Shown: piece after piece, positions 1-35,837 of the stretch
Layout of the letters: every line of letters starts with the position of its first letter
Numbering within the stretch: the first letter of the stretch is position 1
Virus record (IMG/VR): IMGVR_UViG_3300048577_000125
Coordinates: 1 to 35,837 of that record
Direction: 5' to 3' (one strand)
Source of the DNA: a virus
Taxonomy: Duplodnaviria > Caudoviricetes
DNA: 35,837 bases
Notes under the pieces: generated by a model
Database searches by the model: none
Seen by the model: the letters and a program-made list of their open reading frames with translations, nothing else
What the model was told of the DNA's origin: nothing
Position numbers and translations under genes: made by a program

Positions 1-127
1 CGGCAGCCCATCCATCTCGCCCAGCTTCAGCCGCGCCGCCCCCACATCATAGATGTACAGCGCCCCGCGCGGCTCGCTCCCGCTGTCGTCCAGCCCCACC
101 ACCACGCCCGAATGGTAGTTTGGCGTC
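1..127. repeat. Terminal direct repeat (circular assembly overlap), identical to 35711-35837
   Basis: 127 bp at both ends match exactly, and a minus-strand ORF reads in frame across the join. Confidence 0.95.
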
Positions 128-1794
128 CCCCACACAAACGGCGCCGTCCCCCCATCCGTAAACAACCCCCGCCCGGCCACCACCTCGCCCAGGTCGGAGG
201 CGATGTCACTCACGCGGCCATACAACTGCGCCGCCGGCAGCCCCGCCACCCCGGCCCCGCCCGTCAGCCCCGCCACCAGGTCAATCAGCGTCAGCTCGCG
301 CTCACCCGCCGTCACGCTGGCAATCAGCATCCAGCCCGCCGGCGTGCGGATGGGCCGATAGCTCACCTCCTGCACAATCAGATAGCGCGGCGTCGCCACC
401 TCCAGCCGCAGCCGGCCCCCATCCTCCAGCAGCCAGCCGTCGCCCGTCTCCAGCAGCGCCAGCGTCACCGTCGCCTCGCCATAGGTTTGCAGCAGCAGCT
501 CGCTGCCATCTTCCAGCAGCCAATAGCCCCCGCCCTGCAATCTCAGCGACGCCTGGTCAATCGTCGGCCCCAGGCCCAGCGTCGGGGAAAAAATCTCAAT
601 CTCCGTCCCAGGCAGCAGCCCAAACTCCGGCACATCAAACTGCACCGTCTCCGCCCCGCGGCCATACACATTCAGCAGATACGCCGCGTAATCCGCCGCC
701 TTCGCCGCCGTCGCAATCGCCTGGTCATACACCTGCTGCGTCAGCACCCGCCCGTGCAGCGCCTGCAAGTCAACATCCTCCACCACCGCGCTCACCGTCG
801 TCAGCTCATAAAAGCGCACCGTCCCCGCGGTGTTTGGGAGCGGCGCGCCCGCCGGCGACCGGAACTTGACCGTCTGCTCCTCGCGGTTCACGACCACATA
901 CCGCTGGCGGCTCACCTCTGCCCCCGGCGTCCCCCACAGGATCGCCTCCGGCTCATACCCAATCGCATTACCCGACAGCGTCAGCGTCCCATACCCTGCA
1001 AACTCCGCCGTCACACTCGCAACACTGTGCACCCGGTAATCCAGCGACACCAACCCATAGTCCAGGGCCGACCCCGCCGTAAACGCCTGGGTGCGCAGCG
1101 AGCCCTGAATATCCTTCCCATACACCTCCACGCGGTTCAGCGCCTTGCTGTCATCAATCGTCCGCGACAGGCTCCCCGCCAGCACATCAAAGCGCGTGGA
1201 GCCATCCGGCGCGTCCGTGTCGATGTCAAACGCCGCCCGTGGCGGCGCCCAGCGGTTATACCAGTACAGCCGCTTCAGCGGGTCGATATACCACCCCGCC
1301 CCCACCATCTGCGCCAACCGATCCAGCGCCTGCCGCACCGTCACCCGCTGAAAACCAATCTCCACGTCTGCCCGCGTAAACTGCACCTGGCTCAGGTTGA
1401 ACCCCTCCGGCTCCAGGTACTCATCGAACAGCGCCCGCACAATATTCGCATCCGTCATGCCAAAAAACTGCGTATTGCCGATCACCAGCCGGTCCAGCAG
1501 CATCGACCAGTCCCGGCACGCCAGCGACCAGCGCACCGTGCGGCCATCCCCCGCCCCCAGCCCCACCGCCGTGCGCGTCGCCACATACCCGCCAAAAATG
1601 CGCGTCCCGCCGACCGCAACCAACACCTCGTCCCACGCCGCCGGCTCATACCCCTGGCTCTCCATCACCTCCAGGTCCGCCACATTCCCCGTATTGCCGA
1701 TCCCCGCGCGCACACTGAGGCTGTCATACAGCAACGACGTGCTGCGATCTGCCCCATCGATTGTCACCGTCACCACGTGGTTCGTCGTCGGCAT
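1..1794 (-). CDS. Large tail tip/hub protein, 5' part (continues across the join to 34277; about 1075 aa in total)
   Basis: ATG at 1794 (MPTTNHVVTVTIDGADRS...LACRDWSMLLDR...RQALDRLAQMVGAGWYIDP), in frame with ORF 34277..35815 through the overlap; follows the tape measure gene. Absent from the ORF track because it runs off the edge. Confidence 0.8.
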   Translation of the reverse strand, partial: MPTTNHVVTVTIDGADRSTSLLYDSLSVRAGIGNTGNVADLEVMESQGYEPAAWDEVLVAVGGTRIFGGYVATRTAVGLGAGDGRTVRWSLACRDWSMLLDRLVIGNTQFFGMTDANIVRALFDEYLEPEGFNLSQVQFTRADVEIGFQRVTVRQALDRLAQMVGAGWYIDPLKRLYWYNRWAPPRAAFDIDTDAPDGSTRFDVLAGSLSRTIDDSKALNRVEVYGKDIQGSLRTQAFTAGSALDYGLVSLDYRVHSVASVTAEFAGYGTLTLSGNAIGYEPEAILWGTPGAEVSRQRYVVVNREEQTVKFRSPAGAPLPNTAGTVRFYELTTVSAVVEDVDLQALHGRVLTQQVYDQAIATAAKAADYAAYLLNVYGRGAETVQFDVPEFGLLPGTEIEIFSPTLGLGPTIDQASLRLQGGGYWLLEDGSELLLQTYGEATVTLALLETGDGWLLEDGGRLRLEVATPRYLIVQEVSYRPIRTPAGWMLIASVTAGERELTLIDLVAGLTGGAGVAGLPAAQLYGRVSDIASDLGEVVAGRGLFTDGGTAPFVWGTPNYHSGVVVGLDDSGSEPRGALYIYDVGAARLKLGEMDGLP

Positions 1795-1800
1795 AATTTT

Positions 1801-1830
1801 CAGTACCGCTAAGAAGCGTTATTGCGCCAG
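1801..1830 (+). other. dif/Xer-like site A
   Basis: CAGTACCGCTAA-GAAGCG-TTATTGCGCCAG, between tape measure and tail tip genes. Confidence 0.75.
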
Positions 1831-1838
1831 GTCAATCC

Positions 1839-1860
1839 TCACTGTCGTTTCCGACAGTGA
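1839..1860. repeat. 22-bp palindrome P1
   Basis: TCACTGTCGTTTCCGACAGTGA, 5 bp after the tape measure stop. Confidence 0.95.
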
Positions 1861-1865
1861 GCGCG

Positions 1866-3719
1866 CTAACGCACCATCACCGCCCCCGTCAGATCAATCT
1901 CCCGCTTCAGCGCCAGCGCCAGCTCCCTGATCTTCGTCCGGCTCGCCGGCAAATCCCCATCCCCATGCACATACAAATCAATCCGGCTGCTGCTGCTCCC
2001 GCCCCAGCCCGCCGCATCCGGGTAGATATACCCATCCGACTGCGGCACAAATACTTCCGCCCGCTTCTCCCCCACGATGTACGGCTGTCCCGCCGTCACC
2101 GGCCCGCCCACGGCCCGCCCCTCGAACGCCCCCAGCCCATACAAAATGGGCGACTTGAACATATCGACCATCGACGTAATTTCCCGCATTCGTTTGTCAA
2201 TTTCCATCAACTGGCCCCAGTCGCCCGCCTGGAGCGCCTGAAAACCCTGGCCCAGCAGCGCAAACCCCTCCGTCAGGTTGGCGATCATATCCGTCAGCCC
2301 CGCCACCGCCCGGCCCGTCACCGTGAGCACCCCGATCCAGAACTCCCCCCAGTCTGCCGAAGCCCCCGCCCCATCTCCCTGGAACCAGCCCACAATCTCC
2401 CCCAGGCTGGCCATGATTCTGCCCACATCCTGACCCACTGAATCCGCCGCCGTCGTCACCGTCGCCGCAATCTTCGGCCAGTACGCGCCGAAATCGTTCA
2501 CCAGCTTGACCACCTTCTCCGCCACCACCATGAAGAAGGCGACGATCTTCGGCCCGTTCTCGTCCGCCAGCTTAATCAGCACATCCAGCAGGCTGCGCAA
2601 CTGCGGCATCACCGCATTGCCGATGTCAATCGCTGTCTGGTCAATAATGCCCCGGAAAATGTCCCACTTGCCGGAGAGCGTATCCATGCGCGTGGCCGCA
2701 GCAGCCTCGGCGTCCGTCTTCGCCATCGTCGCCTTCAGCGCCAAAAACTCCGCCTCCGTCAGCCCCGCCATCGCCGCCGCCGCCCGCATCGCATCCGTCC
2801 CAAAAATGGTGCTCAGCGCCTGGTTCTTCTGCTCCTCGCTCAACCCCGCCAGCGCCGTGTTCAGGATGCCCGCAATCTCCCCCATCCCCTTCAGTTCCCC
2901 CGTCGCCGTGAAGAACTGGTTAGCGCCGTCGGCTGTAATCAGCCCCAGCGCCCGCATCGCGCTCTCAGCCTCATTCGACTTCGGCACCAGGTTCAGCAGC
3001 ATCGTCTTCAGCGAGGTCCCTGCATCGCTGCCGGAGGCAAACAGAGGCGAGATCGCCGCGATGGTGGCGTTAAAATCCTCGAACTCCACGCCCACCGTCG
3101 CCGCCACACCCCCGCCCTGCGCCAGCGCCAGCGCATAATCCTCGAAGCTGAACTTGCTCGCCTGCGTCGTCGCCAGGATGCCGTTGACAGCCTTATCCAT
3201 GTCCTTGGCCTGGATGCCAAACACCGCCATCACATCCGAGGCCGTCGCCGCCGCCGAGGCCATGTCGGCCCCCGTGGCGTTGCTCAGCAGCACCGTGCTG
3301 CGCGCCGCCCCATCCAGGATAGCCGCCACGCTCACGCCCGCCGTGCCCAGCACGCCAATCGCCGCCGCCGCCTCCTCCGCCCCCACCTTCAGCTTCGGAT
3401 CCAGCCCCAGGTCACGAATCAGCCCCCGCAGCGCCTCCGTCTCACCCGCCGAGGTGTTCATCGATGCCGCAATGTCCGCAATCCCCTGCTCCATCGCCAT
3501 CGCCTGGTCAACCGAACTTTTCATCGCCAGACCCAGCCCGCCGATGGCCGCCGCCCCGCCCGCCACCGCCGCGCCAAAACCCAGCTTCATAATGTTCCCG
3601 AAGCCGCCCACCTTCTGGCCCGACTTTTGCAGCGTGGAATCCACGCCCTTCATCTTCCGCTCAAACTCGGAAGTGTTGGCCCCCACCTTGGCGTATAGCG
3701 AAGCAATCTGGTCAGCCAT
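1866..3719 (-). CDS. Tail tape measure protein (TP901 family)
   Basis: 617 aa, Ala-rich; GSDAGTSLKTML and LSTIFGTDAMRAA motifs; position in the tail operon. Confidence 0.93.
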   Translation of the reverse strand: MADQIASLYAKVGANTSEFERKMKGVDSTLQKSGQKVGGFGNIMKLGFGAAVAGGAAAIGGLGLAMKSSVDQAMAMEQGIADIAASMNTSAGETEALRGLIRDLGLDPKLKVGAEEAAAAIGVLGTAGVSVAAILDGAARSTVLLSNATGADMASAAATASDVMAVFGIQAKDMDKAVNGILATTQASKFSFEDYALALAQGGGVAATVGVEFEDFNATIAAISPLFASGSDAGTSLKTMLLNLVPKSNEAESAMRALGLITADGANQFFTATGELKGMGEIAGILNTALAGLSEEQKNQALSTIFGTDAMRAAAAMAGLTEAEFLALKATMAKTDAEAAAATRMDTLSGKWDIFRGIIDQTAIDIGNAVMPQLRSLLDVLIKLADENGPKIVAFFMVVAEKVVKLVNDFGAYWPKIAATVTTAADSVGQDVGRIMASLGEIVGWFQGDGAGASADWGEFWIGVLTVTGRAVAGLTDMIANLTEGFALLGQGFQALQAGDWGQLMEIDKRMREITSMVDMFKSPILYGLGAFEGRAVGGPVTAGQPYIVGEKRAEVFVPQSDGYIYPDAAGWGGSSSSRIDLYVHGDGDLPASRTKIRELALALKREIDLTGAVMVR

Positions 3720-3938
3720 CTACCGCCCTCTGTTCTGCTGCCGCAGCCGCGCCAGCGCCCACCGATACCGCCCCCACAGATACATCTCCATCTGCATCAG
3801 CGGCCCCGGCTCCCCGGTCAGCATCTCGCGCACAGGCCGCCCGAACGTTTCAGCCTGTACAAATAACTCCATATTAGCCGTACTGCGCAGGTTGGCAGTC
3901 CCGTCGTTCGGGCGCTCTAGGAACCACCACCAGGAAAA
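3720..3938 (-). CDS. Tail assembly chaperone -1 frameshift extension (gpT-like)
   Basis: The -1 frame is open from TTTT (3935-3938) to TAG at 3720, abutting the tape measure ATG; internal ATG at 3872. Confidence 0.6.
   Translation of the reverse strand, partial: FSWWWFLERPNDGTANLRSTANMELFVQAETFGRPVREMLTGEPGPLMQMEMYLWGRYRWALARLRQQNRGR
3855..3885 (-). other. dif/Xer-like site B
   Basis: Minus strand CAGTACGGCTAA-TATGGAG-TTATTTGTACAG; both arms are GTAC type. Confidence 0.7.
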
Positions 3939-4255
3939 GCATCAAGCTTCTCCTGGTCATCGCCAAGCCCGCTCAACTCCGCCACCCGCACCGCAATCAC
4001 TTCAAAGCGCGGCGTCATCCCCGCCCGCAGCGCCAGCAACTGCTGCGCCGTCAGCGGCGGCTGAACCAGCCCCTCCGCCACCATATGCACCATCAGCAGC
4101 AGCGGGTCATTGCCCGCCGCCCGCTTCGCCCGCGCCACCTCCGCCACCGACAGCCCGCGCACGCGCACCAGCCCCAGGCCCTCAACCGCCAGATCTTCCG
4201 GCTCGCCCAGCACCCCGCGCAGAAAGTCATCCGCCGAAAGGTAACTACCCGACAT
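3917..4255 (-). CDS. Tail assembly chaperone (gpG-like)
   Basis: 112 aa between tail tube and tape measure; VRVRGLS motif. Confidence 0.75.
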   Translation of the reverse strand: MSGSYLSADDFLRGVLGEPEDLAVEGLGLVRVRGLSVAEVARAKRAAGNDPLLLMVHMVAEGLVQPPLTAQQLLALRAGMTPRFEVIAVRVAELSGLGDDQEKLDAFPGGGS

Positions 4256-4640
4256 ACGTCACCGGCCCGCTCGGCTCGAAATCAAACGACGTATCCGCCT
4301 TCCCCTGGTGCGAAATGCTGCGCCCATGCCCCGTCAGGTAGGCCGTCCCGATGTTCCAGTACGCCGTCCCTTCGTTCAGGCGCAGGGCAATCGCCGACCC
4401 GCCCAGCATCGCATTGCGCAAACTCGTCTGCGCCGTCTCATCCGCCGCATGGTTGCCGCTAAACGACCCGCTCGCCGCCCGGATGTTGGGAACCGTGCGC
4501 TTCCAGTTGTCCCCAAACGCGCTCACCTCTGTCGGCGACATGTTCAGGTTGATCGACCACTCGTTGATCTCCCCCACCACCGTCGTTCCGCCCGTCATAT
4601 AGGTGACGGAACCGCCCAGCCCACTAATCGGAGTGCCCAT
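4245..4640 (-). CDS. Major tail (tube) protein
   Basis: 131 aa, EINEWSINLNMSPTEVSAFGDNWKRTVP; synteny. Confidence 0.8.
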   Translation of the reverse strand: MGTPISGLGGSVTYMTGGTTVVGEINEWSINLNMSPTEVSAFGDNWKRTVPNIRAASGSFSGNHAADETAQTSLRNAMLGGSAIALRLNEGTAYWNIGTAYLTGHGRSISHQGKADTSFDFEPSGPVTYVG

Positions 4641-4643
4641 ACC

Positions 4644-5030
4644 CTAATCCTCCCAAACCTCTACCCGATACAACCCGCCCACATGCCAGAACTGGCCAGG
4701 GTCCTGATACTCTATGGTGGCCTGCCGCTCAAAGCGCAGCAGGTTGAACCCACTCACAACCACCGTGCCGCCCCCCTCAATCATCCCGTGGATGGCGTCA
4801 TACGCGCGCTGCGCCCCCGTCGGCCACATGTCCTTGCTGACCACCTTCACCACGTAATCCGCATTGAGGCCCTTAGAATTGAACGTGTGTTCATCCCGCC
4901 CATCCTGCCGCTGGAAGATCACATACGGCGGCTGCGTCCCCTGCGGCGCCCTGGCATAGAACACCGGCAGCGCCGTCGCCCCATCCACCAGCATATTGAT
5001 TGCCGTGCCCAACGCCCCAAAGTCACCCAC
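4644..5030 (-). CDS. Tail terminator/completion protein (DUF3168-like)
   Basis: APQGTQPPYVIF motif; synteny. Confidence 0.75.
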   Translation of the reverse strand: MGDFGALGTAINMLVDGATALPVFYARAPQGTQPPYVIFQRQDGRDEHTFNSKGLNADYVVKVVSKDMWPTGAQRAYDAIHGMIEGGGTVVVSGFNLLRFERQATIEYQDPGQFWHVGGLYRVEVWED

Positions 5031-5448
5031 CCGTTACCACCGTCCTGAAATTCCGTTCCAGTTCGTCCGCCGCCTCATTCACCGCCGGCCCCAAAAACGC
5101 CTGTCCCGCCATCACCGCCGTCCCCAACTCCTGGTACAGCCCATACTCCACGCTCGGCCCCACATGCGCCGTGTCATCGTCCGCCGGCTCCGGCAGCTCC
5201 ACCCGCTCGGCGTCGCCCTCCACGGCTGGCAGCGCCGTCGCCCCCTTGCCCATCCGCACGTAAATCGAACTGCGCAGCGCCCCCGTATCGTAGCGTGTCC
5301 GCGGCTTCGCCTTCCGTTCGATAGCGAACGCCGTCGCCCGCACCGCCGACCGCCGGTTCCCCGGCAGCCGGGTCAGAATCTGGTTCAGCCGCGTCGTGTC
5401 GATCTCCCACTCCACGTCCCCCGTCCTGTTGCGAAACGGCCTCGGCAT
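5023..5448 (-). CDS. HK97 gp10-family tail component
   Basis: YDTGALRSSI, VEYGLYQELGT and FLGPAV motifs; start moved to ATG 5448. Confidence 0.85.
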   Translation of the reverse strand: MPRPFRNRTGDVEWEIDTTRLNQILTRLPGNRRSAVRATAFAIERKAKPRTRYDTGALRSSIYVRMGKGATALPAVEGDAERVELPEPADDDTAHVGPSVEYGLYQELGTAVMAGQAFLGPAVNEAADELERNFRTVVTGG

Positions 5449-5538
5449 AGCGATACCCCTCTCTCTCCACCAACTGCGCCGCATAGTCCGCCTCGCCATC
5501 GTGGACGAAATGCAGCCCGCCGTCGGGACCAATCAGCG

Positions 5539-6234
5539 TCATGGGTGAAACACCGCCTGGCTGGGGTCCAGCCAGAAGCCATAGCCCTTGGCGTTGACCG
5601 CCGGACCCAGCATCGCATCCCGCTCCGAAAACCGGCACTGCCGCGCCACCACATCCCGCATCACCTTGCAGCTCCCCGCCGACTCCAGCCGCAGCAGCCC
5701 GCCCGCCGGCAGCGACGCCAGTCCCGGATGATACGGCGCATTCGGCCCGAACCGCTGCCCGTTCGCCCGATAGCCCCACGTGTCGTAAAAAAAGCCGCCC
5801 ATGTGCATCGACAGCGGGCTGACCACATCCACCGCCCTGCTCGTGTCGTTCAGCCGTTGCAGCAGCCGCACCATCGTCAGCGGCTCCCAAATCAGATCCG
5901 CCTCCACATAAATCAGCGCATCGAAGTCGTCCTCCTTGATGCGCTCAAACAGCCGGTTCCACGTCCGCGCAATATTCGCCCAGCGCGTCGGGTCATCGAT
6001 GCTGCCAAAACTTGGCCCGCCGTGGTCCAGCTTATAGATCGCCAGCCCCGGCGTATCCCGCACCGCCTCCACCAGCCGCGCCCACGTGTTGTCCGCCGAG
6101 TCGCCCTCCCCCACGCGCATCACCAGCGAGTCACCTCGCGCCGCCAGCACCTCCCGCAGCCCCGCCGCCTGGCGCAAATACCGCTCCAAATACCCCTCCG
6201 CATTGCGGAGGATGCTCGCCATCGCCACAATCAT
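5539..6234 (-). CDS. Glycosyltransferase, GT-A fold (GT2/Anp1-like)
   Basis: EGDSADNT, YVEADL (DxD-like) and FFYDTWGYR motifs. Confidence 0.75.
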   Translation of the reverse strand: MIVAMASILRNAEGYLERYLRQAAGLREVLAARGDSLVMRVGEGDSADNTWARLVEAVRDTPGLAIYKLDHGGPSFGSIDDPTRWANIARTWNRLFERIKEDDFDALIYVEADLIWEPLTMVRLLQRLNDTSRAVDVVSPLSMHMGGFFYDTWGYRANGQRFGPNAPYHPGLASLPAGGLLRLESAGSCKVMRDVVARQCRFSERDAMLGPAVNAKGYGFWLDPSQAVFHP

Positions 6235-6253
6235 CCGCCCCGCTCCTCTCCCC

Positions 6254-6275
6254 TCACTGTCGTTTCCGACAGTGA
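6254..6275. repeat. 22-bp palindrome P2
   Basis: Exact copy, intergenic between the two GT-A genes. Confidence 0.95.
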
Positions 6276-6281
6276 GCCGTG

Positions 6282-6312
6282 CTGTTGCGATAACCGCTTA
6301 TTACCTGTACAC
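6282..6312 (-). other. dif/Xer-like site C
   Basis: Minus strand GTGTACAGGTAA-TAAGCGG-TTATCGCAACAG, directly after the stop at 6314. Confidence 0.75.
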
Positions 6313-6313
6313 A

Positions 6314-6979
6314 TCAATGCACCACATGCGTCGTCGGGTCGGCCCAAATGCCAAACCCGCGCGCCTTCGCCAGCGCACAGAACCCGCGATCCACATCCTC
6401 GCTGCGATAGCGCACACCCGCGCGCAGCACCGCGATCTTGCTCAACAGCGTGCCGCCCACCGTGTCCATCTCAATCGGCTCGTCGCCAAACGCCGCAGCC
6501 TCCTCACGCCCAAAGTTCGTGAAAAACTGCCCGCCCCGGCTGAAGGCCCAGATGTCATAAAAGAACACGCCGCCTTGCCACGTGAACGGCGCAATGATGT
6601 CCTTGTCCGCTGCGATCAGCCGCTCCAGCAGGGCAGGCTCATAGCGGATGTCCGAGGGCAGGAACAGCACGTAATCCGACCAGCGGCAGTCCACCGCCTC
6701 CAGCCCAGCGTTGAACACCTGCGCCAGAATCTCAAACCGCTCCGCATTGACCACCGACGGATAACGCGGCCGCCCCGTGTCGCAGCGCACCACGTGCACC
6801 CAGCCCGCCGCCGCCTGCCAGCCCAACAGCGCCGCGCGCGTATCGTCCACGCTGTCCCCCTCCACGGCCACCACCACCAGCCGCCCGCCCGGCAGCGTCA
6901 ACCGCTCCACCCGCTCCCTATACGCCGCCACACCAGCCGCACCGGCATCGCGAAACGGGCTGACGATAGTCACGTTCAT
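6314..6979 (-). CDS. Glycosyltransferase, GT-A fold (GT2/Anp1-like)
   Basis: VTIVSPFRD, EGDSVDDT and FFYDIWAF motifs; paralogous to 5539..6234. Confidence 0.78.
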   Translation of the reverse strand: MNVTIVSPFRDAGAAGVAAYRERVERLTLPGGRLVVVAVEGDSVDDTRAALLGWQAAAGWVHVVRCDTGRPRYPSVVNAERFEILAQVFNAGLEAVDCRWSDYVLFLPSDIRYEPALLERLIAADKDIIAPFTWQGGVFFYDIWAFSRGGQFFTNFGREEAAAFGDEPIEMDTVGGTLLSKIAVLRAGVRYRSEDVDRGFCALAKARGFGIWADPTTHVVH

Positions 6980-7704
6980 AGCGCCAGCTCCATCCGTTCC
7001 GCCCGCCGCATCGCCTCATAGGTATCCATGTCGCGCACCTCCCAGCCGTTGTAAGTGGCGCAGGGCAGCGGCGGATAGGTCATCGCCCGCACAAACCGCT
7101 CCACATACTCCCACGGCCACGCTGGGTCAATCGCCCCGCCGTGTGGCGGCCCCGCATGATGGTACTGCGCCTGGCCGACCTGCGCGACCCCTGGAATGTC
7201 GAGAAACGCCAGCTTGATTGCCGCCGGCCAGCACTCGACCACCAGCCGGTTGATCTTATCGAACAGGCTCGCCTGCGTCTCATCCGGCGCAATCTGGCAC
7301 GTGCACTGCAAAATAATCCGCCCCGTGTCGATGCCCTCGTCCACCCAGTGATAGGTAATCCCCGTCACCGCGTCCCCATCCAGGATCGCCCACGGCACCG
7401 AACTGCGCCCCCGATGATTCGGCAGCAGCGCCGCATGGCAGTTGATCACCCGCCCGGCCATCCTTGCGATCACGGGCCGCCGGATGATGTGCAGATAGCC
7501 GATAGAGGCAATCGCTCCTGGTTTGTAAGGCCATTTCCCCAGGTCATTGACCGATTGCGTGCTGTACCAGACACCCAGCTCCCGCGCCGTGCGGATGATG
7601 TCCGCCCCTTCATGCGTGAAGAGCGCCACCTGGTGTTTCTGCTCAGCGCACTGGCGCAGGATCGCCTCGGCGGCTGGCCCCTTGCCGCAGATAAAAAGCA
7701 TCAC
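6976..7704 (-). CDS. Formyltransferase (Fmt/sugar N-formyltransferase family)
   Basis: INCHAALLPNHRGRSSVPWAI...TGITYHWVDEGIDTGRII signature. Confidence 0.9.
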   Translation of the reverse strand: MMLFICGKGPAAEAILRQCAEQKHQVALFTHEGADIIRTARELGVWYSTQSVNDLGKWPYKPGAIASIGYLHIIRRPVIARMAGRVINCHAALLPNHRGRSSVPWAILDGDAVTGITYHWVDEGIDTGRIILQCTCQIAPDETQASLFDKINRLVVECWPAAIKLAFLDIPGVAQVGQAQYHHAGPPHGGAIDPAWPWEYVERFVRAMTYPPLPCATYNGWEVRDMDTYEAMRRAERMELAL

Positions 7705-9005
7705 GCCCGCACCGCCTCGCTCCCGTTAACCGCCGCCGTCGGCTCCACCGCCACCAGCTTCGCCCCCGGCCCCGCCACCAGCGCCGCCATCGCCGCCGGC
7801 TGCGCAGCTCGCACAGGCTGCGCCGGCGTCACCGTGCGCGCCAACTCCGCCATCAGCGGCCCCCACTGCTCCGCCACAATCGCATCCCAACTATATTCCC
7901 CGTGGATGGCCGCCTCCGCCCGCAGCCGCTTTGCCAGCGGCCACGCATCCCCGTTGTCATGCCACTCCGCATACAGCTCATGCAGCGCATCGCGGATGCC
8001 GTCCACATCCGGCCACGCCTGCCACGCATTCAACTGCGTCCACACCATGTCCCGCGGCGCGACCCGATAACCCCAGCGCACCAGCTCCGGCATCGCCGAG
8101 AAGTCGGTCGTCACCACCGGCGCGCCGCACGCCTGCGCCTCAATCAGCGGAATCCCGAATCCTTCCGACATCGCCGCGCCCAGGAACACATCCGCATTGT
8201 TGTAGACCAACGCCAGATACTCCGGCGGCAGCCCCCGAAAATACTGGTAGCGGTCGGGGAAGATGCACTTTTCGCTGATGCCCAGGTTCGCCATCAGCGC
8301 CCCAAAATCAATGCCGCCATACATCGTCGTCGGCTCCGTGTGGATGTACAGCCGCGCCCCCGGCTTATCCTGCGCAAACTGCGCCCACGCCCGCAACTGC
8401 ACCTGGAACGCCTTCCGGTCAGGAAACCCCTTGTTCGCCGCCACCATCACCGTCAGATGCTCCGCCCCAAACAGCACCTCGCGCCGGAACGCCCGCACCT
8501 GCTCCGCCGGCAGCACCCGGTACACACTCGGCTCCACCCCGTGCGGAATATACGTGTTCGCCACGCCCGCCTTCGCCAGCAGCTCATGTCCCCACTTGCT
8601 GTACGTCAGCGGCCTGTGCGCCCCTTGCAGGCTGTCCAGCACCAACTGCGGCACAGGATCATGATCAATCGGCAGCCACGGCAGCCACAGCGCCGGGCTG
8701 ACCTTCTGCGCCGTCTCCTTCATCACCCACACGTCGATCAGCGAGATGACCACGTTCGCCGCAAAATCCTGCGCGTGCGCCCCGATAATGTCATTCCCAT
8801 ACGCGTCAGCCCCCGCTGGATAACAGCGGATGCCCCCCACCTCATGTGTGCCGCCCTGCAACCCATACCAGGCAAACATCGCCACATTCTGCACCCCGCC
8901 CACCTGGGGCAAAGCCGCCAACCGCGGCAGCAGAGACCTGCCCTGCACACCATACCCGCTGTTGGTCCAGAACGCGTTACTCGAATACAACAGCCTGATC
9001 GACAT
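7701..9005 (-). CDS. Glycosyltransferase family 4 (GT-B)
   Basis: SGYG, IPHGVE and EGFGIPLIEAQACGAPVV (EX7E) motifs; likely start ATG 9005. Confidence 0.92.
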   Translation of the reverse strand: MSIRLLYSSNAFWTNSGYGVQGRSLLPRLAALPQVGGVQNVAMFAWYGLQGGTHEVGGIRCYPAGADAYGNDIIGAHAQDFAANVVISLIDVWVMKETAQKVSPALWLPWLPIDHDPVPQLVLDSLQGAHRPLTYSKWGHELLAKAGVANTYIPHGVEPSVYRVLPAEQVRAFRREVLFGAEHLTVMVAANKGFPDRKAFQVQLRAWAQFAQDKPGARLYIHTEPTTMYGGIDFGALMANLGISEKCIFPDRYQYFRGLPPEYLALVYNNADVFLGAAMSEGFGIPLIEAQACGAPVVTTDFSAMPELVRWGYRVAPRDMVWTQLNAWQAWPDVDGIRDALHELYAEWHDNGDAWPLAKRLRAEAAIHGEYSWDAIVAEQWGPLMAELARTVTPAQPVRAAQPAAMAALVAGPGAKLVAVEPTAAVNGSEAVRA

Positions 9006-9021
9006 ATGCTCCTTGCTCCCC

Positions 9022-9318
9022 TTATCCCTTAGTCGCCGGCAGGACGCCCGCATAGGCGCCCATCAGCGAATTGACCGTCCACTGCAAATCGCTGTCCCCG
9101 CTCCCCTTCGTCACCGCCTGGTTGCTCGCCACCCCAAACGCCAGATTGCGCGCAAACTGCTGCGGCTGATTCAGCAGCGCCGCGCAATAATTCGCCAGCC
9201 GCACATCCGTCGCCGGGTCATTCAGCAGCGCAATCGCCGCCGCCACCGCCGCCTGCTGCACCCGCGCCATAAACTCCCCATCCTGCGCCAGCGCCACCTG
9301 CCCCAAAAAATCAGCCAT
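9022..9318 (-). CDS. Hypothetical protein
   Basis: 98-aa ORF coupled to the upstream gene. Confidence 0.6.
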   Translation of the reverse strand: MADFLGQVALAQDGEFMARVQQAAVAAAIALLNDPATDVRLANYCAALLNQPQQFARNLAFGVASNQAVTKGSGDSDLQWTVNSLMGAYAGVLPATKG

Positions 9319-9701
9319 CAGGCCGTCTCCTCATTCATCGCCGTCACCGCGCAGCGCACCGCCGTCTTCCAGTCCTGGTCGTTATTGACCTCAGTCACAT
9401 CGAACAGCCGCCCGGCCACACTCAGCCGGTCCGCCGCCGTCACATCCGTCCCCACCGGCAGCGTCACATACCAGCGCGTCACGCTGATCACCTGCGCCCC
9501 GTTCTGCGCACTCTCCGCCACCGCCCGGCTGTTCTGGCTGTACAGCCGCGCGCTCACCGTCCCCGCCGCCGCCCACGCCACCGACCCGCCGCCCATCCCA
9601 TCCGCCGCCACCGTCCCGCGCAAAATCACCGCCGTCCCCGGCAGTGCCAGCGCCTGCACTTCCCGCATCCACGTCAGGTCAGCCGCTCCCAAAAGCATCA
9701 T
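9318..9701 (-). CDS. Head closure protein (SPP1 gp16-like)
   Basis: DGMGG...LPVGTDVTAADRLSVAGRLFDV motif; synteny. Confidence 0.8.
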   Translation of the reverse strand: MMLLGAADLTWMREVQALALPGTAVILRGTVAADGMGGGSVAWAAAGTVSARLYSQNSRAVAESAQNGAQVISVTRWYVTLPVGTDVTAADRLSVAGRLFDVTEVNNDQDWKTAVRCAVTAMNEETA

Positions 9702-9713
9702 GTCTACCTGCTG

Positions 9714-9744
9714 CTGTACAGATAAGGGAACATTATCCCTACAC
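9714..9744 (+). other. dif/Xer-like site D
   Basis: CTGTACAGATAA-GGGAACA-TTATCCCTACAC, intergenic. Confidence 0.75.
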
Positions 9745-9746
9745 CC

Positions 9747-9768
9747 TCACTGTCGTTTCCGACAGTGA
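9747..9768. repeat. 22-bp palindrome P3
   Basis: Exact copy, 2 bp from site D. Confidence 0.95.
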
Positions 9769-9797
9769 GAATTATCGTGCGAAGTCAGGCCAGCCCG

Positions 9798-10385
9798 TCA
9801 GGCCAGGTCATCCCGCACCAGCGTAGAGGAGCGCAGCCCCGCCGCCCCCGCGCCAAACGTCGCCAGCGCCGCGCACTGGTCCGCCATCTGCTGATACTGC
9901 GCAATGAGCTGCGACGCCTTGAAAGAAGCCCCGTCCGCCGTGAAGTCAAACCGCTCCGCCACACCGGCCGCCCGCATCCGCCACACCTCAGCCGCCGCCG
10001 CATACACGTCGTAGCTGCGCCCCGTCAGGTAAAACGCCGACCCGCCCGTGTCCGCCACGAACGTGATGCGTCCAGCCTGGGTGTCCACGCTGTAATTGGC
10101 CGTGCCCGCCCGCGCCCCGGCCGCATCGCGCACATACAGCACCGCCGTGCCGCCGTCCGTCGCCTCCAGGTTGCGATGGCGGGACTGGTGCACGTAATAG
10201 CGCACCGTCCCGCCCGCATCCACCTCGCGCAGCGCCGTCAGCCGGTCATCCGCAAAATCCAGCCGGTTGCGGTCCAGCACAGCCGCTACAGCATCATCGG
10301 TGTAGTCAGCCGTGCCCGCCGCCGTGTTGATTCCAGCCAGTTCCCGCACGCGTGCAATCGGCCCCGCCAACGTCGCCCGGCTCAT
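9798..10385 (-). CDS. Head-tail connector/adaptor protein
   Basis: YDVYAAAAEVWRMRAA...FDFTADGASFKASQ; downstream of the capsid genes. Confidence 0.7.
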   Translation of the reverse strand: MSRATLAGPIARVRELAGINTAAGTADYTDDAVAAVLDRNRLDFADDRLTALREVDAGGTVRYYVHQSRHRNLEATDGGTAVLYVRDAAGARAGTANYSVDTQAGRITFVADTGGSAFYLTGRSYDVYAAAAEVWRMRAAGVAERFDFTADGASFKASQLIAQYQQMADQCAALATFGAGAAGLRSSTLVRDDLA

Positions 10386-10387
10386 GC

Positions 10388-10789
10388 TCAGCCCTTACCG
10401 TTCACGTACTGCACCACCACAGCCATGTCACCCGGCGCCGTCACGCTGCCCGTCACCGCATACTTCGCCACCAGCCACTGGCCTTCAGTCAGCTCATCCG
10501 CCGCCGTGTTCAGGCTGTAGGCCGCCGGCACAGCCGCCGACCAGCCCACCGTCCCGCCCGCCGTGCCGATAGCCGTGGTGGCCGTGCCCGCCGTCCCGCC
10601 GTTGAGCAGCGTCATCGTTGCGTAGTTGCCGCCGTTCGCAGCCACCGCCCCCGCAAACGTGACGTGGGCCGCCTTGATCGTCACCCCGCCGAATGGAGCC
10701 GGAAACAGCGGCAGCGTCACCGTGCCCGCCGTCCCGCCCGTGATCGGCGCCACCATCATTTGAGTGTTATACCCCGCCAACTCACCCAT
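10388..10789 (-). CDS. Putative capsid decoration protein
   Basis: 133 aa, Thr/Gly/Ala-rich, directly after the capsid gene. Confidence 0.55.
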   Translation of the reverse strand: MGELAGYNTQMMVAPITGGTAGTVTLPLFPAPFGGVTIKAAHVTFAGAVAANGGNYATMTLLNGGTAGTATTAIGTAGGTVGWSAAVPAAYSLNTAADELTEGQWLVAKYAVTGSVTAPGDMAVVVQYVNGKG

Positions 10790-10855
10790 AATTCTCTCCC
10801 ACTACCGGCCGCAGCCGGCTAGTCATCATCTCAAGCTCACCAGGCCGCTGGGCCC

Positions 10856-11713
10856 CTAGGCCGGCTCAGTAGCGTCAGCCGTGAACTTCACGCCGAACTC
10901 GTTGCGCACGATCCCATAGCCATAGCCCGCCGTCACGTTCAGCTCCCACGCGCGCGCCGAAGCATCGCGCTGGGTCTCCATCCGCATCTGGCGGCGCGTG
11001 TCCAGCATGATCGCGCCCTGACCGAAAATGCCGCTGATGGCATCCGCACTGGCGTCCACGCTGATGTTGCTGCTCACGAAGATGCGCACGCCGCCCAGCA
11101 GTTGCGCCACGAAGTAATCCCGCAGCGCCTGCGTGGTCACATCGCCCAGCGCGGTATAAGTGGCCGCCGGCTTGCCCAGCTCCAGCCACAGATCATGCCA
11201 GTGGTAAGGATGCAGCACCGCCGAAAGCGGCCCATACTGCGCCGCCTTGTTATAGCGCACCACCGCCACGCCCGCGGCGAAGTTCTCGAACGTCGCCGTC
11301 GCATTCGCGCCGTCGCCCTTGTCGGTCGTGAAGGAGCCGAACACGCCCACCAGGTCGCTGTCGATCTTCGTCGCCACCGCCCCGCCCAGCTCGCGCTCAG
11401 CATCCGCCTGCGCGCTGTCCGGGTCAGTCTCCATGTCCCTGTCCGTCAGCACCACCTGCGCAATCACCTCGCCCGGCGTGATCGTCGCCTTCGTGCTCTT
11501 CCCGAACGTGGTCGGCGCGCTGAAGTCCTGCGCCTCATTCACCGAAACAGCCGAGACCGCCGGTCGGCTCGGCACCACGCGGTTCATCCACCCTGCCGCC
11601 GAGCGGTTGTCCACCAGCCCCGCCATCAAATTCATTTCCCGTGCGACAAACAACGCCCGCTCATAGATCGTGTTGAACAGCCCGTTGAGGTCGCTGACTG
11701 TAGTCACAGCCAT
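10856..11713 (-). CDS. Major capsid protein
   Basis: 285 aa; AVLHPYHWHDL, GVRIFVSSN and METQRDASARAWEL motifs; follows the scaffold gene. Confidence 0.9.
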   Translation of the reverse strand: MAVTTVSDLNGLFNTIYERALFVAREMNLMAGLVDNRSAAGWMNRVVPSRPAVSAVSVNEAQDFSAPTTFGKSTKATITPGEVIAQVVLTDRDMETDPDSAQADAERELGGAVATKIDSDLVGVFGSFTTDKGDGANATATFENFAAGVAVVRYNKAAQYGPLSAVLHPYHWHDLWLELGKPAATYTALGDVTTQALRDYFVAQLLGGVRIFVSSNISVDASADAISGIFGQGAIMLDTRRQMRMETQRDASARAWELNVTAGYGYGIVRNEFGVKFTADATEPA

Positions 11714-11715
11714 GA

Positions 11716-12252
11716 TTAGCCTCCGAAAATCATCGTCTTCGACTGCCCGCCAAAGAACCGCTTGCGCAGCTCGGCCTCAGTCTCCCCACCGGACTCGCCG
11801 CCCGGCTTCACCTGCGCCCCGGCCGCCGTCCTGGCAAAGCGCCCCAACACCTCCAGCGCCTTCTTCTCGTCAGACAAGTCCAGCTTGCCCAAGTCCAGAA
11901 GGTCAACCAGGTCAGCGTCCACGCCCGCCTTTGCCGCCAGCCGCACCACCTGCGCCTGCTTCTGCGCCCGCTCCGCCTCCACCGCCTTCGCCGCCAGGTC
12001 AGCCTCCAGGGCCGCCAGCCGCTCTTGCAGCTTCTGCTCTGCGGTCTTCTGCGCCTCCTGCAACTGGTCAAACTGCTGGGCCTTCGGCTGCAATTCCTTC
12101 AGTTGCGTCTGCGTGTCGCGCAGTTGCGTGCGATACTTCGCCGCCTCCTGGCGCAGCTCCTCCACATACTTCGCGTCAAACTTCTCGCCCCCGCCGTCCT
12201 GCGGCTGGGCCCCTGCATCACTGGGCGCCTGGCCCTGTGTCTCATCCGCCAC
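11716..12252 (-). CDS. Capsid scaffolding protein
   Basis: FDAKYVEELRQEAAKYR motif, coiled coil; precedes the capsid gene. Confidence 0.85.
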   Translation of the reverse strand: MADETQGQAPSDAGAQPQDGGGEKFDAKYVEELRQEAAKYRTQLRDTQTQLKELQPKAQQFDQLQEAQKTAEQKLQERLAALEADLAAKAVEAERAQKQAQVVRLAAKAGVDADLVDLLDLGKLDLSDEKKALEVLGRFARTAAGAQVKPGGESGGETEAELRKRFFGGQSKTMIFGG

Positions 12253-12541
12253 GATTCACCCCACTCACAAACTCGCTATAGATAGCCGCCTGGTCCGTCA
12301 CTGGCCGCCCCTGGCGTGCCAGCACGTCCTCCAGCCACTTCCCCAAATGCGCCGGGCTGATAATCCGCTTCTCCACCCGCCCCGGCCCGCTCTCCGGCGT
12401 CGGCGCGCACTGCGACCACAAATCCTTGATCGTCCCCGCGCCCCACGCATACCCCACCGTCACCGGCAGCAAAATGGCGTAAGCCTCTTGCAGCGTGCAG
12501 ATGATGGGCGGTAGATTGCGGCCCGCTAGGATGTTGCTCAT
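12242..12541 (-). CDS. Hypothetical protein
   Basis: Likely start ATG 12541 (MSNILAGR), 2 bp after site E; the longer start runs through a terminator. Confidence 0.55.
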   Translation of the reverse strand: MSNILAGRNLPPIICTLQEAYAILLPVTVGYAWGAGTIKDLWSQCAPTPESGPGRVEKRIISPAHLGKWLEDVLARQGRPVTDQAAIYSEFVSGVNRGG

Positions 12542-12543
12542 TG

Positions 12544-12573
12544 CTGTACAGGTAAGGCGTCTTATTCGCCCAG
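12544..12573 (+). other. dif/Xer-like site E
   Basis: CTGTACAGGTAA-GGCGTC-TTATTCGCCCAG. Confidence 0.75.
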
Positions 12574-12584
12574 GTTCAGCCCCG

Positions 12585-12633
12585 AAAAAAAAGACGCCAG
12601 ACACCCGATAGGAACATCAGGTATCTGGCGTCT
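12585..12633 (-). terminator. Intrinsic terminator
   Basis: AGACGCCAGATACCTGAT/ATCGGGTGTCTGGCGTCT stem followed by a T run on the minus strand. Confidence 0.75.
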
Positions 12634-12726
12634 GGCGCTCTAGTTGTAGGCCCGCACGGCTGGCCGATAACGGTCAGCCGTTCCCCGATGCGGGCCTATG
12701 CCCACTATAGCACGGATGTCCTGCAA

Positions 12727-12978
12727 TCAACAGTCCGAACACTGCGCCAATCCCTCGCGGCCCAGTTCACGCCCCGCCAGTTCATGCGACGCCGCGCGCA
12801 GCACCGGCCGCCCCGTGGCCGCCGTCTGCGGGAGGTCAAACTGCACCACCAGCTCCCCCCGCCGCACCTCCAGAATCCCCCCCGGCAGCAGCCGACCCCA
12901 CGTCTTCCCCAGCGCCGTCAGCAGCACCTCAGTCGTAGCCTCAGTCGTAGAACGCAAACTCGTCTGATGTGGCAGCAT
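12727..12978 (-). CDS. Hypothetical protein
   Basis: Short ORF in the operon direction (MLPHQTSLR...). Confidence 0.45.
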   Translation of the reverse strand: MLPHQTSLRSTTEATTEVLLTALGKTWGRLLPGGILEVRRGELVVQFDLPQTAATGRPVLRAASHELAGRELGREGLAQCSDC

Positions 12979-13240
12979 CAGGCGTCCCTCCCCGCGTCGC
13001 AATGATAATCGCCCAGGCCCGATCCGCCACGGGGTTGCAAACCTCGCCCGGCAGCCCGTAGCGGCTCACCAGCCGCATATACTGCGTGCGCAGATACTGC
13101 CGCGTCCCCGCCGGCTCCAGCTCCTCCAGCATCCCCGCATAATCGTCCAGCACAGTGGCCGCCAGCGCCTGCGCCACCCGCTCCACATCCACCGTCGCCA
13201 GCCCCAGCCAGCGCAGCAGCAATCGTCGCAGCATGGTCAT
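12941..13240 (-). CDS. Hypothetical protein
   Basis: 99 aa, coupled to the MuF stop. Confidence 0.55.
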   Translation of the reverse strand: MTMLRRLLLRWLGLATVDVERVAQALAATVLDDYAGMLEELEPAGTRQYLRTQYMRLVSRYGLPGEVCNPVADRAWAIIIATRGGTPDAATSDEFAFYD

Positions 13241-14295
13241 CTCCGGTAATACCCCTGCGCCCGTTCGCCCAGCAGCCCCACCAGCGACGCCTCGCGCAGC
13301 ATATCCCCGTATACAGGATCATCATACGCCACCGACAGCTCGCCAAAACGAAACTCCCCCGCCCGCCACGCATCAAACATCCCCGGCCCCATCCTGCGCG
13401 CCTGCTCAGCCAGGGGCAGCCCCGCAAACCAATCCGCCCCCGGCGTCACCTCCGGCAGGCTCAGCCCCAGCCGCTTCGCCAGCGGCACCTCCGGCAGCGC
13501 CGTGCACCGCCCGTTGTGATGGTCGTTCAGCACCTCGTCCACGCCGTGCCGCCCGCCGTGCTGCGCCACGCAGCTCAGGCACACCCGATCATCCAGCTCC
13601 GCATACCACACCCAGCCGGAGACAATATCGCTGTTCGCCATATAATTCGCCCGCGTCGCCTCGCGGTACGCATAAAGCTGCGCCGTCCTGGCCGTCGTCA
13701 GCGCCCAGTTCAGCCCCACCCCCAGCCCCCTGCGCACCATCTCCCTGGCCACCTTGCGCGGGTTATACCCCAGCGCAATCCCATCCACCAGGCTCTCCTC
13801 CAACTGCCGCACCACCGCATCGCTAAATCCTTGCCCTAGCGAGGCGTGCAGCGGCGAGTCCGGCCCCAAGAAGCCGAGCATCGTCTCCACCTGTTCCGCC
13901 GGCAGCATATCAAACCCCGCCCCAATCGCCGCCTGCGTGCGCGGGTTGATAAAGTACGCCTGCACCATGCCCCGGCTGTCCGTAAGCCCCGCCAGAATCT
14001 CCCGCTGCGCCGCCGTGGCCACCTCCGTGTCCGCATAGCTCGCCCAGCGCGCCAGCTCCTCCGTCGTCTGCGCCAGCAGCGAACGCACCGCCCCCAGCCG
14101 CGCCGCCTGGCCCCGGCTCACCTCCTGGTGCGCCCCCTGGATAGCCGTCAGCGCCTGCTCCAGCCCCGCCTGCTGCGCCTCCAGGTTGCGATAAACCCGC
14201 CCATACGCCTGCACCAGCCGCGTAGCAGCCTCCCGCTCCCGCGCCAGCGCCGCCCGCCTGAACCTCTCCGCAGCATCCAAAACAGGGTGAGGCAT
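13237..14295 (-). CDS. Minor head morphogenesis protein (MuF/SPP1 gp7 family)
   Basis: TARTAQLYAYR, WVWYAELDDRVCLSC and HHNGRC motifs. Confidence 0.9.
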   Translation of the reverse strand: MPHPVLDAAERFRRAALAREREAATRLVQAYGRVYRNLEAQQAGLEQALTAIQGAHQEVSRGQAARLGAVRSLLAQTTEELARWASYADTEVATAAQREILAGLTDSRGMVQAYFINPRTQAAIGAGFDMLPAEQVETMLGFLGPDSPLHASLGQGFSDAVVRQLEESLVDGIALGYNPRKVAREMVRRGLGVGLNWALTTARTAQLYAYREATRANYMANSDIVSGWVWYAELDDRVCLSCVAQHGGRHGVDEVLNDHHNGRCTALPEVPLAKRLGLSLPEVTPGADWFAGLPLAEQARRMGPGMFDAWRAGEFRFGELSVAYDDPVYGDMLREASLVGLLGERAQGYYRR

Positions 14296-14591
14296 TAGCC
14301 TACCTGCGAAATGGTATAAGTAATCTGCTCTGGTGGGACTGGAGCCGAGGTCGCATTGATCTGGCCTGTGCTGCCTGTGCTGCCTATGCTAAGCGTGCCC
14401 GTGTTCCCCGTACAGACGAACCACGTACCCCAAGGGGGTAGTGGCGCGGGGTAGTAGATCGGCTGCACAAGTGGCACATACACCTTCTCCCCATTGACTA
14501 ACTCAGCGAGGATGTCGCGCAACTCCTGCGCCTCTTGCTGGGTCAGGGTAATTTCAATGTCCTTGAGCTTGATTACAACCTTGACTTCCAT
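14295..14591 (-). CDS. Hypothetical protein (lower GC, moron-like)
   Basis: 98 aa with GGAGG RBS; atypical composition. Confidence 0.6.
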   Translation of the reverse strand: MEVKVVIKLKDIEITLTQQEAQELRDILAELVNGEKVYVPLVQPIYYPAPLPPWGTWFVCTGNTGTLSIGSTGSTGQINATSAPVPPEQITYTISQVG

Positions 14592-14611
14592 CGTTCATCT
14601 CCTCCGATTAA

Positions 14612-14764
14612 TGGTGCGGCCCCTGAGACTCGAACTCAGGCTACTTCCCTCGGTTCACCGGCCCGTCCGGCTATACCCTTACGCCCTGCGGTGTGGGCAC
14701 CCTAGTCACCAGCGGGGAAGCTTTATAGGTTCACCGTGTATCACATGCCACACGTATTGGCCGC
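14612..14764 (-). ncRNA. tRNA-like structured RNA (acceptor stem, T-arm and CCA with a large internal domain)
   Basis: 5' GCGGCC pairs with 3' GGCCGC-A-CCA; T-arm CTGAG-TTCGAGT-CTCAG; internal CTTCCC/GGGAAG and CGTGT/ACACG stems. Confidence 0.65.
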
Positions 14765-14765
14765 C

Positions 14766-14795
14766 CTGTATAGGTAACAACTGTTATTCCACCTG
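14766..14795 (+). other. dif/Xer-like site F
   Basis: CTGTATAGGTAA-CAACTG-TTATTCCACCTG; its TTA is the stop codon of 14784..15047. Confidence 0.72.
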
Positions 14796-15047
14796 CGTCA
14801 CTGTCGTTTCCGACAGTGAGAAATCATCGCACCATCCCGGCTTCGTATTCGCAACCGCATAGCCAAGGACTTTGAGTAGCGGATACCGCATCCACAGCCC
14901 ATGAATCACGTGGTAGACGAACCAGCCCAACCGCGTTGCCGGGCGCGGAATGTAACCGACGGGCAGCCACGCATCGTGCTCGCCCGCATCATCCGGCGGA
15001 TTCAGCCGCGCCACCTCTGCCGGCGTCAGCGCGTACCAGCCTGTCAC
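14784..15047 (-). CDS. Hypothetical protein
   Basis: 87 aa, start overlaps the portal stop. Confidence 0.55.
   Translation of the reverse strand: MTGWYALTPAEVARLNPPDDAGEHDAWLPVGYIPRPATRLGWFVYHVIHGLWMRYPLLKVLGYAVANTKPGWCDDFSLSETTVTQVE
14798..14819. repeat. 22-bp palindrome P4
   Basis: Exact copy, 2 bp from site F, in the last codons of 14784..15047. Confidence 0.95.
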
Positions 15048-16390
15048 GGCTGACCACCCCGCTCAAAACTCCGCAGCAGCTCCTCGCCCAGCGTCGTCCG
15101 GCTCGCCTGCTCCGTCTGGATGCGCCCCAGCTCGCGCGCCGGGTCATACCCCCGCTGCTCCAGATACGTCTCCAGGCTCAACCCCTGCTGCCGATCCAGG
15201 CTCAACCCCTGCACGCGCGCCCCCTCATCCACCGGCAGCGGATCGCCCCAGCGGTTGCGCACCATGACGCCCTGGCCAAAGCCGCCCATCTCGACAATCG
15301 CTCCATTGATGGCTGACAGCATCTCGCCATACGTGTTGCGCTTGACGTTCGTCAGCTCCAGCAGATCGCCATACAGAATGCGCAGCGCAAACCCGCTTAG
15401 CTGCCCCACATTCACCCGATCCGGGTCCAGGTCCGGCACCCCCGTAATCTTCGAGTACGCCTCCCGCAGCCCGGCCCAAAACTGGTATGCGCTCACCAGG
15501 TCACTCTGCATTTCCAGGTTGAACACCCTGGCGTCCGGCTTCGGAATGCTCCAGAACTGATCCACCGCCGTGTTCTGCAACTCCGGCGCCGAGAATCCCG
15601 TGCCGATGGTGCGCGGGTGCGCGTGGTAGCGCAGGATGCGGCTGATGTTGCTCGCCGTGAAATTGATGGCGTCGTTGATGTCCGCCTCCTCCAAGTCCGA
15701 GATGCCCCACACGCCGATAGGATTCGGCCTGTTCTGGCACCAGAAGACCGGCGCCCACGTGTACGGCCACGGCACTTCATTCATCGTCCGCCAGCCCGCC
15801 CCGCCCCGCTCACTCACCTCCTCCGTCGTCAGCCATTCCCCGTTCTCCTGTAGGTCGATGCGATGCCGGCGCCAGTCCTCACCAGAACGCCAGACGATTC
15901 GATAGGACACCACCAGGTCTATATCATCCTGGTGAGTAATAATCTCCATCAGCGAGGAGTTCAGCGCCACAATCCTGGGCAGCTCCCCCGTCCGCTCCGG
16001 CGCATAAAGCCGCACGAATGCCATTCCCGTGACACTGCCATTCAGCCCAATCTCCTGGAGCAGCATGGCACGCTCTTCGTCCGTCCCGCCCCACGCCGCG
16101 CGCAGGTATGCCTCCGCGGCCTCGTTCTCCTCATCTTCGATCTCAAACGCCGGCGCCGCCTGGCCCCCAAACAGGAACGCCAGGCTCTTGTCCACCACGC
16201 GCCGCGAATAGTTCACGATCACATTATCGTTCGCCCCATCCGCCCGCGTCTTCAACTGCCGCCTGTGCTTGCCCCGGTAATAATTCCAGAACAGCCCAAA
16301 CAACTCCTGCCGCTGCCGATGCTCCGCCGAGAGCGGGCTGAACCCGCTCGCCCCGCCGCCCTGCCCGTTCAAAAAGTCCCAGATCGCCAT
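15044..16390 (-). CDS. Portal protein (SPP1-like)
   Basis: NYYRGKH, VIVNYSRRVVDKSLAFLFG and LSGFALR motifs; follows terL. Confidence 0.92.
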   Translation of the reverse strand: MAIWDFLNGQGGGASGFSPLSAEHRQRQELFGLFWNYYRGKHRRQLKTRADGANDNVIVNYSRRVVDKSLAFLFGGQAAPAFEIEDEENEAAEAYLRAAWGGTDEERAMLLQEIGLNGSVTGMAFVRLYAPERTGELPRIVALNSSLMEIITHQDDIDLVVSYRIVWRSGEDWRRHRIDLQENGEWLTTEEVSERGGAGWRTMNEVPWPYTWAPVFWCQNRPNPIGVWGISDLEEADINDAINFTASNISRILRYHAHPRTIGTGFSAPELQNTAVDQFWSIPKPDARVFNLEMQSDLVSAYQFWAGLREAYSKITGVPDLDPDRVNVGQLSGFALRILYGDLLELTNVKRNTYGEMLSAINGAIVEMGGFGQGVMVRNRWGDPLPVDEGARVQGLSLDRQQGLSLETYLEQRGYDPARELGRIQTEQASRTTLGEELLRSFERGGQP

Positions 16391-16402
16391 AGCCCACCAC
16401 CC

Positions 16403-17602
16403 CTAGAAATCGTAGAACGGATTACTTGCCACTGCCGGCTGCTGCTGCGCCGCCGTCCACGCCAGCGCCAAACTCATCACCATATCGTCGTGCATCCCCT
16501 CCGGCGCGCCATACCGCACCAGCCCGCTCGGCAGCCGCTCCATCTCATACGCTTGCAGCTCGCCGATCAACGTCGGGTCGGATAGGATGCGCAGCGCCCC
16601 CCGCTCAAACGCCAGCGCCAGCGCCTCAATCGCCTGCGTCTTCGTCGCGTTCGTCGTGTTGAACGCCGTCACCGGCAGCCCCTGCCGCCCCAACTGCTCA
16701 ATCAGCGGCTCCCCCATGCTGTTGCGCTCCGCCACCACCGTGATCGGCCTGAACCGCTCATACAGCCCTTGCAGCCGCCCCAACTGCACCTGGTAATCAA
16801 TCTGGTTGAAGCGGTCAATGGCCGCCACCGCCGCCTGCTGGAGGTCGATCACCGTCAGCACCGTGAAATCATTGTGCTTGCCCCAGTCCACCCCCATCGC
16901 ATACCGATGGCCCGCCTCCGCCTGCTCCTGCTGCGTCGCCGTGGCCGCCTCCACCACGCGCCGGAAGACCCCCCCCGCGTCGTCAATAAACTCCGCCAGG
17001 TACTCCTGCCGGAAAATCCGCTCCGGCAGGCTCAGCCGCGCCGCCTCAATCTCCGTGTGCGCAATATACGGATTCGTCGCCGTCGGGAACTGCCACGAAC
17101 GCCACTCCCCGCCCTCCTGGCCCCGCAGAAACGCCCGCCAGAACCAATTGCGCCCCTTCGGCGTGCTGATAAACAGCGCCCGCCCCAGCCGGTCACTCAG
17201 CGCCGGCCGCAGCGCCTCCGTCCACGCCTCCTCAGCGATAAACGCACACTCATCCATCACCAGGAAGTCCAGACCCTCGCCGCGCAACGCCTGCGGATTG
17301 TCCGCCGACCGCACCTGCACCGTCCCGCCGCCTGGCAGCACAACCATCTGCTCAGCCTTGCGCACCTCCGCCCCTGGCACTTGCGCCGCCAACTGCGTCA
17401 CCAGCCGCCAGCCCACAAACGCCATCTTATAGCTGGGCGCCACCCACCACGCCCGCCCCCGGCGCAGCGCCACCTCCAAGCAAAGCAGCGCCCCCAGCCG
17501 CGTCTTCCCCCAGCGCCGCCCGCACGCCAGCACCCGGAACCGGCTGCCATCCGCCACAATCACCTGCTGGCCGCTATGGATAGGAGGAAGCTGCACATTC
17601 AC
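16403..17602 (-). CDS. terL: Terminase large subunit
   Basis: GRRWGKT Walker A, LRGEGLDFLVMDE, STPKGRNWF, GVDWG and HDDMVMSLALA motifs. Confidence 0.96.
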   Translation of the reverse strand: MNVQLPPIHSGQQVIVADGSRFRVLACGRRWGKTRLGALLCLEVALRRGRAWWVAPSYKMAFVGWRLVTQLAAQVPGAEVRKAEQMVVLPGGGTVQVRSADNPQALRGEGLDFLVMDECAFIAEEAWTEALRPALSDRLGRALFISTPKGRNWFWRAFLRGQEGGEWRSWQFPTATNPYIAHTEIEAARLSLPERIFRQEYLAEFIDDAGGVFRRVVEAATATQQEQAEAGHRYAMGVDWGKHNDFTVLTVIDLQQAAVAAIDRFNQIDYQVQLGRLQGLYERFRPITVVAERNSMGEPLIEQLGRQGLPVTAFNTTNATKTQAIEALALAFERGALRILSDPTLIGELQAYEMERLPSGLVRYGAPEGMHDDMVMSLALAWTAAQQQPAVASNPFYDF

Positions 17603-17631
17603 AGGCTCAATAAGTCCCCTTACCAGTACAG
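17602..17631 (-). other. dif/Xer-like site G
   Basis: Minus strand CTGTACTGGTAA-GGGGAC-TTATTGAGCCTG between terS and terL; the spacer doubles as a likely RBS. Confidence 0.72.
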
Positions 17632-17635
17632 CCCA

Positions 17636-18250
17636 TCAATCACCCGTACCCGTATCGCCATCGCCGCCATCCGCCTCACCCACCTCAGCCTCGCGCCACG
17701 TCAGCCGGATCGTCACATCCTTCGGCGCGCCCTTATCCGCCGTCGCCTCCGACACCCGATCCAAAATCGAATTAGCCGCCCGCACCACATGCCCCGTGTC
17801 CGCCGTCATATACTCCGGCTGCTCGCCGATCATCACCCGCACACGGCCCTCGCTCGCAATCCGCACCAACTGCTGCGCCGCCGCCTGCGCCCCATCCACC
17901 AGCACATCCAGCGTCGCCTGCACCGCCCCGCCCTGCCGCACCCGCATCCACCACAGCGCCCGCGCCTTCGCCACCCGCAGCGCCTCATCAATCGCCGGGT
18001 CGTCCCGCCAACCAGGCTCCCCATCGCGGCCATACCACGTCACGCGGTTGCAGGTGTCCCGCCGCTTGAACACCTCAGTCTGTGGCGACTCAGCCGCAAT
18101 CGCCGCCGCCAGCAGCAGCACCGTGCGCTGCTTCTTCGCCGCGTGCTCCCCCGTAATCCGCGCCAGCGCCTCATGCACCTCGAATGACATCCATTCCGGC
18201 GTAAACCCTGGTTGCTTTGGAGTTGCGTTGGATTTGTCTCTCATGGGCAA
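17636..18250 (-). CDS. Putative terminase small subunit
   Basis: Directly upstream of terL; helical, with RAANSILDR motif. Confidence 0.65.
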   Translation of the reverse strand: MPMRDKSNATPKQPGFTPEWMSFEVHEALARITGEHAAKKQRTVLLLAAAIAAESPQTEVFKRRDTCNRVTWYGRDGEPGWRDDPAIDEALRVAKARALWWMRVRQGGAVQATLDVLVDGAQAAAQQLVRIASEGRVRVMIGEQPEYMTADTGHVVRAANSILDRVSEATADKGAPKDVTIRLTWREAEVGEADGGDGDTGTGD

Positions 18251-18300
18251 GCGGGCGCCAGCCCGTCACAACAACATCCGCATGTTTTATGAATATGCGA

Positions 18301-18312
18301 AAACAAATGTTC
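18301..18312 (-). promoter_or_regulatory. Possible LexA box upstream of terS
   Basis: GAACATTTGTTT, one mismatch to GAAC-N4-GTTC. Confidence 0.4.
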
Positions 18313-18548
18313 TACTCCCGGCAGCACACATTAAACAGAACCTTCGCCCGGCTTGCCAGCTCATTCAGCGCCGCCTCGCCATCCGCCGCCGCCCTCTCCC
18401 ACTCCTCCGCCGTCGCCGGCGCCGCCTGCGCCTGGCGGAGACACTGCGTCATGTAGCACCCCTTGACGGATTCCAAATCATAAATCAACTGCGAAATCGC
18501 CTCCGCCACCTGCGCCTGCTGCCAGCGGCCGCGCCTACTCCCGGCCAT
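18312..18548 (-). CDS. Hypothetical protein
   Basis: Likely start ATG 18548 (MAGSRRGRW...). Confidence 0.5.
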   Translation of the reverse strand: MAGSRRGRWQQAQVAEAISQLIYDLESVKGCYMTQCLRQAQAAPATAEEWERAAADGEAALNELASRAKVLFNVCCRE

Positions 18549-18918
18549 TGAACCAGCCAAAGCCGCCAAGAAAGAGAAATAGTGCAGCCACAACAAACAT
18601 GCTGGCCAGGAAGACAGCAACGGGCGCCGGCAGATCAAACACATTGTGATTGTCGATCTGATTCAAAATGGCAACGACACCGAACATAGTGCCAGCCAGG
18701 AAAGAGAAGTAGCCCAAAATCCAAAGCCAGACCTGCGGCCGGCGATTCTTCAGCTTGTGAACCTCCTCCTTGACAATCGCCACATCGCGGCGCAACTCAC
18801 CAAAATCCACCAGCAGCCCGTTGATGCGCGCCTTCTCGTCTCCATACACGATAAGCTTTAGATCGCTGACCACTTGGACGAGCGTGTCCATCACTTCCAA
18901 AATATTCTCACTTGCCAT
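18535..18918 (-). CDS. Membrane protein, possible holin/hemolysin-like
   Basis: N-terminal coiled coil and two C-terminal hydrophobic helices. Confidence 0.55.
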   Translation of the reverse strand: MASENILEVMDTLVQVVSDLKLIVYGDEKARINGLLVDFGELRRDVAIVKEEVHKLKNRRPQVWLWILGYFSFLAGTMFGVVAILNQIDNHNVFDLPAPVAVFLASMFVVAALFLFLGGFGWFNGRE

Positions 18919-19234
18919 CGCCGCCCGACTCCCGCGCGATCATATTTGCCAGCGCGCCGACCGCCAGCGAGCCGATAGCGATCAACCCGTCGCTCACCTG
19001 CTGGCCGAGCAACGGCACAGCAATCATGCCGATCACACACACAGCGCCAATGCCACCCAGCAGCCAGATCGCAGGACGATAAAGCAACGGCAGCGCCTCC
19101 TTGCGGCTGTACACCTCCTGCGGCAGCGCCCCCTTCTCCGGCTCCGTCACCGCCGCCGCCCGGCCCGCCGCCGCGTCCCACGTATAGCGCCCACTATCCA
19201 ACTCATTCGTGCTCTCAGGAATCACATCCGCCAT
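18908..19234 (-). CDS. Two-TM membrane protein, possible holin
   Basis: IWLLGGIGAVCVIGMIAVP and LIAIGSLAVGALA helices; first gene of the late operon. Confidence 0.55.
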   Translation of the reverse strand: MADVIPESTNELDSGRYTWDAAAGRAAAVTEPEKGALPQEVYSRKEALPLLYRPAIWLLGGIGAVCVIGMIAVPLLGQQVSDGLIAIGSLAVGALANMIARESGGDGK

Positions 19235-19283
19235 AAACCCATCCTCGCACAACGCACCAAAGTCGGGAGCCGCAGACCTGGCC

Positions 19284-19317
19284 AAACGAAAAGCCGAGGC
19301 GACCCACGGCCTCGGCT
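19284..19317 (-). terminator. Intrinsic terminator ahead of the late operon
   Basis: AGCCGAGGC-8nt-GCCTCGGCT-TTTCGTTT on the minus strand. Confidence 0.7.
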
Positions 19318-19373
19318 CCCTGGTTGTGCTTCAATTGTACCAGAAATCGCGCTTACACTTGTGTCAGAACACT

Positions 19374-19450
19374 GCTACTACTACCGCCGCTACCGGGCAT
19401 TCCCAGCCCTATAGCGCCAGCAAAAGCCCCGTAGCGGTAGTAGTAGTAGC
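19374..19450. repeat. 25-bp imperfect inverted repeat with (CTA)n/(TAG)n arms
   Basis: GCTACTACTACCGCCGCTACCGGGC ... GCCCCGTAGCGGTAGTAGTAGTAGC. Confidence 0.8.
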
Positions 19451-19454
19451 GCGC

Positions 19455-19476
19455 TCACTGTCGTTTCCGACAGTGA
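19455..19476. repeat. 22-bp palindrome P5
   Basis: Exact copy directly after the integrase stop. Confidence 0.95.
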
Positions 19477-19478
19477 GC

Positions 19479-20408
19479 CTACCCCAGCCGCCAGTTATCC
19501 ACCGGCGAGGCCCGCCTGTGCGCCTCCGCAATATCCGTCTGCGCCAGCGCCAGATAGCGCCGCACCATCTCCATCGTGCTGTGGCCCAGCAGCCGTTGCA
19601 GCGTGTACACGTCCCCGCCGTTGCGCAGATAATTGATCGCAAACGTGTGGCGCAGCCGATGCGGTGTCACCGGCTCCACAATCTCCGCCCGCTGGCCGGC
19701 AGCCAGCAGCAGCTTGCGCAGCGCGTTGCGGTCCATCGCAGAGTGTTTCGTCGTCTCAAACAGCGGATCGTCAGGCCGCGTGTCCTTGCGCTTTGCGAGG
19801 TAGCGCCACAGAGACTCACGCGCCAGGTTCCCCAGGTAGACCGTCCTCCCCTTATCGCCCTTGCCGCGCCGCACCTGCGCCGCCCCCGTCTTCATATCCA
19901 CATCGCCGAGCAGCAGGTCGCACAACTCCGCCGCCCGGATGCCCGTATCCAGCAACGCGAGGATGATAGCCCGATCCCGCACGCGTGTGCTGCGCAGCGT
20001 CGTCGGCCCGCTGCGCTTCCCCTCCCATTCCGCAGTCCGCTCGCACGCCAGCAGCAGCCCGCGCAAGTCCTGCTTGCTCAGCGGAATAATCTCCCGGCTG
20101 GCGGCCGCCGGCATCTTGACCCTGTAGCGCCGGATCACATGCTCCACGCCCATCTCCCCCTCCAGCCACGTGAAGAAGGCACTTAACCCGATCCATGCAT
20201 TCTTGACCGTCTTCGGGCTCAGCTTCTCTTCAATGCGCAGATGGTACAGGAATCTGCGCACGTGGTCGGCTGCCAGATCGCCCGTGTCCACATCGCCAAT
20301 CAGCCGCACCCACTTATGCAGCGTGTTGGCATACTCGCGCATCGTGTTGATCGAGCCTGCTCCGGCCCGGAACAACAAAAACCCCTCAATCGCCAGACTG
20401 AGACGCAT
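19479..20408 (-). CDS. int: Tyrosine integrase (XerC/D-like)
   Basis: DTGIRAAEL, GKGDKGR, HRLRHTFA and LLGHSTMEMVRRY motifs; adjacent to attP. Confidence 0.95.
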   Translation of the reverse strand: MRLSLAIEGFLLFRAGAGSINTMREYANTLHKWVRLIGDVDTGDLAADHVRRFLYHLRIEEKLSPKTVKNAWIGLSAFFTWLEGEMGVEHVIRRYRVKMPAAASREIIPLSKQDLRGLLLACERTAEWEGKRSGPTTLRSTRVRDRAIILALLDTGIRAAELCDLLLGDVDMKTGAAQVRRGKGDKGRTVYLGNLARESLWRYLAKRKDTRPDDPLFETTKHSAMDRNALRKLLLAAGQRAEIVEPVTPHRLRHTFAINYLRNGGDVYTLQRLLGHSTMEMVRRYLALAQTDIAEAHRRASPVDNWRLG

Positions 20409-20486
20409 ACACTCCCCCTATCCGTCAGCTTATCCATGCGGCCTCTGGTTGCTCCCATCCATGAGGTTTCTAGTTCGGCCACCTCC

Positions 20487-20498
20487 GCACATGTGTTC
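20487..20498 (-). promoter_or_regulatory. Possible LexA box upstream of the integrase
   Basis: GAACACATGTGC, one mismatch. Confidence 0.4.
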
Positions 20499-20530
20499 TG
20501 TTCTGATAATAAAATTGCGCTGTATAAACA

Positions 20531-20562
20531 GACAGCCACTCCTGGTCACAGGAGTGGCTGTC
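20531..20562 (-). terminator. Terminator hairpin downstream of the tRNA fragment
   Basis: Perfect 14-bp inverted repeat GACAGCCACTCCTG-GTCA-CAGGAGTGGCTGTC, then TGTTTAT on the minus strand. Confidence 0.7.
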
Positions 20563-20579
20563 GAACAACAAAACTATAG

Positions 20580-20623
20580 TGGGCGAGGAGGGACTTGAAC
20601 CCGCGACCTCACGGATGTGAACC
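20580..20623 (-). other. attP: attP core: 3' half of tRNA-Val(CAC)
   Basis: GG-TTCACAT-CCGTG-AGGTC-GCGGGTTCAAGTCCCTC-CTCGCCCA gives anticodon loop, T-arm and acceptor 3' strand; no 5' half; next to int. Confidence 0.85.
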
Positions 20624-20745
20624 ATCCTCCCCCGTGCCGCCACTCCCAGCCGCACGGCCCTCAGTTATCACCCATCCATGCGGCTTCCGCTGCTCCCAAC
20701 CATCCGCCGTATGGATGCGGCTGCCGACGCGTCCCCGGCGGCCTC

Positions 20746-20776
20746 CTGTACCGATAACGGCTTGTTATCAGTACAG
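20746..20776 (+). other. dif/Xer-like site I (most symmetric copy)
   Basis: CTGTACCGATAA-CGGCTTG-TTATCAGTACAG. Confidence 0.8.
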
Positions 20777-20829
20777 CACCTCGTTTTGCACCTTGCGGCC
20801 ACGTTGGACAAAACCCGCGCGGCCCCCGC

Positions 20830-20851
20830 TCACTGTCGTTTCCGACAGTGA
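20830..20851. repeat. 22-bp palindrome P6
   Basis: Exact copy, 3 bp after the stop at 20855. Confidence 0.95.
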
Positions 20852-20854
20852 CAC

Positions 20855-21511
20855 CTACCGCACCGCCCGCCCATCCGCCTGCACCGTATACGCATTAAAG
20901 TCGCTGATGTCCAACCGCGTCATCACCTCAAACGGCGACGACTGGCCGGGCGCGAGCCGATCCAGCTTCGTATACCCTTCGCCCACCTGCACGATCTTGC
21001 CGTCCCGATAGAACGTCACCACCGCTTTTACAAACTGCATCTCCTGCGTGCCCGCGTTCCTGATCTCGCCCACAACGCTCGCACTATCAAACACATTCAC
21101 GGCTGACGACACCTGCATCAACTGGAACGGCGCCGCCACATCCACCCGATACGCCACGCCCCGTGGGTCACTCAGCACCGGCCCCGCACTGGCCCCCGTG
21201 CTGGCCGCCGCCTGGGCCGGCTGCGCAGCCTGCACCGCACTCGCCGTCACCACCGCCCCACTCCCCTCCAGCCGCACCTGCACCGCCACATTCATCGTCA
21301 TCGGCGCCGTCAGCGTCACCTGCTGGCCGCCCACGATGCCGCCCAGCGTCACCTGCACCGGCGCCGCCTGGCTGATCGTCACCACCGCCGGCTGCAACAA
21401 ACGCAACGGGCCCGCCTGCGCCAGCACCACCAACGAACCAACCAGGAGAAGAGCAGCCGCCAGCCCAACCGCAAAAAAAGCACGTCGCATCGGGGACATC
21501 CTTTCTATCAA
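20855..21511 (-). CDS. Secreted FxLYD-domain protein (lysogeny accessory)
   Basis: Signal peptide; VVGEIRNAG...FVKAVVTFYRDGKIV...LAPGQSSPFEV. Confidence 0.75.
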   Translation of the reverse strand: MIERMSPMRRAFFAVGLAAALLLVGSLVVLAQAGPLRLLQPAVVTISQAAPVQVTLGGIVGGQQVTLTAPMTMNVAVQVRLEGSGAVVTASAVQAAQPAQAAASTGASAGPVLSDPRGVAYRVDVAAPFQLMQVSSAVNVFDSASVVGEIRNAGTQEMQFVKAVVTFYRDGKIVQVGEGYTKLDRLAPGQSSPFEVMTRLDISDFNAYTVQADGRAVR

Positions 21512-21564
21512 ACCTTACATTTTGTCAGGTTAAAACACCCAACTTATCATCTACAATGTGACTA

Positions 21565-21622
21565 TTGAAAGTTTGTTGGATTTCCGCTATAGTCAGTGTG
21601 TCAACTTCTAGAACAGGTGTTC
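21565..21622 (+). promoter_or_regulatory. Sigma70-type promoter with downstream LexA box
   Basis: TTGAAA-17-TATAGT (21565-21593); GAAC-AGGT-GTTC at 21611-21622. Confidence 0.7.
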
Positions 21623-21623
21623 C

Positions 21624-21830
21624 ATGCTCGCATCATCCATCATGCCAAAACAGCGCAAACGAACCTATCAATCCGAGTTCGCATCGCTCTCCCCATCGCA
21701 GCAAGAAGACGACCTAAACCTGATGCAGATCTTTCTCAATCTGCTGGGCCTTCTCGGCCCAAAACGCCCGGATAAACGCCTCCGCCGCGGGCAGCCCGTC
21801 CGCGCGCGCAAGGCCCAGCGCCGTCAGTAG
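21624..21830 (+). CDS. Small basic protein antisense to the repressor 3' end (candidate antirepressor)
   Basis: ORF starts 1 bp after the LexA box. Confidence 0.4.
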   Translation: MLASSIMPKQRKRTYQSEFASLSPSQQEDDLNLMQIFLNLLGLLGPKRPDKRLRRGQPVRARKAQRRQ

Positions 21831-22241
21831 CGCATCCAGCACGTCGGCTCCCATCGCCTCGGCCTGATCCAGGTACACCGCCGCCTGGCGCTCATTCCGC
21901 TCGCGCCGCTCGGCATCCTCCAGCACCAACGCGTGTTGGTGCAGTTCCTCGCGCCTGCCCTCCGACAACCGCGCCATCACCTCCAACACCTCGCGCCCAA
22001 AACTCGGCAGCTCCGGCGCCGGCGCATACCCGTTCGGATTGTCAGTAAGCTCTAGTAAGTAGTCAACCGTGCATTTGTATCGCCGCGCCAGTCTCGCCAG
22101 CAAAGGCCAAGCTGGTGGGCTGTTGATACCTTGCTCCAACTTGTAGAGATATTGGGGAGTAATACCCTCATACTGGGCTACCTGTCCCTGCGTCAGCCCT
22201 ACGTGTTCGCGTCGCTCTCTCAATCGAGCAGGAGTCAGCAT
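21714..22241 (-). CDS. Immunity repressor (Xre/Cro-C1 HTH)
   Basis: RLRERREHVGLTQGQVA...YLYKLEQG...VDYLLELTD; divergent from the early operon; no S24 peptidase domain visible. Confidence 0.9.
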   Translation of the reverse strand: MLTPARLRERREHVGLTQGQVAQYEGITPQYLYKLEQGINSPPAWPLLARLARRYKCTVDYLLELTDNPNGYAPAPELPSFGREVLEVMARLSEGRREELHQHALVLEDAERRERNERQAAVYLDQAEAMGADVLDALLTALGLARADGLPAAEAFIRAFWAEKAQQIEKDLHQV

Positions 22242-22263
22242 ACTTAGATGTTACCCCAAAACT

Positions 22264-22352
22264 AACCAAGTTGTTTAGTGAACTTGCGCTAAGGTATTGA
22301 CAAGTCCAACCATATTGGTTTATACTTTGGCTGTCTGCTGAACAATATGGTT
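22264..22352 (+). promoter_or_regulatory. Early promoter and three operator-like repeats
   Basis: TTGACA(22297)-18-TATACT(22321); AACCAAGTTGTT, AACCATATTGGT and AACAATATGGTT. Confidence 0.75.
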
Positions 22353-22369
22353 ATTTAGGAGCCAAAACC

Positions 22370-22579
22370 ATGACCGAACCAACCCGCAAACGCCGCACTC
22401 GCAAGCAAACCATGACCGAATGGATTCGTCTGGTGGCTACCCCCCTCGACAAGGCCATGCTCGCCGAAGTCACGAAGCGCAGCGGCGATGACACCGAATC
22501 CGCCACCGTCCGCCGCCTCATCCGCGTCGAACACGCACGCCTCAGCGCCGCCCAGCCGCACAGCGAGCAGGCCGCCTAA
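22370..22579 (+). CDS. Cro-position DNA-binding protein, ribbon-helix-helix-like
   Basis: 69 aa, AGGAG RBS, WIRLVATP...ESATVRRLIR. Confidence 0.65.
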   Translation: MTEPTRKRRTRKQTMTEWIRLVATPLDKAMLAEVTKRSGDDTESATVRRLIRVEHARLSAAQPHSEQAA

Positions 22580-22626
22580 CCGCCTGCACCCGCAGCGGAG
22601 CACTGCGGCTGTCAAGTAATTATTGC

Positions 22627-23763
22627 ATGGGAGTGCAAACCTATATGAGCCAATCACAGATCGCCGCCACAACCACCGACATCATCCTTGCCCAGCCCGC
22701 CATCGGCCTCGGCAGTTGGATCGTCCCCGGCGTCGAAGACGGCGACATGCAAGCCATCGCCTGGCAGCGCGCCAAAGACGCCTGGCTCGAATCCAAGCGC
22801 CGCAAGAGTGGCAGCGCCAGCACCGTCCGCGCCTACCAAGGCGACTGGACGCAATTTTTCACCTTTGTGGAGAAAGCGCCGTGGAACGTCAGCAGCCGCG
22901 ACGCCGACGCCTGGATCGGCCAACTGCAAGCGCAGGGAACCAGCCAGACCAGCATCAACCGCAAGCTCGCCGCCCTCAGCAGCTTCTTCCAGTTCGTCAT
23001 CGACAAATTCACCTTCGTCGGTCGCGACCAGATCGAACGCACCATCTACATCGACAGCCACGGCAACCCCCGCGGCAACCCCTTCCGCAAGCCGGAGCGG
23101 TTCAAAGTCGATCAGTACAACCATAGCAGCCCGATGTCCGTTGAAACCGTCAAAACGGTTCTCAAGGCCATCAACGCCAAGAGCCTGCTCGGCAGCCGCG
23201 ACCATGCCCTCATCGTCGCCTACCTCTACACGGGCCGCCGATCATCCGAGATCGCCAACCTGCGCTGGGAAGACATCGACGTAGACGACGTCAAAGGCCG
23301 CTACTACTACACCTGGCTGGGCAAGGGAGCGAAGGGCCGCACCGACGAACTGCCCGCCCCCGCCTACCATGCCATCCTCAACTTCCTGCGCGTCACCGGT
23401 CGGCTGGCAACCATCCAGGCCAAAGATTACATCTTCCAGGCCGTCTACGCCGACCGTGCGCAGCGCCTCCCCAACGTGCGCAGCGCCCCGGCCGCCAACC
23501 GCCCCATCAGCGGGTCGATGATCAACCGCATCGTGAAAAGGCACTTCGTCAAAGCCGGCGTCCCCGCCGCCAGCATCCACACCCACACGCTGCGCCACAC
23601 CGCCGCCCACCTGCGCTACCGCGACGGCGCCGGCCAGGACCTCCTCGCCGTCAGCCGTTTCCTCAACCATTCATCGGTTGCCATCACGCAGATTTACCTG
23701 TCGAAAATGCAGAAGCCCGTAGACACCGGCTGGACGGAGGTGGAGCAGCTACTGATGTACTGA
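22627..23763 (+). CDS. Second tyrosine recombinase
   Basis: STVRAY...SINRKLAALSSFF core-binding domain; TGRRSSEI, GKGAK, HTLRH and LNHSSVAITQIY catalytic motifs. Confidence 0.93.
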   Translation: MGVQTYMSQSQIAATTTDIILAQPAIGLGSWIVPGVEDGDMQAIAWQRAKDAWLESKRRKSGSASTVRAYQGDWTQFFTFVEKAPWNVSSRDADAWIGQLQAQGTSQTSINRKLAALSSFFQFVIDKFTFVGRDQIERTIYIDSHGNPRGNPFRKPERFKVDQYNHSSPMSVETVKTVLKAINAKSLLGSRDHALIVAYLYTGRRSSEIANLRWEDIDVDDVKGRYYYTWLGKGAKGRTDELPAPAYHAILNFLRVTGRLATIQAKDYIFQAVYADRAQRLPNVRSAPAANRPISGSMINRIVKRHFVKAGVPAASIHTHTLRHTAAHLRYRDGAGQDLLAVSRFLNHSSVAITQIYLSKMQKPVDTGWTEVEQLLMY

Positions 23764-23785
23764 TAAGAGAAGGTTATCAACACTC
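23755..23785 (+). other. dif/Xer-like site J
   Basis: ATGTACTGATAA-GAGAAGG-TTATCAACACTC; contains the stop codon of recombinase 2. Confidence 0.7.
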
Positions 23786-23873
23786 GGCAACAAAAAGAGG
23801 GCCGCTGCGAGGAGCATCGCAGCGGCCAAAGAATCGCAGGGAGTGCAGCGATTACAACCAAAGGATAGCACAC

Positions 23874-24131
23874 ATGACAACGCCAGACAACACCAGCACG
23901 CAAACACAACCAACCGCCTCACCCACGCCCGATCCCATCGACCAGGCGCGCCAGCTCATCAACATGTTCAGCAACGGCGGAATAATCTGCCAGACCACGG
24001 AAAGCAGCAAAGCCGATGATGCTACCCTCGTCCTCGCCGCCGTCGGCATCGCCATCGCCGCCCACGTCAGCCGCCTGGCCGACGCCGTCGAAGCCCACAA
24101 CCAATTCATCGCCCAGCACGGGCCATTCTGA
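23874..24131 (+). CDS. Hypothetical protein
   Basis: 85 aa with AAGGA RBS. Confidence 0.6.
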   Translation: MTTPDNTSTQTQPTASPTPDPIDQARQLINMFSNGGIICQTTESSKADDATLVLAAVGIAIAAHVSRLADAVEAHNQFIAQHGPF

Positions 24132-24142
24132 GGCAGCACCCC

Positions 24143-24409
24143 ATGAACCTCACCACACTGACCGCCCTGCCCGCCGAACCCCTGCTCCAACGCCAGGGGA
24201 TTCACCAACGCCTGTCCGGCGCCGGCCTCGCCGCCCTGCGCACCGTTTTCAGCGACCTTGTCGAAGACCAGGACGCCCGCCTCGCCGTCAGCGCCGAACC
24301 CAGCCGCATCCCGTTGTTGTGGCGGGGCCTGGCCGAAGTGGTCGGGCTCGTGATCGACAACGACGGCCGTATCATCGACGGCCCCCGTAGCCAAGTCCCT
24401 GGTCTCTAA
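24143..24409 (+). CDS. Hypothetical protein
   Basis: 88 aa, in operon. Confidence 0.6.
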   Translation: MNLTTLTALPAEPLLQRQGIHQRLSGAGLAALRTVFSDLVEDQDARLAVSAEPSRIPLLWRGLAEVVGLVIDNDGRIIDGPRSQVPGL

Positions 24410-24431
24410 CCAACAGGAGAGCACGCCGACC

Positions 24432-25007
24432 ATGCGCCCAACGCCCACACCCCTCGATTACAAATGGCTTCACCAGCAAGTCACCCGCGCCCTCCAAAGC
24501 GCCGGTGACGCCCCCGCCATCACGCTAGAGCGCCCCGCCGCCGAACTCATGGTCTGCGTGCTCGACATCGCGGGCGACGGTGGGCGCGTCCGCCCCGCCC
24601 GCGCCGCCCGCTATCAATTCGATGAAGAAGACCTCCACCCCGCCGTCATCCACGAACTCCAGCGCCTGGCCCGCAACGGCGAAGCCCCCAGCAAAGCCCG
24701 CTGGGACCAGCAGCGCCAATCCCAACTGCCCAGCGCCCAGCACTGCTGCCGCATCCTGGCCACCCCATGGGCCGCCCTCTGCCAGGAAGCCGGCCTCACC
24801 CTCAACCGTTACGCCCAACGCTGGGCCGGCCACAGCACCCCCGCCAGCGCCGCCCCCGCTGCCGGCGACGACGAGGACGAGGGCGAGGATGCCCCCATCC
24901 TCACCGAAGACGACTACATCCGCGACTGGCCCACCGTCGCCCAGCGCAATGAATCATTCATCGCCGGCGGCGTGCGCGTCACCCGCGAATACCACACCCT
25001 ACGGTGA
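24432..25007 (+). CDS. Protein with homing-endonuclease-associated repeat-like domain
   Basis: ELQRLARNGEAPSKARWD...LPSA...WAALCQEAGL pattern. Confidence 0.55.
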   Translation: MRPTPTPLDYKWLHQQVTRALQSAGDAPAITLERPAAELMVCVLDIAGDGGRVRPARAARYQFDEEDLHPAVIHELQRLARNGEAPSKARWDQQRQSQLPSAQHCCRILATPWAALCQEAGLTLNRYAQRWAGHSTPASAAPAAGDDEDEGEDAPILTEDDYIRDWPTVAQRNESFIAGGVRVTREYHTLR

Positions 25008-25010
25008 ACC

Positions 25011-26507
25011 ATGAGCACCATGACCAACATTCTTGACGACCTGCTTGGCGGCGCACCCCCCAAGCCCAGCACCATCGAACTCAGCCAACTGCGCATCGAC
25101 GGCGGCACCCAAATGCGCGCCGGCCTCAATGATGCCACCGTGCAAGAGTACATGGAGGCCATGCGCAATTTCGGCGGCTACGGCCCGTTCCCGCCCATCG
25201 TCGTCTACTACGACGGGACCGACCACTGGGTCGGCGACGGCTTCCACCGCGCCGCCGCCGCCACCCGCAGCCAACTCAGCGCCATCCCCGCCGACATCCG
25301 CCCCGGCACACGCCGCGACGCCATCCTCTTCGCCGCCGGCGCCAACGCCAGCCACGGCCTCCGCCGCAGCCAGGCCGACAAACGGCGCGGCGTCGAAACC
25401 CTCCTGCGTGACGAAGAGTGGCGCAACTGGGCCGACCGCGAGATCGCCCGCCGCTGCAACGTCAGCGCCGACCTCGTCGGCCAGGTCCGCCGCGAGCTCT
25501 ACCCGCCCGCCGCGCCGCCGCCCGCCGTGCCGCCCGTCACTGTCGGAAACGACAGTGAGCCGGCCCCTTGGGTCCCGCCCGGCCTCGGTGCCCAGCCGCG
25601 CACCTTCGTCACCAAGCACGGCACGCCGGCCACCATGCAAACCGCCAACATCGGCAAGACCCAGCCCAGCTACGTGGCCTCGTGGCGCATCGAAGTCGCC
25701 GTGCGCTGCGTCTGCGAGCGGGACACCCCCCTCGCCGCCGCCACCCAGGCCCACGCCGACGGACTGCGCGAGGCCGCCCGCACGCCCGGCAGCGCCTTCA
25801 TGCGCGAGGTCGAAGCCATCCTGGACGAAGACGACCTCGAATATCGCCGCCAGGACATCGTGCAAGCCATGCACAACGTTGCGCGCCAAATCGAGCAGAA
25901 CTGCAAAAGCCTGGCCGCGCCCGCCCTTGCCGTGCCCATCAAACTGGCCGCCCGCGACGAAGCCAGCGCCATCCTCACCCCCGACCGCGCCGGCCCCGAT
26001 GACCTGCCCGTCAGCCAGCGCGATGGCTACGACGGCGACGAATGGTACACCCCCGCCGACATCATCCGCACCGCCGCCGGCGTCATGCTGCGCATCGACA
26101 CCGACCCCGCCACCTGCGAACTGGCGCAAACCGCCGTCCAAGCCGGAACCTACTACACCAAATTCGACGACGGCTTGACGCAGCCCTGGCACGGCGCCGT
26201 CTGGCTCAACCCGCCCTACAGCACCCCACAAGTTTGGATCGACAAACTATTCTGTGAACTGTTGTCCTCGCGCTGCACCCAGGCCATCGTCCTGGTCAAC
26301 AACGCGACAGAAACAGCATGGTTTCAGCGCCTGCTGGCCGAAGCCAAACTTGTCTGCTTCCCCTCTCGCCGCCTGGCCTTCTGGCGTCACGACCACAGCA
26401 ACGTGGGCGCACGCCAGGGCCAGGCCCTCTTCTACTTTGGCAGCCGCGCCGAAGTCTTTCACGGCGCCTTCAGCAACATCGGCGTCGTCCTGCGGAGGAG
26501 CAAATGA
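25011..26507 (+). CDS. ParB-like N-domain/HTH fused to a phage Dam-family N6-adenine methyltransferase
   Basis: PPIVV...GDGFHR, WADREIARRCNVS HTH; C-terminal DEWYTP, DPA and WLNPPYS motifs. Confidence 0.88.
   Translation: MSTMTNILDDLLGGAPPKPSTIELSQLRIDGGTQMRAGLNDATVQEYMEAMRNFGGYGPFPPIVVYYDGTDHWVGDGFHRAAAATRSQLSAIPADIRPGTRRDAILFAAGANASHGLRRSQADKRRGVETLLRDEEWRNWADREIARRCNVSADLVGQVRRELYPPAAPPPAVPPVTVGNDSEPAPWVPPGLGAQPRTFVTKHGTPATMQTANIGKTQPSYVASWRIEVAVRCVCERDTPLAAATQAHADGLREAARTPGSAFMREVEAILDEDDLEYRRQDIVQAMHNVARQIEQNCKSLAAPALAVPIKLAARDEASAILTPDRAGPDDLPVSQRDGYDGDEWYTPADIIRTAAGVMLRIDTDPATCELAQTAVQAGTYYTKFDDGLTQPWHGAVWLNPPYSTPQVWIDKLFCELLSSRCTQAIVLVNNATETAWFQRLLAEAKLVCFPSRRLAFWRHDHSNVGARQGQALFYFGSRAEVFHGAFSNIGVVLRRSK
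25537..25558. repeat. 22-bp palindrome P7 (inverted copy, inside the ParB-Dam gene)
   Basis: TCACTGTCGGAAACGACAGTGA, encodes (V)TVGNDSE. Confidence 0.95.
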
Positions 26508-26971
26508 CCTACCAATTCGCCCAAAAGCTGGCCGAAGGCCAGACCTACGAACAGCAGCTTGATGAACGCTTCGCCGACCGCTTCATCATCCAGCCCGCCA
26601 CACCGCAGCAGCAGCGCCAGGGCATTGACCGCGTCTACCGCCCGCGCAGCAAGCCGCATCAGATCCTCTACGTCGAATACAAAGCCGACCGCACCGCCGT
26701 GCGCACCGGCAACGCCTTCGTGGAGACAGTGTCAGTAGACACCGCCAACAAAGCCGGCTGGGCCATCACCAGCCAGGCCGACTGGCTCTTCTACCTCGTC
26801 CCTGGCGCCGCCGAAGTCCTCTACATCATTCGCATGGCCGACCTGCGCGCCCAGCTCCCGCAGTGGCGGGGGCGCTACCAAGAGCGCCGCATCCCCAACG
26901 AAGGCTATCACACCGTCGGCCTGCTCGTCCCGCTCGCCGAGTTCGAGGCCATCGCCTACACCGTCATCTAG
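26504..26971 (+). CDS. PD-(D/E)XK-type nuclease (restriction-endonuclease-like)
   Basis: QRQGID...VEYKAD...GNAFVE; ATGA overlap with the methylase stop. Confidence 0.7.
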   Translation: MTYQFAQKLAEGQTYEQQLDERFADRFIIQPATPQQQRQGIDRVYRPRSKPHQILYVEYKADRTAVRTGNAFVETVSVDTANKAGWAITSQADWLFYLVPGAAEVLYIIRMADLRAQLPQWRGRYQERRIPNEGYHTVGLLVPLAEFEAIAYTVI

Positions 26972-26980
26972 GAGACCACC

Positions 26981-27136
26981 ATGTACTGGCTCATCTATCT
27001 CTGCATCGGCGCCCTCATCGTCATCTGTGCCGTCGCCACATTCCTGTGGGCCGCCACCGCCATCGTCACCATCTTCGCCCCCGCCATCGACGAAGGCGAC
27101 TACATCGACGACGAAGAAGCGGACCAGTACAGGTAA
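26981..27136 (+). CDS. Small membrane protein (51 aa)
   Basis: AGGAG RBS; MYWLIYLCIGALIVICAVATFLW...DQYR; below the ORF-track cutoff. Confidence 0.65.
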   Translation: MYWLIYLCIGALIVICAVATFLWAATAIVTIFAPAIDEGDYIDDEEADQYR

Positions 27137-27154
27137 TCACCGTTATCGAGACAG
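27125..27154 (+). other. dif/Xer-like site K
   Basis: CAGTACAGGTAA-TCACCG-TTATCGAGACAG; the TAA is the stop of 26981..27136. Confidence 0.8.
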
Positions 27155-27160
27155 GACGCT

Positions 27161-28084
27161 ATGAGATACATCAGTTTGTTTTCTGGCATAGGGGCAATTG
27201 ACCTGGGTCTGGATCGTGCCGGTATGACGTGCGTTGCGCAGGTTGAGAATGACGCAGCAGCGCGCGGCGTGCTCGCGGCCCACTGGCCCGACGTTCCCCG
27301 GTTCGATGACGTGCGCAACTTTGGAAGAAAGGTATTCGATGGATCAGTTGACCTTATTGCAGGAGGATTCCCCTGTCAGGACGTATCACTTTCCGGGCAG
27401 CGCGCGGGCTTGGCTGGAGAGCAAAGCGGCTTATGGTGGCAGTTCCGTCGCATTATTAGGGAGCTTACGCCACGATGGGTTGTTGTCGAAAACGTGCCCG
27501 GCCTTCTATCCAGCAACGCCGGCCGGGACTTTGCCACCGTCGTTCGCGGGCTGGTCAAGTGCGGGTATGGCGTCGTCTGGCGGGTTCTGGACTCTCAGTT
27601 TTTCGGAGTCGCCCAGCGTCGGCGCCGTGTGTTCATTGTCGGAAGTCTTGGAGACGGATGTGCCGCTGAAGTTCTTTTTGAGCCAGTCGGCCTGCAAGGG
27701 AATCCTGCGCCGCGCCGCAAAACGTGGGAAGAAGTTACCAGCACGCTTGGAGCAAGCTCTAAAGCTGGTGGTAGGCGATCAACCGACCTAGACGGCGCAG
27801 GAGCATACATCGTCGCCTTTGCCCACAAGTTTGCGGGGAACAACCGTACTAGCATTGTGCGTGCTGGCGATTATGCAGGCACCATCAGCGCGACCAGGCA
27901 AGATGCTATTAGCGGCAGCTTTGGCGTTCGTCGACTGACCCCGCTGGAGTGCGAACGGCTTCAAGGTCTCCCCGATGGCTGGACGGCAGGGCAGGCAGAT
28001 AGCCACCGATACCGGCAGCTTGGCAACGCTGTCGCCGTGCCGGTAGTCGAGTGGATCGGCAGCCGAATCATGCAGTACAGATAA
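27161..28084 (+). CDS. dcm: C5-cytosine DNA methyltransferase
   Basis: SLFSGIG, GGFPCQD, VENVPG, QRRRRVF, RRLTPLECERLQG and GNAV motifs. Confidence 0.95.
   Translation: MRYISLFSGIGAIDLGLDRAGMTCVAQVENDAAARGVLAAHWPDVPRFDDVRNFGRKVFDGSVDLIAGGFPCQDVSLSGQRAGLAGEQSGLWWQFRRIIRELTPRWVVVENVPGLLSSNAGRDFATVVRGLVKCGYGVVWRVLDSQFFGVAQRRRRVFIVGSLGDGCAAEVLFEPVGLQGNPAPRRKTWEEVTSTLGASSKAGGRRSTDLDGAGAYIVAFAHKFAGNNRTSIVRAGDYAGTISATRQDAISGSFGVRRLTPLECERLQGLPDGWTAGQADSHRYRQLGNAVAVPVVEWIGSRIMQYR
27339..27791 (+). CDS. Nested +1-frame polypeptide within dcm (M.EcoHK31I beta-like)
   Basis: ATG with GAAAGG RBS; SLSEVLETDVPLKFFLSQSACKGILRRAAKRGKKLP. Confidence 0.6.
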   Translation: MDQLTLLQEDSPVRTYHFPGSARAWLESKAAYGGSSVALLGSLRHDGLLSKTCPAFYPATPAGTLPPSFAGWSSAGMASSGGFWTLSFSESPSVGAVCSLSEVLETDVPLKFFLSQSACKGILRRAAKRGKKLPARLEQALKLVVGDQPT

Positions 28085-28102
28085 GGAGGATTATTTCTAC
28101 AT
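28073..28102 (+). other. dif/Xer-like site L
   Basis: CAGTACAGATAA-GGAGGA-TTATTTCTACAT; the TAA is the dcm stop and the spacer is the RBS of the next gene. Confidence 0.8.
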
Positions 28103-28490
28103 GAACGACATCAACGACGAAGAAGACATGACCTACGAACTCAGCGCCACCCCGCGCACTCTGGACGCCTACCAGAGTGAGGCAATGAACACCCGTAATT
28201 CAGACACCGACCTGCTGTACAGCGCCGGCAAGCTCACCATCGAAGCCGCCGAATTGCAGCAGCACGTCCTCAAAGCGCGCTACCACGGCAAACTAGCCTC
28301 CTCCGCCGCCATGCTGGAGGAACTCGGCGACGTGCTCTGGTACGTCGCCGCCGTGGCCACCGACCTCGGCCTCACCCTCAGCGACGTAGCAGAATGCAAC
28401 CTCGCCAAGCTGCGCGTTCGCCACGGCAGCGCCTACAACCCTGCGCACTACCAAGGCGCAGCCTGGAACCAGCACGAACAGGAGCGATAG
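28101..28490 (+). CDS. MazG-like nucleotide pyrophosphohydrolase
   Basis: EAAEL...LEELGDVLWYVA...NLAKLRVR. Confidence 0.88.
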   Translation: MNDINDEEDMTYELSATPRTLDAYQSEAMNTRNSDTDLLYSAGKLTIEAAELQQHVLKARYHGKLASSAAMLEELGDVLWYVAAVATDLGLTLSDVAECNLAKLRVRHGSAYNPAHYQGAAWNQHEQER

Positions 28491-28492
28491 CC

Positions 28493-28849
28493 ATGACCAC
28501 CCTCACCAGACCCGCCCGCACCGCCCAGCCCAGCGGCAGCCGCACCAAGCTCGCCGCCATCGCCGCCACCATGTACAGCAACGTCGTCCGCCCGCGCGAC
28601 TGGGACCGCACCAAACTCGCCAACGGTCTCGACATCATCCTTCATCGCGTCGATGAACACCGCTGGCGGCTCGCCCTCGCCCGCGAAGGCGTCTACCCCA
28701 GCGACATCGAAGTGGGAATCGTCCGCGGCTGCTTCGACGTGCCCGCAGCCGCCGAAGAAGAGCGCAGCGAGAAGCAGCATCGCCACCCGAAGACAGGTCG
28801 GGAAATCAACTATCGCCGGGTCGAAATCACCTGGCAAGAGCGCGAGTAG
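28493..28849 (+). CDS. Hypothetical protein
   Basis: Start ATG 28493 with AGGAG upstream. Confidence 0.6.
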   Translation: MTTLTRPARTAQPSGSRTKLAAIAATMYSNVVRPRDWDRTKLANGLDIILHRVDEHRWRLALAREGVYPSDIEVGIVRGCFDVPAAAEEERSEKQHRHPKTGREINYRRVEITWQERE

Positions 28850-28869
28850 TTATCGAGAATTGAGGCCGT

Positions 28870-29802
28870 ATGAGTATCGAGGTTATGACCCGCGTCTGGG
28901 CCAGTTCCCAACAAAAAGGCAGCACCCTGCTGCTGCTGTTATCCATCGCCGACTACGCCAACGAACGCGGCGTAGCCTACCCATCCATCGCGACGCTGGC
29001 GCAGAAAGTCCGCATGACCGAGCGCAACGTCCAAAAGCTGCTGGGAAAGCTCGCAGAGTCCGGCGAACTCATCATCAAGCCCAACGCCGGCCCCGCCGGT
29101 TGCAACCTCTATCGCATCGTCCTCAACACCACCAGCAACACCGCCCCCGCCCCCAGCCCCGCCGATTGTAAGGGGGGCGAAAAGTTTTCGCCCCCCCAGG
29201 GTGAAAACTTTTCGGGGGGGGGTGAAAAATCGGGTCAAGGGGGTGAACGCCAGTTCACCGGGGGGGTGAACGCCAGTTCACCCGATCCGTCATTAGAACC
29301 ACCAATAGATCCGTCAGTAGACGACGACACGCGCGCGACCCCAACCGCAGCCTCGTCATCGTCGTCGCAGCCGCCCGCCCCTGCTCTCGTTTTGGCGGAG
29401 GAAATGCCCGCCCCAACCAACCAGCCGCCCGTCCGGCTGCCCGCCGCCGCCGTCGCCCAGGCCATTGGCCGCCGTGACCCCGCCTGGCTGGCCGCCAAGG
29501 CAGCCTATGAGAACAACATCGGCCTCCTGACCCCCCTCCTGTCCCAGCGCCTGGAGGAAGCCCTGGCCACCTACCCGCCCGAATGGGTCCCCGCCGCCAT
29601 CGCCCGCGCCGTCACCGCCGAAAAACGCCGCTGGGACTACGTCGAAGGCATCCTGCGCAACTGGAGCACCGAAGGCTGCGGCGGCCAGCGCAGCCGGCCC
29701 AGCGCCCCCCAGCGCAGCAGCAAACGCGCCGGCCACGCCCAGCCGCCCGCCCAGCCCGCCGAAGCCGCACCCGACAGCTACGCCGACCTGATCTTGCAGT
29801 AG
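28870..29802 (+). CDS. Replication initiator (N-terminal wHTH, C-terminal DnaD-like domain)
   Basis: LLLLSIADYANERGVAYPSIATLA; YENNIG...WDYVEGILRNW. Confidence 0.88.
   Translation: MSIEVMTRVWASSQQKGSTLLLLLSIADYANERGVAYPSIATLAQKVRMTERNVQKLLGKLAESGELIIKPNAGPAGCNLYRIVLNTTSNTAPAPSPADCKGGEKFSPPQGENFSGGGEKSGQGGERQFTGGVNASSPDPSLEPPIDPSVDDDTRATPTAASSSSSQPPAPALVLAEEMPAPTNQPPVRLPAAAVAQAIGRRDPAWLAAKAAYENNIGLLTPLLSQRLEEALATYPPEWVPAAIARAVTAEKRRWDYVEGILRNWSTEGCGGQRSRPSAPQRSSKRAGHAQPPAQPAEAAPDSYADLILQ
29172..29320. repeat. Iterons / putative replication origin inside the initiator gene
   Basis: Five GGG(G)n(T/C)GAA units, including two GGGTGAACGCCAGTTCACC, and two GATCCGTCA(T/G)TAGA. Confidence 0.75.
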
Positions 29803-29813
29803 GAGCACATACC

Positions 29814-30620
29814 ATGCAGCCACTAGCCGCCGTGCTGCCCGCCGCAGCACCAACCGCCAACAACACACCGCCCGCCGCCGTGATGTCCGCCGTCTGCCCC
29901 CTCTGTGGCGGCCTCGGCCTCCAGGGCTGGAAAACCCCGCGCCACTACCCCCTCGCCGAAGTCCAGTTCTGCGCCTGCGCCGCCGGCCAGGCCGCCCACG
30001 CCGCCGAACGCGCCAAGTCAGCCGCCGCTCACCAGCAGCGCCTCGCCGCCGCCTTCACCCGCGCCGGCATCCCCAGCCACTTCCACGGGCTGACCATCGA
30101 CACCCTGGCTGCGGCTGCCGGCGACGACCCCGACAAAGCCACCGCCATCGCCGTCGCCCGCGCAATGCTCGCCACCGGCCACTACGCCGGCAAGCCGGGC
30201 GTCTACCTCTTCGGCGAATACGGCTGCGGCAAAACCGGCGTCCTCACCCCCGTCCTGCGCCACTATCTCGACCAAGGTCACACCGGCCTCTGGCTGGAAT
30301 ACTACGACTTCTGCGCCGAAATCCAGAGCAAATACGGCCAGGGCGACGAAGCCGACAAAGCCCTTGACCTGGTGCGCAGCGTGGACTGGCTGCTCATGGA
30401 CGACGTAGGCGACGCCGCCCGCACCAGCCCCGAAACCGACGACAAACGCCGCCTGCTCTACCAGATCATCAACCACCGTCACAACCACGTGCGGCCCATG
30501 CTCATCACCAGCAACCTCACGCCTGACCGCTTCGTGGCCCAATTCGGCGCCCGCACCTTCGAGCGCATCCTCGAATCCTGCGCCATCGTCAAAATCGCCG
30601 GCCGCAACCTGCGCCGCTAA
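29814..30620 (+). CDS. DnaC/IstB-like helicase loader ATPase
   Basis: CPLC/CAC Zn motif, GEYGCGKT, LLMDDVG and ITSNL; likely start ATG 29814. Confidence 0.9.
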   Translation: MQPLAAVLPAAAPTANNTPPAAVMSAVCPLCGGLGLQGWKTPRHYPLAEVQFCACAAGQAAHAAERAKSAAAHQQRLAAAFTRAGIPSHFHGLTIDTLAAAAGDDPDKATAIAVARAMLATGHYAGKPGVYLFGEYGCGKTGVLTPVLRHYLDQGHTGLWLEYYDFCAEIQSKYGQGDEADKALDLVRSVDWLLMDDVGDAARTSPETDDKRRLLYQIINHRHNHVRPMLITSNLTPDRFVAQFGARTFERILESCAIVKIAGRNLRR

Positions 30621-30635
30621 CCGGAGCACACAACC

Positions 30636-30962
30636 ATGATGACCCTCATCAGCCTCACCTTCATCACCATCCTGCTCGCCCTCTGGATCAGCGAACTCAT
30701 CGCCCGCCGCCAGGCCGACGCCCGCGCCGCCCTCCTGCGCGCCCACCTTGACGACGCCATCAGCACCGAACTCGACCAGTACGAAGAGAACCAGCGCCTC
30801 AGCGCCGCCCTGGCTGACGCCCTCAACGACCGCAACGCCGCCAACCTGCGCGCCGCCCGCGCCGCCAGCAGTCTGCGCGCCATGCCCGCCATGCAGCTCC
30901 GCAGCCGCAACGGCCAGGGCCAGCCGCTCCTCGTCCGCCTGTCGCCCTACAGCCTCAACTAA
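30636..30962 (+). CDS. Membrane-anchored coiled-coil protein
   Basis: N-terminal TM helix followed by a helical region. Confidence 0.6.
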   Translation: MMTLISLTFITILLALWISELIARRQADARAALLRAHLDDAISTELDQYEENQRLSAALADALNDRNAANLRAARAASSLRAMPAMQLRSRNGQGQPLLVRLSPYSLN

Positions 30963-30984
30963 GGAGCCTGCCGAGCCATCACCG

Positions 30985-31015
30985 CAGTACCGCTAACAAC
31001 GGCTTATCACAACAG
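30985..31015 (+). other. dif/Xer-like site M
   Basis: CAGTACCGCTAA-CAACGGC-TTATCACAACAG, just before the FtsK gene. Confidence 0.78.
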
Positions 31016-31020
31016 AACGC

Positions 31021-32331
31021 ATGGGAGTGCATGTGAACGCCAACAACATCAAGCCCCTGATCGAAGGGGAAATCAAACTCATCAACCGCCTGCTCCAGGC
31101 GCAAGGCATTCAGGCCGCCGCCAGCCTGAAGCGCACAATGGTCGCCGCCAGCAGCTTCATTGCCTACGGCCTGAAACTGGCCCCTGACCAAACCATCAAG
31201 AGCATCGAGGCCATCACCCGCGAACTCGCCAACGAACTCACCCTCAACCGCGCCCGCCGCGGCCACCCCCAGCCCTGCCCCGTCCGCCTGCGTGAATACC
31301 CCCTCGCCCTCGAAGTCCCCCACCCCTGCCCCACACCTCTCGACTGGCGCGCCGCCACCCTGCGCAGCAAACCCATGCTCGCCACGGTCGGCCGCAGCTA
31401 CACCCTCACCGGCGCGCAGCAGGAGCAGATCGACCTCCAACGCCACTACCACATGCTCGTCGCCGCCATGTCCGGCGCCGGCAAATCCACCCTCATGCGC
31501 ATGGCCCTCGCCACCGTCGCCCTCAACACCGCCCCGCGTGACCTCCGCATCATGCTCATCGACCTCAAAGCCGATGACCTGGTTCCCTTCCGCCGGCTGC
31601 CCCACGTCATCAGCCTCGCCAGCAGTGTCGATGCCGCCGCCGCCATCATCGCCCAGGTCCACCAGCTCCGCGACGACCGCATCGCCGGCGCAGCCCGTGA
31701 CTACCGCCTCCTGCTCATCATCGACGAACTCGCCGAACTGGGCGAGCGCAAAGAAGTCCTGCTCCAGCTCGGCCGCATCCTCAGCACCGGCCGCAGCCTC
31801 GCCATCAACGTCTGGGCCGGCACCCAATACCCCACCGCCGCCACCATCGGCAGCGTCGTCGCCAAATCCTTCACCACGCGCATCGTCGGCCGCGTCGATG
31901 GCGCCCAGGCCGCCCAGGTTGCCACGCAGCGCCCCAAATCGGGCGCCCAGTACCTCGCCCACCCCGGCGACTTCATTCGGGTCGATGGGCCTGATATGCA
32001 GCGCCTGAAGGCGTTCAACCTGGGTCAGGACGCCACCGCCAGCCTCGTCACCGCCATCAGCCAATCATGGAGCGCGCCCGCCCAGCCCGCCCCCCTCACT
32101 GTCGTTTCCGACAGTGAGCCGGCCGCCGCCCATCCCAACCCCGCCGACGAAATCGCCGCCATCGCCGCCACCATCCAGCCCCTCTGGGGGCAGGGGGCCA
32201 GCCTCGCCGCCATGATCCGCACCGTCTACGGCGACCACGCCAACACCGGCGGCAGCAACCGCCTGCGCATCATGCAGGCCATCAACCGCCTGAACAGCAC
32301 CAGCGCCGCCCACTCGCAAGCAGCCGACTAA
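31021..32331 (+). CDS. FtsK/SpoIIIE-family ATPase
   Basis: HMLVAAMSGAGKST, LIDLK, LLIIDELAEL, GRSLAI and TQYP motifs. Confidence 0.9.
   Translation: MGVHVNANNIKPLIEGEIKLINRLLQAQGIQAAASLKRTMVAASSFIAYGLKLAPDQTIKSIEAITRELANELTLNRARRGHPQPCPVRLREYPLALEVPHPCPTPLDWRAATLRSKPMLATVGRSYTLTGAQQEQIDLQRHYHMLVAAMSGAGKSTLMRMALATVALNTAPRDLRIMLIDLKADDLVPFRRLPHVISLASSVDAAAAIIAQVHQLRDDRIAGAARDYRLLLIIDELAELGERKEVLLQLGRILSTGRSLAINVWAGTQYPTAATIGSVVAKSFTTRIVGRVDGAQAAQVATQRPKSGAQYLAHPGDFIRVDGPDMQRLKAFNLGQDATASLVTAISQSWSAPAQPAPLTVVSDSEPAAAHPNPADEIAAIAATIQPLWGQGASLAAMIRTVYGDHANTGGSNRLRIMQAINRLNSTSAAHSQAAD
32096..32117. repeat. 22-bp palindrome P8 (inside the FtsK gene linker)
   Basis: Exact copy encoding (L)TVVSDSE in a Pro/Ala linker. 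Confidence 0.95.
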
Positions 32332-32346
32332 CCAAGGAGCAGACAC

Positions 32347-32838
32347 ATGTACGACTATGAACCGCCCCAACGTCAACGCCCCCAGCGCAACTGGCCCGGC
32401 ATGATCATCATCCTCGCCGTCCTCGGCTTCATCATCCTCGCCATGTGGTGGATGAGCGAGAACTTCGGCGCCACCTTCGCAATGGCCGTCGCCGGCAGCC
32501 TCGTCGGCGCCGGCATCGTCGCCCTAGGCGTCATGCTCAACCAGAAGAACACCCAGGTCACGCTGGCCAGCGCCGCCAGCTTCAACCGTGACCTCGCCAT
32601 GACCGAAAAGGCCCGCCAGGGAACCTACAAAGAAGGCGCACGGCTGGAGCGTGACGCCTTCAACCAGCGCGCCCGCCTCGAACTCATCGACGCCAGGCGC
32701 GTCGATCAACTCGCCCAGCAGCGCGCCCAGATGTTGCGCCTGCCCGACAAGCAGCCCCCCGCCCAGCAGATGCCCCCCGCCTGGCTCTTCGACGACGAAG
32801 ACGCCGACGGCCAACCCGACGCCCGTTGGTACGAATAG
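32347..32838 (+). CDS. Two-TM membrane protein
   Basis: AAGGAG RBS; two hydrophobic helices and a charged tail. Confidence 0.7.
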   Translation: MYDYEPPQRQRPQRNWPGMIIILAVLGFIILAMWWMSENFGATFAMAVAGSLVGAGIVALGVMLNQKNTQVTLASAASFNRDLAMTEKARQGTYKEGARLERDAFNQRARLELIDARRVDQLAQQRAQMLRLPDKQPPAQQMPPAWLFDDEDADGQPDARWYE

Positions 32839-32849
32839 GAGACCACCCT

Positions 32850-33662
32850 ATGAAGCAATTCGCATTGGCATTCGTGGTGATCATCTTCGGCGCACTCGCC
32901 TGGCTCGCCGCCAGCCAACTCGATTCCTTCACCTTGGGAATGGCTATCGGCATGATTTTCGGTGTCCTGGCCGGCGTGCCCGTCGCACTGCTGACGCTGG
33001 CCGCCAACAACCGCCGCGCCGACGACGACGAAGACGGCCCCCCGCCGCCGCGCCAAAGCGCCATCATCCTGGATGCGCCGGTTGCGCCGGCTGCCCCTGC
33101 GTTGCCCACCCAGCCCACACGCCGCGCAGCATGGACACAGGCGCAGGTGCGGCGGCTCACCGGCTTCCAATATGTAGATGACACACGGACGCGAGCGCGG
33201 CTGGCCGCGTGCGGTGTCCAATCGCTGCCCTGCACTCATGCCCTGCTGGCGAATGAGGACGTGGCGATCCTGCGCGTCTACTACGCAGAGGGCTATTACG
33301 CCAAAGCCGCGCTGCCGCTGACGGCACAGGCCGCCACCGCTGCCCGCCATTGCTGCGACGATCCCGCAGCCATCGCGGTGGAGGTGCATCACCGCGATGC
33401 CATGATTTTCGCCTGGATGCGCCCCGCCGCAGCGCAGCCGGCAGCCGGCAGCCAGTTGGCCCGCCGCCCCTCTTGCCATGTGCGCCCGCAGCCCCCGCGC
33501 CTGCGTCAAGCCGCGGACGACGACGAATACTATGAGGCTGTGACCGTCGAAGAGGAACTTTCCAGCGCCGCCACCCAGCCCGCCAACTGGGATGCCTGGG
33601 GCGACGACGACGACCCCGAAGACCCCCCCGACGCCTGGGGCGACGACGAAGACGACGACTAA
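32850..33662 (+). CDS. Two-TM membrane protein with acidic tail
   Basis: Start ATG 32850 with AGGAG; GMAIGMIFGVLAGVPVALL; repeated DAWGDD(D/E). Confidence 0.7.
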   Translation: MKQFALAFVVIIFGALAWLAASQLDSFTLGMAIGMIFGVLAGVPVALLTLAANNRRADDDEDGPPPPRQSAIILDAPVAPAAPALPTQPTRRAAWTQAQVRRLTGFQYVDDTRTRARLAACGVQSLPCTHALLANEDVAILRVYYAEGYYAKAALPLTAQAATAARHCCDDPAAIAVEVHHRDAMIFAWMRPAAAQPAAGSQLARRPSCHVRPQPPRLRQAADDDEYYEAVTVEEELSSAATQPANWDAWGDDDDPEDPPDAWGDDEDDD

Positions 33663-33669
33663 CCCACGC

Positions 33670-33700
33670 AAAAAGGCCCCGGCAACCCGCCGGGGCCTTT
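33670..33700. terminator. Bidirectional terminator between convergent early and late operons
   Basis: AAAAAGGCCCCGGC-AACCC-GCCGGGGCCTTT. Confidence 0.85.
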
Positions 33701-33706
33701 CCCATC

Positions 33707-33736
33707 CTGTACCGCTAAGTGCAGTTATCTCGCCTA
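33707..33736 (+). other. dif/Xer-like site N
   Basis: CTGTACCGCTAA-GTGCAG-TTATCTCGCCTA; overlaps the stop of 33734..34264. Confidence 0.75.
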
Positions 33737-34264
33737 ATTATCCCCAAACGCCACCCGCAGCCAGCTAGACCCCACGCAGAACAGCAGCACCACATCACCC
33801 GTGCCGCCCAGCGTCACATCAGCCCCCAACAGCAAATTCCCCGTGCCCGTCTTCAGCGTCACATCGCGCGCCCCGGCCACCGTGCGCAGCAGCAGCAACT
33901 GCCCCGTCGTCCCCCCGTTGATCGTGTCCAGATCATCCGTGGCGGCCCCGCCCTCCGTGTCAATCGTGTGGTAATTGCCCGTCACCGTGATCACGCCGCC
34001 GCTGATCGTCAGCGACCCGCCGAGTGGCAGCAGCGCCCGATCCTGCAACATCGCCGTCCCGCTCCCCGTCAGCGTCAGCTCCGTTCCGTCCCCCGTGATC
34101 AGCTTCTTCCCCGCATCCGACCGCGCCACATAGCTGGCTGGCAACCGCTTGTTCGTCCCGCTGGCCGCCATCGTCGTGTCCGAGACATCCACCACCATCA
34201 GCATATCATTCGTCGCCGGCGTCGCCGCCAACTGCGCCAACTGCGTCGTTTTTGCATCCGCCAT
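33734..34264 (-). CDS. Minor tail/fibre-associated protein
   Basis: Gly/Thr-rich; IDTEGGAATDDLDTINGG; last late gene. Confidence 0.65.
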   Translation of the reverse strand: MADAKTTQLAQLAATPATNDMLMVVDVSDTTMAASGTNKRLPASYVARSDAGKKLITGDGTELTLTGSGTAMLQDRALLPLGGSLTISGGVITVTGNYHTIDTEGGAATDDLDTINGGTTGQLLLLRTVAGARDVTLKTGTGNLLLGADVTLGGTGDVVLLFCVGSSWLRVAFGDN

Positions 34265-34276
34265 ATTCCACCATCC

Positions 34277-35837
34277 TTACGTGATCAACACCGTACCGTT
34301 ATTGATCTCCAGCCTGCGCACATTAAGAAAATTATCCGTCAGGTACAAATACCGCCAGCCGTGGCTGGAATCCCCCAGGCTCCGCGCCAGCGAATTATTG
34401 GGCCGGAGGTCATAATTCGCGATTCCGTCCACATCCAGCACCAGGTAATGCCCCGTCACCCCCGCCTGCAACGCAATAATATCCGCCGACCCGCTAGTCG
34501 TCAGCCGCATCTCACGCCCCACCGCCCGGTTGGCCATGTGCAGCATCCCCACCGCCCCGCCGCCTGTATCCAGCCAATCCAGGCCAAACTCTGCATTCAC
34601 CACGCTGCCCATATACAGCCCGAACCCGCGGCTGCCATCCAGCCGCGCCGTCCCGCTCGTCGCCGGGAACTGCGCCGTGCCGCCCGTAATCTGCGCCCCG
34701 CTCACCGTCCCCGCCGTCACCAGCGCCCCGCTCACCGTGCCGCCGCTGATCGTGTTCGCCGTCACCGCCACGCCCGTGATCGTGCCGCCCGTGATGCGTG
34801 ACCCCGTCACCGTGCCGCCGCTGATGCTGTTGCCGCTCACCACCGCCCCGCTCACCGTGCCGCCCGTGATGCTGTTCGCCGTCACCGCCACACCCGTAAT
34901 CGTGCCGCCCGTGATGCGCGACCCCGTCACCGTGCCGCCCGTGATGCTGTTGGCCGCCACCGCCACACCCGTGATCGTGCCGCCCGTAATCTGCGCCCCG
35001 TTCACTGTGCCGCCCGTGATGCTGTTGGCCGCCACCGCCACGCCCGTGATCGTGCCGCCCGTGATGCGTGACCCCGTCACCGTGCCGCCCGTCACCGTGC
35101 TCGCACTCACCGCCCCGCTGAACGCGCCATCCGACGCCGTCATCTGTCCCGTCGTCGCATCCAGCGAAAACTTTGTCGCCCCCGTCGGCCCATAGCCAAA
35201 GATACCGGAGGAATCCATCTGCACGCGCGGGTTCGCCGTCCCCGTGCGAATGATCGACGCCGAGTAAACCTCATACACCGTGTTCAGAATCGTGCCCGAA
35301 GAGAACAGCGGCCTGTCCGCCGGGTCGGTCGGCAGCTTGAACGTCACCCCCAGCGTCCCATACCCGATCAGCCCCGTGGCGTCCATCATCACGCCCGGAT
35401 TGCTCGAATTCACCGGGTTCGCCGACGTGCGCACCGTCCCCCCATAGACCAGCGCCCCCGCCACCGTGCCGCCGCTCACCAGCGCCCCCGTCACCGTCCC
35501 GCCCGTGATGCGCCCGCCGCTCACCGTGCCGCCGCTCACCAGCGCCCCAGTGATCGTCCCGCCGTCAATATAATTCCCTGTTACCTGTACACCCGTGATC
35601 GTGCCGCCGCTGATGTTCGAGCCATAAATCGTGCTCGCCGCCACCTGCCCCTGGAAATACCCATTGTCCGTCCAGATGCCCCAGCCGCTCGGCGTCACCG
35701 TCCCCACCGCCGGCAGCCCATCCATCTCGCCCAGCTTCAGCCGCGCCGCCCCCACATCATAGATGTACAGCGCCCCGCGCGGCTCGCTCCCGCTGTCGTC
35801 CAGCCCCACCACCACGCCCGAATGGTAGTTTGGCGTC
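34277..35837 (-). CDS. Large tail tip protein, 3' part with beta-helix-like GGT(V/I)TG repeats
   Basis: Continuation of 1..1794; repeats such as GGTVTGSRITGGTITGVAVAANSIT. Confidence 0.8.
   Translation of the reverse strand, partial: TPNYHSGVVVGLDDSGSEPRGALYIYDVGAARLKLGEMDGLPAVGTVTPSGWGIWTDNGYFQGQVAASTIYGSNISGGTITGVQVTGNYIDGGTITGALVSGGTVSGGRITGGTVTGALVSGGTVAGALVYGGTVRTSANPVNSSNPGVMMDATGLIGYGTLGVTFKLPTDPADRPLFSSGTILNTVYEVYSASIIRTGTANPRVQMDSSGIFGYGPTGATKFSLDATTGQMTASDGAFSGAVSASTVTGGTVTGSRITGGTITGVAVAANSITGGTVNGAQITGGTITGVAVAANSITGGTVTGSRITGGTITGVAVTANSITGGTVSGAVVSGNSISGGTVTGSRITGGTITGVAVTANTISGGTVSGALVTAGTVSGAQITGGTAQFPATSGTARLDGSRGFGLYMGSVVNAEFGLDWLDTGGGAVGMLHMANRAVGREMRLTTSGSADIIALQAGVTGHYLVLDVDGIANYDLRPNNSLARSLGDSSHGWRYLYLTDNFLNVRRLEINNGTVLIT
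35562..35592 (-). other. dif/Xer-like site O (intragenic, tail protein)
   Basis: Minus strand GTGTACAGGTAA-CAGGGAA-TTATATTGACGG; left arm identical to site C. Confidence 0.6.
35711..35837. repeat. Terminal direct repeat (copy of 1-127)
   Basis: Exact match. Confidence 0.95.

Follow-up and report, generated by a model that had tools for sequence, protein, structure and literature searches.

The Cre-loxP system of bacteriophage P1, which has essentially one lox site, circularises the infecting DNA. P1 packages ~112% of its genome, and Cre-loxP is described as its multimer resolution system (PMC10999674). Multiple two-armed sites per replicon, with the layout ATAA-N6-TTAT, are described for the pdif/dif modules of Acinetobacter Rep_3/OrfX plasmids, where recombination takes place between identical or near-identical spacers and single modules are replaced between replicons, for which a cointegrate route was proposed (PMC13141974). 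In that account the sites consist of host XerC and XerD arms, alternate in inverted orientation, and have spacers repeated in one plasmid. Temperate Cluster A mycobacteriophages contain many copies of one motif at gene junctions (24 in L5, 34 in Bxb1); these stoperators are presented as repressor sites of 13 bp that are asymmetric and follow the direction of transcription (PMC3029335). The same source gives a model of phage mosaicism based on short conserved boundary sequences, located at junctions where flanks reassort and joined by general recombination. Phage integrons combine a tyrosine recombinase with many sites between genes (PMC9892861). A description of a lattice like the one presented below was not found in our literature search.

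The window (the whole analysed stretch of 35,837 nucleotides) is a temperate phage of Chloroflexota type, and its 127-nt terminal repeat indicates a circular genome of 35,710 unique bases (35.7 kb). Within the unique bases, the word TAA-N6/7-TTA occurs 14 times, each time with GTA at the arm position. This observation, made in the earlier note, is confirmed: the starts at 1801, 3855, 6282, 9714, 12544, 14766, 17602, 20746, 23755, 27125, 28073, 30985, 33707, and 35562 were verified, as was the two-armed, tyrosine-recombinase-type architecture of 14/14 sites, with arms of ~11 bp. The comparison with shuffled sequence, suggested at that time, was run and set 14/14 words with the arm against a mean of 0.015 (maximum 1) in 200 dinucleotide shuffles, in which words of any kind averaged 0.85; 200 order-3 Markov sequences gave 0.01. 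An additional TAA-N5-TTA at 34324 has no arm. The sites are numbered here S1–S14 in simple order; the letters used previously were shifted against that order. The sites and the other features discussed are as follows:

1800..1831, + strand: S1, spacer GAAGCG; tape-measure gene on one side, tail genes on the other
3854..3886, no strand given: S2, spacer CTCCATA; both arms strong; tail-chaperone ORF junction
6281..6313, - strand: S3, spacer CCGCTTA (+ strand); flanked by two glycosyltransferase-like genes
9713..9745, + strand: S4, spacer GGGAACA; flanked by head-completion genes
12543..12574, + strand: S5, spacer GGCGTC
14765..14796, + strand: S6, spacer CAACTG; contributes the stop codon at 14784
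16403..17602, - strand: large terminase, Terminase_6N/6C, adjoining an SPP1-type portal and a Mu-F head protein
17601..17632, - strand: S7, spacer GTCCCC (+ strand); terS/terL junction
19479..20408, - strand: int1, tyrosine integrase; no site linkage in 80 host-genome loci
20577..20633, - strand: tRNA-like 3' half (Val, CAC by eye); weak Rfam tRNA-like match, E 0.005
20745..20777, no strand given: S8, spacer CGGCTTG; most symmetric of the 14
22297..22326, + strand: sigma-70-type promoter match, 11/12, preceding the RHH-rec2 operon
22627..23763, + strand: rec2, second tyrosine recombinase, 378 aa; R205, H320, R323, H348, and Y357 intact
23754..23786, + strand: S9, spacer GAGAAGG; overlaps the rec2 stop codon
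27124..27155, + strand: S10, spacer TCACCG, common to G005 and G006; left border of the dcm slot
27161..28084, + strand: dcm, C5-methyltransferase gene, the S10-S11 slot cargo in this phage
28072..28103, + strand: S11, spacer GGAGGA, common to G005 and G006; right border of the dcm slot
30984..31016, + strand: S12, spacer CAACGGC (CAACCGC at the L202 equivalent); precedes the FtsK-family gene
31021..32331, + strand: FtsK/SpoIIIE-family ATPase, loosely linked to the lattice, a possible accessory factor
33706..33737, + strand: S13, spacer GTGCAG; convergence point of the early and late operons
35561..35593, - strand: S14, spacer TTCCCTG (+ strand); within a 1,075-aa tail gene

Like pdif modules, this replicon contains many two-armed sites, and modules appear to be replaced at matching spacers (the S10-S11 slot and the CAAACCC set). 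Unlike them, both arms fit one consensus, and neither looks like the XerD entries in the pdif table, in agreement with the previous remark that a XerD-type arm is lacking. The spacers are 6 nt long at 7/14 sites and 7 nt at the other 7/14, and none is repeated: spacers of the same length differ by at least 2 mismatches, direct or inverted, so the claim that every spacer is different stands. Other differences from pdif are the candidate enzyme encoded by the phage itself, the tailed-phage context, and a regular spacing that runs through essential genes. The two arms are usually unequal in strength, and because the strong arm lies on the right at 6282, 17602, and 35562, site orientation is mixed; S9–S13 form a run of the same orientation. 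The five stop codons reported within sites (14784, 23761, 27134, 28082, and 33734) were found again, together with the ribosome-binding sites GGAGGA upstream of mazG and GGGGAC upstream of terL. Several spacers double as ribosome-binding sites, and their conservation could have that other reason. A second palindrome, 22 bp long and absent from the earlier note, is present in 8 copies in the window.

A gene end or intergenic DNA is touched by 13/14 sites, compared with 14% of all positions (binomial p 9e-11); the gene calls were made independently of the earlier note, which had counted 12/14. The essential operon for head and tail genes has sites along its whole length, and the repressor-RHH control region contains none. 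Only the site at 35562 (S14) lies deep within a gene, the longest one, which it cuts nearly in half. It is written into one copy of a coding repeat, where 7/9 codons end in A or T, compared with 0-1/9 in 12 other copies. Spacing was not mentioned previously. The coefficient of variation (CV) of inter-site distances is 0.26, versus 0.91 expected by chance; 0/20,000 simulations were as even, also when the simulated sites were drawn from gene junctions only. The largest gap is 3.4 kb, or 9.6% of the genome.

It was proposed earlier that related phages exchange DNA at equivalent sites, and alignment of relatives favors this, with pairwise identity jumping between ~0.3 and 0.8-1.0 precisely where the site lies, in either direction. 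In one subgroup (12 loci), the site next downstream of rec2 has a spacer identity of 1.00 and arm identities of 0.80 and 0.90, and the flanks are at 0.31-0.46. The spacers TCACCG and GGAGGA enclose dcm in the window and other genes in the unrelated phages G005 and G006; in L202, G005, and G006 the slot is occupied by small genes, which end in a common junction motif of EVQP type. The S11 core is present at 44 viral loci; only two of these exceed 60% G+C, and in both the S10 partner lies 1.0-1.3 kb upstream and is oriented the same way. Core and spacer alone match in the S10 set, and also between L203 and L219, the arms differing at 2-5/10 positions. Such a footprint is what would be expected of crossovers requiring matching spacers. 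At equivalent junctions of more distant pairs the spacers are unlike: a site is also present at the terS/terL junction of L202, with a spacer different from that of S7, and G008 and G414 differ likewise. The position of S8 upstream of int1 is retained in L198, L199, L200, L202, and L206 with varying spacers (4/7 for G003 versus L199), and its arms are conserved at 0.92 and 0.88 versus 0.66 for the spacer. An earlier suggestion, Tn916-like tolerance of unlike spacers, appears unlikely because the mosaics share identical spacers.

The likely cognate enzyme of the sites is rec2, as previously suggested. It is the second gene downstream of the early promoter, and no more than 600 nt separate it from a site in 16/18 loci of the close clade and in 4/15 distant ones (11/15 distant relatives have no site nearby), the control being 5/80 int1-like host loci. 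Among 42 aligned rec2 proteins R205, R323, H348, and Y357 are invariant, and K233 and H320 are at least 90% conserved. Its structural model adopts the XerA/XerH/Cre fold, with ~17% identity to Cre in structural alignment. Resemblance to Cre-loxP thus extends to a phage tyrosine recombinase of the same predicted fold class and a two-armed site adjoining its gene; packaging of more than one genome length, as in P1, would be a further likeness. Fourteen sites with different spacers and a separate integrase distinguish this phage from P1. That integrase, int1, is probably tRNA-targeting, and the tRNA-like half is a candidate attP core for it; ARAGORN found no complete tRNA. Both int1 and rec2 are present in each lattice phage whose record includes the early region, and this constant company leaves int1 as a possible site enzyme. 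The integron-like cassette system envisaged previously is not supported: matching pairs of sites do not flank any module, and single-strand folding is poor (z -3.1 for S8, -1.3 for S10, and +1.1 for S2, so that 2/3 of the sites folded, out of 14, fold poorly). Unlike integrons, the lattice has no attC-type hairpins and no attI-cassette array, and its blocks are multi-gene and include essential genes; against an integron-integrase cut-off of 265 bits, rec2 scores 57 and int1 94.

Lattices are also found in other phages and appear to track rec2, not the repressor or the RHH protein. G003 (35.9 kb) has 14 similar sites (CV 0.32, largest gap 11.3%), all 14/14 with 7-nt spacers, in a genome with unrelated structural genes and with int1 and rec2 65% and 66% identical to those of the window; four of its direct-repeat spacer pairs are one base apart, which is awkward for strict orthogonality. 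G004 (59 kb), with 18 sites among the matches listed, a largest gap of 8.5%, and one site within a 1,053-aa primase gene, and G553, with 10 sites and a largest gap of 16%, were identified solely through the DNA motif, and each encodes a protein of the rec2 family. Gaps of 5.8-6.9 kb are reached in G553, G414, and G008. Of the rec2-family phages, the two whose terminase is of HK97 (cos) type have one site in 27 kb (G001, where it is the S8 counterpart) or none in 44 kb (prophage G313), compared with a lattice in 6/7 of those with other terminases; this association is weak (6/7 vs 0/2, Fisher p 0.083, genomes not independent), and the GpA family found in G004, G008, and G414 does not fix packaging mode here. 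G416, with an HK97-type terminase, has 2-3 sites in 12.7 kb, and G002 has one site only despite a Terminase_6 protein, a rec2-like gene, and FtsK; the single, Cre-lox-like site is thus seen in both G001 and G002. In G554, G005, and G006, in which rec2 was not found, sites are confined to the early accessory region, a pattern easier to reconcile with gene exchange than with circularisation.

The best explanation, which we hold with about even confidence, would be a Cre/loxP-like lattice that places a matched pair of sites in any headful terminal redundancy, with module swapping as a by-product. It is proposed that a rec2 homodimer binds both arms, Cre-style, and that two such sites synapse. Strand exchange would require both sites to have an identical spacer of 6 or 7 nt; the 14 unique sites could then not delete or invert one another, in line with the earlier idea that unique spacers would block self-deletion. 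Headful packaging is suggested by the terminase family, the large terminase having its best full-length matches (30-35%) among Thermus and other phage terminases. Virion DNA would be circularly permuted with a terminal redundancy of ~8-12%, a figure that, like the packaging mode, comes from the terminase family only; with evenly placed sites, one whole site would then nearly always be doubled as a direct repeat. Reads of three sequencing runs did not include this phage. In simulations, 95% of cuts left a complete site within a redundancy of 8% (69% for 14 random sites, 8% for one site), and 100% did so within a redundancy of 10%. Early-made rec2 would close this DNA into a circle without a phage annealing protein; acting between sister copies, this reaction would form multimers or resolve them. 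RecT, Erf, and Sak families had no match among the window proteins (38 searched against Pfam, 29 against PHROGs); annealing proteins were likewise not found in non-lattice phages (83 ORFs, seven genomes), so their absence here does not discriminate.

With the same enzyme and the same spacer rule, the lattice may instead have been selected mainly for module exchange between co-infecting phages and prophages, even spacing being secondary. Such exchange, proposed in the earlier note, would be a natural form of recombinase-mediated cassette exchange and is a real, if tentative, possibility. Spacers that stay identical while flanks reassort, the variable S10-S11 cargo (dcm here, small genes in L202, G005, and G006), the accessory-only sites of G554, G005, and G006, and the replacement of single pdif modules between near-identical spacers described in Acinetobacter (PMC13141974) all speak for it. 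Shared spacers in mosaics would be expected even of a by-product, because only matching sites can cross over. Exchange alone does not predict spacing that beats random choice of junctions (0/20,000), leaves unaccounted for the sites along the essential operon of head and tail genes and those forced into long genes, such as S14, and sits poorly with the unlike spacers of distant pairs. The earlier interpretation as a whole is partly supported: swaps at equivalent sites between phages find support, and the even spacing, the sites in that operon, and S14 are not explained by module exchange alone. Circularisation would account for them better. A different proposal, that the sites are bound without strand exchange, as stoperator-like roadblocks or as rec2 anchors organising or relaxing DNA, is unlikely. 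It has in its favor the many junction repressor sites described in Cluster A mycobacteriophages (PMC3029335), the overlap of several sites with stop codons and ribosome-binding sites, and the better conservation of S8 arms than of the S8 spacer. However, the lattice sites are two-armed dyads with a unique centre and of mixed orientation, also in the late operon, unlike the asymmetric stoperators, and binding alone does not explain spacers more conserved than arms. Nor do the sites follow the repressor: G003 keeps the consensus although its repressor is only 22% identical to that of the window and its RHH protein cannot be aligned, G001 has close relatives of both (58% and 60%) yet one site, and the control region is site-free, which also tells against the operator alternative raised previously.

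Action of host XerC/XerD or another host recombinase, as on pdif modules, with rec2 a bystander, is very unlikely. The inner core is like the pdif layout given in Table 1 of PMC13141974, one arm is usually stronger, and G006, a circular record, has two sites and no tyrosine recombinase. Against this, both arms share one consensus with no XerD-type arm, half of the spacers are 7 nt, and rec2 scores far below the profile cut-offs (105 vs 335 bits for XerC, 100 vs 330 bits for XerD). The strong-arm pattern gave 13 matches in 12/151 genomes, which is not one per genome, and the reversed control gave more; the 151 genomes are one Caldilineaceae-centred family set that may not include the true host. 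Joining of modules at short conserved boundary sequences by ordinary homologous recombination, with no site-specific enzyme, is hardly credible here. The model exists for phage mosaicism (PMC3029335), and ~30 contiguous bases are identical across loci of one subgroup, but the S10 set and L203 versus L219 match in core and spacer only. Dyad symmetry, one consensus at 14 places genome-wide, even spacing, and a candidate dedicated enzyme also set the lattice apart from such sequences.

If the circularisation lattice is correct, the same reaction would take place whenever a relative, phage or prophage, that shares a spacer is present: one crossover would swap the flanks, and two would exchange the block between two sites, giving the observed mosaics. 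Judged from the alignments, related phages appear to use these sites as joints for swapping gene blocks.

All 14 dif-like sites claimed by the earlier note were recovered in the window, and TAA-N6/7-TTA words carrying the arm number 14/14 in the genome, against 0.015 expected from shuffles. One arm consensus, about SCWGTACAGA-TAA, serves both sides; usually one arm of a site is the stronger, and the orientation of the sites is mixed. No spacer is used twice, as had been stated, and any two differ by at least two mismatches. Placement at gene junctions also held, with 13 of the 14 sites touching one. The array, named here the lattice, has a mean spacing of 2.55 kb (range 0.95-3.43 kb) with a CV of 0.26; random points gave 0.91 and random junctions 0.85, and neither null reached the observed evenness (0/20,000 each). 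The repeat copy that carries the last site, S14, has seven of nine codons ending in A/T, while the other 12 copies have 0-1. The features needed here are:

19479-20408, minus strand: int1, a tyrosine integrase
20577-20633: tRNA-like 3' half, candidate attP, adjoining int1
22627-23763, plus strand: rec2, the second tyrosine recombinase
27161-28084, plus strand: dcm, cargo of the slot between sites S10 (27124-27155) and S11 (28072-28103)
S14, in the 1,075-aa tail gene: the sole deeply intragenic site, which divides the longest gene into two almost equal parts and is embedded in a single copy of a coding repeat
1839, 6254, 9747, 14798, 19455, 20830, 25537 (reversed) and 32096: copies of a 22-bp palindrome

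The first 127 bases of the window recur at 35711, so the assembly is circular, with 35,710 unique bases. Its G+C content is 65%, and it encodes head, tail, terminase, portal, repressor, replication, methylase and FtsK-family proteins together with the two tyrosine recombinases. The closest relatives of int1 among species genomes come nearly all from Chloroflexota, which makes a host in this phylum probable. Since the candidate attP lies beside int1, integration is assigned to this enzyme, leaving rec2, the second gene downstream of a near-consensus early promoter, in need of a different role. The tail gene spans the contig ends (34277-35710 and 1-1794), contains 13 GGT(I/V)(T/S)G repeats and gave no Pfam match. 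Within the head-tail operon, four glycosyltransferase-like/formyltransferase genes (5539-9005) possibly serve virion or DNA modification, and a similar GT4 gene is present in the G313 prophage. A 185-aa ORF (27234-27791) overlaps dcm on the same strand in another frame. The 22-bp palindrome is perfect, with 9-bp arms and a 4-nt centre (TTTC/GAAA), and of its 8 copies, two fall within genes (ParB-Dam and FtsK) and four are some 40 nt or less from a lattice site. Locus L202 carries 7 copies with the centre ATTC, several at equivalent positions; the other fetched loci have none. Its reading as a host REP element was rejected (matches in 0/151 candidate host genomes and 0 viral matches), and it is possibly a parS-like or operator site.

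A motif scan identified G003, a related phage of 35.9 kb with 14 similar sites, every spacer being 7-nt, which has int1, rec2, FtsK, ParB and replication genes in common with the window but hardly any structural ones. The 20 kb of L202 contain 10 sites, and the 10 kb of locus L199 contain 5-6. Further scans added G004 (59 kb, 18 listed sites) and G553 (43 kb, 10 sites), whose lists contain hand-picked degenerate sites, and the structural fragments G008 (6 sites) and G414 (7 sites). In these four, the core GATAA-N6/7-TTATC is found throughout and the sites are spaced more evenly than random ones (p from below 0.0001 to 0.048). Proteins of the rec2 family are encoded in G004 (37%) and G553 (31%); no recombinase was found in the examined fragments of G008 and G414. 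As two motif scans covered 12/64 and 9/64 parts of the viral collection, more lattice members were likely missed. The lattice does not track TerL similarity alone: the 80 best terminase relatives are without an arm-bearing array or the 22-bp repeat. A de novo search for other gapped palindromes in G001, G002, G313 and L220 revealed no comparable lattice. The G554 provirus (L463, 10076-16648) has five sites, which are grouped in its early region and follow an arm consensus of their own, and it encodes a serine integrase, an HK97-type portal and FtsK; no rec2 match was found in it. The lattice is a real, widespread feature of Chloroflexota-type phages and apparently undescribed, as the open-access literature (subscription journals being outside the scope) turned up no tailed phage reported to carry a lattice of unique-spacer sites across its genome.

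The comparison of relatives points to crossovers at matching spacers. Within the subgroup of G003, CAAACCC is the spacer of the site that comes first after rec2 in 12/12 distinct loci, with mean arm identities of 0.80 and 0.90 and flanks of 0.31-0.46. Identity breakpoints, which the earlier note had proposed to look for in relatives, fall at the sites in four locus pairs. In L200 vs L207, L204 vs L223 and L213 vs L215, identity rises from ~0.3 upstream to 0.8-1.0 downstream and the left arm differs; in L207 vs L223 the switch runs the opposite way (high upstream, low downstream), and L203 and L219 have only spacer and core in common. Three sequencing runs yielded nothing but short off-target pieces, with no joint at a site among them, and so weigh neither way on circles or split reads. 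In the window, dcm is flanked by the spacers of S10 and S11 (TCACCG and GGAGGA). G005 and G006, two genomes picked up by a spacer-blind pattern, have this pair too, with order and orientation unchanged, around different small genes. The S11 core was seen at 44 viral loci, of which only the two in G005 and G006 are above 60% G+C; each of these also has the partner site. L202 carries near versions of the slot spacers (TCGCCG, GAGGGGA), and the slot is homologous in L202, G005 and G006 because their cargo has a common gene-junction motif. Slot genes (L248 of G006, 8920-9440; L237 of G005, 9197-10698, minus; L202, 15564-16165) end in EVQP-stop overlapping the next start, a motif that we read as a second, finer layer of gene-boundary repeats.

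Several observations speak against crossovers. The spacers of S8, the most symmetric site, upstream of int1, vary among close relatives (4/7 for G003 vs L199), S7, at the terS/terL junction, and its counterpart in L202 have unlike spacers, and so do corresponding junctions of G008 and G414. Ribosome-binding sites coincide with some spacers, and G003 has four same-orientation spacer pairs differing by one base. Taken together, the comparative support for spacer-matched crossovers seems good, and we consider it quite probable that the sites serve a phage recombinase in this way; the functional model is specific but putative. L199 (7692, before int1) and L202 (18489, minus, before ftsK) have an identical left arm core and spacer at places that do not correspond, which hints that sites may get copied to new places. 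A 790-nt stretch (32909-33700 vs L237 6221-7001) is 90% identical to the otherwise unrelated G005 and stops 6 nt short of S13, where the early and late operons converge; G005 is without a good site there.

The earlier note had assigned the sites to rec2, and this enzyme remains the best candidate, judged from genomic comparison, because sites adjoin it, do not follow regulators and are not above control in hosts. At E 1e-30 or better rec2 has 115 relatives, about 60 of them exceeding 50% identity, with intact catalytic residues; its fold is of the XerA/XerH/Cre type. A single-protein scan of viral contigs gave no matches, and an alignment search yielded 4 viral and 26 metagenome loci and none in GTDB species genomes. 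No orthologue was found in isolated phages (best match 29.5%). In the tree, the family is separate from int1, and lattice bearers do not form one clade. A site lies <=600 nt from rec2 in 16/18 close-clade loci (one miss being without downstream DNA) and in 4/15 distant loci, compared to 5/80 int1-like host loci; seven duplicate or flank-poor metagenome loci were excluded. Action of int1 on the sites instead of rec2 formally stays in contention, since the two genes co-occur. An isolated strong half-site upstream of int1 (20497-20531), kept in G001 (L253 near 8555, minus), sits within a longer imperfect inverted repeat and could let rec2 regulate int1. FtsK was rejected as a required partner: besides the window, G003, L202 and G004, the lattice-less G002 and G554 encode it as well, and tblastn gave no match in G553.

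The other readings concern regulators and the host. The alternative that the sites are operators for a regulator lost ground, as the window and G003 have a common site consensus, yet identity between the two repressors is 22% and the RHH proteins, regulators encoded near the repressor, are unalignable. G001 encodes close relatives of both window proteins but has one site, no lattice site lies in the repressor-RHH control region of the window, and comparison with stoperators was negative. Short palindromes flanking divergent promoters (22250-22352), unlike lattice sites, are candidate repressor operators. A host dif origin also gained no support: the lattice motif was not above the reversed control in 151 candidate host genomes, nor in excess in five further Chloroflexota genomes. 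The available part of a dif survey covers, within Chloroflexota, only three Dehalococcoides strains (PMC3025954).

Exchange accounts for the common spacers, not for the even spacing. Cre circularises infecting P1 DNA. According to the accessible parts of the sources, DNA of headful packagers is permuted and terminally redundant (PMC11769102), and P1, which has Cre-loxP, packages about 112% of its genome (PMC10999674). With the window lattice, a whole site would lie inside the redundancy in 66, 95 and 100% of cuts at 5, 8 and 10% redundancy, while the same calculation for a single-site genome gives 5, 8 and 10%. Unique spacers would keep each site specific to its own redundant copy. The terminase is of the Terminase_6 type, and its best full-length matches (30-35%) are among enzymes of Thermus and other phages, which we take to be headful packagers. 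Lattices occur in 6/7 rec2-family phages with non-HK97 terminases vs 0/2 with the HK97 type, namely G001 (one site) and the G313 prophage (none); this comparison (Fisher p 0.083) comprises nine phages with terminase sequence, which are not independent. Counter-cases are G002, with Terminase_6, a rec2-like gene and FtsK, yet one site; G416, which has an HK97-type terminase and whose early-region fragment contains 2-3 sites; and G554, G005 and G006, where sites are confined to the accessory region and rec2 was not found. Absence of an annealing protein does not discriminate. We regard circularisation or sister-copy joining as the reason for the lattice with belief and doubt in equal measure.

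The lattice works like Cre-lox and like pdif module exchange, as described in the available part of PMC13141974, but differs from both in arm asymmetry, spacer length, orientation and site number; the integron-like reading of the earlier note did not survive comparison with integrons. It has long been asked how unrelated genes become cleanly joined at the borders of phage modules, and most such borders, to our knowledge, show no sequence explaining them. Lattice borders have a defined site, a candidate enzyme and a spacer code, which makes the question directly testable in vitro. The spacing gives a second, separate prediction, that the terminal redundancy of virion DNA should be at least as long as the largest inter-site gap. 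Multi-site cassette exchange would also gain a useful tool, provided that rec2 follows the spacer rule: one small enzyme together with 14 natural sites that come in two lengths and do not cross-react. More tentatively, with doubt somewhat outweighing belief, it is proposed that in a family of Chloroflexota phages one lox-like site gave rise to a lattice across the whole genome, whose sites are spacer-coded, mutually incompatible and spaced to match headful redundancy, so that one phage enzyme would replace homologous recombination in circularisation and multimer handling, with a quasi-segmented genome and programmed module exchange as a side effect. If true, this would provide a natural orthogonal set of recombination sites, and phage mosaicism would have a defined mechanism.

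Follow-up and report, generated by a model that had tools for sequence, protein, structure and literature searches.

A candidate tRNA-mimic RNA gene in a replaceable cassette between the portal and MuF-like genes of a temperate phage

The closest described counterpart of the element presented here is the species 1 RNA of phage T4 (RNA C, rnaC; NC_000866.4, 70908-71046), a phage-encoded RNA of about 140-150 nt that was confirmed by Northern blot to be expressed late, as stated in a passage of one of two papers (PMC3014915, PMC9697503); passages of these same papers describe the role of the T4 tRNA-like stable RNAs C and D as unknown. A tRNA-like portion is also found in YrlA (RF02553), a tRNA-mimic non-coding RNA that adjoins Ro60 and carries a GNCGAA motif. 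According to PMC4201824, one RNA of this group is a substrate of RNase P and acquires a CCA, and in the M. smegmatis YrlA the acceptor stem is internal and the ends are made by cleavage. Allo-tRNAs have 12-bp acceptor/T branches divided 8/4 or 9/3 and nonetheless decode, as portions of PMC5389517 report. In tmRNA (RF00023), a tRNA top half with an encoded CCA closes a long internal domain. The alanine identity mark of tmRNA is a G3·U70 pair.

The element lies in a virus record of 35.8 kb with direct terminal repeats, of which all 35,837 nt (the window) were analyzed. It occupies 153 nt of the minus strand, from 14764 to 14612, a delineation that draws on sequence, predicted fold and chance tests. 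At its 5' end, the acceptor strand GCGGCC (nt 1-6; 14759-14764) pairs with GGCCGC at the 3' end, every one of the 6 pairs having a probability of 1.0, and the 3' strand is followed by a discriminator A and an encoded CCA (14612-14621). The T arm (nt 125-143; 14622-14640) consists of a 6-bp stem, CCTGAG/CTCAGG, with pair probabilities of 0.99-1.0, and a TTCGAGT loop. Watson-Crick pairing at probabilities of 0.99-1.0 thus extends over all 12 pairs of the acceptor/T stack, alongside an intact T loop, A73 and CCA. A first-pass annotation made from the letters alone had noticed the tRNA-type 3' end and the matching upstream GCGGCC, which the sequence and the pair probabilities of 0.99-1.0 bear out and to which the minus strand can now be added. 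Its division of the 3' end into CTCAG and GGGCCGC needs correction: A and G are mismatched at position 7:66, and the 12-bp stack is split 6+6, not cleanly 7/5. The acceptor identity positions are G1-C72, C2-G71, G3-C70 and A73; among fetched tRNAs that start with GCGG, a set biased by the search pattern, Leu was commonest (18 of 39).

Overall, a four-way junction is predicted, comprising the acceptor, a hairpin, a linker, a long arm and the T arm. The hairpin in the D-arm position (nt 11-30; 14735-14754) has 5-6 bp with pair probabilities of 0.88-0.98, and the GG in its loop lies away from the canonical D-loop place, which makes a true tRNA elbow doubtful. It is followed by an unpaired linker of 13 nt (nt 31-43; 14722-14734) whose 3' end, CUAUAAA, resembles a 7-nt anticodon loop (AUA) without a stable stem; an alternative fold that gives CUAUAAA a stem, evaluated with the long arm left out, reached -24 kcal/mol vs. 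-62 kcal/mol for the minimum free energy fold. In the modeled structure, CUAUAAA could form a pseudoknot with nt 90-94. The long arm (79 nt; 14643-14721) is closed by a 7-bp helix, GCTTCCC/GGGAAGT (nt 44-50/116-122), with probabilities of 0.94-0.99; its 65-nt interior is loosely defined, with pair probabilities of at most 0.8, and two unpaired bases separate the arm from the T stem. Of the inner stems proposed at first pass, CGTGT/ACACG (0.88-0.98) and GCTTCCC/GGGAAGT (0.94-0.99) are retained and GCCC/GGGC (0.19) is not. The earlier idea of a tRNA mimic that lacks an anticodon arm fits this predicted anatomy, and no Rfam or ARAGORN match contradicts it. An exact match to the 3' 111 nt of the element was found in a single DNA run (a contig of run X11 matching 14572-14722), possibly the sample from which the record derives.

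T4 RNA C and the element share a similar length, acceptor-like ends, a T arm with a TTCGA loop, two internal arms, and an unpaired A-rich linker in place of the anticodon arm, so that the element has the architecture of RNA C, in which a tRNA top half is combined with two inner arms and the anticodon arm is missing. The arm order is reversed, the short arm coming first in the element and the long arm first in RNA C. Unlike RNA C, the element has a perfect 6-bp acceptor and an encoded CCA, and whereas RNA C lies within a tRNA cluster and is conserved (751 records match), the element stands alone in a head operon and no relative of it was found. RNA C shows covariation at 12 of 46 pairs among five homologues and, like the element, has no Rfam match; a covariance model of these five homologues, which is shallow, recognized only the T hairpin in the element (6.6 bits, E 6.8). 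Judged by sequence, the element therefore appears to be built like RNA C, yet membership of the same family is not shown by the covariance model. A prior description of this RNA was not found in the literature, in a search that covered mainly open-access papers later than the original 1970s T4 work. At this locus an RNA C-like design would occur by itself, away from any tRNA cluster, in a small temperate phage whose host belongs to an unrelated phylum (likely Chloroflexota).

The phage is temperate and encodes two tyrosine recombinases along with minus-strand terminase, portal, MuF, scaffold and capsid genes. Twenty-two of 34 genome loci with portal relatives are titled Chloroflexota, and a 47-48-nt stretch at 20577-20623 (minus strand) matches the 3' half of Chloroflexota tRNA-Val(CAC) with up to 98% identity; together these make Chloroflexota the likely host group on sequence grounds. 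The same stretch adjoins an integrase gene (19479-20408) and is the likely attP. The element itself was considered as attP and rejected, since this separate tRNA-Val half exists and no host tRNA half matches the element (none in 401 genomes, nor in a set of 400 genomes); the suggestion that the element might be an att remnant is weakened accordingly. Elsewhere among the head and tail genes, at 5539-9053 (minus strand), translations inspected by eye include open reading frames that read like glycosyltransferases and a formyltransferase.

As first noted, the element lies between the portal gene upstream (15044-16390, minus strand; PHROG 64) and a MuF-like head morphogenesis gene downstream (13237-14295, minus strand; PF04233 and PHROGs). 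Between them is also ORF98 (14295-14591, minus strand), which encodes a 98-aa protein of an unnamed small-protein family and whose Shine-Dalgarno sequence, GGAGGAG, is 6 nt behind the CCA of the element. ORF98 has 46 relatives at E<=0.001; it has no PHROG or Pfam family, its profile matched 0 of 400 genomes, and tblastn against phages gave 0 matches. No sigma-70 promoter or terminator was detected in 14200-15200. An 87-aa open reading frame at 14784-15047 (minus strand), between the portal gene and the nearby dif-like site, is apparently missing from a relative in run X9 and could thus represent another small insertion.

A phage in two runs of one study (X1 and X2) is 95-98% identical to this one on both flanks of the cassette, and in its contigs position 14297 is joined to 14765 via 210 other letters. 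Since 14298-14764 (minus strand) is replaced as a whole, the RNA and ORF98 are swapped as one 467-bp unit. Runs that had been guessed to be RNA proved to be contigs of a relative with the other cassette and are silent on expression. In another study, a contig of run X9 keeps only 14765-14826 and carries other DNA on the RNA side; on the far side of the kept 62 nt we read a portal-end-like sequence from the loose end of that contig. A further loose end, at 14672 in run X5, was not reproduced. In both contigs the match breaks off at the element's first base; the end of the conserved dif-like site coincides with this point, so the break could reflect the site rather than the RNA gene. GC content is 57% in the cassette vs. 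65% for the genome, and ORF98 has a GC3 of 0.67 vs. 0.83-0.86 in the head genes, pointing to foreign cargo. Because a close relative carries other DNA, the element is accessory cargo and not part of the packaging apparatus. The slot thus provides natural pairs of near-identical phages with and without the RNA, which make its role testable.

Among 114 related portal loci, MuF was also visible in 86; the gap between the two genes was at most 100 nt in 41 of these 86 and exceeded 300 nt in 27. The portal-MuF junction is therefore an insertion spot for accessory cargo. RNAs of tRNA type were present in 2 of 45 gaps longer than 100 nt: a tRNA-Pro (L217) and an 86-nt element resembling the end of a tmRNA (L209). 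A T-arm-like match in the gap of L129 was set aside as it has no acceptor. The L209 element (8194-8279, plus strand), which sits between portal and MuF in a prophage of Anaerolineales, resembles the tRNA-like domain of tmRNA alone, with G3·U70 and a T arm and no tag region, and occurs as a single copy in G004.

The 62 nt kept in the X9 contig contain two repeats. The first is a 28-bp site of 11+6+11 layout (14767-14794, minus strand), one of seven strict copies in the phage (1802, 12545, 14767, 17603, 27126, 28074 and 33708); they have a TAA-N6-TTA core, conserved arms, and spacers that differ between copies. Three looser copies with a 7-nt spacer are near 6301, 9725 and 35581, and strict and looser sites together lie mostly at gene borders. 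These sites presumably resemble Xer/dif sites, and from their sequence they could be recombination sites or operators. The copy next to the element, at 14794-14767, is most likely what the first-pass annotation called site F and placed 1 bp from the RNA's 5' end: two Gs lie between, or a single one when the G found behind each of the seven strict sites is counted. The second repeat is a perfect 20-nt hairpin with a GAAA cap (14799-14818, minus strand), one of eight identical copies (1840, 6255, 9748, 14799, 19456, 20831, 25538 and 32097) where 0 are expected by chance; several copies stand directly behind genes, and no exact copy was found in viral contigs or 201 genomes.

Relatives of the element were sought in phage, plasmid, viral-contig, metagenome and genome collections, and none of full length was found. 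ARAGORN gave no call across the window, its relaxed mode gave noise only, and Rfam yielded nothing at gathering scores and nothing at E<=10 over 14300-15100. With blastn, 32 records of cultured phages matched, the 20 listed covering the T-arm end only; there were no matches among plasmids and 10 short interior matches only in 401 genomes. One DNA-pattern scan of viral contigs returned at least 109 loci, among which nhmmer found no relative; a second pattern returned 0 loci, a further scan of 72 loci contained no relative, and a scan limited to 4 of the collection's 64 parts gave 118 loci with 0 descriptor matches. In metagenomes, none of 27 pattern loci ran on into a T arm. Over 570 loci from these scans and searches taken together, nhmmer reached a best E of 0.16. 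R1, a single-sequence covariance model for which a positive control was run, was applied to overlapping samples of Chloroflexota genomes and matched 0/150, 0/3, 1/37, 0/1, 1/39, 1/66 (a repeat of an earlier match), 0/37 and 0/150; its two weak genome matches lack both T loop and CCA. When R1 was run on the window together with 99 selected loci, the element itself was the sole clear match. The element is an orphan without a relative in the collections scanned, and to judge from sequence it is at present a single one; the closest portal relatives of the phage, at 67-88% identity, lie mostly outside the searched DNA, and relatives may well exist despite the empty result. A likeness to Anaerolineales tRNA-Tyr fell below shuffle level and was discarded, and a search for antisense targets within the phage gave one 12-nt match at most.

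We tentatively favor the reading of an accessory gene for a tRNA-mimic RNA, likely non-decoding, that would be excised from the late head transcript by the tRNA-processing enzymes of the host and likely serves as a stable look-alike toward host proteins that bind or cut tRNAs. Transcription would occur by read-through from the terminase-portal operon, as suggested by the lack of a nearby sigma-70 promoter. Bacterial RNase P recognizes a 12-bp acceptor/T stack and RCCA, and by these rules it would be expected to cut at base 1, with 3' trimming to the encoded CCA. The tRNA top half would then protect and present the 79-nt long arm. Benefit in some hosts only, as a decoy or competitor, is the weakest step of the scheme and a guess; such host dependence would fit an element that is dispensable and swappable. 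The reading of a non-decoding mimic is consistent with the intact acceptor, T arm and CCA, the absence of a usable anticodon arm, the head-gene strand and the replaceable cassette, and it gains from the rarity of the acceptor/T-arm/CCA arrangement by chance, the break at the first base of the acceptor, the lowered GC and GC3 values, the insertion-prone portal-MuF junction, the precedent of T4 RNA C and the recurrence of odd-length acceptor/T-arm elements in phages. Against it stand the lack of a homologue, the ordinary energy of the interior, the unusual GG placement in the D-position loop, the 7:66 mismatch, the coincidence of the break with the end of the dif-like site, the missing promoter and the lack of a decoy precedent. 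Phage tRNAs are described in connection with defence, in the portions of PMC10264068 and PMC12445682 consulted, as nuclease-resistant decoding tRNAs that rescue and not as decoys, and no report of a decoy role for a non-decoding phage RNA of this kind was found in a mainly open-access literature. If such mimics do act as decoys, they would constitute an RNA form of counter-defence that is overlooked by tRNA finders and Rfam. A bolder extension, which we consider rather doubtful, is that the 6/6 tRNA top half is a natural scaffold displaying the 79-nt arm and an unstemmed, tyrosine-type CUAUAAA loop as bait for tRNA-cutting defences, with cassettes traded at dif-like sites.

The element may instead be a non-functional relic, a piece of the tRNA region of another phage (an aberrant tRNA gene with a small open reading frame) that was recently captured into a variable slot and is under no selection here. 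Its orphan status in every search, its replacement in a 95-98% identical phage, the lower GC content, the 7:66 mismatch and the ordinary interior energy would all be explained. On the other side, none of the 12 pairs of the stack is lost, the 7-bp helix that closes the long arm is intact, attP is elsewhere, and the interior bears no likeness to the body of a tRNA in decay: against 156 fetched tRNAs, nt 1-124 reached a best score of 32.5 vs. 36.0 +/- 3.0 for shuffles. We regard this explanation as unlikely, though by no means negligible.

It is also rather improbable, in our estimation, that the element acts only in cis, as a processing or stability signal that attracts RNase P and 3' nucleases so that the late mRNA is split between portal and MuF, or that gives the ORF98-MuF message a structured 5' cap, the released RNA being inert. 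Such a signal would suit a position on the coding strand inside a polycistronic head operon, with a strong Shine-Dalgarno sequence 6 nt behind the CCA, an energetically ordinary interior, and a perfect hairpin that ends 34 nt upstream and could protect the upstream 3' end. However, about 45-70 nt would suffice for this purpose, as in short phage forms (L380, L375, L386 and L410, see below), not 153; the hairpin occurs in eight copies and is kept in relatives that have no such RNA; and close relatives live without the element.

The proposals of a shortened tmRNA, a Y-RNA-like RNA or a packaging-associated RNA are largely refuted and taken together very unlikely, and Rfam gives no match over the region. 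The topology, with a long internal domain closed off by a tRNA top half, resembles tmRNA, but the element has G3-C70 in place of the alanine mark, the RF00023 model spans 374 positions vs. 153 nt and gives no score at the element, and neither a covariance match at E<=10 nor a tag frame was found over the region (ARAGORN 0). The features that accompany YrlA are absent: there is no TROVE/Ro60 gene in the phage, although the host could supply one, and no GNCGAA motif within 14612-14764. A packaging role would draw on the position between portal and MuF. Packaging RNA of the phi29 type (pRNA) is essential, whereas the 95-98% identical phage carries different DNA at this place and 41 of 86 related portal-MuF junctions are at most 100 nt long.

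Compared with a canonical tRNA (RF00005), the element has the T arm with a TTCRA loop, the discriminator and the CCA, whereas the 7-bp acceptor (here 6 bp with A·G at 7:66) and the 5-bp anticodon stem with its 7-nt loop are lacking, and neither ARAGORN nor Rfam makes a call. Allo-tRNAs share a 12-bp branch other than 7/5 with the element but keep an anticodon arm, while the 6/6 branch here comes without a usable one. An interrupted tRNA, from whose anticodon loop an insert of about 60 nt would be removed to leave a decoding tRNA, had been among the first suggestions. From the 3' side, the spacing is that of a class I tRNA: one strand of a 5-bp stem, 4-5 nt of variable sequence and then the T stem. 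However, the loop would start C-G with no U33 where it is expected, the region from acceptor to stem is 37 nt vs. about 19, no Rfam intron or tRNA match appears up to E<=10, and since nt 1-124 score no better than shuffles against tRNAs, the interior resembles neither a decayed nor an interrupted tRNA; the suggestion is hardly tenable. Equally implausible is a chance arrangement within non-coding DNA: the folding energy of the whole element is unexceptional (z -1.5 on the minus strand, 0.0 on the plus strand) and that of the interior ordinary (z -0.33), but when the window was dinucleotide-shuffled 300 times, a descriptor of T arm, CCA and matching 5' strand found a match in 1 of the 600 resulting strands, and blastn aligns the T-arm end with genuine ends of phage tRNAs. 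Four-way cloverleaf geometry, by criteria set after the fold was seen, arose in 8 of 1000 interior-only shuffles.

Elements of odd length with an acceptor and T arm recur in phages. When viral contigs were scanned for this acceptor end, 58 loci emerged, none homologous to the element; of the 51 distinct ones, 33 are ARAGORN tRNAs, 13 lack a matching 5' strand, and 5 are ARAGORN-negative, 66-143 nt long, with a pairing acceptor. None of these five can be aligned to the present element. A 114-nt element with acceptor, T arm and CCA in L402 (311-424, plus strand), with a near copy in L416, has no Rfam match and contains a pyrimidine stretch with an anti-Shine-Dalgarno-like ACCUCCUU. GCGG-type acceptors with a T arm and CCA are likewise found in ARAGORN-negative phage elements of 122 nt (L383), 68 nt (L386), 66 nt (L410) and about 45 nt (L380 and L375), as well as in one of 143 nt (L393) whose layout, a long arm followed by a hairpin, is like that of T4 RNA C.
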